Origin: Acidobacteriota bacterium
Lineage (GTDB): Bacteria; Acidobacteriota; UBA6911
Assembly: GCA_963664705.1 (NCBI GenBank)
Contig: OY761556.1
Span: 3,520,001 to 3,584,000 of the forward strand
DNA length: 64,000 nucleotides
Reading direction: 5' to 3'
The notes under the pieces were generated by a model. The model saw only the letters and a list, made by a program, of their open reading frames with translations, searched no databases and was not told the origin of the DNA. This document shows, piece after piece, positions 1-64,000 of this stretch. Position numbers and translations under genes: made by a program. Numbering within the stretch: position 1 is the first letter of the stretch; every line of letters begins with the position of its first letter.

Positions 1-587
1 CCCTGGAAGGAGCGGCATCCCAGGGGGCAGCCACCGAGTTGGTTCATCTCTATGACCTTTCATTCCGTGGTTGTATCAGTTGCTTTTCCTGCAAGACACG
101 AGGTGGCGCCAGCTATGGCCGCTGCGGATTCAAAGATGGCCTGTCACCCTTGCTGGACAAAATCCTGGCCTCTGATGTCCTCCTGCTGGGATCCCCGATT
201 TATTTTGGAACCGTGACCGGAGAGATGCAGTCGTTCCAGGAACGCCTTCAGTTCCCGTTCCTGACCTACACGGACCCTCCGGCATCCATCTACCCGGGCA
301 AAATCAGGACAGGCTTTATCTATACCTTTGGCGCCGATGAGGCCATGGCCAAAGAGCGCGGCTTCTCTGCACGGATTGAGGCAAACGAATTTATCCTGAA
401 AATGATATTTGGGAATTGCGAATCGCTCTGCAGCTACGATACCTACCAGTTCGAAGATTACAGTAAGGTTTTTGCTCCGCGCTGGGATCCGGAGAAAAAG
501 GCAAAACGAAAGGCGGAGGTTTTTCCTGAGGATTGCCGGCTCGCATTCGAGATGGGCAAAAGGCTGGCTTCCGGCGAGCCCGTGTAG
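1..587 (+). CDS. Flavodoxin family protein (NADPH-dependent FMN reductase / iron-sulfur flavoprotein-like), 5' end outside the window
   Basis: Frame is open from the window edge (LEGAASQGAATELVHLYDL). Has GCISCFSCK...C Cys cluster and LLLGSPIYFG flavodoxin motif. Confidence 0.85.
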   Translation, partial: LEGAASQGAATELVHLYDLSFRGCISCFSCKTRGGASYGRCGFKDGLSPLLDKILASDVLLLGSPIYFGTVTGEMQSFQERLQFPFLTYTDPPASIYPGKIRTGFIYTFGADEAMAKERGFSARIEANEFILKMIFGNCESLCSYDTYQFEDYSKVFAPRWDPEKKAKRKAEVFPEDCRLAFEMGKRLASGEPV

Positions 588-608
588 CATTCCTGAATTT
601 GCGATCAA

Positions 609-651
609 GCAATGCTGGGAACTCCCGCATGAGCGGCGCTCCCAGCATTGC
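609..651. terminator. Inverted repeat between convergent genes, probable terminator
   Basis: GCAATGCTGGGA (609-620) / TCCCAGCATTGC (640-651) between the flavodoxin and hydG stops. Confidence 0.55.
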
Positions 652-659
652 GCCCAGTC

Positions 660-2066
660 TTAGAAGTAGATATCTCTTTTACCGCCGTCGATGTCGACGA
701 TCGCCTGCCCCATGCGTTCCTTCAGATCATTACTGTCAAGCCCGGCAAGGATCTCCCTGATCAGTTTGTCTCCATTCGATTTTGTCTCAGGCGAAGCAAA
801 ATCATTCAGGTACTCCCTGAAGGTGAACACTGCATTCGGCATGCAGAACTGCTTGATAAGGCCCGGCTTGGCAAGATCCATAAAATCATTCCCGACGCGT
901 CCCTTGCGATAGCAGCCGGTACAGAATGAGGGGATGTATCCTTTCTCCACAATGGAGTTGATAACTTCCTGAAGACTGCGGTGATCTCCAAGGGCAAACT
1001 GGCTCCCGGTGCCGGTATCATGGCTATAGGCACCGGGATTGGTACGGGATCCGGCCGATATCTGGCTCACGCCATAGTTGAACAGCTCGGTGCGCATCTC
1101 CTCGTTTTCGCGGGTGCTCAAAATAATTCCGGTATAGGGAAGAGCGATGCGAATGATGGCAATGATCTTCTTGAAATCAGCGTCGCTGACCGGCTGCGGC
1201 ACATGCGCGGCCAAGGGCGCATTTTCCGCCGGCTCGATGCGCGGGAAGCTTACCGTATGGGGCCCGCAGCCGTACAGAGTCTCGAGGTGAGCCGCGTGTT
1301 CCATGATTGCCAGGATTTCAAACCGGTAATCCGCAAGCCCGAAGAGCACGCCGATGCCGACGTCGCTGATGCCACCCTCCATGGCGCGATCCATGACGGT
1401 AACACGATATTCATAATCCGATTTGGGAGCGCCCTTTGGATGATATTTCTTATACATCACGGGGTCGTAGGTTTCCTGGAAACAAACGTACGTGCCGATC
1501 TTTTCCGCCTTCAGCCTGGCGAAATCCGCCACTTCCATTGGCGCAAGCTCAAGATTGATGCGCCGTACATAATTCTTCCCTTCGCGAACGGCGTAGGAAG
1601 TGCGGATGGCCTCGCACATGTAATCCGTATCGTTCTGTGCGCTCTCCCCGCATATCAGCAGGATCCGCTTATGGCCCTCAAGGAGGAGCGTACGAACTTC
1701 CTGCTCGATCTCCTTCATGTCGAGGATTTTTCGCTTCAGCGAGGTATTGCTCTTGCGAAAGGCACAATAAACGCAGTTGTTGTCGCAGACATTGCCGGTA
1801 TAAAGGGGGGCGAACAGAACCAGCCGCTTGCCGTAGATCTCTTCCTTGACGCGGTGCGCGCAGTCCATGATCTTCCGGATCTGCACGGGATCTTCGACAA
1901 CAAGAAGCGATGCGACATCATCGAGTGATAATCCCTTGAGCTGATCCGCCCTATTCAGGATTTCGTCTATATTCCCAGCAGCCGTTTTCTTCTGCTCGAG
2001 AAGTCCATAGAGTTTGTCGCGGTCAATGAAGCCCTTTTCTTTCTCATGCCTGCTCGCCGAAATCAT
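660..2066 (-). CDS. hydG: [FeFe]-hydrogenase H-cluster radical SAM maturase HydG
   Basis: LFAPLY..N.CDNNCVYC radical SAM motif, FQETY motif, and C-terminal SFCTGCYR...FC (CX2CX22C) auxiliary cluster motif that separates HydG from ThiH. Confidence 0.88.
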   Translation of the reverse strand: MISASRHEKEKGFIDRDKLYGLLEQKKTAAGNIDEILNRADQLKGLSLDDVASLLVVEDPVQIRKIMDCAHRVKEEIYGKRLVLFAPLYTGNVCDNNCVYCAFRKSNTSLKRKILDMKEIEQEVRTLLLEGHKRILLICGESAQNDTDYMCEAIRTSYAVREGKNYVRRINLELAPMEVADFARLKAEKIGTYVCFQETYDPVMYKKYHPKGAPKSDYEYRVTVMDRAMEGGISDVGIGVLFGLADYRFEILAIMEHAAHLETLYGCGPHTVSFPRIEPAENAPLAAHVPQPVSDADFKKIIAIIRIALPYTGIILSTRENEEMRTELFNYGVSQISAGSRTNPGAYSHDTGTGSQFALGDHRSLQEVINSIVEKGYIPSFCTGCYRKGRVGNDFMDLAKPGLIKQFCMPNAVFTFREYLNDFASPETKSNGDKLIREILAGLDSNDLKERMGQAIVDIDGGKRDIYF

Positions 2067-2322
2067 GGTCGTTCTCCTTATAATTCGTGAGAACGGATTT
2101 CACCTGGATTCCCTTAAGCCTTCCGATCTTGCCGGTAGCGGAGCCGATCTGGTCCGTAGTCCCCTCTACGATGAGGGAGATAACACTGACGCCATGATCG
2201 CGAAGAGGCATTCCCTGTCGGCCGAGCACGATATCACTGTAGGCTGAAATGATGGTATTGAGCTGCGGGATGCTCGACTTGTCATTGACGAGTATTGCAA
2301 TAACGCCGATTCTCTTCTCCAT
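2044..2322 (-). CDS. TM1266-family iron-only hydrogenase system putative regulator (ACT-like)
   Basis: 92 aa; MEKRIGVIAI...IVLGRQGMP...VSVISLIVEG....IGSATGKIGRLKGIQVKS; overlaps the hydG start. Confidence 0.85.
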   Translation of the reverse strand: MEKRIGVIAILVNDKSSIPQLNTIISAYSDIVLGRQGMPLRDHGVSVISLIVEGTTDQIGSATGKIGRLKGIQVKSVLTNYKENDHDFGEQA

Positions 2323-2505
2323 CAGAAAAAACCTCTGGGTCAGAACGCTGCTTAGGGTCCTCGAAAAAGATGAATCCGTTTCTCAGACGGCGTAAGTATT
2401 GCACATAGCTAAGAATTGTCCAATGGGGAAAAGGCGGAAAATCGCAGGGTAGGAAGTGGGTTTCAGGCGGCGCCGTTCAAACTCAGGATCACATCCTGAC
2501 GGCGC

Positions 2506-2557
2506 ACAAAGATCAATGCGGGTTTTGAGGATTCCTCGATGCCGCATTGATCTTTGT
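2506..2557. repeat. 16-bp perfect inverted repeat in the dcp-TM1266 intergenic region
   Basis: ACAAAGATCAATGCGG (2506-2521) / CCGCATTGATCTTTGT (2542-2557). Confidence 0.7.
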
Positions 2558-2706
2558 ATACCGAATCAGACAATTTTGCGTTTATCTTTTCTTATAGGTT
2601 TTGTCGTACATTGCGGGCATTCCACCGTCCGCTGTAATAACACGTCTCCTGTTTGGGTTATAACAATGCCGTTCTGACTAACGCCGCAGACTCGACAAAA
2701 AAGATA

Positions 2707-4839
2707 TCATTGACCCCTGCCTGTTCGCGGCGACTCGAGCGCAGGCTTGAGCCCGCGTTCAATCAGCAGCGGCTCCACACTGGCATCACGGCCGCGAAAG
2801 GCCCGATACATCTCTGCGGAATCCATCTGTCCACCGCGGGAAAGGATCTTATCGCGGAATTGTTGCCCGTTCTTGCGATTCAATCCGCCCTTCTCCTTAA
2901 ACCAATAGTAGGCATCCTGGTCGATAACCTCGCTCCAGAGGTAGGCATAATAGCCGGCGGAATATCCGCCCGACCAGATGTGTGAGAAGTATGGCGTATG
3001 ATACCGCGGTGGGATTTCGTCCAGGTTGACCTTGTATTTTGCCAAGGCGGTTTTCTCGAATTCCGCCGCATTCTGAAGCGGCGAATCGGCTGCCAGCAGA
3101 TGCCACTCCATATCGATCAGTGCGGCCGCCGCATATTCGGTGGTCGCAAATCCCTGGTTGAAGGTTCCGGCCTTTTTCTTTTTTTCAATCAACGCCTTAG
3201 GCATCGCATCGCCGGTTTTGTAATGTTTGGCATAGTTTTCAAACACGGTCGGATCTTCGGCCCAATGTTCGTTGAACTGGGACGGAACCTCGACGAAGTC
3301 GCGCGGCATTCGGCCCGCGTAGGTTGCGGTTGAAAATATGCTGGCCAATGCGTGGCCGAACTCGTGAAACAGGGTTTCGACCTGATCCGAAGTCAGAAGC
3401 GCTGGTTGACCCGGAGCCGGTTTGGGAATATTGAGGTTGTTCGTGACGACGGGACTGGTCCTAAGAAGTTTGCTGGCGCTGACGAATCCGCTGCTCCACG
3501 CCCCGCCGGCTTTTCCGGAGCGCGCAAAATAATCGCCATAGAACAGAGCCAGCGGCGAGCCGTCTTTGTCAAAGACCTCCCACACCTTTACATCGGGATG
3601 GTAAACGGGAATATCACTCCTGACCCTGAATGTGATGCCATACATCTTTGTTGCCGCAAAGAAAACTCCGTCGCGGATGACGCGCTCGAGTTCAAAGTAG
3701 GGACGAAGCTGCTGTTCATCAATGTCATAATCGGCCTTGCGCACCAGCTCGGCATAGTACTGCCAGTCCCACGGAGCCAGCTTGAAGCCCGCCTTCTGTC
3801 CGTCAATGAGTTGCTGCATGCGGGCGGCTTCGCTTCTGGCCTTGGCGGTGGCGGCCGGAGCAATATCGGTCAACAGCCGGATGGCATTTTCCGGTGTTTT
3901 CGCCATCTGCTCCTCCAGGCCATAGGCGGCAAAATTTTTGTATCCCAGAAGCCGCGATCGCTGCGCCCGGAGCTGAGCGATGCGGGCCGCGATCGACGTC
4001 GTATCGTTTTCGCCGCCAAGACACCGCTCGCTGGAGGCTTTAAAGAGTTTCGCGCGCGTATCCCGATTCTTCAGATAGGCCATGGCCGGCTGCTGCGTTG
4101 TGTTCTGCAGCGCAAGCACCCACTTGCCGGCAAGATTCTTCTCTTTGGCCTTCTCCGCTGCACCGGCGATATCGCTTTCAGGCAGCCCTTCGAGCAGCGT
4201 CACATCGTCGACCACCAGCGCTTTGGCATTTGTCTCAGCAAGAACCTTCTTCCGGAATTCGTTGGACAGTTCCGAAACCTCTCGATTGATGGCGCGGAGG
4301 CTTGTCTTATCGGCTTCGGAAAGAAGTGCACCGGAACGAACGAATTCCTTGTAGTAGCGCTCCACTACGTATTTTTGCTCCGCTGTCAGCTTTGACCGGT
4401 TGCGGTCATCATAGATTGTCTTGATGCGCTGAAACAGCTTTGCGTTGAGGTTGATCGCGTCGTTATGCGCCGCCTGTTTCGGAGCCAGCTCAGTCTGCGC
4501 CTTTTGCAGCAAAGGGTTCGTATTGGATTGGGTAATGCCGCTGAAAACACGCGCAACACGGCGCAGCAACGCGCCGGATTTTTCCAATGCCGCAATCGTG
4601 TTTTCAAATGTTGGAGGCGCAGTATTCCCCGCAATCGCCTCCACCTCCGCCAGCTCCTGTTTCATTCCCTCTTCCATGGCCGGCTGATAATCGGGATCTT
4701 TGATTTTGTCGAATGGCGGCGCGTGGTATGGAAGCGAACTCTCTTTGAAAAATGGGTTATCGTTCCCGGGTGCCTGAGCCAGCGCCAGTGCGGGGATTGT
4801 AGAACAGGCAAGGATAAGGACTATTTTTATCAAGCTCAT
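2707..4839 (-). CDS. dcp: M3 family metallopeptidase (peptidyl-dipeptidase Dcp-like) with signal peptide
   Basis: TLFHEFGH zinc motif, PRDFVEVPSQFNEHWA, YFSHIWSGGYSAGYYAYLWSEV; N-terminal signal peptide. Confidence 0.9.
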   Translation of the reverse strand: MSLIKIVLILACSTIPALALAQAPGNDNPFFKESSLPYHAPPFDKIKDPDYQPAMEEGMKQELAEVEAIAGNTAPPTFENTIAALEKSGALLRRVARVFSGITQSNTNPLLQKAQTELAPKQAAHNDAINLNAKLFQRIKTIYDDRNRSKLTAEQKYVVERYYKEFVRSGALLSEADKTSLRAINREVSELSNEFRKKVLAETNAKALVVDDVTLLEGLPESDIAGAAEKAKEKNLAGKWVLALQNTTQQPAMAYLKNRDTRAKLFKASSERCLGGENDTTSIAARIAQLRAQRSRLLGYKNFAAYGLEEQMAKTPENAIRLLTDIAPAATAKARSEAARMQQLIDGQKAGFKLAPWDWQYYAELVRKADYDIDEQQLRPYFELERVIRDGVFFAATKMYGITFRVRSDIPVYHPDVKVWEVFDKDGSPLALFYGDYFARSGKAGGAWSSGFVSASKLLRTSPVVTNNLNIPKPAPGQPALLTSDQVETLFHEFGHALASIFSTATYAGRMPRDFVEVPSQFNEHWAEDPTVFENYAKHYKTGDAMPKALIEKKKKAGTFNQGFATTEYAAAALIDMEWHLLAADSPLQNAAEFEKTALAKYKVNLDEIPPRYHTPYFSHIWSGGYSAGYYAYLWSEVIDQDAYYWFKEKGGLNRKNGQQFRDKILSRGGQMDSAEMYRAFRGRDASVEPLLIERGLKPALESPRTGRGQ

Positions 4840-4872
4840 ATCTGATTCCTATCGGGTGACTTGATCTGCAGT

Positions 4873-4936
4873 TGTGCAATTCGTGAAATTCGTGGCGGAA
4901 GGAGTTCCAGGCGCCACTGATTTCACGAATTGCACA
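4873..4936. repeat. REP-like palindrome / terminator after selenoprotein paralog 1
   Basis: TGTGCAATTCGTGAAAT (4873-4889) / ATTTCACGAATTGCACA (4920-4936); related palindrome at 60613-60657. Confidence 0.65.
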
Positions 4937-4943
4937 GGTTTCA

Positions 4944-6629
4944 CTATCTCCACTTATCGATCTGGACGGATTGGCTTGGCACCATGCCGCCCATGCTGAA
5001 GTAGTTGTTGTTCGATCCGCCCGTAACGACTACGGTGAAGGTTCCGCCGGCGTAGCGCTGTCCGCTGTTGGGTGGCGGCGGGTTGGGATTGGATCCGGCT
5101 TTGACATAATCCGTAAATTTTTCGACGGAGTCATACCCGGCATCCTTCACAAAATTGGCGATTGGAGGACTCAGAACCGCAAACGTTCCAAACAGCGAAC
5201 CATCCTGCGAGTTGTAAATATCTTTGATGATCTTGGGGTAGTTCATCTGTGTGCCCCAAACGTTGTCGGCCCAGTTCTTGGCAGAGAGGACGCCCCAACC
5301 GTTGAACAGAGTAATGATATTTTCATTCTTCTTGAAGCCGCGTCTGACGGAGAGCGGCTGAAATGGAGAATCCCGTTCATTTTCGGCAATGATGATGTTG
5401 ATCAGATTCATGGGATTTCCGACGGTCCCCATATAGGTCGTCCCTACCTTGCCGCAGTTCCCGCCGTTGATGGAAAGCAGGTTCCAGGCTCGTCCAATGG
5501 TTGTATTGGCATGGGCGTAGGGCCCCATGGCACCGATTTCATAGTTCAATCCGATCTCATCGCGAATTGAACCATTAATGACCGCACCGGATACAAAGCC
5601 GTTATCCGAAACGGAAATGCCTTCCATTCCGGTAGAGCCGATCGCGAGAATAATCGGGAAATATTCCGGCGCCGCCCCTGCCATCACCGCGTTGACGGCA
5701 GCATCTTTGACCGTATAGGTCCAAGTCTCGAAGACGCCAGCAGTCGGCCCCATCTTCCCAAGCACTTCGTCAGGGCGATGACTGGTCGCCTTCAGCATCT
5801 CATTGACCTTTTCCTCCGTCGGCATGACTACAGGCAGAAAGTCGGTATATCGCTTCTGAAGAAACACTTTCTGCAGTTCGTCAGCCGTGCCACTGAATGT
5901 GGCGGGTCCCTTGTCGCGAACCATCTGCCCGGATTTCTGATCTTCCGCGGATAGCGGTTTGGTGAGTTTGTCGACAATTTCCTGCATCACCGGCTTGCCG
6001 GTGAGCGGGTTGTTCCCCAGAACAACATCGCGGCGCAACTGTTCACGCGTCTTTCCCCAAATTGGGCCGCGGATATATTGGATGCGCATGCCCGGCATCC
6101 CCGCAGTTAAGGCAACTTCCTTTAATTGCTTATCAAAACTTGAAACCACGATGGGAACGGCGGGCTTTTTAATGGTGGATTCGAAGTCGATCGAAAGCCT
6201 GGTGACCCCAGGCGCACACACGCTTCAATGCCCGAGGGCGATGACCATGGCATCGGCCTTCTGTTTCATCTCGGCCCACAGCGCGGGATCCGGCTGAGCC
6301 ATGAATGTGGCTTTTTTCACATAATGGAAATTTGTTTTCGGATAAGCTTCTTTGAATCCTTTTTCAAATTCAAAGAGCAGATTATCCGATCCGGGATATC
6401 CGTCATCAACCAGATAGATAGTCTTGCCATCCATGGTATTCAGGCGAGGCGCCATCGGCTTCAATTCCAGCGGAGGTGGCGTGCCCAAGGGGTTGAGCAC
6501 CGTAATAACGGATTCTGCAGACTTCTTTGCCGCAGTCTTCACCTGAGCCTGGCCGCTCAAAATCGAGTAACTGCAAAACAGGCACAGGCACAGTACTGCA
6601 ATGAAAAACACAGTCGTATGCCGCTTCAT
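4944..6629 (-). CDS. Exported UGSC-like selenoprotein paralog 1 (561 aa; TGA at 6227-6225 read as Sec, U135, motif GH-U-SVC)
   Basis: ORFs 6225..6800 and 4944..6221 are in the same frame, separated only by TGA-AGC. Read-through gives DAMVIALGH-U-SVCAPGV. ATG at 6629 follows AAGGAGG; signal peptide; hairpin after the UGA; three paralogs have the same TGA. Confidence 0.85.
6197..6213 (-). promoter_or_regulatory. Putative bacterial SECIS element (paralog 1)
   Basis: mRNA UGA-N11-GCCUGG[GGUCA]CCAGGC: 6-bp stem starting at +12, loop beginning with G. Confidence 0.7.
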
Positions 6630-6812
6630 TCCTCGATCCTCCTTGTTGTAGTTTGACGAACTCAAGTGATTCAAGCCGGAGTGCGAGTGGCTTTCATCGC
6701 TTGGCATACTGCTTTGAGGCAACCAAATGCTTGATAAATCACGGTTATCAAATGCGTTTCCATGCTGCAAATCCCATGCACAGCATAGAAAATTTGACAA
6801 AATGCCGATGCG

Positions 6813-7499
6813 CTATTGCAGGACGTACTCTCCGCCCGGCTTAACGGCAACCGCTTTTCTCCCTGCCGCCTCGACCTTTTTGACGAATTCATCCGGGTCG
6901 GCATTGATGACATCGAAGGTCTTGTAATGCATGGGAATATTGACCCCGGCCCTAAGATAACCGGTTGCATGAACGGCGTCGTCGATGCCCATGGTGAAGT
7001 TGTCCCCGATCGGGAGCAATGCGGCATCCAGCGGACCCCAGACCTCGCCAATCATCCGCATATCCATAAACAGGCCGGTATCGCCGGCGTGATACACCTT
7101 TTTGCCGCCCATCGTCAACACGATCCCCACGGGGTTGCCCAGTGCTTCGCCGTTCGGGCCGGAGGAACCGTGATGGGCAACCGTCAGTTTTACGTGGCCG
7201 AAGGAAAACTGGTGGCCGCCGCCGATATGCATCGGATGGCCTTTACAGCCCTGGGCACCGAGGTAATTGACAATTTCAAAATTGGATACAACAAGGGCTC
7301 CGGTTTTCTTTGCAATGGCAGCGGCGTCCCCCAGGTGATCGCCATGGCCATGAGTCACGAGGATGGCATCCAGTCTGGTAAACTGATCCGCCGTGACATC
7401 GGCCAGAGGGTTCCCGCTGAGAAATGGGTCGATCAATACCCGATGAGTCCCATCGTCGAATTCCCAGCAATCGTGTCCGTGGTATCGCAGCTTTAGCAT
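6813..7499 (-). CDS. Metal-dependent hydrolase, metallo-beta-lactamase fold (UPF0173-like)
   Basis: LIDPFLSGNP, THGHGDH, YHAGDTGLF, LLPIGDNFTMG, IPMHY motifs. Confidence 0.9.
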   Translation of the reverse strand: MLKLRYHGHDCWEFDDGTHRVLIDPFLSGNPLADVTADQFTRLDAILVTHGHGDHLGDAAAIAKKTGALVVSNFEIVNYLGAQGCKGHPMHIGGGHQFSFGHVKLTVAHHGSSGPNGEALGNPVGIVLTMGGKKVYHAGDTGLFMDMRMIGEVWGPLDAALLPIGDNFTMGIDDAVHATGYLRAGVNIPMHYKTFDVINADPDEFVKKVEAAGRKAVAVKPGGEYVLQ

Positions 7500-7536
7500 A
7501 GCAACATCTCCTTTGTTTGATCCTTGGACAATTATA

Positions 7537-8517
7537 CTATCTCAGGCCCTGAACAATTCTCTTCTCAAAAGCTTCGCGGATCAGTCGGTCATCGCGCGAA
7601 GAGGCAGCGATTCGGATCTGCTCACGGCTGTCGGGGTTGATGCCATACACGGCCAAAGCCTCAATCGCCGCAATGGCGTTATCCCGATGCTCGCTCCGTA
7701 GGACTTCAAGGAGCATGGCAAAAGCATCATTGCTGCGGGTCAGGGCGATCGGCAGGAGCAGGGTACGCTTGATCGATGGCAGGACATTGCGCTCCCGGAA
7801 ATCCCGCAAAATTCCGAAGGCTTCCTTGAGCCGGGAATTCCCGATGGCCAGGGCGGCCTCATCCGCGACCTGTGGGTCCTCCGCCTCGAGGAACTGCTCG
7901 GCAAATTTCAGTGAGCGTGCCGGAGAAATGGCCAATAAGCCGCTCAGGCAATCGCCCAGAATTTCGGGCTCCGTGTCGCCCTGGAGGGCCTTCATCCGCA
8001 ACAGCATCTCGCTCACTTCGCGACCCAAATCCGTAAGAACTCTGACCGCAGCACGCCGCGGTGCGGTCTTGCTGTCCATCAAAAGGGTAACCATTTCGCA
8101 CAACAGCTCAGGATGTCCCAGGCGGTACAGCCCGAAGGCGCATGCGGCGCGCAGAAGCTCAGCCGTATCGACGGGCGGGCCAAAAGAAGGTTCCAATTGA
8201 ATGTGACGAATGCCCCGCAGCAGCACATCAGCGTCGGGGCAATCAAGAGCGTTCAGGGTTTCAACCGCCGCCAGTTTGGCATGGCAGCCGGGATCCGTTT
8301 TGACGGGATTCTGAAGATATCGATGAAACGCGGCAGCAATCTCAGGTTTCAGATCGCGCAAGCCCCATTTGGCGGCGATCCGCGCTCCTTTTGCAGCCAA
8401 TAGACTGCTGGAACCGGCCAATGCCTGGCGTAACTCAAGGAGCCCGTCTGGAGACGGGTTCTCCAACTCGAGCCGCTTTAGTCGGGCCAGTTTCTCATCA
8501 AATGATTGCCGGGCCAT
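7537..8517 (-). CDS. HEAT-repeat protein
   Basis: Leu/Ala-rich helical repeats (DPGCHAKLAAVETL, RRAAVRVL, VADEAALAIG, AIAAIEAL). Confidence 0.7.
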   Translation of the reverse strand: MARQSFDEKLARLKRLELENPSPDGLLELRQALAGSSSLLAAKGARIAAKWGLRDLKPEIAAAFHRYLQNPVKTDPGCHAKLAAVETLNALDCPDADVLLRGIRHIQLEPSFGPPVDTAELLRAACAFGLYRLGHPELLCEMVTLLMDSKTAPRRAAVRVLTDLGREVSEMLLRMKALQGDTEPEILGDCLSGLLAISPARSLKFAEQFLEAEDPQVADEAALAIGNSRLKEAFGILRDFRERNVLPSIKRTLLLPIALTRSNDAFAMLLEVLRSEHRDNAIAAIEALAVYGINPDSREQIRIAASSRDDRLIREAFEKRIVQGLR

Positions 8518-8579
8518 AACGCTGGTATAATGCAGGAAAAATCAGGAAAGGTAAATCTTTCCAAGGTGTCGCGGGTTTC

Positions 8580-8624
8580 TGATTCCAGATTCCAGATTCC
8601 AGTGCAGATTGCAGATTCCAGACT
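8580..8624. repeat. Heptamer tandem repeat (CAGATTC)n
   Basis: gattccagattccagattccagtgcagattgcagattccagac in the intergenic region. Confidence 0.7.
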
Positions 8625-8665
8625 TTCGTTCGCGCTCTTACCGTCGCTGTCTTCTTATCCGCACT

Positions 8666-11545
8666 TCAGGCATCTGTGAGCTTTGAATGGGCCATCGGAT
8701 TGCTCTCAATAGCACCCCTCACTTTAGTAGCCAATTCCTGTATGCTGAATGGTTTTGCAAGGAAATGTATCCCTGGCTCCAGAACACCGTGATTCGCTAT
8801 GACAGTATCCGTATAGCCGGACATAAACAAACATTTGATATCCGGGCGAACGATCTTTAGCCTCTTCGCCAATTCCTTGCCGTTCATCTCCGGCATGATT
8901 AGGTCTGTTATCAATAGCTGAATGGTGCCGGCATGTTTCTCGGCCAGTTGAATCGCCATCCGCGGTGTCTCAGCCGCCAGCACAATATACCCCAGCCGCT
9001 CAAGCGCCGTTTTCCCCAGTTTCAAAATTGAACTCTCATCCTCGACCAGCAGAAGCGTCTCGCTTCCATGAGGTTCACTATCTCTCAAAGTGTTTTCCCG
9101 AACCTCGATTTCTTCCTGCTTCATTTCCCGAGGTATATATATTTTGAAGGTTGTTCCTTTCCCTGGTTCGCTATGAACATTGATGAAGCCTTTATTCTGT
9201 CTGACGATTCCATATACCGTGGATAATCCAAGACCGGTGCCGCGTCCCAGTTCTTTGGTAGTAAAAAACGGCTCGAAAATTTGGGTCAGCGTCTCCTTAT
9301 TCATCCCGCAGCCGCTGTCGCTTACTGCCAGCATTGCAAACTCGCCTGGCTGAAAATCCGATTGGGTATCATCCAATGCTCTATCAAGCTCGATATTTTT
9401 TGTCTCGATTGTAATCCTACCGATGCCATTGATAGAGTCGCGCGCGTTAACGCAGAGATTAGCCAGCACCTGATCAATCTGCGAGGGATCCATTCGAACC
9501 GGCCATAACTGAGAGTCCGGATGCCAGACCAGCTCAATATCCTCTCCGATAAGGCGCCTCAGCATCTTCAGCATCCCATCGATGGTATGGTTCAAATCGA
9601 GAATCTTTGGAACGATGGTTTGCCTGCGGGCAAAAGCAAGAAGCTGGCGAGTAATGCGAGCGGATTTCCCGGCAGCGTCCTGGATGGCGCTTAGGTCGGC
9701 ATGCAGCGGCAATCCCGGCTCCGCTTCGGCCAGCAACATCTCAGTGTGTCCAAGGATCACAGTCAGCATGTTGTTGAAATCGTGCGCTACACCGCCCGCC
9801 AGACGCCCCACGGACTCCATTTTCTGCGCCTGCATCAGTTGGGCTGTTAATTGCTGATGCTCAGTAATATCGCGCTTAACCGCAACAAATTGAATGATCC
9901 TGCCCGAAGCATCGCATACCGGCGAGATCGTGGCTTCCTCCGCATAGCGTTCACCGCTCCTCTTGCAGTTGATAAATTCGCCTTTCCAGGTTTTGCCGGA
10001 GGTGATTGTTTTCCACAAATTGCGATAAAATTCATTATTTTGCGCGCCGCTTTTCAATATGCGCGGATTTTTGCCGATCACTTCTGCGCACGTATAGCCC
10101 GTCACGGACTCAAAAGCGGGATTAACGTACTCGATGCGTCCATCCAAATTTGTGATACAGACGGCTTCGCCCGCCTGTTCAATGGCCGCAAGCAGACGCT
10201 CTCGCTCGACTTCAGCTCGCTTGCGGTCTGCAATATCATGCACAATGGAATGAAAGACCTCCTTGCCGGTCGTCACAATGCGGCTGCTGAACACTTCCAC
10301 ATCCCGAATGGAGCCATCCGCCCGGCGATGGCAAAACTCAAAATGAATTCGGTTTTGATCTTTGATCTTCTGCATCGCTTTGCGAATGTCCTCAGGCGGA
10401 AGCGTATTGATGTTTTGGATATTCATTTGCATCAAGCGCTCGCGGGGCCAGCCATAGTATTGGGTGGCCGCCTCATTGACATCCAGTATTGATCCTGTTT
10501 CAGGATCCATGATCATTTGGACCGCAGCATGGTCTTGGAATAACCGACGATATGTTTCTTCGCTCTCCCGCAAGGCTTGCTGAGTCCGATAGGTCTCGGT
10601 CACATCTCGAAAAACCAGCACCACACCGCTCACATCTCCGTTTTCATGACGAATAGGGGCAGCAGTGCTGGTAATGTGCCGTTCCGTTCCGTCGCTCGCT
10701 ACAAGTATGCTGTGATTCGCCCAACCGGAAGTTGTGTCCGTGCGCAACACCGTCTCTACTGGATTGAGATCAGCCTCCTGCGTATCGGTATGCTTGATCT
10801 TAAAGACCTCCGCCAAATTTTTCCCACGCGCGGCCTCACTGGACCAGCCGATGAGGCGTTCCGCTTCCGGATTCATAAGGACGATCCGACCTTCTGGATC
10901 AGTCGATATGACTGCTTCCCCCATGGACTGAAGAGTCACTTCGAGATTTTGCTTGGTTTTGCGCAGCTCCTCCACCGAGCGTGAAGCAAATGCCTGGTCG
11001 GCCAGAACCTTGCCGCCAAGAATGGTAGCTAGGGGATACAGCAATATCACTGGAAGACCAATATTATGTAAAGTCGGCAGGATGGATTTGGCAGGCAACA
11101 CAAAAATCATCGCAATCATGGCAACATGCACCGCAAGGCCGAAGATGTAAAGAGTTCTGACGGATACGCCCGATTCGGGTTTGACCCTGAAATGTGCGAC
11201 AATGCCAATGCTCATTGAGGACAGAATTACTAGCACTCCCATCACCGTCCCCATACCGCCAATCCATACCCGGCAGCCTATGGGCATCACCACCGCGGCA
11301 ACCGCCGCCCAGGGACCAAAATAGAGGGCGCATAGGCTTATCATTACGGATCGTCCATCAAAGATCAGCCCTGCTCCCAAATCCAGCGGTCTCAGCATTC
11401 CCACAACTGCGGCACCACCAAAGAGCATGCCTTGCAAAATCTCAGCCAATCGTCCCCTTTGGGGCTTATGTTTTTCAATGAAGCCGGAGATGATGCTGAG
11501 CGCCACCAGCAGCGCCAGGTTGAAGACCAAATTGAGGTAAATCAT
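8666..11545 (-). CDS. Hybrid sensor histidine kinase (5TM-LYT-like membrane domain, 3 PAS domains, HisKA, HATPase, REC)
   Basis: DGRSVMISLCALYFGP membrane sensor, PAS repeats, GGVAHDFNNML H-box, NLCVNARD, GRGTGLGL, C-terminal LLVEDE...TDLIMPEMNG receiver; start taken at MIYLNL. Confidence 0.92.
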   Translation of the reverse strand: MIYLNLVFNLALLVALSIISGFIEKHKPQRGRLAEILQGMLFGGAAVVGMLRPLDLGAGLIFDGRSVMISLCALYFGPWAAVAAVVMPIGCRVWIGGMGTVMGVLVILSSMSIGIVAHFRVKPESGVSVRTLYIFGLAVHVAMIAMIFVLPAKSILPTLHNIGLPVILLYPLATILGGKVLADQAFASRSVEELRKTKQNLEVTLQSMGEAVISTDPEGRIVLMNPEAERLIGWSSEAARGKNLAEVFKIKHTDTQEADLNPVETVLRTDTTSGWANHSILVASDGTERHITSTAAPIRHENGDVSGVVLVFRDVTETYRTQQALRESEETYRRLFQDHAAVQMIMDPETGSILDVNEAATQYYGWPRERLMQMNIQNINTLPPEDIRKAMQKIKDQNRIHFEFCHRRADGSIRDVEVFSSRIVTTGKEVFHSIVHDIADRKRAEVERERLLAAIEQAGEAVCITNLDGRIEYVNPAFESVTGYTCAEVIGKNPRILKSGAQNNEFYRNLWKTITSGKTWKGEFINCKRSGERYAEEATISPVCDASGRIIQFVAVKRDITEHQQLTAQLMQAQKMESVGRLAGGVAHDFNNMLTVILGHTEMLLAEAEPGLPLHADLSAIQDAAGKSARITRQLLAFARRQTIVPKILDLNHTIDGMLKMLRRLIGEDIELVWHPDSQLWPVRMDPSQIDQVLANLCVNARDSINGIGRITIETKNIELDRALDDTQSDFQPGEFAMLAVSDSGCGMNKETLTQIFEPFFTTKELGRGTGLGLSTVYGIVRQNKGFINVHSEPGKGTTFKIYIPREMKQEEIEVRENTLRDSEPHGSETLLLVEDESSILKLGKTALERLGYIVLAAETPRMAIQLAEKHAGTIQLLITDLIMPEMNGKELAKRLKIVRPDIKCLFMSGYTDTVIANHGVLEPGIHFLAKPFSIQELATKVRGAIESNPMAHSKLTDA

Positions 11546-11794
11546 GCTTGCCTTCTCCCGAGAGGGCGTATGAGCAGTGGCTGTCGCCAGGATCCACAAA
11601 ACTTGCTAAGGCATAGCTATGCCTTCATCAATACAAGAACGCAAATAAGTGGAGGTCGCCTACTCAGTGCTGCTGATTTTTTGTCAGGCTTTACCCGCTT
11701 GGGTTATCGACATTTTCCGTGTAACGAATTAACAGGAATACAGAGGAGCGAGCAATTGCCCTTTCTCAAAAAAGGTGGACGAAGGGGACGTCCC

Positions 11795-12277
11795 TTAAGA
11801 CTGCCAGTAGGTGCGGTCGAGCGTGCGGTATTGGATAGCCTCGGAGACATGGCGGGCAAGAATCTTGTCCATGCCGTCCAGGTCGGCCATGGTCCTGGAG
11901 ACGCGCAGAATGCGGTCATACGCGCGCGCGGATAAACCAAGCTTTGTGATGGCATTCTCCATCTGTTTTTCCGACTCGGCATCCAGACTGCAAAAACGAC
12001 GAATCGTGCGCGCTGTCATCTGGGCGTTGCAGTAGATGCCAAAAGCCTCCAGTCGTTTGCACTGGGCATTCCGCGCGGCCAGGATGCGGCCACGAATTAC
12101 CGTGGACTCCTCACATTTATCATCCTGCGCCAATTCCTTGTATTTGACGGCCGGAACCTGGATATGTAAATCGATTCTGTCGAGCAAAGGCCCGGACACT
12201 CTTGCCAGGTATCGCTGAATCAGCGGCGGCGTGCAGGTGCAGTCGTGCTGCGTATCGCCAAAATACCCGCACTGGCA
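11795..12277 (-). pseudogene. comM: Displaced 3' fragment of comM (direct repeat of 19414-19896, one boundary of the island)
   Basis: 483-bp copy of the comM 3' end with about 7 mismatches by eye; begins at the CQCGY codons and has no 5' part. Confidence 0.9.
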
Positions 12278-12285
12278 TAGATGCG

Positions 12286-12705
12286 TTGCCTTTTTGCAGC
12301 TTAACCTTAAAGGCGAAGGTACCGCTATCCAAGCATTACCCTAAGCAAATCAATAGCTTAGGAGACCACCTTAGGAAGAGAAGATTGGACCTGCAGCTCC
12401 TTCAGAAGGAAGTCGCGGAGAAAATTGGAGTTGATACGTCTACCATTCACAATTGGGAGAAGCAACACACGCAGCCGGAAATACGGTTCGTTGCCCGGAT
12501 CATTGAATTCCTTGGATATGACCCGCTACCGCAGCCGGAATCATTTCCGGAGAAGTTGAAAACGCACCGATTAAGGCTGGGGCTGTCACAACGGAAGCTG
12601 GCAGCAAAACTCGGAGTGGATCCGAGCACGATCTATCACTGGGAATTAGGCAGCCACAAACCGGTAGAGGTCTTTTGCAGGTTGTTGGAAAGACTCCTGA
12701 AATAA
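12286..12705 (+). CDS. XRE-family regulator with two tandem HTH domains (start uncertain)
   Basis: LGDHLRKRRLDLQLLQKEVAEKIGVDTSTIHNWE and LKTHRLRLGLSQRKLAAKLGVDPSTIYHWELG. Frame is open back across the comM junction; first candidate start inside the island is TTG at 12286. Confidence 0.85.
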   Translation: MPFCSLTLKAKVPLSKHYPKQINSLGDHLRKRRLDLQLLQKEVAEKIGVDTSTIHNWEKQHTQPEIRFVARIIEFLGYDPLPQPESFPEKLKTHRLRLGLSQRKLAAKLGVDPSTIYHWELGSHKPVEVFCRLLERLLK

Positions 12706-12880
12706 TGACAGTAAAAGAGAGAAGCCAAATCGAGGCCAAGAGGATTTATTGGAACAAACGTAACCGGGCCCAAATTGCGCGGTTGGGCAAATCATGCCCA
12801 TGCACCGCCTCCCTCGTCTTCCGGAGGGCCAAACACTTTGTTTAACAGGTTTCCGATGGACTGAACCCACTCCCAGTGAG

Positions 12881-12922
12881 ACCATCTGAATCCACCAGAT
12901 CAGAATCATTTCTGACGTAAGC
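12881..12922 (-). pseudogene. Relic of an Rhs core end (orphan Rhs module remnant)
   Basis: Translates to AYVRNDSDLVDSDG versus AYVRNDPLNRVDADG in the Rhs gene; 15 bp identical (12905-12919 and 14203-14217). Confidence 0.6.
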
Positions 12923-13008
12923 TGGTTTTTGCGCAACGGAATCAAGCCTGCGCTACGCGATCGAATTCTGTAGGAAGCCATCCATGCCGCGTAGAGACTA
13001 GGCTTGCA

Positions 13009-13443
13009 TTAGGGATACTCAAGGCGCCGAGTTAGAATAATCATTTCTCTCGGGTTTGCTGTTGGGGCAATCTCATTCTTTCCCTCACTCACCATCCTCC
13101 TAACCACCCCCTTTTGAACCAATTCTCTTGTCTTTAGTATAAATCGCTGGTCACGGTCTGACTGCCACCACTTAGAACTTAGCGCAACGAGAAAACTGAC
13201 ATACCTTGGTGCGGGAGAAGGAAAGTTAATTTGAGCGGCTCCTTTGTCATCCGTAATTAGGATGACAGGCGATATGTAGTTAGCAGGAGTTTTATCCTCT
13301 TTTTCATACATTAGAGATATTGAAACTCGCTGACTTGGCAATGGATTCCCAGTTTCTACGTCGATGATGCGAACCGTTATTGTCTGCCCTAAACAGACTG
13401 GGACAAACAATAAATACAAAAGGTATAGAGCTGGCCGACTCAT
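13009..13443 (-). CDS. Putative Rhs immunity protein (exported, beta-sandwich-like)
   Basis: Directly downstream of the Rhs gene, low GC, AGGAGG RBS, signal peptide (MSRPALYLLYLLFVPVCLG). Immunity role is inferred from position. Confidence 0.55.
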   Translation of the reverse strand: MSRPALYLLYLLFVPVCLGQTITVRIIDVETGNPLPSQRVSISLMYEKEDKTPANYISPVILITDDKGAAQINFPSPAPRYVSFLVALSSKWWQSDRDQRFILKTRELVQKGVVRRMVSEGKNEIAPTANPREMIILTRRLEYP

Positions 13444-13533
13444 TAATTCCTCCTAAAAAGGCAATTGTCGGTTGGTGTAACGGGTGTCGTAACTGGCCGG
13501 CATTCGCCGACGTTTAGGAAAACCATTTTCCCA

Positions 13534-16500
13534 TTAGTTTAGGTTCGTTCCATGACAATGCTCCCTTAGCTTGTCATCCCAATAGCCACTTGCATCAAGC
13601 GTATTCTCATCCAATGATTTCTGCGGATTACTAACCCATCCCAATACTGAGGCGATAGCAATATCTCCACTATTTAAGCCAATATGAATGCCCTCGTGTA
13701 AAACTGTTGCCCCCATTTCAACTGACAAGAAAACCGCGGGATCAAAAGCCGGTTTCCAGAGATCAATGGTCCACGTGTCCAGATTTGCAGTGGCCGTGGC
13801 ATTTTCTTGCCATTTATGATGGAATTGGTTAGGGTGTGAGACAATATTATAATCAAATTGCTGGAAGTCTGAAAAACGCTGATTTGCGTAGTACTCTCCC
13901 TGATATTTGTATATCGAATTGAAAAGTCCCATAACAAAGGACCCACAATCAGAGCTGATGTCACTAACCCATGATTTTGCGATCGATTCACCTGAATCAA
14001 CGAGTGTTTTCACAGGATCGGCCGGAATCGCTGGGATCTGTATTACTGGCTGAGGCGGTTGCATGCTATAAGCAAAGGCATACCAGTACAGTGCACTTCG
14101 TGCCATGAAATCGCTAAAATCAACTGGAGGGTTGTATTCGCTGGAACCAAGCCATCCAAGCGGGTTCCAAAACTTTCCATCCGCATCAACCCTATTTAGA
14201 GGATCATTTCTGACGTACGCGTACTTGTTCAGCGACTGCGGGTCGTAGATGTGCGCCGTCAAAGGATCCGGCGAGGTCCATCGCATTAGCGAGGTATTGT
14301 AGTACCTGGCACCGAAGTCCTTCAGACCTGTCTCCTCATCCACCTTGTGGCCGGGATATTGATCCGAGCCGCCGGAACCAAATGCCCTGGAATAAAAGCC
14401 GCTATCAACGATCTGGCTTCCGATTGTAACAACCTCCTCCTGCCGGTGATTCCTTCCCGGCCATTTGAGATTATCCACCACCGTGTAGCCAAAGCTGTTG
14501 TTCGTATAGCCCCTGGTGCGCCGCGCAACAAGCGCCGAGTTCATATAGATATTGTTCGTATATGTATTTTCATACGTCTGCCACGACGCGCTCTCCACCT
14601 TGTATTCGGCAAGGATTTCATTCCCGTTCCCATAAACATACGAATAGCTAACCGAGCGCTGTTCCCCATAATAATAATAGTTCCAGCTCTTTTTCACCCT
14701 GCGGCCCAGCGCATCGTACCGGTACGCTCCCAGCAACGCGCTATCCGACGTGCGATTCACTTGCCTGATCAGGCTGTTGGCATTGTAAAGGTACGAATTG
14801 GCTGCATCCTGAAGCTGGTTGCCCGACTGATCATAGTAAGATGCATACGCTGCAAGCCGGTTGTTCTGGTCATTGGCGGTCCCACTCACGTTCCCGTACC
14901 TGTCATAGCTCCAGTTGCTGCTCCACTCTGTTCCGTTCGCCGACTGCAGAGTTTCCGCCGACAACCGCCCCAATCGATCGTACCCATACGTCGACCATTT
15001 CGATTCCAGGCTATTGCCGTAAGCATCTTTTTTCGTGTAGTCGACCCGAGAGATCCGGTTGGATAGCGTGTACGAATAATTCAGGTCATATTCGTGGGGA
15101 GTCCCCCACATGCTATTCGGAACCGTTATCCGGATGATCGAAAGCCTCCCATAACTATCCGTAACATGTTCTTCCGAGCTGGTTCCGTAAGAAATCAGCG
15201 AAACCGATCCATCCACCAGCGCGTAGTCGACATCCGTGACATAGGTTCGGCTTGTCCCGGAAATGACAGTATCCACTATTCCCGTCGCTCGTCCGATTGG
15301 ATCGCGCGTGTATGTGATCTCATTGCCGTCAGGATAGGTCATACTTTGTAGATCCTTCTTCGAGCATCCGCAGCCAGCCGGCGTGTAGCTATAGTTTACA
15401 GGATAATTTGTGGAGTCCATACGCATGATCTGCTGCGTCACCCGGCCTCCCTGGTCGTAGCTCCAGCTATAACCGACACTCTCTCCCGTAATCTGAAGAC
15501 TGCTGTTGACCGTCCAGGCGCTCGTCATTCGCCCCTGCCCGTTTGTTATCAGACCTATCAGACTCGAACTCGATTCATCGTAACTCATCAGTGACCATGG
15601 AGTGCCGTCCGAATAGGACGTAACCAGCAACCGGTTCAGAGCATCATAGCTGTAGCCCGTGACGACACCCCGGGCATCCGTCTTCTGCGTCACGTTCCCG
15701 TTATCATCATAGACAAACGTTACCGTTCCGCTCTCGGGATTGGTTTCCGCTATCTTTCTGCCCAGGCTGTTGTATCCATAGGTCCTCACTTGAACCCCCT
15801 GCAGGATTTGTATCAGCCGGCCCGGAATATCATAGGAATATACGGTCTCAGGTCCCCAGTTCCCGTTGGAATCCTCCTCGATCACCTTTAGAATCTGCCC
15901 GGACTCATTGTGTTCCGTCCTTTTTCTTCGTCCCTCCTGATCGGTCGCTGTGGTTACGTTTCCCACATATTGATACGTTATCTGGCCGCCCGTTGCCGGG
16001 CTTATGCTGGTAATCCTGCCCAGCACATCATAGCTGTAGGTCGTAAACGCCGCCGTGCCCCCACGGCTGGGCAGCCACTTCTTCGTGGCCCGGCCATGAG
16101 CATCGTAGTCCGCTTTTTCATAAATGCTGTTTTCCGACGGGATCTCCTTCTGCGTTTTGATCGTGTTGCCCGAAGGATTGCTGTCAAAATAGGAATAACC
16201 CGATGAGTTGTTGGTGGTTACTTGGTAATCCTGATCATCATAAGAAAAATACGAATTTCCGGTCGGCGCCGATTGATTTACTTTTCTATTGAGCCCGTCA
16301 TAGGCATTGGTAACCTGGGCGCCGTTGGGGTCCGTCGTCGAATACAGATTCCCGGTCCACGCCGTACCAAGAAAACTCTCCCACTGGTACTGCGTCGTGT
16401 GATTCAGCGCATCGGTCGACGAGGCCGGATAGGGACCGACGGTATAGGAAATCGTGGACTGGCTGCCTTTGGGATCAACCTTCCTCACCACATTGCCAGC

Positions 16501-18291
16501 GATATCATATTGGGCATGAGACATAATCCATCGGGACTGCTCCTTGTACAGCGCTCCCGCACTGGTCGCGTTTCCCCGCGTCAAATATGCCGTCCAGTAT
16601 CCGGAATTGTGATTAACCGGATTATAGGCCATCGCCACTAAAGGATAAGCGCCATATTCGTCATAGGCGGTCTGTGTCCGGGTCAGCTCGACATTACCTG
16701 CGTTTCTTGTCGATACGGCCGACACCAGGTTGGTCAATCCCTGCGCAACATATTCCGGATGCGTCTCGTGCCAGTACTCCATTGCCGTTCTTCGAAGCAC
16801 CGAACCGCTGAACCCGGTTTCGACGGTTTCCTTCACATTGCCGGTCCCGTCGGCGGCGTAGGTCGTTGCCGTTTGCGTCGTTTTCCCATCGTCCAGCGTG
16901 GTTGTGGCAGACGTAATTCGCGGGTTCAGAACAAAAGTCTTCAGCGTATCGTCCTGACTCCAGGAATAACTCTGGGTTCTCAAAACAGTCTGCCCGTTAT
17001 AGGTTTTCCGCGTGACCGAGGTCGGCATGCCGTCAGACCAATTTGCTCCCGATGAGGTGTAGTTCAGGTTATAAATGGTTCGCCCGTCGATATCCGCCGC
17101 TACCTCAACAGAAGAGGGGTTGGATTTCGTCTGGTCAACGCTGTAGCTGATGGACCAGGTGGTGCTGGTTGTCGTCCCATTATTGTTAACGTACTCCGTC
17201 TTCTGAGACACCATTCTCTGGGGACGCCAGTTTGGAGTGCCGCCATCATAGATGCTGTTTGTTCCATAAGAATAGGCGACCCTGTCCCGGCTCGAGGTGG
17301 ATATCAGCGTCCATTGATAGGTATTATAATCATAGCCATACTCGCTGACGGAGTCGGTCACGACGGCCAGCTCGCCAAACTGATTGTACTGAAACACTTG
17401 TCCGAGACGTGTATTGCTCAAGCCTCCGCCATTAATTCCCGCCATCCATATCGAACTCAACACCTTTTCATTGGGGCCCGGGCTCTGAACCGTATAAGGA
17501 GACGGGAAGGACGGCGAAAGCGACGGTGTCGCGTATTGAAAATTAATCCATATGGGATAGCTCGCATGCATCACCCGGATGCTGCTGAGAAATCCATCCC
17601 CGCCATAGAAGAAAGTCATCTGCGGCACAGCCGTGTAAGGGTAGGTCGTTGTGTCGTATGAATTTCCCAGGCTGTCGTCAATCGAGGCCAGTTTCCCGGT
17701 GCCGGGCACATAGGTTGCAAATATCTGGTTTCCGTTTCGATCCCGAACTTCCGTTGCGTAGGAATTGGCCCCCACGGTATTTCCAAAAAACAGCTTTGTG
17801 CCTCCGACCATCGTCGCCACATTCGGATTGCCCGGCGTCAGCCGTATATAGGTGGAATCGACAGACCTCCAGTCGCCGCGTCCATAATCGGCTATCTCGT
17901 GCGAACTGCCGTCTGACATGACAAGTGTATAGCTGGATCTCCCTTGGACAAGGTATGGAAAGCCAAGCCGCCACCCCAATCCCACGGAACTTCCCAGTTC
18001 GGACAACCCCATCAGCGTGGTGCCGGTTCGCGTCCAGATCTTGCTGTTATAGGCCAATGACAGGGACAGATTCAAGCCGGCTCTGCCCGGTCGCGTCGGC
18101 AACGGCCTGCTGAAAACAATATTTCCGTTCACCAGGTTGATTTGTCCAAGTCCGCCCAGATAGGGAACAAATGAATACATCCCCTGCGCATTCATGCAGT
18201 CATAGGTTAATTCGGTTTCAATAAATGCGGTTCTTGTCGCGATGGGAAAAGTCAGGAATGCAATCAGAATGAGTAGGATTCGTTTTGTCAT
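13534..18291 (-). CDS. RHS/YD-repeat polymorphic toxin with signal peptide and HExxH C-terminal domain
   Basis: YD repeats (YSYDALNR, YRYDALGRRVKK), Rhs core DEETGLKDFGARYY...PDPL...YAYVRNDPLNRVDADG, then a low-GC C-terminal domain with VLHEGIH. Confidence 0.92.
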   Translation of the reverse strand: MTKRILLILIAFLTFPIATRTAFIETELTYDCMNAQGMYSFVPYLGGLGQINLVNGNIVFSRPLPTRPGRAGLNLSLSLAYNSKIWTRTGTTLMGLSELGSSVGLGWRLGFPYLVQGRSSYTLVMSDGSSHEIADYGRGDWRSVDSTYIRLTPGNPNVATMVGGTKLFFGNTVGANSYATEVRDRNGNQIFATYVPGTGKLASIDDSLGNSYDTTTYPYTAVPQMTFFYGGDGFLSSIRVMHASYPIWINFQYATPSLSPSFPSPYTVQSPGPNEKVLSSIWMAGINGGGLSNTRLGQVFQYNQFGELAVVTDSVSEYGYDYNTYQWTLISTSSRDRVAYSYGTNSIYDGGTPNWRPQRMVSQKTEYVNNNGTTTSTTWSISYSVDQTKSNPSSVEVAADIDGRTIYNLNYTSSGANWSDGMPTSVTRKTYNGQTVLRTQSYSWSQDDTLKTFVLNPRITSATTTLDDGKTTQTATTYAADGTGNVKETVETGFSGSVLRRTAMEYWHETHPEYVAQGLTNLVSAVSTRNAGNVELTRTQTAYDEYGAYPLVAMAYNPVNHNSGYWTAYLTRGNATSAGALYKEQSRWIMSHAQYDIAGNVVRKVDPKGSQSTISYTVGPYPASSTDALNHTTQYQWESFLGTAWTGNLYSTTDPNGAQVTNAYDGLNRKVNQSAPTGNSYFSYDDQDYQVTTNNSSGYSYFDSNPSGNTIKTQKEIPSENSIYEKADYDAHGRATKKWLPSRGGTAAFTTYSYDVLGRITSISPATGGQITYQYVGNVTTATDQEGRRKRTEHNESGQILKVIEEDSNGNWGPETVYSYDIPGRLIQILQGVQVRTYGYNSLGRKIAETNPESGTVTFVYDDNGNVTQKTDARGVVTGYSYDALNRLLVTSYSDGTPWSLMSYDESSSSLIGLITNGQGRMTSAWTVNSSLQITGESVGYSWSYDQGGRVTQQIMRMDSTNYPVNYSYTPAGCGCSKKDLQSMTYPDGNEITYTRDPIGRATGIVDTVISGTSRTYVTDVDYALVDGSVSLISYGTSSEEHVTDSYGRLSIIRITVPNSMWGTPHEYDLNYSYTLSNRISRVDYTKKDAYGNSLESKWSTYGYDRLGRLSAETLQSANGTEWSSNWSYDRYGNVSGTANDQNNRLAAYASYYDQSGNQLQDAANSYLYNANSLIRQVNRTSDSALLGAYRYDALGRRVKKSWNYYYYGEQRSVSYSYVYGNGNEILAEYKVESASWQTYENTYTNNIYMNSALVARRTRGYTNNSFGYTVVDNLKWPGRNHRQEEVVTIGSQIVDSGFYSRAFGSGGSDQYPGHKVDEETGLKDFGARYYNTSLMRWTSPDPLTAHIYDPQSLNKYAYVRNDPLNRVDADGKFWNPLGWLGSSEYNPPVDFSDFMARSALYWYAFAYSMQPPQPVIQIPAIPADPVKTLVDSGESIAKSWVSDISSDCGSFVMGLFNSIYKYQGEYYANQRFSDFQQFDYNIVSHPNQFHHKWQENATATANLDTWTIDLWKPAFDPAVFLSVEMGATVLHEGIHIGLNSGDIAIASVLGWVSNPQKSLDENTLDASGYWDDKLREHCHGTNLN

Positions 18292-18307
18292 GGCCCAGTT
18301 CTCCGCG

Positions 18308-18730
18308 CTATCTCGTGCGTTTCAGGACAATCACGTTTGACTTGAGGGTGGTGGAAGACAATTTGGCGGGCAAGCCTTCGGATAGGGCCCGGCTCCGGTC
18401 CAATGCCATGACCCGGACTTGATAGGATGCACCAATCCCGGTGCCATCCGATTTGCCGAAATGGCACAGGGCGCTCCATCGATACGCGCCCCCTTCTTCG
18501 TGAATGGTCGCGGGGAAAAGCCGCCAGGCCTTCAGGTGCGGCTCATGAACCAGCGCATAGATTATTTGATCGGGATTGTCGGTTGTTCCTTCTATCAACC
18601 CGCTGTAACCAACGGTCGTGCCTGCTTCCTCGATATTTTTCCGTTCGAGCTTATCAATTCTCAGGCTCGATTGAGCAAGGGCACTGCAACCAAACAGAAC
18701 AAGCGCAAGGCCAACCCAGAATGCTTTCAT
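18308..18730 (-). CDS. Small secreted protein upstream of Rhs
   Basis: MKAFWVGLALVLFGCSALAQ signal peptide after AAGGAGAG RBS; ends 16 bp before the Rhs start. Confidence 0.7.
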   Translation of the reverse strand: MKAFWVGLALVLFGCSALAQSSLRIDKLERKNIEEAGTTVGYSGLIEGTTDNPDQIIYALVHEPHLKAWRLFPATIHEEGGAYRWSALCHFGKSDGTGIGASYQVRVMALDRSRALSEGLPAKLSSTTLKSNVIVLKRTR

Positions 18731-18973
18731 GTCTCTCTCCTTAGCCTTTAAGGAACTGATAATTGCCATTTTGCGAGATTCCTGCTTTTGCTTTGCTTAT
18801 CAAAGGCATTCACATCACAAGCTTCGCTTCACAAGACACTATGCCATCCCAGAAGAAGCGGGCCGCTCTACGGCGCCGGATTAGTGCCGGAGCTTAATTA
18901 TTGCTGTAGCTAAATTCTTGATCGTGAACTCAGTTTTATGGCGGAAGTGAAAATCTGTCTAGCGCGGATTTCG

Positions 18974-19275
18974 CTAATTTCGTGGATTGCGTTTCTTTCG
19001 CGAAATACGCGAATTGCGCGTGTCGTCCCGCAGGACAGTTTCATCATTGCAGTTAACGATATATCGCTCCACGTCCGGAAGGTATACTTGGTATTTCCTG
19101 CCATTCCGTACAGCGAGAACACAACCCTGCTCAACCCATAGCTGCAGGGTTCGCTGGGAAAGGCCAAGATCATTGGCCGCCTGCGCTGTCGAAGCAAACA
19201 AAAGCTTGGCTTATCTGATGAAGCCGATAGGAAAAGACTTAGCAACTCCTGTTCATTCCTTGGATGTTTTTCCAT
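18974..19275 (-). CDS. Excisionase-like (MerR-type HTH) DNA-binding protein, probably frameshifted near 19205-19215
   Basis: FASTAQAANDLGLSQRTLQLWVEQGCVLAVRNGRKYQVYLPDVERYI is an HTH_17-type pattern. Upstream ATG at 19275 (MEKHPRNEQELLSLFLSASSDK) is in a different frame. Confidence 0.6.
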
Positions 19276-19413
19276 GCGTCCCGCCAATCTTCCACTTATG
19301 GAACCACGCGTCGTTTGGGCACAGCTTGGCCCCTTAATATGCAAGAACGCAAGAGAGTGGAAATCGCCTACTCTCTTTTTCACATTTTTCGGCAAAACCG
19401 CGATTACTTCTAT

Positions 19414-20952
19414 TTACGACTGCCAGTAGGTGCGGTCGAGCGTGCGGTATTGGATAGCCTCGGAGACATGGCGGGCAAGAATCTTGTCCATGCCGTCCAG
19501 GTCGGCCATGGTCCTGGAGACGCGCAGAATGCGGTCATACGCGCGCGCGGATAAACCAAGCTTTGTGATGGCATTCTCCATCTGTTTTTCCGACTCGGCA
19601 TCCAGCTTGCAAAAACGACGGATCGTGCGCGCTGTCATCTGGGCGTTGCAGTAGATGCCAAAAGCCTCCAGTCGTTTGCACTGAGCATTCCGCGCGGCCA
19701 GGATGCGTCCACGAATTACCGTGGACTCCTCACATTTATCATCCTGCGCCAATTCCTTGTATTTGACGGCCGGCACCTGGATATGTAAATCGATTCTGTC
19801 GAGCAAAGGCCCGGACACTCTTGCCAGGTATCGCTGAATCAGCGGCGGCGTGCAGGTGCAGTCGTGCTGCGTATCGCCAAAATACCCGCACTGGCAGGGA
19901 TTCATCGCGGCAGCCAGCATGAACCGCGCGGGAAACGTCAGGGACATTGCGGCTCTTGAAATTGTGACCTCCCCGTCCTCCAGCGGCTGTCGCAGCACAT
20001 CCAGGACATGGCGATGAAACTCCGGAAGCTCGTCGAGAAAAAGCACGCCGTTATGCGCCAGGCTTACCTCTCCGGGCCGTGGCATTGTGCCGCCGCCGAT
20101 GAGGCCGGCATCGGAAATGGTATGATGCGGAGCGCGAAAGGGGCGCATGGCAATCAGCCCGGCCTGATTGGAAAGCAGCCCGGCTACAGAATGTATTTTG
20201 GTCGTTTCAATCGCCTCATCAAAAGACATCGGTGGAAGAATTGTCGGTAGCCGACGCGCCAGCATTGTTTTTCCCGAGCCTGGGGGCCCGATCAAAATAA
20301 TATTGTGCCCGCCAGCCACCGCGACCTCCATCGCGCGCTTGGCCTGGTATTGCCCCTTCACGTCTCTGAAATCGACATCGTAATGGCTGTGTTGCGCAAG
20401 AAGCTGTTCTCGATCCACCGCCAGCGGGATCCAGGGCTGTTTGCCATTGAGCAAATCGACCACCTGGGCCAGCGACCGCACGGGAAATGTGCGTACGCCA
20501 TCTACCACCGCGGCCTCGCGTGCATTGGCTTCCGGCACAATCAGGTGTTGCAGTCCCTTTTCTCGGGCCATCGATGCCATGGACAGGGTGCCTTTGACCG
20601 GCCGGATCGATCCATCCAAAGACAGTTCACCCATGAACAGGTAAGCCGACAGATTCTGCATCCGGACACACCCGGATGCCCCCAGGATCCCTACTGCCAT
20701 GGGAAGATCAAACCCGGACCCTTCTTTTTTCAGATCCGCCGGGGCAAGGTTGATCGTTATCCGCTGGGCAGGAAGAACAAATCCGCAATTCCGGAGAGCC
20801 GCTCGTACGCGCTCACTGCTCTCACGAACCGCAGTATCGGGAAGCCCGACCGTCATAAAATCCAGCTTTTGCCCGGAACTGAGGTCCACCTCCACTGAGA
20901 TTGGATATGCCTTGATGCCAAAGACAGCCGCTGATTGGACTCGAAACAACAT
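19414..20952 (-). CDS. comM: YifB/ComM family Mg-chelatase-like AAA+ ATPase
   Basis: [71 protein letters not shown]; ATG 20952 after AGGAG. Confidence 0.95.
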
Positions 20953-21061
20953 GGGCCTGATACTCCTTTCGTATATCCAATGGCTTCCTGTCATTTTGAG
21001 CGAAAATATTTTGCTAATTTGCTCAACCCTGCCACTAGAAGAAGGATCCTTATGCGGGAAC

Positions 21062-21070
21062 TGGTATAAT
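21062..21070 (+). promoter_or_regulatory. Extended -10 promoter for hflX
   Basis: TGGTATAAT matches TGnTATAAT, about 28 nt upstream of the proposed hflX start. Confidence 0.6.
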
Positions 21071-21098
21071 CAGGCTTTATTCAATAAGGGGCGTTCTC

Positions 21099-22736
21099 AT
21101 CCACAAGATAGACGGCAATACTCTAGGAATTAAGCAATCGCAGCGCGGCGCTCTCGAGCGCGTCTTCCGGCGGCGTGTCGCGCCTGACCAGGTCGTTTCG
21201 CCGGAGCTGGCCAAATACTTGTCCGCTCTTTCCAGGGAACTTGGCCGCCAGGTCGGCGTTTTTTTGTCCAGAGACGGTATGATTCGAAATGTGATCCTCG
21301 GGGATGCCACGCACCTTGAGCTGCCAGACATCGGCCGGCTTCGGGGCGGCACCGGAAGGTTTCGCGGACTCCGTCTTGTCCATACACACCTGCGCGGCGA
21401 GCCGGTTACGCAGGATGATCTGAACGATCTCACCCTTTTGCGCCTGGATCTGATCGCCGTTATCCACGCCACGAACGAGGGGGACGCGGGCAGGATCGAA
21501 CTGGCGCACATTCTTCCGATCACGGATGGCGATCTGAAATCGGAACCCTTCCGAAAGATCGAAGCTCGCGACATCTACCATCTGAAGTTTGATTTCGAAG
21601 AGGAAATCCGGGCGCTCGAAAGCGAGTTCTCGCGCACCACGGAACACAGCGCTGAGGAGACACTCCATGAACGGGCCCTGGTCTTGTGTATCACTCCAGG
21701 CGAAGCGGCCCGATCAGAGGTAACCGAACTCGTCCGGGCTGCAGGGGTTGAGATTGCGGAAGTCATGACCTTCGCGGGAGGCCAGATCCACCCGCGTACG
21801 GTTGTCGGCCAGGGTCGACTCCAGCGCATAGCCCTGGCCGCAATGCGGCGCGGCGCGGATGTAGCCATTTTCGATATCGACCTGAAGCCCAACCAGGCGC
21901 GCGCCTTCGAAGATACCACGGGATTGAAAGCCGTCGACCGCACGCAGTTGATCCTCGACATCTTTGCACAGCGCGCGCGCAGCCGTGACGGTAAGCTTCA
22001 GGTGGAACTGGCGCAATTGAAGTATTCGCTTCCCCGGCTGACCGAGGAAGATGCCGGGCTGTCGCGACTGGTCGGAGGAATCGGGGGCCGCGGCCCTGGA
22101 GAAACGGTTCTGGAAATAGGACGACGGCGCGCACGCAGCCGGATTCGTCACCTTGAAAAAGAAATCCAGCAGTTATCCAAACAGCGCAGCGTGCGCCGGC
22201 ACCGGCGCAATCGCCAGGGCCTGCCAGTGCTTTCGATTATCGGTTACACGAACGCGGGAAAAAGCACGCTGCTCAATGCCCTGACGGAAAGCGAGATCGA
22301 CACCGCCGACCAGATGTTCGTTACGCTGGATCCCACCTCGCGACGATTGCGTTTCCCGAAGCAGGGAGACGTGATCATCACCGATACGGTCGGATTTATT
22401 CGCGATCTGCCCCCGGATCTTGTGACCGCATTCCGCGCTACCCTCGAGGAATTGTCCGATGCGGACCTGCTGCTCCATGTCGTGGACGCTTCGGATCCGG
22501 GCCTTGAGAGAAAGATGGATGCGGTAAATCGCGTCCTGAACGACCTGGAGCTCCACACGGTTCCGCGCCTGGTTGTCATGAACAAATCCGACCGGGTTGA
22601 GCCGGCGGTCATGGACGGGATTTGCCGGCGCTATGAAGCGGTTGCGGTCAGCGCGCTTAAACGACAGGGGTTGAGCGCCCTGATTCAGACAGCCGAAAAA
22701 CGGATCCGTCACCAACCGCTGTCCCCGGGGGCGTAA
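21099..22736 (+). CDS. hflX: GTPase HflX (long form), probable ATC start
   Basis: DRTQLILDIFAQRARSRDGKLQVELAQLKY, GYTNAGKSTL, DTVGFI, NKSD. Conserved-looking N-terminus (IDGNTLGIKQSQ..LERVFRRRV) runs 40 codons upstream of the TTG at 21219. Confidence 0.92.
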   Translation: MHKIDGNTLGIKQSQRGALERVFRRRVAPDQVVSPELAKYLSALSRELGRQVGVFLSRDGMIRNVILGDATHLELPDIGRLRGGTGRFRGLRLVHTHLRGEPVTQDDLNDLTLLRLDLIAVIHATNEGDAGRIELAHILPITDGDLKSEPFRKIEARDIYHLKFDFEEEIRALESEFSRTTEHSAEETLHERALVLCITPGEAARSEVTELVRAAGVEIAEVMTFAGGQIHPRTVVGQGRLQRIALAAMRRGADVAIFDIDLKPNQARAFEDTTGLKAVDRTQLILDIFAQRARSRDGKLQVELAQLKYSLPRLTEEDAGLSRLVGGIGGRGPGETVLEIGRRRARSRIRHLEKEIQQLSKQRSVRRHRRNRQGLPVLSIIGYTNAGKSTLLNALTESEIDTADQMFVTLDPTSRRLRFPKQGDVIITDTVGFIRDLPPDLVTAFRATLEELSDADLLLHVVDASDPGLERKMDAVNRVLNDLELHTVPRLVVMNKSDRVEPAVMDGICRRYEAVAVSALKRQGLSALIQTAEKRIRHQPLSPGA

Positions 22737-22945
22737 AGGGCCAATCACAGCTCCCGCTTGAAGAACGATCCCGGCTCGCTGTCTTCCTATGTCTCCCTGC
22801 CACTGGGTAAATCTGGGATCACAAATGCTTTAGCGCTTGTGCCCTAACCTTTGATTGTGCTAAAAACAGCAAAAATATTAGGAGTCATGTTGTACAGTGG
22901 GGATCCACTGTAATACCCGATCTATAGCATCGGAAGGGAAGGAAA

Positions 22946-24688
22946 ATGAAAAATAGGCAACTCTTAGCATGCATTGCTGTCGTGATCATGGCAGCAGTGG
23001 CATTTGCCGGCTTTGCACCCGTGCAGGCACAGCAAAAGGCCACCGCCAAGCCCAAGATTACGGTGCTGAATCCCGCTATCGAAAGCAAGATGGCGGATCG
23101 CATACCACTTTCTCCTCGCCTGGACACGCTCGAGGGGAAGACACTGTACCTGGTCGATATCAACTGGGGCGGCCCCGAGGCAGCCTACAGCGTGTTTGAG
23201 GAAATGCAGGCCTGGTTTGCTCAAAACATGCCCAGTGTGAAAATCATCATCAAACGAAAAGCCGGATCGTACACCACAGACGATAAGCCGCTGTGGGCGG
23301 AGATCAAAAAGAATGGAAATGCCGCTTTGATCGGCATATCGGGTTGAGATGGCTGCACGTCGGCCGTGAGCCAACATTGCAGAAGTCTCGAGTTGATGGG
23401 CATTCCGACCTCAGGCGCAGCTGCTGCCAATATCGTGAGGTATGCGGTCGGGTATGATTTTGAATATACAAACGGCATGCCGATTCGCTATGTCGGATTC
23501 CCGTTCCCGGTAGCCGGACAGCCGAAGGCTGTTCACCACAAGTATGTTTTTGAAAGCAAAGATGTATTGACCGGCAAGCCGATGATGCAGGCCATCATCG
23601 ACAATCTTACAAAGCCGCTGACTGATAAGGAAAAGATCGCGGGAAAGCCTCCTGAAGCCAAAGTTGAGCCACGGCTTCTGCCTCCCGGTAACGAGGATGA
23701 ACTGCAGCAAGTCTTCAAGGATAATGATTGGACCGACTATAATCCCATCATTCTTCCGACTGAAGAACGAGTCGCTGCAATGCTGAAGGGAACCAGCCGA
23801 AAACCCACCGATAAAGTAAAAGAACTGAATTGGCCGGGCGGAAAGCGGAACCTCACAGTCGAAAAGGTTGCGGTCTGCGCCGTGATGGCGGGTGCAAAAC
23901 CGGAACACTTCCCCCTAATCCTGGCCCTGGCAACCGCACTTCCGTTCGGAAATTCGACAAGCTCCATGGCAAACATGATTCTTGTCAACGGTCCGATACG
24001 GAACCAGGTAAAGATGAACTACGGGCTGAACACCATGGGACCGCACAATGAAGTGAACGCGGTTCTGGGAAGATCCTTCACGTTGATGTCGAAAACCGCC
24101 GGAAATCTGCACTCCGGAAAAACGACGTTCAGCGGTCTGGGAAGCAACCTGCAATACAACAATGTGTGCTTCGCGGAAAACGAAGAAGCGCTGCCCGCAG
24201 GATGGAATCCTGTCCACGTACAGATGGGCAACAAGCCGACCGACAGCACTGTGACAGTGGCGACCGGCTGGTCCTATATCTCGAGCGTGGGTGAAGTGCA
24301 AAGAGGATATCCTCCACAGTTCCTGATGCGTGATTACATGCGATCGCTGTCCGGCATGGGCGGCACGGTAATCATGGATCCGTCCGTGGCAGCCCTGATG
24401 AAGGATGCCCAGGGATTCAATAGCAAAGAAGACCTGTCCAAGTGGCTTGCTCAGAATATCGAGAAGACCGTATCGTCCTATTGGGGCAATGGCGTGATCT
24501 CGACGATGTTTGCAACCATGGCGATTCAGGGACTCGAACCCTATGCATCCCAGAAGAAGATGCCCCCCGACACACTGATCAAGCCCTTCCAAAGGGTTGG
24601 AGTGGTTGTAGCGGGTGGCGGGCAGACCACCTGGTTTGTGACCGATTTTGGTCTCGGCCGGGGTGAACTGGTCGATAACTGGAAGTAG
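22946..24688 (+). CDS. Exported UGSC-like selenoprotein paralog 2 (580 aa; TGA 23345-23347 read as Sec, U134, motif SG-U-DGC)
   Basis: ORFs 22946..23347 and 23366..24688 are in frame. Read-through gives NAALIGISG-U-DGCTSAVSQHCRSLELMGIP; signal peptide; homologous to the other three paralogs but the most divergent. Confidence 0.83.
23350..23382 (+). promoter_or_regulatory. Putative SECIS element (paralog 2)
   Basis: After the UGA: lower stem CUGCA/UGCAG and upper stem GUcGGC[CGUGA]GCCaAC starting at +12. An alternative fold UGGCU-G-CACG[UCGGC]CGUG-AGCCA is also possible. Confidence 0.5.
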
Positions 24689-24718
24689 TCGACAGTCGAT
24701 AATCGGCAGTCGGCGGGG

Positions 24719-24768
24719 AAGGCCGCAGAACGGCATCGGGAATCCCGATTCAGTTCTGCGGCCTTTCT
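24719..24768 (+). terminator. Rho-independent terminator-like hairpin after paralog 2
   Basis: AAGGCCGCAGAAC...GTTCTGCGGCCTT followed by T-rich sequence. Confidence 0.6.
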
Positions 24769-24942
24769 GTTGTCGCAAGACTCTAACTTCATAAAAAACA
24801 ATTATTTAGAGTCTGTGTTTCCGCAAGGCCACAAAACGCATGTTTTGCCTGGCCCGCAGCAGTTTTAATGAAATTCCCTCACCCCTGGGACGTAGTTACC
24901 CTATGGTGGCATCAATTTAACTAAAACACGGAGGAATCACGC

Positions 24943-26682
24943 ATGAAGTTGCGTACCGCAGTAATTGCAATTTTGTGCCTGGGTCTTTGTCTCAGTTTCT
25001 CTGCACTGAGCATTCAGACCTATGCGCAAGGAAAGAAGGCAGCTCCGGCTGGTAAACCGGTGGCCGTGGCCAAGATTACGGTACTCAGTCCGATGGGTAC
25101 ACCGCCCCCGATTACCCTCAAGAACCAGGCACCGCGCCTGGATACGCTTGACGGCAAAACCATTTATCTGGTGAACACGGGATTTGTCGGAACTGAACGC
25201 CTGATGGAAGTCATGACGGAGTGGTTCAAGGAAAATCATCCCAAAACCACCATCGTCAACAAAAGAAATCCTTCAATGGATCAGCCCAATAAACAGCTGT
25301 GGGCTGAGCTCAATGAGAAGGCTGACGGCGTCATCATCGGGCTGGGTCATTGAAGTGTTTGCGCGCCTGGGGCGGTTCGCCTCAGCATTGACATCGAATC
25401 CAACTTCAAGAAACCCTCAATCCCTCTCATCCTGTCTGATTTCGCCAAACAGGAAGCCGAAGTCGCTCTTACCAGCGGTATGCCTGGCCTCCGCATTCAA
25501 TATTTCCGTGGCCCGGTTTGGGGCAAAACCAACGAACAGCTCAAGAAACAGATTATTGAAGGCCTCAATCCGGTAACAGGAAAACCGGTGATGCCAGAAA
25601 TCATCGAAAAACTCACCAAACCTCTGACCGCCGAGGAAAAGAAGACCGGGGATATCAAGGTGGATAAAGGCCCGGCCACTTTCACCGGCACGCCGGATGA
25701 ACTCCAGAAGCTGTTCCTTGACAAACGAATGACCGATTTCATGCCCATCATTCTTCCGACCGAAGAGAAGGTTGAAGAAATGCTGAAGGGCACCAGCCAC
25801 CGTCCGGACGAGCTTCTTGGCAAAATGAACCCGGGCTCCGAAGCTGGTGACGTTTGGACCTATACGGTCAAAGATGCCGCCGTTAACGCCGTTATGGCCG
25901 GTGCCAAACCGGAATACTTCCCGGTTATCCTGGCACTCGGTTCGACTGGTTCGCCGAGCGTCAATGTGTCCGATAACGGCTTCATGGCCGGTGCCGTCGT
26001 AAACGGCCCCATCCGTGACGAAATCAAACTCAATTACGAAATCGGCGCCGTGGGTCCCTATGCCCAGGCGAATACGACGATCGGAAGAGCCTGGAACCTG
26101 CTGTCCATCAATGGCGGGAACTGCGGCAAAGTCGGGACGACCTACATGGGCACCGTAGGAAATGCCCACAACTATGTCAGCCCTATCATTGCCGAAAACG
26201 AACGCGATTCTCCATTCAAGCCGCTGGCCGTACGCCGCGGATTCAAGGAGAATGAGAATATCGTCACCCTGTTCATGGGCTGGGGTATTCTTTCCGCGAA
26301 AAACTGGAAAGCCGATGTTTGGGGATCCAACATGAATTATCCCCAGATCATCAAAGACATTTTCAACCAGCAGGATCCCATGTTCGGGACGATCGCCGTC
26401 CTGAGTCCGCCTATTGCCAATTTCGTGAAAGATGCCGGCTATGATACAGCCGAAAAATTCACGGAATGGGTAACGGCGCCTGTGAATCCCCCTGCAGCTC
26501 CGGCTGGCGCTCCTGCCGGCGGGCCTGCCGGTCGCGGCCCCGGTGGACCTGGCGGACGCGGCGGCATGGGCATGATGGGCGGCGCATTCAGCGTCGTCGT
26601 CACTGGCGGCACCAACAACAACTACTGGATGATGGGCGGCATGAGGCCTGGTCAGTCCATTCAGATTGATAAATGGCGGTAG
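24943..26682 (+). CDS. Exported UGSC-like selenoprotein paralog 3 (579 aa; TGA 25351-25353 read as Sec, U137, motif GH-U-SVC)
   Basis: ORFs 24943..25353 and 25480..26682 are in frame with no other stop between them. Read-through gives DGVIIGLGH-U-SVCAPGAVRLSIDIE; GGAGG RBS and signal peptide. Confidence 0.87.
25367..25385 (+). promoter_or_regulatory. Putative SECIS element (paralog 3)
   Basis: CUGGGGCG[GUU]CGCCUCAG: 8-bp stem (one GU pair) starting at +14 after the UGA. Confidence 0.6.
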
Positions 26683-26729
26683 TCAGTAGCCAGTAGCCAG
26701 TAATCAGTAGGCAGTAGGCAGTAGGCAGT
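26679..26729. repeat. Heptamer tandem repeat (CAGTAGS)n
   Basis: gtagtcagtagccagtagccagtaatcagtaggcagtaggcagtaggcagt directly after the paralog 3 stop. Confidence 0.75.
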
Positions 26730-26730
26730 G

Positions 26731-26768
26731 AAAAACGGCAGCGGGTATCGTCACCTGCTGCCGTTTTT
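26731..26768 (+). terminator. Rho-independent terminator after paralog 3
   Basis: AAAAACGGCAGCGG...CCTGCTGCCGTTTTT with a T-run. Confidence 0.75.
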
Positions 26769-26975
26769 ATTTTGTCGCGACAAGTCAGGCAACGGAGCCC
26801 ATTGGAGTACCGGCGTCTCGCCCAATGCCATGGCATTTTTCCTTCGCCCCTTCAGCATGGGGCCGGTCGTTATGGCCAAAACATTGGTGACACTGACCGA
26901 CAGTGATCCCGTTTTAGGAGACTATTACTTATCTCAACGTCCGGACCAACCTCCTGCCATTGAAAGGAAAACTGC

Positions 26976-27131
26976 ATGCAGGAGAAAAAATACACCGGGA
27001 AACAAAGTAATAACAAACGCAAAAGTACGGGAGTGGTTAACCACACTCCCGTGCTAAACCCAAATGCTGCCGGCATTGACATTCATCCCACAAAGATCTT
27101 TATTGCCGTGCCTCAAGGTAGAGATGACAAG
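26976..27131 (+). pseudogene. IS110-family transposase N-terminal fragment
   Basis: PVLNPNAAGIDIHPTKIFIAVP resembles the IS110 DEDD N-terminal GIDI motif; similarity is lost after about 50 aa. Confidence 0.65.
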
Positions 27132-27316
27132 CTGATAAGCTTGCACGAATACTATGGCACCTTGTTTCCTTCAATGTACCCTATGATTCCTCGGTGTTTT
27201 TTGACGCGGCACAAAAGTATAAACAACGCTATAAGAAGAACCTTATAAAACGAATTGAATCTATGGGCTATCGTGTATCCCAAGATCCAGCCGACCCAGC
27301 GTTAGCACCCGCAGTT

Positions 27317-27533
27317 CCTTAGGAGGGCTTTTGGAGCTGCGGATATACCCCCCGGGCTCGCAAGCTCGCCCGGGGCTGCTATCTTTCGCACCTCGCGCTG
27401 GATCTTTGTTCCAATTGTTCGGAGCGCTGTGACCCGAACGAAGCAACAGGCCCGGAGGGCCGAAAGCAAGTAGCCAGGGGTGAGCGCAGCGAACCCCTGG
27501 TAGAATAGCGAAAAAATTGGAGCCCTCCTAAGG
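27317..27533. repeat. REP/BIME- or MITE-like composite palindromic element
   Basis: 13-bp terminal inverted repeats CCTTAGGAGGGCT / AGCCCTCCTAAGG; internal hairpins CCCCGGGC..GCCCGGGG and CCAGGGGT..ACCCCTGG. Confidence 0.6.
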
Positions 27534-27619
27534 CGCTCGATGCAAATCGGGAATCATAACTATATTTGTTCCAAGTATTTAACTAAACAGAGAAAAAGCA
27601 AAAAATAAATCGAGTTCCC

Positions 27620-28116
<497 letters not shown>

Positions 28117-28120
28117 CAAC

Positions 28121-28153
28121 AAAAAAAGCCAGCAGTAATAACTGCTGGCTTTT
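28121..28153 (-). terminator. Rho-independent terminator of the TonB receptor gene (intron target site)
   Basis: AAAAGCCAGCAGT-loop-ACTGCTGGCTTTT, with a T-run on the minus strand. Confidence 0.85.
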
Positions 28154-28177
28154 CTGCTTTCAGAGGTTGGCTAGATC

Positions 28178-31100
28178 TTAGAACAGCAGCTTCAATCCCA
28201 TCCGCATTGTTCGACTGCCGCCGCTGATCTGCGTGAAGTTCAAAAATAGTCCGGCTCCGGTTCCGTTAACCGTCTTGGTGACAGATCCGGGACTATCGAA
28301 ATTCTCATGATTCAGCAGGTTGAAAATTTCCGCCCTGTATTCCAGTCTGACCTTTTCGGTAAACCGGAAAGTCTTCAGGGCATTCAGATTGACGCTGGAA
28401 TAACCGGAAGTATACACGCTGTTTCTCCCAGCCGTGTTTGCTCCGGGTACGCTGTATGAAGTAACGGCAATCCAACGCACCTGATCGGAGGTCGTGCAAC
28501 CATAGCCGTTCGATGCACTGGCTGTGACATTCAGATCCCGCAACCCCGAAGGGCAGGCGGAAGCCGATGCAGCCCCAACCGGAACGGTAACGGCGCGAGT
28601 GTCCACGGGAGCATTCGGATTTCCTACATCCGGACGCAGTGCGGTCGCATCCGCTCCCCCTTCATACATTCGGTCAAATCCATTGAGAACAGTGTAAGGA
28701 ACTCCCGAACGGAAGGTAAGGGTACTGGCGGTACTCCACCCACCCAGAATTTGTCCCAGGATTCCGCTCTTGGGTCCGCGAATATCCCACATCAAAGATG
28801 TCGACCACATATGACGTCGATCGTTATCCGATGGCCCGTAGTCGATGTTGCCGCTCAGCCCCATACGCTCAACCAGGATGGGAGAGATGGACGCATTCTG
28901 CGGGGAACCGTTCGTAGCAAAGGTCTCGGTCCCGGTATCCATATTCCGTGACCAGGTATAGTTACTGTCGAAAGACAGTCCACCCACCGGAGTATTGCTG
29001 AACCTGCGGCGAATACCCAGCTGCATGGAGTTGTAATTGCCATTCACGAACGAAGCACGGATCTGGCGAGCACCGATGGTTGAGACTATGCGGGAACCGA
29101 ATCCGTTCAGAGCCGCATTGGGCAAATAGGGATTCATCGCAACGGTCCTGAATTGCTTCCGTGTAACCGAACCCACATAGGCAATATCAAGTACCGTCTT
29201 CCCCAAAATCTCCCGTTGAATGCCCAGTGACCAGCGCTGCGTATACGGATTGCGAATATTCGCGTCAAACTGTGACGAAGCACTGGACAGATCGTCGACC
29301 GCAGTCGGAACCAGGGATGGCAGAACAGCCGAAAGGTTGCTTAGCCCTCTAGGTGTTGCCGCCGTCGACGAGGATGGAACGGGAACATTGGCCAAGGCGT
29401 TGGGTGAACCGGCCGCCATGTTTGAGAGAAGGTTGTTGTACCAGGTATCATAGGTAAGCTGATACCCGCCACGAACCACCAGCTTGCCTTTGCCAAAAAG
29501 CTTGGCAAGCAGTTTGTTTGCAAGCCAGCCACTCTTCGGATCCGGATTCCAGGCAAACCCGAAACTGGGCCCGAAATTGTTATTATCCGGATTTACCTTG
29601 GTCGAGGTTGTAATGGCGCCTGGCGTGTTGCCTGTATAGGCCGGATATTTGAAGCTATTGGCGGGCTGCCCGAAATTCTCGTAGCGAATTCCGTAATTCA
29701 ATGTGAGATGCTGCGTGACCTTCCATCCATCCTGGGCAAACAGAGTCCAACGGAACAGATTCGGATAGTAGATTCCGCTGCCAAATGTTATCGACACAGG
29801 ACCGCTGGATGTGCCGGCGTAATCGTCAATCCAGTTTGCCATGCTTGTCACACCGCCAGGCACCAGGGTGCTGCTGGAGGTGGAGAAGTAGGAAGCTGTG
29901 CCACGATAGTTGAAGGGCGCCTGCTGTCTTGCCAGCTGGCGCAGAATATCTCCACCGAAGCGGATGGAATGAGTCCCCCTGATTGTGGTGGCCGTATCCT
30001 GGTATTGATAGGAGTTTGAAACTCGCCCCTGCGGATACGTGCTGCTGACTCCAATGGAAGATAATCCGGTCAGGCTTATCTGCGGCAGCGTATTGCCTAC
30101 GGATTCGGGATTTGCCAGGGGATATCCCAAATTCACCCTCTGGAAGTTGAATCGGACTTCATTCGTTGTGTGATTCGAAATCATGTAGGTATGGTTCACG
30201 GCCACACCAAAGCTCTTTTCCGAATAGAGAGTACTGAAATCCGGCGTGAAGCCGATGGAATCCGGAGAATTCGTCGTTCGGTTGTAGAGCCATCGAACCA
30301 TGAAATACTGCTTATTGGAGATCTGGTGGTCAAACCGGATCTGATGATTGTTATTGAGATAGACGGTCGGCGCAAACAAGGTTGCAATAGCGGTTTCCAC
30401 GGTCTGCCCCGTGCGGGCTCCGCCGCTGCAGGAAGTCGAAGCCAGGCTGGCCGGCAAGGCAATGCTGTACGCGGACGCACTGTTGGCCGGATTGCCACGC
30501 AAACTACCCAGGAAGCCAAGATAGGACGCCACATTGGCACAGGTGGTCGCCAATGGTTTCAATACCTGGTACCCAGCCTCGGTGGGCACGCGGTAGCTTG
30601 CCTGGGTTCCGCCATCCGAATAACGGTCCCACTGACCAGCAACGAAAATGAAGGTCTTGTCTTTTCCATTGTAAATGTGGGGAATGACGACAGGAGAACC
30701 AAAGGTGAAAGCCGGGATATTCTCCTTGAATACCGGCTTGAGCGGATTGCCGCTGCCGGGAACATATGCAAGCCGCTGAGTGCGAGTGGATGCATTCAAA
30801 CGCTGCGATCGGTAAACCCAGGCCAAAGTACCGGCAGGGTTGTTGGTTCCCGACTTGATAATCTGATTGATGACGGCGCCGCCAGCGCGTCCGAATTCAG
30901 CGCTGAAATTGGAGGTTTGAATGGCCACTTCCTGCAACGCATCATTGTTGGTCAGGATCAGGCCCGGTCCGGCAACCGAAATATCGTTATTTTCCACGCC
31001 ATCGATCATGTAGTTGTTTGAACGGGCGCGGGCACCGTTTACCGATCCCACACCGCCGCCAACACCTGTCTGGTTAGTCGTAACGCCGGGGAGCAGCAGG

Positions 31101-31573
31101 ATCAGGTTCGTGGAATCCTGTCCACTGATCGGCAGCTGTGCCAGGGATCGCTCGGTGATATTTGTCCCGCGTTTCTCTTCATTCAGCTGGACCTCTGCAG
31201 CCTCGCCCTTTACCGTAACGGTTACATTCTCAGTCGCCACGGCCAAAACTGGATCAACGGCCGCCGTCTGGTTGGCGGAAACCTTGATCTGTTTAACCAC
31301 AAATGTGCTGAAGCCCGTCATCTTGACGGTCAAATCATAATTTCCTAAATCCACGGCGTCGAAACGAAAGATTCCAACCTCGTTGGTAACTTCCGACCGG
31401 GTGGAATTGGTTTCCGTCCGGGTCAGCTCTACCGTGGCTCCAGCGACAACGCCACCCTGCTGATCCGTGACCACGCCTAAGACGGTTCCACGGCTTGTTT
31501 GTGCGTAGCTATTGCCCAGTAAACTAAGCAACAGTACACACACAAACAAGAAGATAGCCCTTTTCCCAATCAT
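28178..31573 (-). CDS. TonB-dependent receptor (Oar-like, N-terminal carboxypeptidase-regulatory-like domain)
   Basis: Signal peptide, GTVLGVVTDQQGGVVAGATV, SVNGARARSNNYMIDG, SAEFGRAGGAVIN, C-terminal RAEIFNLLNH...RTMRMGLKLLF. Confidence 0.92.
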   Translation of the reverse strand: MIGKRAIFLFVCVLLLSLLGNSYAQTSRGTVLGVVTDQQGGVVAGATVELTRTETNSTRSEVTNEVGIFRFDAVDLGNYDLTVKMTGFSTFVVKQIKVSANQTAAVDPVLAVATENVTVTVKGEAAEVQLNEEKRGTNITERSLAQLPISGQDSTNLILLLPGVTTNQTGVGGGVGSVNGARARSNNYMIDGVENNDISVAGPGLILTNNDALQEVAIQTSNFSAEFGRAGGAVINQIIKSGTNNPAGTLAWVYRSQRLNASTRTQRLAYVPGSGNPLKPVFKENIPAFTFGSPVVIPHIYNGKDKTFIFVAGQWDRYSDGGTQASYRVPTEAGYQVLKPLATTCANVASYLGFLGSLRGNPANSASAYSIALPASLASTSCSGGARTGQTVETAIATLFAPTVYLNNNHQIRFDHQISNKQYFMVRWLYNRTTNSPDSIGFTPDFSTLYSEKSFGVAVNHTYMISNHTTNEVRFNFQRVNLGYPLANPESVGNTLPQISLTGLSSIGVSSTYPQGRVSNSYQYQDTATTIRGTHSIRFGGDILRQLARQQAPFNYRGTASYFSTSSSTLVPGGVTSMANWIDDYAGTSSGPVSITFGSGIYYPNLFRWTLFAQDGWKVTQHLTLNYGIRYENFGQPANSFKYPAYTGNTPGAITTSTKVNPDNNNFGPSFGFAWNPDPKSGWLANKLLAKLFGKGKLVVRGGYQLTYDTWYNNLLSNMAAGSPNALANVPVPSSSTAATPRGLSNLSAVLPSLVPTAVDDLSSASSQFDANIRNPYTQRWSLGIQREILGKTVLDIAYVGSVTRKQFRTVAMNPYLPNAALNGFGSRIVSTIGARQIRASFVNGNYNSMQLGIRRRFSNTPVGGLSFDSNYTWSRNMDTGTETFATNGSPQNASISPILVERMGLSGNIDYGPSDNDRRHMWSTSLMWDIRGPKSGILGQILGGWSTASTLTFRSGVPYTVLNGFDRMYEGGADATALRPDVGNPNAPVDTRAVTVPVGAASASACPSGLRDLNVTASASNGYGCTTSDQVRWIAVTSYSVPGANTAGRNSVYTSGYSSVNLNALKTFRFTEKVRLEYRAEIFNLLNHENFDSPGSVTKTVNGTGAGLFLNFTQISGGSRTMRMGLKLLF

Positions 31574-31922
31574 GCCTCACTTCTCCTTGAAGTAATTGCT
31601 ACTGCATTCAACCACACATTCCCTTACCCGAGGCGCTTGACAACAGAATACGCTGCAAAAAAAATCTCGCTGAATCCCCAGGCGCGCAAAAGGGTTCAAT
31701 ATTTCTATAACTTAAACCAAAAATCAATGAATAATTGGCGAAGGATCTTGGCTATATCCAGCGAAAACAATTCACTAAAACAATGCATACAAATACTTTA
31801 TATGTATTTCCACAGATTATTTCGCATATAAAACCAAGTCATTGTATTGATACATTTACTAATGCATTTACACTATTTTGAATAAAAACGACCTGGAGTC
31901 TTGAGGCGGGACAGACAAAAAA

Positions 31923-31956
31923 AGTCGGCAGCAGGTTTTGCGACCTACTGCCGACT
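31923..31956 (-). terminator. Terminator after paralog 4
   Basis: AGTCGGCAG..AGGT / ACCT..CTGCCGACT hairpin next to an A-run (T-run on the minus strand). Confidence 0.7.
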
Positions 31957-31988
31957 GAGGACAAAACGACCGGCACCTGACGACGGAG

Positions 31989-33668
31989 TTACCGCCAGTT
32001 ATCGATTTGAACGGTCTTGTTGTACTGCAAACCGCCAATACTGTAGTAATTGTTGTTGGTACCGCCGGTAACGATAATTTCCATAGCGTTCGGCTGGAAC
32101 CAGGGCTGACCGCCCGGGGAATCCGGAGCCATCAGGAATTTCTTGAAGTCATCAACAGAGTTGTACCCTGCAGTCTTCACGAAATTTGCGATTGGCGGGC
32201 TAAGAATGGCTGTGGCACCAAAAAGGAATGGAGCCTGGGTTTTGAAAATGTCCTTGATGATCTGCGGGAAATTCATTTCTTTTCCCCAGTTGTTCGCGCG
32301 CCAGTTCTTTGCGGAGAGAACGCCCCAGCCTTCAAACAGACTGACCACGTTTTCGTTCTTCTTGAAGCCTTTTCGAACCGAAAGCGGTTCCCACGGAGAT
32401 TCCTTCTCATTCTCGCCAAACACAATGTTAATGGCGTTCATCGGATTCCCTACGGTCCCCATGTAGGTCGTTCCGACTTTGCCGCCATTGCCAAGGTTGA
32501 TGGACAGAATGCTCCATGCTCTTCCGATTGTCGTATTGGCATGAGCGTATGGCCCCATGGCGCCAATACCATAATTGATCCCGATCTCATCGCGGATAGG
32601 GCCATTGATGACCAGCGCACCGACAAACGAATTATCGGAAACGGAAATGGCTTCCTTTCCGGTAGCGGCCACAGCCAGCAGCAACGGCATATATTCCGGC
32701 TTGCAGCCAGCCATAACAGCGTTTACGGCAACGTCTTTTACCGTATATGTCCAGTCTTCGAAATAAGTACCGGTTTGAGTCGGCGACATTTTGCCAACCA
32801 TTTCATCCGGACGGTGACTGGTTCCCTTCAGCATGTCATCGACTTTCGCGGCCGTCGGCAGAACGATCGGCATGAAGTCGGTCATGCGCTTATCCATGAA
32901 CATCTTCTGCAGATTGTCCGGCGTATCCGTAAAGGTCGCCGGTCCCTTGGTACGATTAATCTCACCGGTCTTCTTTTCATCGGCGGTCAAGGGCTTGGTA
33001 AATTTGTCGACAATTTCCTGCATGACCGGCTTGCCGGTGATCGGGTTGTTGCCGTTAATCACATCACGTCGCAACTGTTCGCGCGTTTTTCCCCACACCG
33101 GGCCACGAACCCACTGGGTCCGGAGGCCGGGGAGCCCGTCATTGCGTGCTTTTTCAGTTTCCTGTTCGTAGAATTCGGAAAGAACGAGAGGGACAGCAGG
33201 CAGATTCATCTTGGTTTCGAAATTCACGGAGTGGCCGACAACTGCCGGCGCACACTGGCTTCAATGGCCCATCCCGATGATGATCCCATTGGCCTTCTCT
33301 TTCATCTCGGCCCACAGCTTCGGATCTTCCGAGTCAAATCCACCGCCACCTTTTCTTTTGAAAACAACGGTGGTTTTGGGGTAATTGGCTTTAAACCAAT
33401 CCACCATTTCAAGCAGGAGATTATCCCCTCCCACAAACCCGTCATCAACGATGTATAAGGTCTTGCCGTCCAGGGTATCGAGGCGCGGCGCCATCGTCTT
33501 TAACTTTATCGGAGGCGGAGTTCCCAACGGATTTAATACCGTAATTTTAGCCTCTGCCGGCTCCGCCTTTTTCGCCGGTGCGGCTTTTTTTGCTTGCGCA
33601 TAGCCTATCTGCAGACAGCAAAACAGGCCTATGCACAGAAACGCAACTATTACTGTGCGCAATTTCAT
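31989..33668 (-). CDS. Exported UGSC-like selenoprotein paralog 4 (559 aa; TGA 33263-33261 read as Sec, U136, motif GH-U-SQC)
   Basis: ORFs 33261..33701 and 31989..33227 are in frame. Read-through gives NGIIIGMGH-U-SQCAPAVVGHSVNFE; ATG at 33668 after GGAGG; signal peptide. Confidence 0.87.
33230..33256 (-). promoter_or_regulatory. Putative SECIS element (paralog 4)
   Basis: UGA-N11-GCCGGC[AGUU]GUCGGC upper stem starting at +12, plus lower stem AGUG/CACU. Confidence 0.65.
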
Positions 33669-33831
33669 GCCTGACTTTCCTCCGTACTTTGAACAATACA
33701 AGGGTTTACCTTTAGAAATACGCCCCTACCATATCATGAAACGGGGTCAATAAAATGGGGGCGGACCCGTTTTGTTGAATTTGTGTAATAATTGGCAGGT
33801 TCGTGCGTCATGTGGGTTGAGGCAACCGGAT

Positions 33832-34350
33832 ATGGAAACAGCCATTAACCTGATGAGCACACAATCATTCGCTATGACTTCGTCAACGGAATTTGCCGAT
33901 CTTTATCAACGCTACTACGCCGCAGTGTATCGAACTGCCCTGCGGGTAACCGGCAATACGGCAGATGCCGAAGACGCCCTCCAAACCGTTTTTCTCCGTG
34001 TACTGAACCAGGGGAGCCAGCATGAATCGGCTCACAACCCGGAAGCATATTTTCGGAGGGCTGCAACAAATGCCGCCCTGGATCTGCTCCGGCGAAGGAT
34101 CTCCCATGGAGAGATTCAGCTCGACACAGCATCCTCCATTGCAGCCAGGGAAAGCTCCGCATTTCTGAAGGAGCAACTCAGGCGCGCCATTGCGTCCCTG
34201 GATCCGTCGGATGCCATTATGTTTTTGCTGCGCTATGTCGAGGGAATGACAAACGGGGAACTCGCGGAAATGTTCGGTCAGGACAAAAATGCAATTGCGG
34301 TTCGGCTTCACCGTATCCGGCAAAATCTACAGACTGAGATGGAGCGATAA
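33832..34350 (+). CDS. ECF RNA polymerase sigma factor (start uncertain, 33772-33874)
   Basis: FADLYQRY...DAEDALQTVFLR region 2 and FLLRYVEGMTNGELAEMFG...VRLHRIR region 4. Confidence 0.92.
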   Translation: METAINLMSTQSFAMTSSTEFADLYQRYYAAVYRTALRVTGNTADAEDALQTVFLRVLNQGSQHESAHNPEAYFRRAATNAALDLLRRRISHGEIQLDTASSIAARESSAFLKEQLRRAIASLDPSDAIMFLLRYVEGMTNGELAEMFGQDKNAIAVRLHRIRQNLQTEMER

Positions 34351-34362
34351 CGGAGGTCGGCA

Positions 34363-36807
34363 ATGTCAGAAGATCGCTTGGAACAAGCCCTACAGGCAAT
34401 CAAAAATGAAGATGTAAGCCCTGAACAGCTCGCCGATGCGGCAGCCCGAGTGCGAAAGAACCTGGAAGATCCGTCCAGTGCACTGTGTTCAGAATTTCAA
34501 TCCGAAATCCACGACTACCTTGACGGACAGCTTGCCGCCAATCGGCGGATGTTATTGGAAGACCATCTGGGACGCTGCCCTGCCTGCAGAGCACGACTTG
34601 CCTCCCTCAAGGGAGCAGGGAATGTTGTTCCCATGCCTGCACGGCAGAAACCCGGTTGGCAGAAATGGGCAAAATGGGCCATCGCCGCCGCCGTATTACT
34701 GATGGCGGTCTATGTCGGACGCGACAATCTCGACAATCTGATGGCTCCCGGCGGCCCCAGGGCCACCGTAGCATCATTGCAGGGCTCTCTCTACCTGGTG
34801 CCCAGCGGTATGCTGCAGGTAGGCGCGCCGATTGCCGAGAACGCCGTGGTCCGCACCGGGCCTGGAACCCATGCCGTGCTTCGGCTGAGAGACGGATCTC
34901 GAGTTGAAATCAATGAAGGAACCGAGCTTTCCGTTCACGCGGCCTGGAGCGGCCAATCCATTCGCCTTCAGCGCGGTGACGTCATCGTGCAGGCCGCCAA
35001 GCAGCATCGCGGCCACCTCCGCGTGGAGACTCGCGACTCGGTCGCTTCGGTGAAGGGAACCATATTCGCCGTATCGACAGGCTTCGGCGGCACGCTGGTT
35101 TCGGTGGTTGAAGGCTCCGTTGCCGTGGCACAACCCAACACCAATGTGCTCCTCACGCCCGGACAACAGGCTGCATCCAACCCGGCGTTGGCAAGTTCCG
35201 TTCAGGATGCGGTTTCATGGAGTCCGGACGCACAGAACTACATTGCAGTAATGGCCTCGCTTGCGCACATTCAAAAACAGATGGCCTCCATGCCGTCGCC
35301 CTTGCTAAAAACGCAGTCAAACCTGCTTCAGTACATGCCTCCAAACATGATCGTGTATGGAGCCGTTCCGAACCTGAGCAACACGATCAACCAGGCTGTA
35401 GCGCTTGCAGAACAGCAATCGGCTGAGAATCCCGCTTTCAGTCAGTGGTGGAATGCCGGGGCTGGACAGGAACTGAAAAAACTCATCGGCAAGATCCAGT
35501 CGGTCACTCCGCTCCTCGGCGATGAGATCGTGTACGGAATCTGTGTAAATGGATCAACCGTGCCGGTCCTGATTGCGGAAGTACGCTCGGGAAAGCGCGA
35601 GGAGCTGAGCAACATATTAAACAGCCTTAATACCAGCGGAGGCGACGCGCTTCCATACAAGCTGAACGATAGCCTGCTGGCAGCGTCGAATTCAGCCGTC
35701 AACCTGGAATGGCTGATCACCCACATGGGCCAGGGCAGCGGCACGCCTTTTGCACAGGAAATCGCATCGCGCTATATGGACGGAGCGGCATGGCTTCTTG
35801 GAATCGACATGGAGTCGATTTTCTCAGAAAGCTTCACCGGCGGGAACAAAGCGCTGGCTTCGCAAAAGGTCAAGCATCTCTTCCTGGAACAGCGAAATGC
35901 TTCAGGAATTGAGGAGAATGAAATCGCTGTTTCCTTCAACGGGCCGCGCGAAGGCATCGCGTCATTTCTGGCAGGCACGGGGTCAGGAGGTGCAGCCGAA
36001 TATCTTTCAAGCGACTGCATCGCCGCCTTATACATGTCCACGCGAGAACCTCAACAGTTGTTCCAGGAACTGACGGCGCAGCTGACGAAAATATCACCAA
36101 CATTCCAGGGCGAATTTGCGGCAGCCCAGGCCAGAATGGGCATAGACTTTTCCAATGACCTGGCACGCGCACTGGGAACGGAATCGGCTATTTCACTGAA
36201 CGGATTATCCACCAGCGGGCCAGTGTGGACTATGGCGGGCATCGTAAACGATCAGGCCACGCTGGAGGCAACGATACGCAAGCTTGCAACCTTCATGAAC
36301 GCCGAACTGGAAAGGGCGGGCAGAACCGAACGCATACTCATTGAGCAGGAAATCGTGGATGGACGCACGTGGACGACCCTGAAACCCTCTGATCAGCCGG
36401 TCTCCGTCACATGGACCTACGACAGAGGCTACATTGTGGCCGGATCCAGCAGAGGCGTGGCTGCGAAAGCGATCGCAAACCGCAACGGCGGATCGTCGCT
36501 GCCGTGGTCACCCGCATTCCGACAGCAGTTGCCGGTCTCAGTCGGGCTGCATCCTTCAGGATTTGCCTGGTTGAACACGAGCGGAGCATTCCAGGGACTC
36601 GAGGCATTGATCCCCAATCCATTGATTCAGAAAATGGTGGCCGAGCGGGATCCGATTCTTGTGGCATTCAGCGGATTAACGGAACAAATTCGCGCCGTCA
36701 GCCGTACTCGATTAACGGGAATGGTAATGAATATGTTGCTACTGAGGAGTCTGGACCCCGCACACACGGGTTCGACTCAGGCAAATGCACAATCGGGTAT
36801 GCTCTAA
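34363..36807 (+). CDS. Anti-sigma factor-like protein: HxxxCxxC zinc finger, TM, FecR-like domain, large extracytoplasmic domain
   Basis: LEDHLGRCPACR, TM WAIAAAVLLMAVYV, FecR-like LRDGSRVEINEGT...ASVKGTIFAV...VSVVEGSVAV; directly after the ECF sigma gene. Confidence 0.82.
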   Translation: MSEDRLEQALQAIKNEDVSPEQLADAAARVRKNLEDPSSALCSEFQSEIHDYLDGQLAANRRMLLEDHLGRCPACRARLASLKGAGNVVPMPARQKPGWQKWAKWAIAAAVLLMAVYVGRDNLDNLMAPGGPRATVASLQGSLYLVPSGMLQVGAPIAENAVVRTGPGTHAVLRLRDGSRVEINEGTELSVHAAWSGQSIRLQRGDVIVQAAKQHRGHLRVETRDSVASVKGTIFAVSTGFGGTLVSVVEGSVAVAQPNTNVLLTPGQQAASNPALASSVQDAVSWSPDAQNYIAVMASLAHIQKQMASMPSPLLKTQSNLLQYMPPNMIVYGAVPNLSNTINQAVALAEQQSAENPAFSQWWNAGAGQELKKLIGKIQSVTPLLGDEIVYGICVNGSTVPVLIAEVRSGKREELSNILNSLNTSGGDALPYKLNDSLLAASNSAVNLEWLITHMGQGSGTPFAQEIASRYMDGAAWLLGIDMESIFSESFTGGNKALASQKVKHLFLEQRNASGIEENEIAVSFNGPREGIASFLAGTGSGGAAEYLSSDCIAALYMSTREPQQLFQELTAQLTKISPTFQGEFAAAQARMGIDFSNDLARALGTESAISLNGLSTSGPVWTMAGIVNDQATLEATIRKLATFMNAELERAGRTERILIEQEIVDGRTWTTLKPSDQPVSVTWTYDRGYIVAGSSRGVAAKAIANRNGGSSLPWSPAFRQQLPVSVGLHPSGFAWLNTSGAFQGLEALIPNPLIQKMVAERDPILVAFSGLTEQIRAVSRTRLTGMVMNMLLLRSLDPAHTGSTQANAQSGML

Positions 36808-37773
36808 ATGACTTCTGCAGTTGTTGAACTGGAAAATCTGAGAGTGAAACTCGGGCGGCGGGAAGTGCTGAAGGACATTTCCTGCCGCCTCGGCATTTCC
36901 GGACAGGGTAAAGCCATCGGACTCCTGGGACCTAACGGAGCCGGCAAATCCACGTTAATTCTGACCATGCTCGGCTTTCATAAGCCGGCAGCAGGAAGTA
37001 TTCGAGTACTCGGATTCGATTCTCGTCTCCAGATGCACGATGTCAGAACGCGGATCGGTTACATGCCCGAGACGGATTCGTTCATCGCAAACCTGACCGC
37101 CGTCTCCTTTCTACGCCTCATGGGTGAACTCTCCGGGCTTCCCGGCAAAGTTGCATTGGAGAAAGCGCACGAAGCTCTGTTCCACGTCGGTCTGGGTGAG
37201 GCCCGCTACCGCGAACTGAAAACCTATTCCCTGGGAATGAAGCAAATGGCCAAGCTGGCGCAGGCTATCGTGCACGGACCCGAACTGCTGATTCTCGATG
37301 AGCCTACCAATGGGCTCGATCCATCCGCCCGCCAACGCATGCTCCGGCTTGTTCGTGAGATGAGGGAGGAACAGGGCATGAACATCCTGCTTTGCTCCCA
37401 TCTGCTGCGTGACGTCGAACAGGTCTGCGATGAAGTAGTGATCATGAAGGATGGAATGATCGTGCACGAATGCAATCTCGAGGAAGAGCGCCGCTCAAAC
37501 AAGTCTTTCGTCGAACTTGAAGTCTACGGCAATGATGACAACCTCCGGAACACCCTCCCCGAAATCGGTGCGGAAGGCGTTACGGAAGGAAGCGGGCGCT
37601 GGCGCATCGTTCTTCCGCCAGCGGTGGAGATCCAGGCGTTGTGGAACCTGCTTGGCCGCCAGGACCTCTCGGTAAGAAAGCTTACCTACCGCAGGGATAC
37701 GCTGGAGGAAATCTTTCTGAAAGCCATGGGGCATATACAGCACACCCCCGGGGAAAACGCAGCCGCAAGATAG
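36808..37773 (+). CDS. ABC transporter ATP-binding protein
   Basis: GPNGAGKST, YSLGMKQ, ILDEPTNGLDP, SHLL. Confidence 0.93.
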   Translation: MTSAVVELENLRVKLGRREVLKDISCRLGISGQGKAIGLLGPNGAGKSTLILTMLGFHKPAAGSIRVLGFDSRLQMHDVRTRIGYMPETDSFIANLTAVSFLRLMGELSGLPGKVALEKAHEALFHVGLGEARYRELKTYSLGMKQMAKLAQAIVHGPELLILDEPTNGLDPSARQRMLRLVREMREEQGMNILLCSHLLRDVEQVCDEVVIMKDGMIVHECNLEEERRSNKSFVELEVYGNDDNLRNTLPEIGAEGVTEGSGRWRIVLPPAVEIQALWNLLGRQDLSVRKLTYRRDTLEEIFLKAMGHIQHTPGENAAAR

Positions 37774-37817
37774 GAGCGCGGTGCTGCAAGCAGCCGCGCC
37801 GGGGGGCAGGAGGGATA

Positions 37818-38678
37818 ATGGCCGTTTATAAACGAGGATACCAGCGATACCAGGGGCCAACCAATTCACACTGGTCCCGCTTCATGGTATTGCCTCGTTT
37901 CGCATGGCAACGGGTCTTTCAGCAGCGTCTTGTCGTTCTCCTCATGGTGGTAGCCATGGTCTGGCCGCTGCTGTGCGCCATATTCATTTACCTCACCAAC
38001 CATGCCGAGCTGCTGAAAAGCGCCGCCAGGCAATTTCAGGACTTCATCCAGGTCAACGGCAACTTCTTCCTGGTTTTCATGTATGTCCAATCCGGTTTTG
38101 CCGTCCTGCTTGCCGCGATGACAGGGCCGGGACTGATTGCGCCCGATCTTGCAAACAACGCCCTGCCGCTTTATTTCAGTCGACCGCTCAGCCGAATGGA
38201 CTATGCACTGGCCCGGCTCTTAACCTTAGGCGGCCTTCTATCGCTGGTCACCATCGTACCAGGATTACTGCTCCTCGGGATGCAAGTGGGGATTGCAGGG
38301 CTGGACTGGCTCTTCTCCAATTGGAGACTTGGCCTGGGACTGGTAGTCGGTTTTGCATTGTGGATTCTGCTGGTCAGCCTGGTTGCAATGGCCAGCTCCG
38401 CATATGCTCGAATGAAAGCGGTCTCCGGTGGACTGGTGCTTGGATTCTTCTTCATCCTGAGCGGTCTATCCCAAATGATCAACAGCATATTCCGCGTCAC
38501 CTGGGGAAACGGGCTCAGCCCGCTCTGGGTATCCAGGCGGATCTGGTATGCGCTTTTTAGTGTCGAGCCCAAACCGGGTCCCGGTGTAGCGGCATGCATG
38601 TCCATGATTATTGCCATCATCCTTCTGCTGATTATTGTCATTGAACGGAAACTCCGTCCGGTAGAGGTGGTTTCGTGA
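37818..38678 (+). CDS. ABC-2 type permease
   Basis: About 6 TM segments, IAPDLANNALPLYFSRPLSRMDY; ATG 37818 after AGGAGG. Confidence 0.85.
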   Translation: MAVYKRGYQRYQGPTNSHWSRFMVLPRFAWQRVFQQRLVVLLMVVAMVWPLLCAIFIYLTNHAELLKSAARQFQDFIQVNGNFFLVFMYVQSGFAVLLAAMTGPGLIAPDLANNALPLYFSRPLSRMDYALARLLTLGGLLSLVTIVPGLLLLGMQVGIAGLDWLFSNWRLGLGLVVGFALWILLVSLVAMASSAYARMKAVSGGLVLGFFFILSGLSQMINSIFRVTWGNGLSPLWVSRRIWYALFSVEPKPGPGVAACMSMIIAIILLLIIVIERKLRPVEVVS

Positions 38679-39607
38679 CCCAGCCCATGGTGGTATTTGA
38701 CGAGGTTTCGAAGTTCTACGGGGATGTCCTGGGCGTCAATCACGTGTCATTGAACATCCCTCCCGGCATCACCAGCCTTGTGGGACCCAACGGTTCTGGC
38801 AAAACGACTCTGATGAACCTGATGACCGGGCTTATACATCCCGATGACGGCTCCATACTGGTACGAGGGCTTTCGCCGCAGGATCCCGAACACCTGATGC
38901 GCATTACCGGATATGCGACTCAATATGACGCAGCTCCTCGCTGGGCAACGGGCTTCAGCTTCATTACCACAGGACTGCTTCTTTACGGATACGCGCGAGC
39001 CGAAGCGGAAGAAAAGGCCTGGAAGGCGCTGGAGCGGCTGGGCCTGACTGAGGCCGCACACAGGAAAATGGCCGCATATTCCAAAGGGATGCGGCAGCGA
39101 GTCCGGCTCGCCCAGGCTATCGCTCACGAACCGGACATACTCATTCTGGATGAACCGCTCAATGGACTGGATCCCTTGGTGCGCGCAGAGACGATTGCGC
39201 TTTTCCATGCCTGGGCAGCCCAGGGCCGCCACGTGATTCTTTCCAGCCACGTCCTTCAGGAAGTGGACGTCATCAGCAACCAGGTCGTACTGATCTCCAG
39301 CGGCATGATCGTGGCCGAAGGCAAGATTCGCGACGTGCGGGAAGAGATCCAGGAACACCCGAGCCAATACCTCGTCCGTTGCCGGGAGGCATCGCGTGTG
39401 GCCGCACTGCTGTTCAATGAAGATCACATCACCGAGGTACGCCTGAACGAGGATCGCCTGGGCTTGATGGTCATGACACGTGATCGCCAGCAGTTCTCGC
39501 GCGCCATCGGCCGGATTGCCCTGGATGGGCACACGATTGACAGCGTGATTCCCGCGGATGAAAACGTCGACGCGCTATACGAATACCTGATTGGAGAGGG
39601 ACGCTAG
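38675..39607 (+). CDS. ABC transporter ATP-binding protein
   Basis: GPNGSGKTT, YSKGMRQR, ILDEPLNGLDP, SSHVL. Confidence 0.93.
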   Translation: MTQPMVVFDEVSKFYGDVLGVNHVSLNIPPGITSLVGPNGSGKTTLMNLMTGLIHPDDGSILVRGLSPQDPEHLMRITGYATQYDAAPRWATGFSFITTGLLLYGYARAEAEEKAWKALERLGLTEAAHRKMAAYSKGMRQRVRLAQAIAHEPDILILDEPLNGLDPLVRAETIALFHAWAAQGRHVILSSHVLQEVDVISNQVVLISSGMIVAEGKIRDVREEIQEHPSQYLVRCREASRVAALLFNEDHITEVRLNEDRLGLMVMTRDRQQFSRAIGRIALDGHTIDSVIPADENVDALYEYLIGEGR

Positions 39608-41142
39608 TGGAAAACCGGTCCTGGATAAAGCAGGCATGGACAATTACCAAAATCGAGCTGAGGCGCGCTTTCTTTTCAAAGCGCGGGTTCTGGGTCTATG
39701 GTCTTGCACTGATACCAGCCCTGGCATTTTTTGCGCACGGAATCCAGTTGAAGATACGGCGGCAAAGCCTTTCCTCAAAAACGGGGCTCGTACAGCCCGC
39801 CCAGCTGGATAGCATTCGCGAAGGGGAAACGGCCGAAGCCATTATTGCTCGAATCGGCAAGGCATCATGGGATCAGGAATGGCCCAAATACAACAAGATC
39901 GATGTTCAGGGGAAGAACGGCGGCATTACTTCGCACAAGGTTGAGCCGGTTGTGGAGGCCCGATTCGTCAGGCTGAATGTGAGGGTACCATCCTACAACG
40001 GGGATCCAGCCGCACGAATTTATGAACTCGAAGTGTATGGCGACAGCGACTCCGTCAACCTGGCTCTCAACAAGCCGGCTACGGGCAGCACTCCCTGCAG
40101 CCCCTCCGAAGGCCCGGAGAAGGCTTTCAACGGCAGCGTCAAAGGCGGGGTCAGTGATCGCTGGTGCTCCAACGCGCCTCGAAAGTATCTCCAGGTGGAC
40201 CTGGGAACCGTCACCAAAATCAAACGCATTGTTGTCAAACACGCCAGTGCGGGCGGCGAGCGCGAGGAACTGGACTCGTCCCTATTCGACCTCCAGGCCA
40301 GCGTTGATGAACGCAAGTTTCTTACAATCGTAAACAGGGCGTCCACGCGTTTCATCGATGAAGTAGTCCAGCACCGTACCCTCAGCTACTTTGACGGTCG
40401 CCGCGAAGCAACGCTGGATTTCGATGAAGGAAAGCTCGTGTCCAGGCGGGTGCATCCGCTCATGGATTTCGAAGAAGACCGCGCCGTCTTTGCCGGTATT
40501 TTCCAATATTTCTATCTGCGCCTGGCCATTTTCTTCGGATGCCTCGGCATCTTCATGAATCTGTTTCGGGGCGAGATACTCGACCACACATTGCATTTCT
40601 GGTTCCTTGCACCGGCTCGCCGCACGGTGCTGCTCCTGGGCAAATATGGAGCCGGATTGATCGCTTCCACCATAATCTTTGGCGGAGGCACTCTTCTGTG
40701 TTTTACGATACTGCTCCAGATGCATGACCCGGTGGAAGTCCATGCCTTTTGGCAGACCGCCGGCGTCAGCCATGCGTTCTGGTATGTCGCAGCCGCTGTG
40801 CTGGGATGCCTGGGCTATGGCAGCGTCTTCCTCGCGGCAGGTCTGTTGATGAAGAATCCCATTATTCCGGCCGCGGTCCTGGTGGTTTGGGAGGCTATCA
40901 ACGGGTTTCTCCCCGAAATTCTCCAGAAATTGAGCGTGCTGTATTACCTCCAGTGTTTGTGCCCCGTCCCGGCACCGATGGACTCCGACATGCCCGGGCT
41001 GCTGAAACTACTGCTCAACCCGGCAGCCCCGGTTTCCCGTACGGGAGCCATATTCGGAATTCTCTCGCTTACAGCCATCGTTCTGTGGATAGCAAGCGTT
41101 GCCATTCGCCGCATGGAGGTATCCTACTCCACGGAAGCATAA
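39607..41142 (+). CDS. ABC-2 type permease with an inserted discoidin (F5/8 type C) domain
   Basis: TM segments, FRGEILDHTLHFWFLAP, and an extracytoplasmic loop with ARFVRLNV...IYELEVYG and NLALNKPATGS...RWCS...LQVDLG. Confidence 0.82.
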   Translation: MENRSWIKQAWTITKIELRRAFFSKRGFWVYGLALIPALAFFAHGIQLKIRRQSLSSKTGLVQPAQLDSIREGETAEAIIARIGKASWDQEWPKYNKIDVQGKNGGITSHKVEPVVEARFVRLNVRVPSYNGDPAARIYELEVYGDSDSVNLALNKPATGSTPCSPSEGPEKAFNGSVKGGVSDRWCSNAPRKYLQVDLGTVTKIKRIVVKHASAGGEREELDSSLFDLQASVDERKFLTIVNRASTRFIDEVVQHRTLSYFDGRREATLDFDEGKLVSRRVHPLMDFEEDRAVFAGIFQYFYLRLAIFFGCLGIFMNLFRGEILDHTLHFWFLAPARRTVLLLGKYGAGLIASTIIFGGGTLLCFTILLQMHDPVEVHAFWQTAGVSHAFWYVAAAVLGCLGYGSVFLAAGLLMKNPIIPAAVLVVWEAINGFLPEILQKLSVLYYLQCLCPVPAPMDSDMPGLLKLLLNPAAPVSRTGAIFGILSLTAIVLWIASVAIRRMEVSYSTEA

Positions 41143-41175
41143 AATAGCCTGATCGGGACGGCGGCACTCCCGCAA

Positions 41176-43050
41176 CTAATAGCTCAAGCCATAGCCATAC
41201 GGGAAGAGCGGGTCATATTTCGTTTTAGGAACATGGATATTGAGTGGCAATTGTTCCATGGACTTTGGCCAGGTAAACGATAGCTTTCCAGTCGGCTTGT
41301 AATCACCGAACAGCACATCCGTAATACCCTGCCCTTCCGTTCCGGGAAGAAAGGCTGCGACGAATGCATCTGCTCGAGGCAGCGCGTCCTTGATGATCAT
41401 CGGTCGGCCGGAAATGAGAACCACAACAACCGGGATACCCGCCTTCTTTGCATTCTCGATGGCCTTCACGTCGTCGGCATCCAGCGCTAGATCGGACCGG
41501 TCTCCAACGCCCTCGGCATAGGGGCGTTCGCCCACCACCACCACTGCCAGAGAAGCACCCTTCGCCCCGGTTCCATCAGCGGAAAAAGTGATCTTGGTTC
41601 GGTTTGAAACCGCAGATTTGATCGCCTGCAGCACCGTTGTCCCTCCGGGCGTCACGGCGCCGCTTTTCCCCTGCCAGAGCACGGTCCACCCGCCACACTG
41701 ATTCCCGATATCATCCGCATTTTTTCCCGCAACGTGGATTCGGGCGACTGTCTTGGAAATCGGCAGTGTTTTTTGATCGTTTTTCAGCAAAACCAGCGAT
41801 TTTCGCACCGCTTCTCTAGCTACTGCGCGGTGCTCGGCCGATCCGAAGTTTTTGTGGAGTTTCCGGTCTGCCATTGGAGACCGGCTCTTGTCCATCAGCC
41901 CCATTGCGAATTTGACACGCAGAATTCGAGCAACGGCATCATCGATTCTCGACATCGGAATCTTGCCTTCCCCGACAAGCGTCTTCAGGTTGTTGAAGAA
42001 ATCCCGATATTCTGTCGGCACCATCGCCATATCCATCCCGGCGTTGATCGATATCGCAATCGCTCCCTTCGGATCTTTGGGATTGATCTGGTTGATCGCG
42101 TTATAGTCCGAAATAAGAAACCCTTCGAATCCCAATTCTTCCTTCAGGATTTCAGTCAAAAGTCGCTTGCTGGCGGAACAGCGAACTCCATTCCATGTGC
42201 TATAAGAAGGCATGATGGTGCCAACTCCCGACCGGATCGCGCGGATATAACCGGGCAAATGGATGCGGCGCAATGTAGCTTCGTCGGCCTTTGTATCGCC
42301 TTGATCCAGCCACAATTCCGGTTTTGCATTCGAAGGCATGCCCGGACGCGGTGCGTTGCTGGCGGACGTTCCGCCGTCGCCGATAAAGTGCTTCGCGCAT
42401 GCCAGGATCGAGAGCGGATCGCTCAAATCGGTTCCCTGCAGGCCGCGAACGGCGGCTTCACCCAATTCCTGCACGACATTGGGGTCTTCAGAAAATCCCT
42501 CGTAGGTTCTGCCCCAGCGGATATCCTGTGGAGCGGCTACACAGGGGCTGAAGGTCCACTGTATCCCGGTAGCTCTCACTTCCTCCGCGGTGATACGCCC
42601 GATTTTCTCGACCAGAGCTTTATCGCGCGTGCAACCGAGCGCGATATTGTGAGGAAATAGCACGGCGCCTTGAACATTGCTATGTCCGTGTACGGCATCG
42701 ATCCCATACAAGATCGGAATTGCCAGTCTTGTTTTCAGCGCCTCGTTTTGGGCTTTATCGTACAGGTCTGTCCAGGCCTTCAGCGTGTTGCCTTCGGCAG
42801 GATCGGAATCGCCCCCGCTGAGAACCGATCCGATGAAGTACTTTTGCATATCGCCGGGATTCTTTAAAACCGGTCCCTGCTCCGGTTGAGTCATCTGGCC
42901 GATCTTTTCTTCCAGAGTCATTTTCGAAAGCAGTTCTTTTACCTGAGGATCAAAGGAAGACAATCGTTTTGAAACCGGCGGGACCGAACCCACCTGAACG
43001 CCTACTAGTAGAAGAATGCTGATCGCAGCTGCAGGAACATATGATTTCAT
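41176..43050 (-). CDS. Glycoside hydrolase family 3 beta-glucosidase (exported)
   Basis: [48 protein letters not shown] nucleophile motif, GERPYAEG. Confidence 0.93.
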
Positions 43051-43140
43051 ATTGTGATTCCCCTTGAAATTTACGATTTGCAATTTACGGTTGACGATTG
43101 AATGAGCTTTTCAATCGCCAACCGCACATTGCAAATTATC

Positions 43141-43860
43141 CTACTCACATATGCCGGCGAGAGCTTCGTAGTTGGAATGCAGTTCGTTAACGGCGGCCTT
43201 GATTTTCTGTTCTGAATTTGTCTGGAGCGCTGCTTCGAGCCCATCCACCGACGCAGACAGCTTCTTTCTTGCCGCCTGGAATTCCGGATCTTTTTGCTTA
43301 AACCGTTCCGGGATCTTCGCGGTGTTCAGCGCAACCATCTTCTGCTTCATCTCCGCCGCGGATGCACGGATCTTCTGAACGTCGTAGGCCGGCAGATAGT
43401 GATGGAACAGCATGTAGAGAGAAGCATGGAAATCGTCCAGTTCTTTCATAGCCGGTCGTGTCACTCGCATCAACGCTTCGAATTGGCTGTGGAGCTTTTC
43501 GGCGACAGACAGCAACCTGGCATCATCTTTAGCGGTAGCCGCCGATTTGTAATCCGCTCCTATTGCCTGCAGTTTTTTTACGCCTTCATCCCAGGCAGCC
43601 TTTTTCTCTCTCAGGATCCCGGGAAGCTTGGCGGCAGCAACATCCGCAATTCCCTTCTCTACCCCTGGTGCCAGTTGCTGAAGCAGCGCCGTATCCTTTT
43701 TCGGCCATGCCTCATGCCAGATTTTGGCAATCACTTCGTGGAACGCATGCAACGCCGGCACATCGGCCACAGCATCCGCCGGCTTTTCCTGTGCAAAACC
43801 GGAGAGACCGGATATGCTGAATGTGAACATCAAAGCTGCGGCGATCATCAGTTTGCGCAT
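43141..43860 (-). CDS. Exported helical protein with internal duplication and conserved His residues
   Basis: Signal peptide; repeats FHEVIAKIWH...LHSQFEAL and FHASLYMLFH...LHSNYEAL. Confidence 0.75.
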   Translation of the reverse strand: MRKLMIAAALMFTFSISGLSGFAQEKPADAVADVPALHAFHEVIAKIWHEAWPKKDTALLQQLAPGVEKGIADVAAAKLPGILREKKAAWDEGVKKLQAIGADYKSAATAKDDARLLSVAEKLHSQFEALMRVTRPAMKELDDFHASLYMLFHHYLPAYDVQKIRASAAEMKQKMVALNTAKIPERFKQKDPEFQAARKKLSASVDGLEAALQTNSEQKIKAAVNELHSNYEALAGICE

Positions 43861-43937
43861 GAATTACTCCTCTCATGGAATGGGAATCGTCGGCGATCGA
43901 CCATTTGCTGAAGGCCGGCCGACAACAACGATGACTG

Positions 43938-44786
43938 TTATTTTATCTCCAGGGTGTCCGGCATTTTTCCAAAGCCATAGTACTGATGCTTGAGCCCCTT
44001 GGATGTAATATTGCCAAGCCGGATTCCGGACCCGTCGCCATCAAAGGACATACCCACAGGCCCCACGGCCGTTATCTCTATGTCTCCATCCCGCACGGTT
44101 ACGTTTTTGTGCAAATGCCCGGCAAATACATAGTGCACACCGGCTTTGTGCATCAAATCCAACACCAGCTTCCGCCGCTCCATGGGAAAGTTGCCGTACT
44201 GATCCTGCTCGTTTACGTTATCGAGAAAAATCGGGTGATGTTCAAAGACAATAATGTTGGCGGCTCCGGACGCTTTTGCGGCCTCCAGCTCTTTTTTGAA
44301 CCACGCAATATGTTCCTGATACTCGGTCTCGGCCTTTTGTGGATCAATGATGAGCGCTGAATTCAGCACGATGCCATAGATGGGACCCGCCCGGAAAGAG
44401 TAATAGTCGCGCCCAAAGTTCTTACGATATGCCGCAAGGCTTTCGCCGCTAGGCTGACGGCCGAGGTCATGATTCCCCGCCACATAATAGACCGGGATGG
44501 AGGAATCGATCTTTGCTGAAATGCGCAGAAACTCTCGTATTTCATCCGGATCTCCCGTTTTGTTCGTCATATCGCCAAGCACAATAACAAATCCGGGTTT
44601 TAGCCGATTGACATTGGCCACGGCGAATTCGTAATTCGCGGTTTCGCGAACAAATTCCTTGTCTGCGGCATACATCCCAAATTGCGGATCCGTCAGCATA
44701 AGAAAGGAAAAGGGCGGTTCCTGTCCAAACCCCGAAATCGCGACTAGAAGAAAAAGAGAAAAGAGAAAAGCCACTCTATATTTCAT
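43938..44786 (-). CDS. Calcineurin-like metallophosphoesterase (exported)
   Basis: DPQFG, LGDM, AGNHD, HHP, FAGHLH motifs. Confidence 0.9.
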   Translation of the reverse strand: MKYRVAFLFSLFLLVAISGFGQEPPFSFLMLTDPQFGMYAADKEFVRETANYEFAVANVNRLKPGFVIVLGDMTNKTGDPDEIREFLRISAKIDSSIPVYYVAGNHDLGRQPSGESLAAYRKNFGRDYYSFRAGPIYGIVLNSALIIDPQKAETEYQEHIAWFKKELEAAKASGAANIIVFEHHPIFLDNVNEQDQYGNFPMERRKLVLDLMHKAGVHYVFAGHLHKNVTVRDGDIEITAVGPVGMSFDGDGSGIRLGNITSKGLKHQYYGFGKMPDTLEIK

Positions 44787-45064
44787 ACAACCTCCCTATC
44801 AGTCGTCAGTAGGCCTGATTGTATAAGATGGGAGCGAAAAAAAATAAGTATATTCAGGGAGGGGATTCCGGATTTTGTTCAATCGGAATCCCTTTGGACA
44901 AATCCAAAGCTCTCAGTCCATTGGCCGCCGGCCTGAATTAACTGCTGGGCAGGATACTTCCCGTCTTTGCCGGGATTGATCGCACCAGCGTCACTGCAAT
45001 TCTTTCCCAGGACGATCTGCGATACACTTCCAATTGGCATTGGATCTTTGGAGGCAGGCCTGAG

Positions 45065-45649
45065 ATGAATGCATTTTTTCTTACTCTTCTACTTTGGTCC
45101 CAGGTTGTCGGCCCGCCCGGCATCGCGGACCCGCCATACCCGGCCGACGCCTTTCGCGGAGGCACATTAGTCGCGCTTGTCGAGTTCCATCCCGAGTCGG
45201 AAAACCGGATATCGCTGCTTCATTCCGAGGCGCCATTTGAAAAGCCCGTTCGGGAAGCGTTAAGCCAATGGCAATTCCATTCGGGCTCTACGAGCAAAAG
45301 CGCCATCATCGTGTTCAATTTTCGGGACTTTATCGTTCCGATGAGCCGGAGTATCGCATGCTCCCAACCTGATTGGTCATTGCCCGTGCCTAATTTTGTT
45401 GTGGACCCCATCTACCCGGAAACAACCCTTCGATTTGCAGGCGCCGTTACCGCGCGACTGGGCATCTCAGTACAGGGAAAAGTTCAGGCGGTCGAGATAA
45501 TGAAAGGGATCGATGAATTCAACCAGTCGGTCACGGATGCCTTGCTGCAATGGAAATTCAAACCGGCGTTGAACAAACTGGGGAAACCGATCGATTCTGA
45601 AGCGTATGCGGTCTGCATCTATCGTCCGCTACAAACACGGCAGGACTGA
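45065..45649 (+). CDS. Energy transducer TonB C-terminal domain protein (two tandem domains)
   Basis: PPYPADA...ALSQWQF and DPIYPE...GKVQAVEIMKG...ALLQWKFKPA. Confidence 0.7.
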   Translation: MNAFFLTLLLWSQVVGPPGIADPPYPADAFRGGTLVALVEFHPESENRISLLHSEAPFEKPVREALSQWQFHSGSTSKSAIIVFNFRDFIVPMSRSIACSQPDWSLPVPNFVVDPIYPETTLRFAGAVTARLGISVQGKVQAVEIMKGIDEFNQSVTDALLQWKFKPALNKLGKPIDSEAYAVCIYRPLQTRQD

Positions 45650-45676
45650 TTTTTTACAGCGACAGGAGAACCGGAA

Positions 45677-46015
45677 TTGAAAGATATAGACTGGACTACT
45701 GATTTCAAGGGAGCGATCACGATCTGCGATCTTCAGGGAACCGTGATCGATATGAATGAACGGGCGGTAGAGGCGTACCGAAAGGATGGCGGCAGGGATC
45801 TGATTGGAAAGAGCCTTTTTGATTGCCATTCGGAGCCCTCGCGCAACCGGCTCCGGCAGCTGCTGGAAACCGGGGAATCGAATATTTATACGATCGAAAA
45901 AAAAGGAATCAAAAAGCTCGTTTACCAGGCGCCATGGCTCCAGAGCGGACAACGAATGGGCATGGTGGAATTGGTCCTGGAAATCCCCATGAACCCTCCA
46001 CACTTTCTGAGATGA
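45677..46015 (+). CDS. Standalone PAS domain protein
   Basis: AITICDLQGTVIDMNE...LIGKSLFDCH...YTIEKKGIKKLVYQAPW; AGGAG RBS. Confidence 0.82.
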   Translation: MKDIDWTTDFKGAITICDLQGTVIDMNERAVEAYRKDGGRDLIGKSLFDCHSEPSRNRLRQLLETGESNIYTIEKKGIKKLVYQAPWLQSGQRMGMVELVLEIPMNPPHFLR

Positions 46016-46132
46016 AAACGGGCTCTGCGGAAACCACCGCCATCGATTCGGCACATTCCTGTTTCTTCCGTGTTTTCCGTGGCCCCGCTATCCTGTATCC
46101 TGTACGCGTTACGAAATTGGAGGTGAAGTTTC

Positions 46133-47797
46133 ATGGCTGAAGCCGTCAGTTCAAATTTCATCAGTGAAGCGGTACGTGCCGACCTGGCCGCAGGACGATT
46201 CTCCCGGGTGATCACACGTTTCCCCCCGGAGCCCAATGGATATTTGCACATCGGCCATGCCAAAGCGATCTGCATCGATTTCGGGATCGCGCAGGAATTC
46301 GGAGGGATCTGCAACCTGCGCTTTGACGATACGAATCCGACCAAAGAGGATCAGGAGTACATTGATGCCATTCAGGATGGCGTACGTTGGCTTGGATTTG
46401 ACTGGGGCAGCCGCCTTTGCTATGCCTCTGACTATTTCGAGCAGATGTATCGGTGGGCGATACAACTGATCAAGGCCGGAAATGCCTATGTCGATGATCA
46501 GAGTGCGGAGGAGATCCGGATCCATCGCGGCACCCTGACGGAACCGGGAATACCCAGTCCGTATCGCGATCGCAGCGCAGACGAAAATCTTGATTTGTTC
46601 GAAAGAATGCAGGCGGGAGAATTCCCGGACGGCTCCCGGGTGCTGCGCGCAAAAATCGACATGGCGTCCCCGAATCTGAACATGCGCGATCCGGTCATGT
46701 ACCGAATTCTGAATGCACCGCATCATCGTACCGGGGATCGCTGGAAGATCTACCCCATGTATGATTGGGCCCACGGCCTCGAAGATTCGATCGAGGAAAT
46801 CAGCCACTCTCTCTGTTCGCTCGAGTTCGAAGATCATCGACCGCTGTATGACTGGTTTCTCGAACAGCTCGGCATACATCATCCGCGCCAGATCGAATTC
46901 GCCCGGCTTGCCATCAACTATACGGTGATGAGCAAACGGAAACTGCTGCAACTGGTGGAAAAGAAACTGGTGACCGGATGGGATGACCCCAGGCTTGCAA
47001 CACTGGCCGGTCTGAGGCGACGGGGCTATACGCCGGAATCGATCCGGGAATTCTGCGATCGGATCGGCGTGGCGAAGGCAAACAGCACGGTTGATTTTGC
47101 CTTGCTCGAGCATTGCCTGCGCGAGGACCTGAATAAGCGTGCTGCACGCACAATGGCCGTTCTAAGACCGCTCAAGGTTGTATTGACCAATTATCCCGAA
47201 GGGCAGATCGAGGAGCTCGATGCGGACATCAACCCCGAAGATCCGGCCGCAGGCAAACGGAAGATACCCTTCAGCCGGGAACTCTGGATCGAACAGGATG
47301 ACTTTCGCGAGGACCCGCCCCGCAAGTTCTTCAGGCTGGCGCCCGGTCGTGAAGTGAGGCTCAAATACGCCTATTACATCACTTGCACGGAAGTTATCAA
47401 GGATCCTGCCACTGGCTCCATTGTTGAACTGCGATGCACCTATGATCCGGAAACAAGGGGCGGATGGTCCAAGGACGGCCGTAAAGTGAAAGGAACGTCT
47501 CACTGGATATCCGCGCCACATTCGGCCGCCGCGGAATTCCGCCTGTATGATCGCCTCTTCACCGCTGAGAATCCCGATGAGGGCGATGGCTTCCTGACCA
47601 AGCTGAATCCCAACTCGCTGGAAATCCTGGAGGGATTCATGGAGGCCGGAATGGCGGGAACCTCTGCGGGTAGCCGATACCAGTTTGAAAGGCAGGGATA
47701 CTTTTGCGTGGATCCCGGTTCCAGACCGGACCGGATGATTTTCAACCGAAGCGTTTCCCTCAAGGATTCGTGGTCCAAGCAGATGAACGCGGAATAG
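46133..47797 (+). CDS. glnS: Glutamine--tRNA ligase
   Basis: [17 protein letters not shown] (HIGH), [33 protein letters not shown]. Confidence 0.96.
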
Positions 47798-47836
47798 ACG
47801 GGGCCCCAACAACCCGGGGCCTCCGCATCTTCGTGG

Positions 47837-48496
47837 CTACCGGGATTTTTTTACTCCAATCCGGGCACAATGCTCAGCCACCGGACACTTGCTGCACCAC
47901 GGGGATACCGGAACACACAGGTTCTGCCCAAAGGTCACCAGGATATCGTTATAGGTCTTCCAGTGTCGTTTGGGCAGTTTTTCTCTCAGGGCAAATTCGG
48001 TTTCATCCGGCGTTTTGGTTCCCACATATCCCCAGATATTGGAAATCCGGTGTACATGGGTGTCGACGCAAATGCCGTAATCACCGAAGCCAATCGTCAG
48101 TACCAGGTTTGCAGTCTTCCGGCCGACACCCGGAAGCTCAAGCAAGGCATCCATGGAACGAGGCACGGCCCCTCCATAATCCCGCAATAGGATCTTGCAT
48201 GTTTCAATAATGCTCCCGGCCTTCGTATGATAAAATCCCACGGGATAAATCAGCTTTTCGATTTCCTGCTTCGATAATTTCAGGATGCTTTCGGGGTTTG
48301 GCGCCCTGGCAAGAAGCTTTCGAGACGCCTCTTCGGTAACCTTATCCTTGGTGCGCAGCGAAAGTATCGTGCTGATCAGTGTTTCAAAAGGACGATCCGC
48401 GGCCTGCTCGGCGACCAATCCCACGGCGGGCACTTTCCATTCACGTATTTTCCGCCTCAGGATGCGAAGAACGATATTGATGGTTGCTGTATCCAT
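47837..48496 (-). CDS. nth: Endonuclease III
   Basis: LPGVGRKTANLV HhH motif, VDTHVHRI, C-terminal CVPVSPWCSKCPVAEHC Fe-S motif; real start MDTAT at 48496. Confidence 0.92.
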   Translation of the reverse strand: MDTATINIVLRILRRKIREWKVPAVGLVAEQAADRPFETLISTILSLRTKDKVTEEASRKLLARAPNPESILKLSKQEIEKLIYPVGFYHTKAGSIIETCKILLRDYGGAVPRSMDALLELPGVGRKTANLVLTIGFGDYGICVDTHVHRISNIWGYVGTKTPDETEFALREKLPKRHWKTYNDILVTFGQNLCVPVSPWCSKCPVAEHCARIGVKKSR

Positions 48497-48622
48497 TTTG
48501 CCTCTCTGGAACGAGACACCGAGTTTACATCGATGTCTTCCAGTCTCAAAGCCTCGCAATGCCTTCCTGTTTGGTTTAATATAAGGCCTATCTATATCCA
48601 CACGATGCAGGAGGGCTGAAAA

Positions 48623-49375
48623 ATGAAACCAGGGCTGAAAGAGCAGTTCATCGAACGCTGGAAGAAATATTTCGCCGATGCCGAACTCCCGATTGTCTTC
48701 AACTACACAGATGAGCCGGGAGAAACCCATTTGGTTAGGTTCTCTGAGGAGGGAATGCATTGTTTTATCGGAAACCTGGCGGCGGTCCGGCAGGGCCAGT
48801 CCCTGTGTTTTGACACAAAATCGGTCGCCTGTTTTGGAGGCAAGCGCTATCTGGGGTTTACGCAGAACCTGATGCCGGGCTTTGAATATTTTCTCTCGTG
48901 CGGCATTCCCGGCAAAGTGGAGGGCGAACGATACAAGAAGTCGCCGGAACTCGTAACCGAACTGATGAAAGTGCTTCCTATGTTCAAGGCTCCGGCATCC
49001 AACGTCGTATTTAAACGCTGGGACGCTATTGAAGAGGCGGACGACCCACAGGTCGTGGTCTTTTTCGCACAACCCGATGTCTTGTCCGGACTCTTCACTC
49101 TTGCCAATTACGACGAACCGACTAACGAAAGCGTTTTTTGCCCAATGGGAGCAGGGTGTGCCACGATCGTTCAGTATCCCCTGGTGGAATATCGTTCAGA
49201 TCATCCACGCGCTGTATTGGGTATGTTTGATGTCTCCGCAAGACCTGGAGTGGATCCAAACGCTCTGACGTTTGCGGTGCCGATGCAGAAGTTTGAGCGG
49301 ATGGTGGAGAATATGGATGAGAGTTTCCTGATTACGGAGTCCTGGCGGAAGGTGCAAAGCCGGATGGGCAAATAG
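48623..49375 (+). CDS. DUF169 family protein
   Basis: CFGGKRYLGF, FLSCGIPGKVEGERYKKSPE, LSGLFTLANYD, GAGC, GMFDVSARP. Confidence 0.8.
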   Translation: MKPGLKEQFIERWKKYFADAELPIVFNYTDEPGETHLVRFSEEGMHCFIGNLAAVRQGQSLCFDTKSVACFGGKRYLGFTQNLMPGFEYFLSCGIPGKVEGERYKKSPELVTELMKVLPMFKAPASNVVFKRWDAIEEADDPQVVVFFAQPDVLSGLFTLANYDEPTNESVFCPMGAGCATIVQYPLVEYRSDHPRAVLGMFDVSARPGVDPNALTFAVPMQKFERMVENMDESFLITESWRKVQSRMGK

Positions 49376-49464
49376 GGCTCGATTCCCGTCATTCATGGAA
49401 TTCGTGCCAGACCAGCAGCCTGGAGTTGGCACGAATTCCGAAAACGGCACAAAAAAAGCGCCTG

Positions 49465-49896
49465 CTATTTGGCAGCCCGCATCGATGGTTCAGGCAGTCG
49501 CGATGAAGCTTTGATTTCGGCAGGAGGAACCGTCGGGCCGCTCCAGGTCATGAAACCTCCTGCGTCGTAGACATTTGTATATCCCGAAGCCTCCAAAAAG
49601 GCTGCAGCCCTCGCGGAGCGGTTGCCGCTGCGGCAATACACCACGATGGCAGTATCCTTGGGAACTTTATCCTTGATGTCTTTGAACTGATCCGGCCACA
49701 CGATGTTGTACGGCTTGCACGCCGCGCTTCCAATAGCGGTGCTGATCTCGCTGACGCCGCGCACATCTATCAAAACAAAATCAAAGGGCGCCTGGTTTTT
49801 TTCCAGGTAGCTTTTCAGCGTATCCTGGCTCATCGGCTTCACTGCAGATTGGAACATTCCCGAAACCAGGGCAACCAAGAGAAAAATAACTTGCAT
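49465..49896 (-). CDS. Rhodanese-like protein (exported)
   Basis: LIDVR, VYCRSGNRS active-site loop, GGFMTW; hydrophobic N-terminus. Confidence 0.85.
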   Translation of the reverse strand: MQVIFLLVALVSGMFQSAVKPMSQDTLKSYLEKNQAPFDFVLIDVRGVSEISTAIGSAACKPYNIVWPDQFKDIKDKVPKDTAIVVYCRSGNRSARAAAFLEASGYTNVYDAGGFMTWSGPTVPPAEIKASSRLPEPSMRAAK

Positions 49897-50101
49897 AGGG
49901 GTCCTTGTGAAAAATCAATTTGTCAAACAACCTGTTTTTTCGGCTAGTATAACTGAAAGCCTCACCGGCACAAATCTGAAGCTCGAAACTTTCTTTTGTG
50001 TTTCTTGACTTGAATCAAGGATCTTTTTCTCGAGGCATCGCAATATATCGTCGTACTGATTGGAACGGTGAACGGCAACAAACAGGGAAAGCGAGATAGC
50101 A

Positions 50102-50959
50102 ATGAGACGGAATATAATTACGATCGACCAGGAAAAATGTAATGGCTGCGGCATGTGCGCGAGCTCATGCCCGGAAGGTGCCTTACAGGTTATTGATGGC
50201 AAAGCGCGACTGGTGGGAGACCTGCTTTGCGACGGGCTGGGAGCCTGTCTGAGCTCATGTCCTGAAGATGCCATCAAAATCGAAAACCGTGAGGCAGAAC
50301 CGTATAACGAGCTCGTGGTCATTAAGAACATCATTCGCCAGGGCCCCAATGTTCTCCTGGCTCACCTCGAGCACCTGAAAAGCCATCGCCAGCTTACCTA
50401 CCTGGATCAAGCCCTCTCCTATCTTCGCGAAAACAAGATCCCCGTGGATCTTCCGTCTGAATTTGCAGAACAACAAGTGCAGGCAGCTGCGCCGAGACAA
50501 TGCCCGGGATCCATGAATCGCTCCTTTGCGGTTTCACCGGAGCCTCTCGACAATCAGAAAACTCCATCGCAACTCTCACACTGGCCCGTTCAGCTCCATC
50601 TGCTATCGCCCCAGGCCCCGCAATACCGGGATTCGGACCTGCTGGTTGCCGCCGACTGCGTGCCTTTTGCCTTCGCCGATTTCCATCGAGACTACCTGAA
50701 AGGACGAACGCTCGCGATTGCCTGCCCCAAGCTCGATTCCAGGCAGGAGGTATACACGGAAAAGCTGGTGGCGATGATTGACCAGGCCGAGGTTCGATCC
50801 ATTCGCATCATGATCATGCAGGTTCCCTGCTGCTCGGGATTGCTGCGACATGTGGTGGACGCGGCCGGCCGGGCAAAGAGAAAAGTGCCTATCAGTTGCG
50901 TGATCGTAGGTATCAGCGGCGAAATATTGAGCGATACGCCCATCGATATCAATCAATAG
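50102..50959 (+). CDS. 4Fe-4S dicluster domain protein
   Basis: CNGCGMCASSCPEG, CDGLGACLSSCP, CPGS, WPVQLHL, AADC, ACPKLD, VPCCSG. Confidence 0.88.
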   Translation: MRRNIITIDQEKCNGCGMCASSCPEGALQVIDGKARLVGDLLCDGLGACLSSCPEDAIKIENREAEPYNELVVIKNIIRQGPNVLLAHLEHLKSHRQLTYLDQALSYLRENKIPVDLPSEFAEQQVQAAAPRQCPGSMNRSFAVSPEPLDNQKTPSQLSHWPVQLHLLSPQAPQYRDSDLLVAADCVPFAFADFHRDYLKGRTLAIACPKLDSRQEVYTEKLVAMIDQAEVRSIRIMIMQVPCCSGLLRHVVDAAGRAKRKVPISCVIVGISGEILSDTPIDINQ

Positions 50960-51004
50960 ATCGGGAGACGAAAGACCGGAGTCAGTGGCCAGGATGAATT
51001 CTGG

Positions 51005-51262
51005 CTACTGGCTGCTGTGTTGCAGGAGTTTCTGCAGTCTGGCGCCTGTAAACTGTCCGGCGAAAAAGGCGCCGATCAGGACGGGGAACGTAATCAGGTG
51101 CCAGCCCAGGCCCAAAAGTATCCGACAAGCCACGACAAGCGGAACTGGCGCATGGATCGCAAGGATCCACTGCACGGAAAACCGGCGCACTCGGGATCTC
51201 CAATACCCAAATGGCAGATTCAAGAGAAAAACAAGAATGGATGCGACCCAGAGCATTTTCAC
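51005..51262 (-). CDS. Small membrane protein
   Basis: NLPFGYWR..VRRFSVQWILAIHAPVP; three hydrophobic segments. Confidence 0.75.
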   Translation of the reverse strand: MKMLWVASILVFLLNLPFGYWRSRVRRFSVQWILAIHAPVPLVVACRILLGLGWHLITFPVLIGAFFAGQFTGARLQKLLQHSSQ

Positions 51263-51466
51263 TATATCGTTCCCCGTATCAAGATAACCTTTCCTTTTCG
51301 ATTATTCCACCTCCCTTTGTCATGACCTGTTAATGCGGTCGGGAACGCCCTGTGGCCCCGGCTGATTCCACAGCTTGACATCGGGGACAGCGCATCGGAG
51401 AATTTCACCTGCTTCAGGATGCCGCGGGAAAACCTTGCGGCAATTCCGGAATGGGAGAACCCCGAT

Positions 51467-52537
51467 ATGTTTAAACGGCTTGGAATAGTTGCAGTCATTT
51501 TTTTATTGGCCCTTTGCAGTGCGATCCCGGCTCAACAAAAGCCGGCGGCTCCCGGACTCACGGTTCCCGCCAATCCTGTCGCGGCCGCCGCTGCAGCCTC
51601 AACAAACGCAGAGTCTGATCTGGTTGTCCTTCGAGTTTCCGGCGAACCCATTACCGAAAAGCAGGTAATGGCGGCCATGGAAGTTTTAGCAAAACAGATT
51701 GTGTTAAAGCCGGATCAGCAGAACCAGCGCAATGCCATCCTGTTCAAGGGAGCGATTGATAATCTCGTCATTACGACATTGCTGAGGGCCGAAGCCAGAA
51801 AACAGAATATATCGGTACCCAAGGAAATGATTGATCAGCAATTCGACTCGTTCGCCAAGCGCTTTCCCAGCATGGAGGAATTCAAAAAAGCGCTGGCTGA
51901 ACACGACTCCAATGAGGAGAAACTGAGAAAGTCCATTGAGGAAACGCTGAGCGCCCAGGAGGTATTGGAAAAAGTAGCCGATAAGATACCCGATCCTTCT
52001 GACGAGGAAGTGCAGCGGGCTTATGACAACAACCCCTACAGTGTGCCGGAACGTATGCACCTGGCACAGATCTTTATTAAGGCAGATCCAGGCAGCACGC
52101 CTGAACAAAAGGCAGAGCTCAGAAAAAAACTCGAAAGTATTCGAGCCGATATTGAAGCCAAAAAAATTACTTTTGCCGAAGCCGCCGACAAGAACTCACA
52201 GGCTGCCGCAGGGGCGCCCAAAGGTGGAGATATCGGGCTGATTGCAAAAGCGCAGATTACGGTTAAAGAACTTGCAGAAGCGGTATTTTCAACGGCACCT
52301 GGCTCTATGACGCCGGTTATCGAAGGCCCCCAGGGCTTTCACCTTGTAAATGTCATGGACATCAAGCCCGCAGGCAAACGTCCGCTGGAAGAGATAAAGC
52401 CGATGATCCAACAGCAGCTGAAACTGGCGGCCCAGCAATCGGCAACGCGAAAATATGCAGAGGAACTGAAAGCCAAAGCCATGATCGAGCCGTTCATGAC
52501 AGCGGATGAATTTGAGAAGCGCCATCCGGCGGACTGA
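51467..52537 (+). CDS. PpiC-type (SurA/PrsA-like) peptidyl-prolyl isomerase
   Basis: Signal peptide, SurA N-terminal-like region, HLAQIFIK...FAEAA..NS...KGGDIG...PVIEGPQGFHLV. Confidence 0.85.
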   Translation: MFKRLGIVAVIFLLALCSAIPAQQKPAAPGLTVPANPVAAAAAASTNAESDLVVLRVSGEPITEKQVMAAMEVLAKQIVLKPDQQNQRNAILFKGAIDNLVITTLLRAEARKQNISVPKEMIDQQFDSFAKRFPSMEEFKKALAEHDSNEEKLRKSIEETLSAQEVLEKVADKIPDPSDEEVQRAYDNNPYSVPERMHLAQIFIKADPGSTPEQKAELRKKLESIRADIEAKKITFAEAADKNSQAAAGAPKGGDIGLIAKAQITVKELAEAVFSTAPGSMTPVIEGPQGFHLVNVMDIKPAGKRPLEEIKPMIQQQLKLAAQQSATRKYAEELKAKAMIEPFMTADEFEKRHPAD

Positions 52538-52605
52538 TTTTGCCTAAAACACAAAGGCGCGAGGCTCAAACCCTCGAGTCCTCGCGCCACAAAACTGCGG
52601 GTCCC

Positions 52606-54441
52606 TTATTCCTTGGGAAGAACCCTGACCGCCCCCTTATCCGCAGACTCTGCAAAAAGAGCATAGGCGCGGAGAGCCGTTGATATCTGCCGCGAGCGTT
52701 TCGGTTTGAATGCAGAAGAACCTTTCGCCAGCTCCTGACCGCGTCTATCGGCAAGTTCCTTATCACTGACCGCCAGTTCGATTTTCCGGCCGGGGATATC
52801 GATGCGAATCGTATCGCCGTTTCGAACCAGTGCAATCGCGCCCTGGGCTGCCGCCTCCGGGGAAACGTGTCCGATTGAAAGCCCTGATGTCCCTCCCGAA
52901 AAACGACCATCGGTAATGAGGGCGCACTGGGCACCCAGGTGCATGGATTTGATGTAGGATGTGGGGTAGAGCATTTCCTGCATGCCGGGACCGCCCTTGG
53001 GTCCTTCATACCGGATAACAACGATATTCCCGGCTTTCACCTCGCCTCCCAGTATCCCTTCAATAGCCAATTCCTGCGAATCGTATACGCAGGCAGTGCC
53101 GGTAAATTGAAAAATGGACGGATCGACGCCGGCTGTTTTTACGATACACCCGTTTTCGGCAATATTTCCGGATAGCACTGCCAGCCCACCGTCCTTGAAA
53201 TAGCAGTGTGCAAGATCACGAATGCACCCGGCCTTTCGATCAAGGTCCGCCTCCGAATAAAATGCATCCTGGGATGCCAGCTCCAGGTTTCGCCCTTTTG
53301 CCCCGGGAGCGCTCAAATACATATGGCGCGCTTCGCTTGATACGGTCGCCCGTGTGATATCGCACGTATCGAGAACAGTCTTCAGGCTTGGCGCATCCAC
53401 GCGCCCGACGGAGGCATCAATCAAGTGGGATCTCTCGAGTTCTCCCAGGATGGCCATAATTCCACCGGCCCGGTGCACATCCTCCATATGGTAGGACGAA
53501 CTGGGCGCCACCTTGCACAGGACGGGAATCTTCCGGGAGAGACGGTCGATATCCGACATCGTAAAATCAACGTCCGCTTCACGGGCAACTGCGAGCAAAT
53601 GCAGCACCGTGTTGGTCGATCCGCCCATCGCAATGTCCAGCGACATTGCATTCAGAAAGGCCTGCCGCGTTGCGATGGACCTCGGCAAAACCGAGATATC
53701 GTCCCGTTCGTAGCGCGCAACGGCCATCTCGACAATCCGTTTAGCGGCCTTTTCGAACAGCTGGATGCGATTCCTGTGTGTGGCCACGATAGTCCCGTTG
53801 CCAGGCAAGGCCATTCCGAGCGCCTCGGCAAGACAATTCATGGAATTCGCAGTGAACATGCCGGAGCATGATCCGCACGTCGGACAGGCGGCCGCTTCCA
53901 GCGTTGAAATCTCCTGGTCGGATACGCTGGGATCGGCCGCGAGAACCATTGCGTCGATCAAATCGTAGCGCTTCGACCCGACGATGCCAGCTTCCATCGG
54001 TCCACCGGAAACGAAGATGGAGGGTATATTCAGCCGCATCGCAGCCATCAGCATGCCCGGAGTGATCTTGTCGCAATTGGAAATGCAGATCATGGCATCA
54101 GCCATATGGGCGTTGACCATGTACTCCACACTGTCGGCGATCAGTTCCCGCGACGGAAGGGAATAGAGCATTCCCTCATGCCCCATGGCAATCCCGTCAT
54201 CGATAGCAATGGTATTGAACTCAGCAGCAAAACAACCCTGTGCTTCAATAATCCGTTTTACCTGCTGCCCGATCTCATGCAGATGAACATGTCCGGGGAC
54301 AAATTGTGTAAACGAGTTGACGATGGCAATCACCGGCTTCCCGATCTGGTCTTCGCGCATTCCGTTTGCGCGCCAGAGACTGCGAGCTCCGGCCATTCGC
54401 CTTCCTTCGGTTGTCGTGGCACTTCTCAGTTTTGTAGGCAT
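52606..54441 (-). CDS. ilvD: Dihydroxy-acid dehydratase
   Basis: [64 protein letters not shown]. Confidence 0.96.
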
Positions 54442-54608
54442 AAGTCCCCTTTCGATTTCCGGTAAAAGGTCAAAATAGCCCATCCCTGCAACAGAATCAA
54501 CTGACAGCGCTCTTCAAAACTGGTCGCGCGGTTCATCTGGCAAAGTGCAAGGGCTTGAAACGTGTCTGAGCATTGGAACGTTCAATAGGCAAATGCTCGG
54601 ATACGCTG

Positions 54609-54791
54609 TTATTCATCCTCGCGGGAATGGGCAAGGGTCTTAACAACTAAAAGAGCAAAAACAAGCAGAACCGTGACAAGAATGAACCGGTCATTGGAGG
54701 TTCTGACGGGCAGGAGAAGGTACAATGCCGCCAGGATTAATGCTCCATAACAGCCCATGGCGAGGATCAATCTGCGATTGTTCTTTTTCAT
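54609..54791 (-). CDS. Small two-TM membrane protein
   Basis: 60 aa, two hydrophobic segments, co-oriented with neighbours. Confidence 0.6.
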   Translation of the reverse strand: MKKNNRRLILAMGCYGALILAALYLLLPVRTSNDRFILVTVLLVFALLVVKTLAHSREDE

Positions 54792-54852
54792 CGGGGGATT
54801 CGTATGGGATTCGCAGCGTATAAGGCTGCGAATCCCACGGATAGAAATCGTG

Positions 54853-56907
54853 CTATTTTTTGGGCTGCTCCAGACTGGCCGCAGTGAGCGAGGCTACGTC
54901 AATCACCCGCATGGTTTCGTCGCAATTCAGCAGTTTCACTGAATCCTGAAGCATGTGCATGCAATAGGCACATGCCGTCACAATTGTGTCGGCACCGGCT
55001 GCCTGCGCCTGCTTTACGCGCAAATTGTTGATGCGCTCGCCGCGTTTGAGATCCATCCAATAATGCCCGCCGCCCGCGCCGCAGCAGAGGCTTTTTTCCC
55101 GGCGATTTTTCATCTCCACCACCTGGGAATTAGGAATTGTCTTCAGAATTTCGCGCGTCGAATCAAAGATCCTTTGGTAGCGGCCGAGATAGCACGGGTC
55201 GTGATATACAAACTTCCGGGCGGGGCCGGACTGTGTCTTCAGCATATCCAGGTACATCATTTCATGGATATATTCGCTATGGTGGACCACATTAAAGTCG
55301 CCCCCGAACTGTTTGTATTCATGCTTCAGCACGTTGTAGCAGTGCGGACAACCGGTCAGCAAGACCTTGAATTCACGCTGCTTCAGAATCTCCACCTGTT
55401 CCTTCGCCGTCTGCTGAAAGAGCATTTCCTGCCCCATTACGCGAGCCGGATCACCGCAGCATTTTTCGTCGTCTCCCAGCACCCCGAAATCAATGCCGCA
55501 TCTGGTCAAGAGCGCGCAGAGATCCTCGGCAATCTTATGCTTTTGCGGATCGAAGGTAACGCAGCAGCCGATCCAGTACAGAACATCCACTTTCTCTCCC
55601 GGCCCGACCACGCGAACACCCATCTGCTCAATCCAATCCGTACGCTCAGACTGTGGACCGAAAGGATTCCCGTTTGTCTCATAGAGCCGAAGCGCACGTC
55701 CGGCTTCTTCCGGCATGCGTCCCTGGATCAGCACTTCATTGCGGCGGATTTCCATCAGGGTATCGACATGATCGATCAGCGCGGGACAGACTTCCATGCA
55801 GGCACCGCACGTCCGGCAATGCCAGATAAACTCCTCATCGAATGCCTTGCCTACAATGTCGAGGACTTCCGCAGATTCCTGACCGTCTCCATTTTTTCTC
55901 TCCCCGACGTCATTGAGAGATTTTTTCATGCGTGCCACAAGCTGGCGGGGAGTGAAATAGTCCTTGTCCGCCATGTAAGCGGGACAGACTTCCTCGCAGC
56001 GACCGCAGGAAACGCAGGTATCGAGATCCATGCGCTGCTTCCAGGTCAACTCTTCCGCCGTCTGCAATCCGATTTTGAGCTCGGCGTCATCGGCGCTTTC
56101 CATCAGCTTTTCGATGTCCGGCCGCTGCAATTCGCCCCTCGGCTTCAGCTTTGAAAAGAAGACGTTTGTGGGCAGCGAAAGCAGATGGACAAACTTCGTG
56201 TACGGAATCAGGGCAATCCAGCTCATCACCAGAATTGTATGTATCCACCACAGGGATCGGTGAATAGTCTTGCCGATGGAAGGCTCCACGCCGACAAAAA
56301 GGCCGGAAAGCGTTGCCCCTACCGGGGAGAGCATTTTCCACGCATCCCCATTAACCGCGATGCGCAGTCCTTCGACTAAATAGCCCGTGACCACCATGCA
56401 GGCAATCATCAGCAAAACCAGCCCGTCCTCGATTGTGTTGGGGACGGTCTCAGGCTTGCGCACATAACGACGGTATGCGGCCATTCCTACGCCGATAAGG
56501 ACCAGCAACCCTCCCAGTTCCGAGGCAACCGAGAAGAACACATATACAAAGCCTTTGAATATGTTGATTTCTATCCCGAGCAGATGCCCCGCATCATACT
56601 GGATCATGATGATCAGAGTTGTCACAACCAGGGCAATAAAGGAATAAAAGACAAAACAGTGCAAAATGGCCGGAAATGCCGAATTGCGAACCTGCTTCTG
56701 AAGAAAAACCTCGCGCAGCAGAATCCCTAAGCGCTTTCCCCAATCGGCCAACCGTTCGCCGTCACTCTTCCCCTTTCGCCAGAACTCAATACGCTGGTAG
56801 ACGCCCCAGGCGAAAATAGCCAGCGCGATCACAAATAGTGTGTACATTGCCCAAACCTGGGAAATGTTCCACATTAATGGTCGGGTTGCTTCAGAAAGGG
56901 GTGGCAT
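54853..56907 (-). CDS. Membrane-bound Fe-S oxidoreductase (FadF/HdrF-like: NarI-like TM domain, 2x[4Fe-4S], CCG domains)
   Basis: TM N-terminus, CVSCGRCEEVCP, CRTCGACMEVCP, EKCCGD, YHDPCYLGR, CCGAGGG. Confidence 0.9.
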   Translation of the reverse strand: MPPLSEATRPLMWNISQVWAMYTLFVIALAIFAWGVYQRIEFWRKGKSDGERLADWGKRLGILLREVFLQKQVRNSAFPAILHCFVFYSFIALVVTTLIIMIQYDAGHLLGIEINIFKGFVYVFFSVASELGGLLVLIGVGMAAYRRYVRKPETVPNTIEDGLVLLMIACMVVTGYLVEGLRIAVNGDAWKMLSPVGATLSGLFVGVEPSIGKTIHRSLWWIHTILVMSWIALIPYTKFVHLLSLPTNVFFSKLKPRGELQRPDIEKLMESADDAELKIGLQTAEELTWKQRMDLDTCVSCGRCEEVCPAYMADKDYFTPRQLVARMKKSLNDVGERKNGDGQESAEVLDIVGKAFDEEFIWHCRTCGACMEVCPALIDHVDTLMEIRRNEVLIQGRMPEEAGRALRLYETNGNPFGPQSERTDWIEQMGVRVVGPGEKVDVLYWIGCCVTFDPQKHKIAEDLCALLTRCGIDFGVLGDDEKCCGDPARVMGQEMLFQQTAKEQVEILKQREFKVLLTGCPHCYNVLKHEYKQFGGDFNVVHHSEYIHEMMYLDMLKTQSGPARKFVYHDPCYLGRYQRIFDSTREILKTIPNSQVVEMKNRREKSLCCGAGGGHYWMDLKRGERINNLRVKQAQAAGADTIVTACAYCMHMLQDSVKLLNCDETMRVIDVASLTAASLEQPKK

Positions 56908-57012
56908 GTTTTACCTCGCTTCAGATCATTATCTTAAGTGTTTACGGACACACAGCAATCGACCGTCCCGGATAATCGTCCGTACAGCATTGGACGTTCC
57001 ATTCATCGACAG

Positions 57013-57516
57013 CTAATGGCTGACAACTTGTGACTGCTTTTGATGAACCAAACCTGCGAAGTTCATCCGAACTGGTCTTGCAACATGATAACGGTGGGAT
57101 CGAACGGAAGTACCCGGCACGGAAGGCACCCTTGGCAGAACAGGCAGCGATTCGGAACGACGACGGCACTGCTGCGAAACGCGGTCCCACAATAGGGTAG
57201 AACACCGCAGTTTCAGGCCCCGGCGATCCAGTTCTTGAAAAAAAGGCTCCAGATCCGTCATGGATCGCGAAAGCGCCCAGGCCCTTTCACAAAGGACCAC
57301 GTCAAATGTCCGGTCACAGGCCAGCAGCGCTTGAATTCCAGGTCTTTTTAAAATACTCATTCCACTCGTATCGTCTGCAAACCAGCCCACAATTTCGATC
57401 CCATGGTCGGCCGCAAACTGCTTCATGCGTTCATCCTGAATTCCGCGAGGTATAGCATCGCCGGATTCAGCGCATAGCAGATTTCTACTGTACGCAACTG
57501 CCCTTGTCATCATCAT
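57013..57516 (-). CDS. Serine recombinase (resolvase) catalytic-domain-like protein lacking the canonical Ser
   Basis: AVAYSRN..., FAADHGIEIVGWFADDTSG...RPGIQALL...FDVVL...LSRS..DL. Confidence 0.6.
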   Translation of the reverse strand: MMMTRAVAYSRNLLCAESGDAIPRGIQDERMKQFAADHGIEIVGWFADDTSGMSILKRPGIQALLACDRTFDVVLCERAWALSRSMTDLEPFFQELDRRGLKLRCSTLLWDRVSQQCRRRSESLPVLPRVPSVPGTSVRSHRYHVARPVRMNFAGLVHQKQSQVVSH

Positions 57517-57732
57517 TCCCAGATGTTTTGACTATTAAGGCCGACTGGTCCCTATTTTACACTGTGGGCGGGTCATTATAAACGGGAAAGGTCATAGGGG
57601 ATGCCCGGACCAGTCCGATTCCGATGCCCTTTCCCCGCGGAAATGGAGTAATGTATGCCGTATTCGGAAATGCACTTTACTCCAATTCCACTCCGGTGGA
57701 ATAAGGGAGAGCGCGTTTTAAGGAGGGATTCG

Positions 57733-58308
57733 ATGAAAGTTGTTGCGTTCAATGGGAGCCCGAGAAAGCAAGGAAACACATACCTGCTGCTGAACACGGT
57801 TCTGGAAGAGATCCGGCAAGAGGGCATTGAGACGGAATTGGTGCAAATGTCGGAACGTGAACCGATCCGCGGCTGCGTTGCCTGCTATCGATGCATGCAG
57901 CAGAAAAACATGAAGTGCACCATTGAAGCCGATCCGCTCAATGAGTATTTCGAGAAGATTAGCCAAGCGGAAGGCCTTCTCCTGGGATCGCCGGTATATT
58001 TCTCGGATATCACGGCCGGTTTAAAAGGGTTGATTGAACGGTTCGGCATGGTTGGCAGGGCTAACGGAAATGTGCTGCGGCGGAAAGTTGGAGCGGGCGT
58101 TTTGGCCGTTCGCAGAGCCGGGTCCAATCATGCATTTTCGAGCATGAATTATCTTTTTCTAATCAGCGAAATGATCGTTCCGGGCTCGAACTACTGGAAT
58201 ATGGGAATAGGAAGAAATCCAGGCGAAGTGATGGAAGATGCCGAGGGAATCGCTACCATGAAGACTCTCGGGAAAAACATGGCCTGGCTGCTGAAAAAGC
58301 TTTATTAA
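57733..58308 (+). CDS. Flavodoxin family / iron-sulfur flavoprotein
   Basis: MKVVAFNGSPRKQGNT, GCVACYRC..C, LGSPVYF, VRRAG; AGGAGG RBS. Confidence 0.9.
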   Translation: MKVVAFNGSPRKQGNTYLLLNTVLEEIRQEGIETELVQMSEREPIRGCVACYRCMQQKNMKCTIEADPLNEYFEKISQAEGLLLGSPVYFSDITAGLKGLIERFGMVGRANGNVLRRKVGAGVLAVRRAGSNHAFSSMNYLFLISEMIVPGSNYWNMGIGRNPGEVMEDAEGIATMKTLGKNMAWLLKKLY

Positions 58309-58403
58309 CCTCAAAGGCGAAAATAATCAAAGGGTAGCGCATCGATTCATGTCCGCGGGCAGCGGTGTGACTGTCCTTCAGCCGCATATTATTCGGGGGA
58401 CAT

Positions 58404-59648
58404 ATGAAGGAAAACAAAAAAGCTCTATACAGTTCCCGTGAGAAACGCGTTTTGGATGTTGTGGCATTGAACAAGCCGGATCGCGTACCAATTACCGCTT
58501 CGTTTTATTTCTTCCCTGCCCGCCTTTATGGATGCACGTTCCAGGAAATGATGTATGACCTGGACAAAATGTATGACATCAACCTGCGCGCCGTGCTCGA
58601 ATTCGAGCCGGACCTCGTACAAAGTCCATTTGGGACCATTCTGCCCGCATCCGTATTGGATTTGCTTGACTATAAACAGATGGCATGGCCCGGAAACCAG
58701 CTCGGACCTAACGTACCCTTCCAGTTTGTGGAGGGAGAATATATGAAGGCCGAGGAATATGACCATTTTCTCTCCGATCCGATGGATTTTGTCATCCGAA
58801 GATATTGGCCTCGAATTTCCGGTTCGCTGCAGGCCTTGGGCAATCTGCCTCCCTTCAGCAGCCCGACCAGCTTCATGTCCTATGGGATCGTCTCTCTTTT
58901 CAGTTCACCGGAAATGCAGGCGCTCCTCGATACGCTGAAGAAAGCGGGCCGCGAATTCAAGCGGCATAACACCTATGCCCAGCGCTATGAAAAGAAAATG
59001 AGGGCGGAGGGCTTCTTCACACAGGCGGGCGGCTATACCCAGGCTCCGTTCGACACCTTGGGCGACTTCCTGCGCGGGACCAAGGGGATGATGCTCGACA
59101 TGTTCCGCCGGCCCGAACTGGTGATCAAAGCCTGCGAGAAGCTCCTGCCGATGGAAATTGAGCGCGGAATCAACGGGGCGCGCCGATCAGGCGGCAAATT
59201 CGTATTCATTGCCCTGCATAAAGGCCTGGATGGTTTTATGTCTCAGCAGCAATTCGATCGATTCTACTGGCCGACACTTCGCGAGCTGATCATCGCGCTG
59301 GTTAACGCGGACCTGATTCCCTACGTTTTTGTTGAGGGGAAATGCACCAGCCGGCTCGAAGCCATGAAAGACATTCCTGCCGGCAAGGTGATCTATCGTT
59401 TTGAAGCCACCGATATGATGAAGGCCAAAGATGTCTTGCGGGATCGCGTGTGCATTCGGGGCAATGTGCCGATTTCGTTGCTTGCAACGGGCACACCCGA
59501 TGATGTGAAGGCTTACTGCAAGAACCTGATCGATTATGTGGGCCAGGACGGAGGCTTCATGATGGATGCCGCCGCTCACGTCACGGAGGCCAGGCCGGAA
59601 AACCTGCGGGCCATGTTCGATTTCACTAAGGAATACGGGGTTTACTAG
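58404..59648 (+). CDS. Uroporphyrinogen decarboxylase family protein (MtaA/CmuA-like methyltransferase)
   Basis: KPDRVP, APFDTLGDFLRG, FMSQQQFDRFYWP, CIRGNVP, GTPDDVKAYCK, GGFMM. Confidence 0.85.
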   Translation: MKENKKALYSSREKRVLDVVALNKPDRVPITASFYFFPARLYGCTFQEMMYDLDKMYDINLRAVLEFEPDLVQSPFGTILPASVLDLLDYKQMAWPGNQLGPNVPFQFVEGEYMKAEEYDHFLSDPMDFVIRRYWPRISGSLQALGNLPPFSSPTSFMSYGIVSLFSSPEMQALLDTLKKAGREFKRHNTYAQRYEKKMRAEGFFTQAGGYTQAPFDTLGDFLRGTKGMMLDMFRRPELVIKACEKLLPMEIERGINGARRSGGKFVFIALHKGLDGFMSQQQFDRFYWPTLRELIIALVNADLIPYVFVEGKCTSRLEAMKDIPAGKVIYRFEATDMMKAKDVLRDRVCIRGNVPISLLATGTPDDVKAYCKNLIDYVGQDGGFMMDAAAHVTEARPENLRAMFDFTKEYGVY

Positions 59649-59810
59649 AAACGTGTCCGTGAGAAACAGGTGGCCGCCATTCATGCGATAGAGGGCATTT
59701 AGGGAATCCTGATCCAATAAAGTCAAAACTAGCTATCTCGTGTTCCATCACGATCATGCTAAAATTGACACAAGAAATTGTAGTCATTGATCTTTCACGA
59801 GGAGGGATGA

Positions 59811-60596
59811 ATGGCGGACTACGCGAAGCATCTTTACTTGATACTATACCCGAATGAAGCTCTAGTAGCATCGCAGCTTACACCCGAGGAATTCGGGATG
59901 CACTATTCCATCGGCAGCCCGCGCCATTTTACAGGCAAGGTTATTTTTGTCGAAGTGGATATAAACTTCAGGCATCCCTATCTTCGGCTCGATGATTATC
60001 TGAAAGGCGCGGAATCCAACGCACCAGGCAGACCCAAACGGACGAAATTCGTAAAATCCTATCGCGTGCTCGAGCACGTGGAGTTTTCAGCGTTGCAGAA
60101 ACTCTACCTCGTCACAACCGATGGCGGAGTACTGGGTCTGGAAAGAAGCCAGGAACCTTCCTATGCCGAAGGAAAAACGCGCCTTTACCAGGAGATCTGC
60201 CCACTGCGCCTTCTGGTCGCATCCAACCTGGACCCACGTCACTTTGGGCACTACATTACCTCGGAAACGTGGTCCAAGGGCGCGCCAAAGATCTTCTTTA
60301 CAAGATATGACATAGATGTGGATGCGGTTGTGGAGGAAAACGCGGTACATGCATACCACACGGGCCCGCTGCCTAACGTGAATCCCACCAACCTGCCGAC
60401 TGCACTGAAGGAACTCCGAGAAGACTCGGGCAAGAAAACCAAAACGGTAAGCCTGAATCCCAACCTGGATTACATGAGCTACAAGACTATCAAGAGTGGT
60501 TTCTGGTTCTCAGGCGGGGAGGAGACGGTCTTCTACAGGATGCCTGGAATGGATGAGCTTCACGAGAAGCACTATTCCTGGTGGCGGCGGCTGTAA
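59811..60596 (+). CDS. Hypothetical protein
   Basis: 261-aa ORF with GGAGG RBS; no family recognised. Confidence 0.75.
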   Translation: MADYAKHLYLILYPNEALVASQLTPEEFGMHYSIGSPRHFTGKVIFVEVDINFRHPYLRLDDYLKGAESNAPGRPKRTKFVKSYRVLEHVEFSALQKLYLVTTDGGVLGLERSQEPSYAEGKTRLYQEICPLRLLVASNLDPRHFGHYITSETWSKGAPKIFFTRYDIDVDAVVEENAVHAYHTGPLPNVNPTNLPTALKELREDSGKKTKTVSLNPNLDYMSYKTIKSGFWFSGGEETVFYRMPGMDELHEKHYSWWRRL

Positions 60597-60612
60597 AGGA
60601 GATACGCATTTT

Positions 60613-60657
60613 CATTCGCGAAATTCGCGACTGTTTCCGCCGCGAATTTCGCGAATG
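60613..60657. repeat. REP-like palindrome between convergent genes
   Basis: CATTCGCGAAATTCGCG / CGCGAATTTCGCGAATG, 17-bp arms. Confidence 0.7.
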
Positions 60658-60675
60658 GGAAGGCGAAACCCAACC

Positions 60676-61380
60676 TTATTTCTTAAACTGCGCAATAGTA
60701 GAAGTCAACATCACCTTCTGATCCGGTCCAAGCTTGAACACTTCGGTGATTTTTGCGGCATCCACCATGGCTCGCAGGATACAAGCCAGATTTTCGGACG
60801 CGCAGTACAGATACACATTCTGAGCAATGGCTCCGACACCAACCGAACTCCACCACAATCCCACATTTTCTCCGCCATAGCTCATGGTCTTTGTCTTTGC
60901 CAGATTCGCTACATAAACCAGACTTACCGGAGCGGTCTTGGCAAAATCCTGTTTCATAGGACCGGCGCCCCCTTCCAGTCCGCAATTGGCTCGGACATCC
61001 TGCTCAAGAATAACTTTCAGGGCATGCTTTGGCGCATCATAAAGGAAAAGGCCATCGGCGGTTGCAACGTAGATATCAATATTCTGCCAATCAACAGCGG
61101 AAGGGGCCGTGCGGTGATTCCCTTCGGGTCGATTGACGCCATCTGCCGCCCAAAGCAGATTTGATAGAGTCTGCATTGACAGTTTTTCTTCCGGACCGAA
61201 GCCTCCCCGGGTGCTCTTTCTTGCTTTGAGGGCCTGCATCAAAGGCTTGCCGCCGTCGGTCTGGGGCGGCGGAAGCTGGATTACTTTTCCGGCGGATTTG
61301 GCATCCTGCGAAAAGGAAAACAGGGGGCTCATGACCAGCAATACAGCCAGGCACAGACAAGCGACGATTGTTCTCTTCAT
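60676..61380 (-). CDS. Nitroreductase / SagB-ThcOx-like oxidoreductase with signal peptide
   Basis: LPPPQTDGGKPLMQALKARKSTR, LSNLLWAADGVNR, RTAPSA, IAQNVYLYCASENL. Confidence 0.87.
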   Translation of the reverse strand: MKRTIVACLCLAVLLVMSPLFSFSQDAKSAGKVIQLPPPQTDGGKPLMQALKARKSTRGGFGPEEKLSMQTLSNLLWAADGVNRPEGNHRTAPSAVDWQNIDIYVATADGLFLYDAPKHALKVILEQDVRANCGLEGGAGPMKQDFAKTAPVSLVYVANLAKTKTMSYGGENVGLWWSSVGVGAIAQNVYLYCASENLACILRAMVDAAKITEVFKLGPDQKVMLTSTIAQFKK

Positions 61381-61508
61381 CAAAATTCTCCTCTCAAACT
61401 GATCGTGCTTCCATGGATTCAATCATCAGCTGATAATTTACACTTTTATACAGCGGATGCATGCAGGGCGATAGTACTTTTTCCGAAAGGAGAAGGACTC
61501 GCTGCCCG

Positions 61509-62483
61509 TCACCTGCACGCCCGTTCAAATATGGCCCGAGGGTTGTCAATAAGCATGGTTCGAATCTGGCTGTCGGTTACCCCCAGATTCCTTAACGCCG
61601 GAATCACATCCTTCGGAATATGCCCAAAGTGCCAGTTAGGAAGTGCCGTCCTCATAGGTGCTTCTTCGAGCCAGTCAATAAAGCATGCCGCATCGTGAGA
61701 AAGAACCATTTTTCCTGCCAGCCCTTTCCGACACAGCCGGGCGACCGTATCCACGCGCTTTTCAAAAGAGAGGATCGAATCGATTCCAAAACGATCCATC
61801 CCCAGATAGGATCCTTTCTGTATCAACGCCTCGAGATAATCGCAATCCGTAGTATCTCCACAGTGCCCGATAACAACCCGCTCCAAATCTACGCCTTCTT
61901 CTTCGAATATCCGCTGTTGTTCAATTCCGCACCGGGTCCCCGCATGCGCGTGAGTGGTAATTGGAACACCGGTTTCACAGTGCGCACGGGCCACAGCGCG
62001 CAGAGACTTTTCCACTCCCCAGGTAACCCCCGGCCGATCCGTGGCACATTTCAGGACCGCAGCCTTCACTCCGGTTCCGGCAATTCCATCGCGAATATCA
62101 TGAATGAACAGCTTCATCATAAATTCGCAGGCATCATACCGTCCGCCGGGAATGCGTGACTCCAAGTACAGGGGAAGCGCATCAAAGGTATACAGCCCGG
62201 TCGCAACCAGTATATTGATATCAACCTGAGCGGCAATTTTCTGAATCCTTGGGATGAAACGCCCCGCGCCAAGAACGGTCAAGTCCAGGATTGTATCAAT
62301 TCCTTCAGCCTTTAAGCTGCGCAGCTGATCCACTGCGTGCCGGATGCGGACCGCCTCATCCCCCCAGCTCTCCGGATAGTTCTGGGTCACTTCCGGAGAC
62401 AGAACAAAGATATGCTCATGCATCAGGGTTGCCCCGAGCATGCCTGGATCAATCGGCCCTCTTACCGCATTTACAGTTGCCAT
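61509..62483 (-). CDS. Phosphotriesterase-family amidohydrolase
   Basis: TLMHEHIF, LKCATD, ITTHAH, IGHCGD, LSHD, DNPR. Confidence 0.9.
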   Translation of the reverse strand: MATVNAVRGPIDPGMLGATLMHEHIFVLSPEVTQNYPESWGDEAVRIRHAVDQLRSLKAEGIDTILDLTVLGAGRFIPRIQKIAAQVDINILVATGLYTFDALPLYLESRIPGGRYDACEFMMKLFIHDIRDGIAGTGVKAAVLKCATDRPGVTWGVEKSLRAVARAHCETGVPITTHAHAGTRCGIEQQRIFEEEGVDLERVVIGHCGDTTDCDYLEALIQKGSYLGMDRFGIDSILSFEKRVDTVARLCRKGLAGKMVLSHDAACFIDWLEEAPMRTALPNWHFGHIPKDVIPALRNLGVTDSQIRTMLIDNPRAIFERACR

Positions 62484-62542
62484 GGCTGAATAGTGCGCAG
62501 AATTATCTCGTGTACCCGCTTCGGCCCTGCTCCAAGCTATCC

Positions 62543-63751
62543 CTACGGATTGCCCGTCTGAACGTGGCTTCCAACAGTAAGTCGAAGCTGCCCCTCGGTT
62601 ACGACTGTCTCTCCCGGTTCAAGGCCCTGGTCAATTACAATATTCTGATCGACATGCATCCCGGCGACCACTGGACGCGATTCCACCGTCCGGTCCGGCT
62701 TTACAACGAAAACAAAGGAACCATTTTGGCCAGTCTGTACAGCCTGAGCCGGCAGAAGAAGCGCATTGGGCTTTGTGTCGAGCCGCAGCGTTACCTGCAC
62801 AAATTGGCCCGGCCACAGCGTATGCTTCGAGTTCTGGAACACAGCTTTTACGCGGATTGTCCCAGTGGCAGCGTCCACGGCATTGTCCGTGAAAACCAGT
62901 GCCCCCTTTTCCTCAAGACCTGATTTATCCCCGGTCGAAGCGGTTACAAGCTGTCCCGGTCTGATAGCGCGAAGCTGGGATTCCGGCACTGAAAAAGACA
63001 CATAGATCGGTTCGATTTGATTGATGGTCGTAAGGGTAGAGCTGGAATTGACGATGTTGCCGGATTGAATCTCAATACTTCCGGTCCGGCCGCTGATGGG
63101 AGATTGAATTCGCGTATATCCCAGCATTACCCGTGCATTTGCCACGGCCGCCCTGGTCGCATCCATGCCGGCACGGGCACTTTGGATTGACGCCTGGTCC
63201 GCGCGTACGGCAGCGGAAATAGCATCCAGATTGGAATTCATCTGGTCCGACTGTTCCTTCGATACCAATTGTTTTGCATAAAGATTCGCATACCGTGTAG
63301 CCTGCGCCTGCGCATATTTTTGCTGGGCGGTATCCCTGGCCAGGTTGGCTTCTGCCTGGGCCATCGCGGCTTCATCCTTGGCCAGATTGGCTTGAATCTG
63401 GTTCAATTGAGCTTCATAGGTGCGGGCATCAATATTGAACAGTTCCTCTCCCTTTTTCACAGACTGTCCCTCGCGAAACAGTACTTTAATCAATTCCCCA
63501 TTAACCTGCGATTTCACCGCCACGGTGGAATACGCCTCAATATTGCCTACCGCATGCACCTCCACGGGCACATCCACTTTGACTACCCTGGCAACCGAAA
63601 CGGGAATTGCTCCCATGCCCTTCTTGGAGGAACGTTCCGGGGTTGCTGCGGTTTTTGTACAACCCTGCCAGAGAAATGAAAGCAGGGAGACACAAAACAC
63701 CAATAACCCCATGCGTCGGGCAAATCCACGCCTCCCCGCAATATTCGACAT
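62543..63751 (-). CDS. RND efflux periplasmic adaptor (MdtA-like)
   Basis: VKSQVNGEL...EGQSVKKG, YTRIQSPISGRTG, DNAVDAATGTI, LWPGQFV; lipoprotein-like N-terminus. Confidence 0.92.
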   Translation of the reverse strand: MSNIAGRRGFARRMGLLVFCVSLLSFLWQGCTKTAATPERSSKKGMGAIPVSVARVVKVDVPVEVHAVGNIEAYSTVAVKSQVNGELIKVLFREGQSVKKGEELFNIDARTYEAQLNQIQANLAKDEAAMAQAEANLARDTAQQKYAQAQATRYANLYAKQLVSKEQSDQMNSNLDAISAAVRADQASIQSARAGMDATRAAVANARVMLGYTRIQSPISGRTGSIEIQSGNIVNSSSTLTTINQIEPIYVSFSVPESQLRAIRPGQLVTASTGDKSGLEEKGALVFTDNAVDAATGTIRVKAVFQNSKHTLWPGQFVQVTLRLDTKPNALLLPAQAVQTGQNGSFVFVVKPDRTVESRPVVAGMHVDQNIVIDQGLEPGETVVTEGQLRLTVGSHVQTGNP

Positions 63752-63779
63752 AACCAATCCTCCGTAACAATAGGCCGCG

Positions 63780-64000
63780 TTACCGTGCCTCCGTCCCTAC
63801 GAGTTCGGGAACAACATTTGTTTTGCCGCCACCCTTTCCTTTGCGAAAGAGGTGTCCCGCGCGCTCCAGGTAAACGTAAACGACAGGCGTAATAAACAAA
63901 GTCAAAAGCTGTGAAACCAGCAGGCCTCCCTCTACGGCGAGGCCGAGGGGACGTCGCGCTTCCGACCCGGCCCCAACGCCAAGGGCGATCGGCAGAGTTC
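63780..64000 (-). CDS. RND efflux permease C-terminus (MdtB/C-like), truncated by the window end
   Basis: Not in the ORF track; reads [46 protein letters not shown]...stop at 63780. Confidence 0.88.

Follow-up and report, generated by a model that had tools for sequence, protein, structure and literature searches.

Predicted exported UGSC/Unknown_1 proteins with in-frame UGA codons form a large family in an Acidobacteriota bacterium

Introduction

Does a TGA codon in the middle of a gene end the protein or encode selenocysteine (Sec), and what would the read-through protein do? This question is raised by four loci in the window, i.e., the whole analyzed stretch of 64,000 nucleotides from an Acidobacteriota bacterium, for which an earlier note had proposed paralogous exported selenoproteins fused to an uncharacterized domain.

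Four genes are interrupted by a single in-frame TGA

The positions proposed for the four loci proved correct: paralogue A (561 aa) is encoded at 4944..6629 on the minus strand, the tandem paralogues B (580 aa) and C (579 aa) at 22946..24688 and 24943..26682 on the plus strand, and paralogue D (559 aa), the copy used for structure modelling, at 31989..33668 on the minus strand. Paralogue B is the divergent one, being 31% identical to A. Each frame holds one internal TGA (A, 6225..6227, minus strand; B, 23345..23347, plus strand; C, 25351..25353, plus strand; D, 33261..33263, minus strand), at which the open reading frame stops and beyond which, as claimed, the same frame runs on for 426, 446, 442 and 423 codons, respectively. 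In an alignment of A to D this codon occupies one column with Cys three codons later, and the contexts read GH-U-SVC (A), SG-U-DGC (B), GH-U-SVC (C) and GH-U-SQC (D), as had been noted, placing the inferred selenocysteines in the motifs U135-x-x-C138, U134-x-x-C137, U137-x-x-C140 and U136-x-x-C139. A purine-rich stretch is found upstream of the ATG in all four genes, and a Shine-Dalgarno-matched start is absent within 78 codons downstream of all four TGAs, in line with the claim that the junction offers no good ribosome-binding site or ATG. Export signals had been claimed as well, and a hydropathy heuristic predicts signal peptides on all four proteins (of the Sec-pathway type in A), with hydrophobic N-termini and a basic start. 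The list of C-terminal motifs given in the earlier note mostly holds but is not exact, since gene A has NGSIR and gene B has NAVLGRSF for NTTIGRAW. Gene callers do split the genes, as had been expected, and databases carry halves of about 410 aa as separate proteins.

In three of the four genes the TGA is covered by contigs from one public run with the same letters throughout; these contigs are not independent, because they probably stem from the source sample. Chance is excluded as an explanation for the shared codon, because TGA stands at the one column in 31/31 interrupted paralogues of the genome, while it terminates just 1752 of the 5405 called genes.

The in-frame UGA very likely encodes selenocysteine

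The selenoprotein reading is supported by the Sec machinery, the codons at the column and SECIS-type hairpins. The genome contains two copies each of selA, selB, selC and selD above curated cut-offs. A third 'tRNA-SeC' call of 72 nt was left uncounted, as it has no RF01852 match and sits in an rtcR/rtcA/rtcB locus. Across 77 loci of many phyla, with 91 rows covering the column, the codon is TGA in 76, TGC or TGT in 13 and another codon in two; neither TAA nor TAG occurs, which the earlier note had named together with missing Sec machinery as grounds for refutation. Cys homologues were also found, with C-x-x-C at the column in 28 of 81 full-length representatives, and the +3 Cys is kept in all 31 Sec copies of the genome.

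A SECIS-type hairpin is predicted downstream of 59/75 TGA codons vs. 1/13 Cys codons. Under a strict bacterial SECIS model (loop 16–37 nt after the UGA, G at loop position 1 or 2, as given in PMC13188914), hairpins are present in 20/31 paralogues, compared to 119/525 in-gene controls and 61/400 stop-codon controls, and 11/31 paralogues miss the model. Three of the four window genes comply: the predicted hairpin of A (6197..6213, minus strand) has a 6-bp stem and a 5-nt loop with G first, starting 18 nt past the UGA; that of C (25365..25386, plus strand) has an 8-bp stem and its loop 22 nt past the UGA; and that of D (33231..33253, minus strand) has a 6-bp upper stem and a 4-nt loop with G second, 18 nt past the UGA. 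The predicted hairpin of B (23353..23382, plus strand) also has its loop 18 nt past the UGA with G second, but it misses the strict consensus because the upper stem has just 3 bp. The two selA/B/C/D sets, the column with almost exclusively TGA and Cys codons and the hairpins together make it very likely, as judged from sequence, that the in-frame UGA of the four genes encodes selenocysteine.

A known fusion in an unusual number of copies

The proposed resemblance to the UGSC family is borne out by an HMM search, in which A to D score 80.5, 41.1, 67.3 and 65.8 bits against a gathering threshold of 25 for Pfam PF24696; the threshold is passed by 35/35 paralogues of the genome. The Pfam domain (residues 44–201 in A, 40–195 in B, 47–203 in C and 44–202 in D) extends across the TGA in all four proteins. 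The equivalog cut-off of 125 for NCBIfam NF041046 is not reached by A to D (27–57 bits), and the literal U-G-S-C is absent from them (U-SVC, U-DGC, U-SVC, U-SQC) and present as U-GSC in 7/31 Sec paralogues. The fusion of the UGSC domain to a second domain is real. However, that domain is not new, as it corresponds in all four proteins to Unknown_1, and the UGSC/Unknown_1 fusion was drawn by Zhang and Gladyshev in 2008 (PMC2398784, Fig. S1A). By eye, the proteins described here likewise have U-x-x-C followed by the C-terminal AVN.VMAG..PEY.P and NG motifs. They differ in that the Cys highlighted in the 2008 Unknown_1 is mostly Ala, in their predicted signal peptides and in being present in dozens of copies. 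Both family and fusion are already known, and the scale of the expansion is what stands out; the literature searched, to which subscription journals mostly did not belong, yielded no description of UGSC fusions that are exported or expanded. In total, 590 relatives were recovered. Stand-alone and reversed-order versions of the two domains occur elsewhere; longer fusions were not found in a search limited to proteins of 1169–3335 aa, which is weak evidence. Cys is lacking at the column in 47/81 full-length representatives, a set with a few misaligned rows that is biased because Sec genes are split, and Cys/Sec in 4/35 paralogues of the genome, so the scaffold is often found lacking the redox residue.

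The expansion proposed from four copies goes far beyond them and is a genus-wide trait. The genome encodes 35 paralogues with a median identity of 33%, of which 31 carry TGA; 28 of these have a predicted signal peptide by the hydropathy heuristic, a criterion that 20% of long proteins overall satisfy too. All 29 same-genus genomes hold at least 9 copies, with a range from 9 to about 50 divergent copies, compared to 0–2 in other genera of the taxonomic family. Duplication of the Sec machinery was rejected as the cause, since two selA genes occur in just 5/30 genus genomes and selA is present in 46/50 family genomes. The predicted selenoprotein genes of the genome number about 42 or more (31 of this family and 11 others); this is a lower bound because the screens miss known sites, the first one having recovered 10/31 and a relaxed one having held 30/31 as candidates. 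The 31 Sec copies roughly quadruple the predicted selenoproteome and imply a large selenium demand, and the genome represents an extreme case of the family, most copies being predicted to be exported and nearly all being halved by gene callers. Large selenoproteomes were described for the Olavius delta-1 symbiont (57 genes) and a Methylomirabilota MAG (63 genes) in PMC13188914 and PMC1976440. In the Olavius data, UGSC is a single sequence and families comprise 2–12 genes, whereas here about three quarters derive from one family.

The Sec segment resembles GrdB/PrdB and is predicted to face the partner domain

The resemblance to GrdB/PrdB suggested earlier was recovered with HHalign (probability 94%, E 1.4e-7, 61 columns, U aligned on U), using a profile of 14 PF07355 matches as target and a single receiver-domain sequence as control. 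As judged from these profiles, the Sec segment of about 60 residues is homologous to that of GrdB/PrdB. PF07355 itself has no match in A to D at E up to 1 and none in the genome, and the proprotein partner GrdE/PrdA (PF09338) has no match in the 98% complete genome. GrdB and PrdB have a further x-x-C, whereas the proteins described here have U-x-x-C without it and are predicted to be exported. The partner domains are unrelated as far as tested, the C-domain reaching an HHalign probability of 0.3 against two GrdE-like sequences, a weak template.

The full-length model of D (pLDDT 91.8, pTM 0.91) supports that the UGSC and Unknown_1 domains form one unit. The top matches to model residues 29–194 are flavodoxin/CheY-like (Z 8.6–10.8, rmsd about 3 Å, 112–149 aligned residues), whereas the 2008 paper supposed a thioredoxin-like fold for UGSC; thioredoxins are not among the top matches listed, which does not exclude them. 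A chain of the methyl-coenzyme M reductase activation complex (Z 10.1) was level with many receiver domains and was not used. The partner domain of D (residues 242–559; 31992..32945, minus strand) is modelled confidently, belongs to no Pfam or NCBIfam family and has no clear match among solved folds, the best being Z 5.2–5.3 over 74–77 residues, under the 7–8 typical of unmatched models; such weak matches do not prove a new fold. PDB sequence searches returned nothing significant. Class I fumarate hydratase, the best Foldseek row (E 3e-3, TM 0.24, rmsd 17 Å), was rejected as a relative of the C-domain (Z 3.4, HHalign probability 0.5).

An arrangement with UxxC facing the C-terminal domain, for which a check by structure prediction had been suggested, agrees with docking predictions for a natural Cys homologue with its domains as separate chains, in which the interface includes Cys108, the equivalent of U. 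The docking score is 0.89 vs. 0.34 for the best control, the runs share at least 90% of contacts and the partner pLDDT is at least 92. Of 157 solved complexes, 116 reach the mark, as do 2 of 215 mismatched pairs; these counts apply only approximately with the alignment used here. The interface also holds Ser315-Ser316 of a conserved S-T-x-S loop, and the interface list contains no direct Cys108-Ser315 contact. The Thr of this loop is present in 85% of 59 U/CxxC rows vs. 41% of 51 rows without Cys/Sec.

Gene neighborhoods and electron supply

A conserved operon was not found among 107 scanned proteins, the immediate neighbors being heterogeneous. A TrxB-like neighbor at a distance of up to 4 kb accompanies 23/53 loci without a signal peptide vs. 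0/24 of those with one; the contrast amounts to about one evolutionary event, because 22 of the 23 linked loci share a clade, the remaining one being unplaced. The genome encodes a three-domain DsbD and also a candidate exported Sec-thioredoxin; DsbD occurs in 48/50 family genomes, whether or not these show the expansion. A tungsten aldehyde oxidoreductase lies within 7 kb of 8/35 paralogues vs. 1.6 expected (p 0.0002; selected post hoc from 12 tests). This link was not upheld in four relatives (10/117 vs. 6.6 expected, p 0.13); genes for Mo- and W-enzymes also cluster with one another, and the association was treated as shared accessory regions.

Discussion

We lean towards the reading that each gene, with its one very likely Sec UGA, encodes a two-domain, predicted exported and likely periplasmic selenol-dependent reductase. 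The predicted SECIS hairpin would recruit SelB, the chain would exit via the Sec translocon, and the U-x-x-C loop is, by prediction, part of the contact surface between the two domains, to which the S-T-x-S loop also belongs. If GrdB/PrdB are taken as a guide, the partner domain would bind and polarize a small substrate, the selenolate would attack it, and the +3 Cys would resolve the adduct, leaving an Se-S bond. In cytoplasmic relatives this bond may be re-reduced by the thioredoxin-reductase-like flavoprotein, and in exported copies likely by DsbD and a periplasmic thioredoxin.

Alternatively, the proteins might be exported selenoproteins in which the selenol is not a redox group but a ligand or nucleophile: it would either bind or pass on a soft metal, a metalloid, an electrophile or sulfur, or take part in covalent catalysis by a hydrolase or transferase. 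The Ser, Ala, Met or Gly that many homologues have at this position, rhodanese-like and UshA-like (seleno)proteins beside some related loci and the generic flavodoxin/CheY-like fold of the N-domain would fit this, yet the invariant +3 Cys of the 31 Sec copies, the TrxB-like gene adjoining the cytoplasmic clade and the fact that the closest characterized relatives of the Sec segment are reductases make it less likely. Less probable still is a general function in periplasmic thiol redox or repair, with proteins instead of diverse small molecules as targets, such as that of disulfide reductases or isomerases, sulfoxide or sulfenic-acid repair enzymes, or peroxidases: the U-x-x-C motif, the export signals and DsbD are compatible with it, but a thioredoxin-family signature (DsbA/TlpA type) has no Pfam or NCBIfam match in A to D at E up to 1, the motif is predicted at a large domain interface, and a housekeeping role leaves the copy numbers in this one genus vs. 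its neighbors unexplained. That UGA is a true stop, giving two proteins or pseudogenes, or encodes Trp or Gly under another genetic code is very improbable, for despite the separately listed halves and the stand-alone and reversed domain arrangements elsewhere, the Pfam domain bridges the TGA, an RBS-matched start is absent near the junction, close relatives alternate solely between TGA and Cys codons, the hairpins go with TGA and not with Cys, TGA is an ordinary stop in this genome and a tRNA-Trp(CCA) is present.

For the selenol-dependent reductase, the function is now testable, as natural Cys homologues need no Sec machinery for expression, the TrxB-like neighbor permits an assay coupled to NADPH, and residues for mutagenesis can be read from the model. 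More tentatively, and with rather less confidence, this genus of anaerobic Acidobacteriota-related bacteria might maintain a periplasmic battery of about 10–50 selenium enzymes of one family, and apparently no bacterium has a larger expansion of a single selenoprotein family; these enzymes would be one-chain analogues of glycine/proline reductase protein B, with a new fold replacing the pyruvoyl subunit, and would reductively cleave or respire diverse extracellular organic substrates with electrons exported via DsbD. As the earlier note supposed, the periplasmic reductases may act on different substrates, and the paralogues likely differ in this respect as the expanded aldehyde oxidoreductases and esterases of the genome probably do. 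GrdB also expands into substrate-specific paralogues, eight being reported for Cloacibacillus porcorum (PMC10838667).

Split genes of a known orphan family

The four genes at window positions 4944–6629 (minus strand), 22946–24688 (plus), 24943–26682 (plus) and 31989–33668 (minus) each contain exactly one internal TGA and, when this is read as selenocysteine (Sec, U), give unbroken proteins of 561, 580, 579 and 559 aa, respectively. Translation and alignment place the four TGA codons in a single column with Cys at +3, as proposed in an earlier note based on the sequence alone. Its expectation that standard gene callers mis-split such genes was borne out: the table-11 ORF list breaks every one of them in two, and public databases hold almost exclusively the ~410-aa C-terminal halves, with full-length proteins accounting for 2 of the best 120 matches. 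Likewise, as it had stated for the junction, no RBS-matched start was found within 78 codons downstream of the TGA in any of the four genes.

All four proteins pass the Pfam UGSC model (PF24696; 41–80 bits, cut-off 25), as do all 35 paralogues of the genome, and they score far under the cut-off of the NCBIfam equivalog NF041046 (27–57 versus 125). Family and architecture are already known, since a fusion of UGSC with the partner domain Unknown_1 was reported by Zhang and Gladyshev, 2008 (PMC2398784, Fig. S1), and the Unknown_1 motifs printed there match the C-terminal domain of the four proteins when compared by eye. UGSC is still listed as uncharacterised in a review of 2026 (PMC13188914). 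The four proteins are real and very likely selenoproteins, constituting an exported, massively expanded form of this orphan family, and it is this form that is new. Other architectures were also seen, i.e., proteins with two Unknown_1 stretches lacking a UGSC match and one with a C-terminal UGSC domain (P0153, P0160, P0184, P0194, P0198, P0256, P0274).

Selenocysteine insertion

The genome (6.89 Mb), in which the earlier note had suggested looking for Sec machinery, encodes two copies each of selA, selB, selD and tRNA-Sec, each above cut-off. Elsewhere in the genome TGA serves as a normal stop codon, ending 1752 of the 5405 genes in our own gene calling. TGA occupies the Sec column in 31 of the 35 paralogues, all 31 with Cys at +3, the other four having Met, Leu, Asn or Ser. 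Across 77 loci of GTDB genomes from many phyla (the best 77 of 590 relatives), the column reads TGA in 76 rows and TGC/TGT in 13, two rows carrying some other residue and six further rows without the column being frameshifted or cut at the locus edge. Homologues with Cys at the column exist, and TAA or TAG, named beforehand as contrary evidence, was not seen in these rows.

Moreover, the 36 nt past the UGA form more stable folds than synonymously shuffled versions do (mean z −0.92, 31 genes), the same test at seven control offsets giving z between −0.46 and +0.66. A published bSECIS model (PMC13188914) fits 20 of the 31 paralogues; among the controls, it fits positions inside genes in 119 of 525 cases and genuine TGA stop codons in 61 of 400. 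Among the related loci, the model fits 59 of 75 TGA genes versus 1 of 13 Cys genes with nearly identical encoded residues, a non-independent sample because the genes are related. Three genes of the window fit the model, the upper stem of the second (22946–24688) having just 3 bp. Sec insertion at the in-frame TGA of the four genes is predicted and very likely.

One Sec set is clustered (selAB/selD/selC at G000:C1 3066000–3085000, L051); its SelD carries a fused CMD domain, the cluster includes an arsenite-methyltransferase-like selenoprotein, and corrinoid methyltransferase genes adjoin it. The other set is scattered. A 72-nt element within an rtcR/rtcA/rtcB locus (G000:C1 1625651–1625722, L026) is called tRNA-SeC by ARAGORN and lacks an RF01852 match.

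Export and expansion

The proposed export is supported by a hydropathy heuristic, which predicts a signal for 28 of the 31 TGA-bearing paralogues (27 of the Sec type, including two with a lipobox, and one twin-arginine) versus 20% of long proteins genome-wide; three of the four non-Sec paralogues have no predicted signal. Each of the other 29 genomes in the genus contains matches, ranging from at least 9 to at least 29 per genome, and one relative has 58 UGSC matches with fragments counted in. In other genera of the taxonomic family 17 of 21 genomes have none and four have 1–2. Median paralogue identity is 33%, with more than 90% in 3 of 595 pairs, and the paralogues are old and diverse. In a tree built by a quick method they interleave with genes of Desulfobacterota, Chloroflexota and others, the nearest named relatives being Acidobacteriota MAGs. 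A clade in Acidiferrales-type genomes (L123–L141, L191) shows twin-arginine signals, tandem copies, mixed Sec and Cys copies and, often, adjoining PQQ-dependent dehydrogenases.

Eleven further selenoprotein candidates were found in the genome (SelD and ten others), four of the ten passing curated cut-offs (UshA-like, formate dehydrogenase, protein disulfide oxidoreductase, TrsS). The predicted selenoproteome of ~42 is smaller than the published records of 57 and 63, and a single family makes up most of it. Three additional candidates for exported selenoproteins (L103, L107, L047) comprise a UshA-like protein whose C-terminal domain is multihaem, one resembling thioredoxin and a DUF1573 protein encoded directly upstream of one UGSC paralogue. 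The genome also carries ~24 molybdopterin-binding oxidoreductase, 24 tungsten aldehyde oxidoreductase and 16 carboxylesterase genes, and multi-paralogue enzyme batteries are therefore a trait of the organism.

Structure and possible function

The AlphaFold2 model of the mature fourth protein (31989–33668) is confident (pLDDT 91.8, pTM 0.91). Its N-terminal domain finds matches among flavodoxin/CheY-like folds (126 residues aligned at rmsd 3.2 Å, Z up to 10.8), and the U-x-x-C motif follows its third strand and precedes the next helix. The suspected GrdB/PrdB resemblance holds for the Sec segment, to which the N-domain profile aligns U on U (probability 94%, E 1.4e-7), whereas PF07355 (GrdB/PrdB) itself has no match in the four proteins or elsewhere in the genome. 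The C-terminal domain, modelled alone (pLDDT 93.5, pTM 0.93), has no clear match among solved folds (best Z 5.2–5.3) and no conserved Cys; its conserved polar residues include the WTDG Asp, an S-T-x-S loop, Asn-341, Arg-346, Asn-354 and Glu-382 (model numbering).

Docked as separate chains, the two domains of a natural Cys homologue score 0.89 (best control 0.34), with runs sharing at least 90% of contacts and partner pLDDT of at least 92; 116 of 157 solved complexes reach the mark, as do 2 of 215 mismatched pairs, counts that apply here only roughly. The predicted interface includes the U-equivalent Cys along with the S-T loop and the N-terminal strand, in line with the idea that U-x-x-C faces the C-terminal domain, and the docking lends support to a putative active site shared by both domains.

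In GrdB-type enzymes, whose paralogues are substrate-specific, a selenol attacks a polarised bond of the bound substrate (PMC10838667). The same logic might operate within one chain: the partner domain would bind substrate, the selenolate would attack, the +3 Cys would resolve and thioredoxin-type electrons would reset the enzyme. By this analogy a reductase role of the exported proteins is slightly favoured. Against it count the 47 of 81 full-length representatives (a biased set) with no Cys at the column, the neighbour genes of the paralogues, which gave no substrate clue, and a GrdE/PrdA partner not being found in the genome.

Regarding electron supply, a thioredoxin-reductase-like neighbour gene (254–308 bits on TIGR01292, under the cut-off of 343) is found no more than 4 kb away at 23 of the 53 loci that lack a signal peptide versus 0 of 24 with one, a lead rather than a statistic because these linked loci are essentially one clade. 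The sole TrxB-like gene found in the genome under study is 54 kb from the nearest paralogue. A three-domain DsbD of this genome and a candidate exported Sec-thioredoxin offer an electron route for exported copies, but DsbD as such occurs almost throughout the taxonomic family. In another genome of the genus, the DsbD gene carries a TGA in frame at the position of the second Cys of the membrane domain (L195, G071:C250), a possible Sec-DsbD that may be an error because it occurs in 1 of 30 genus genomes.

Other elements in the window

A palindromic intergenic repeat at 27400–27530, with ~100 copies genome-wide, weakly resembles Rfam Acido-Lenti-1 (score under the gathering cut-off). Directly past the terminator hairpin of a TonB-dependent receptor gene, a single-copy stretch (27620–28112, minus) resembles, on visual inspection, the 5' part of an inserted group II intron, for which Rfam gives no support. 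Finally, an RHS-repeat gene (1585 aa) with small ORFs downstream (13534–18291 and 11795–12199) lies between comM and a duplicate of the 3' end of comM, like an element integrated into comM.
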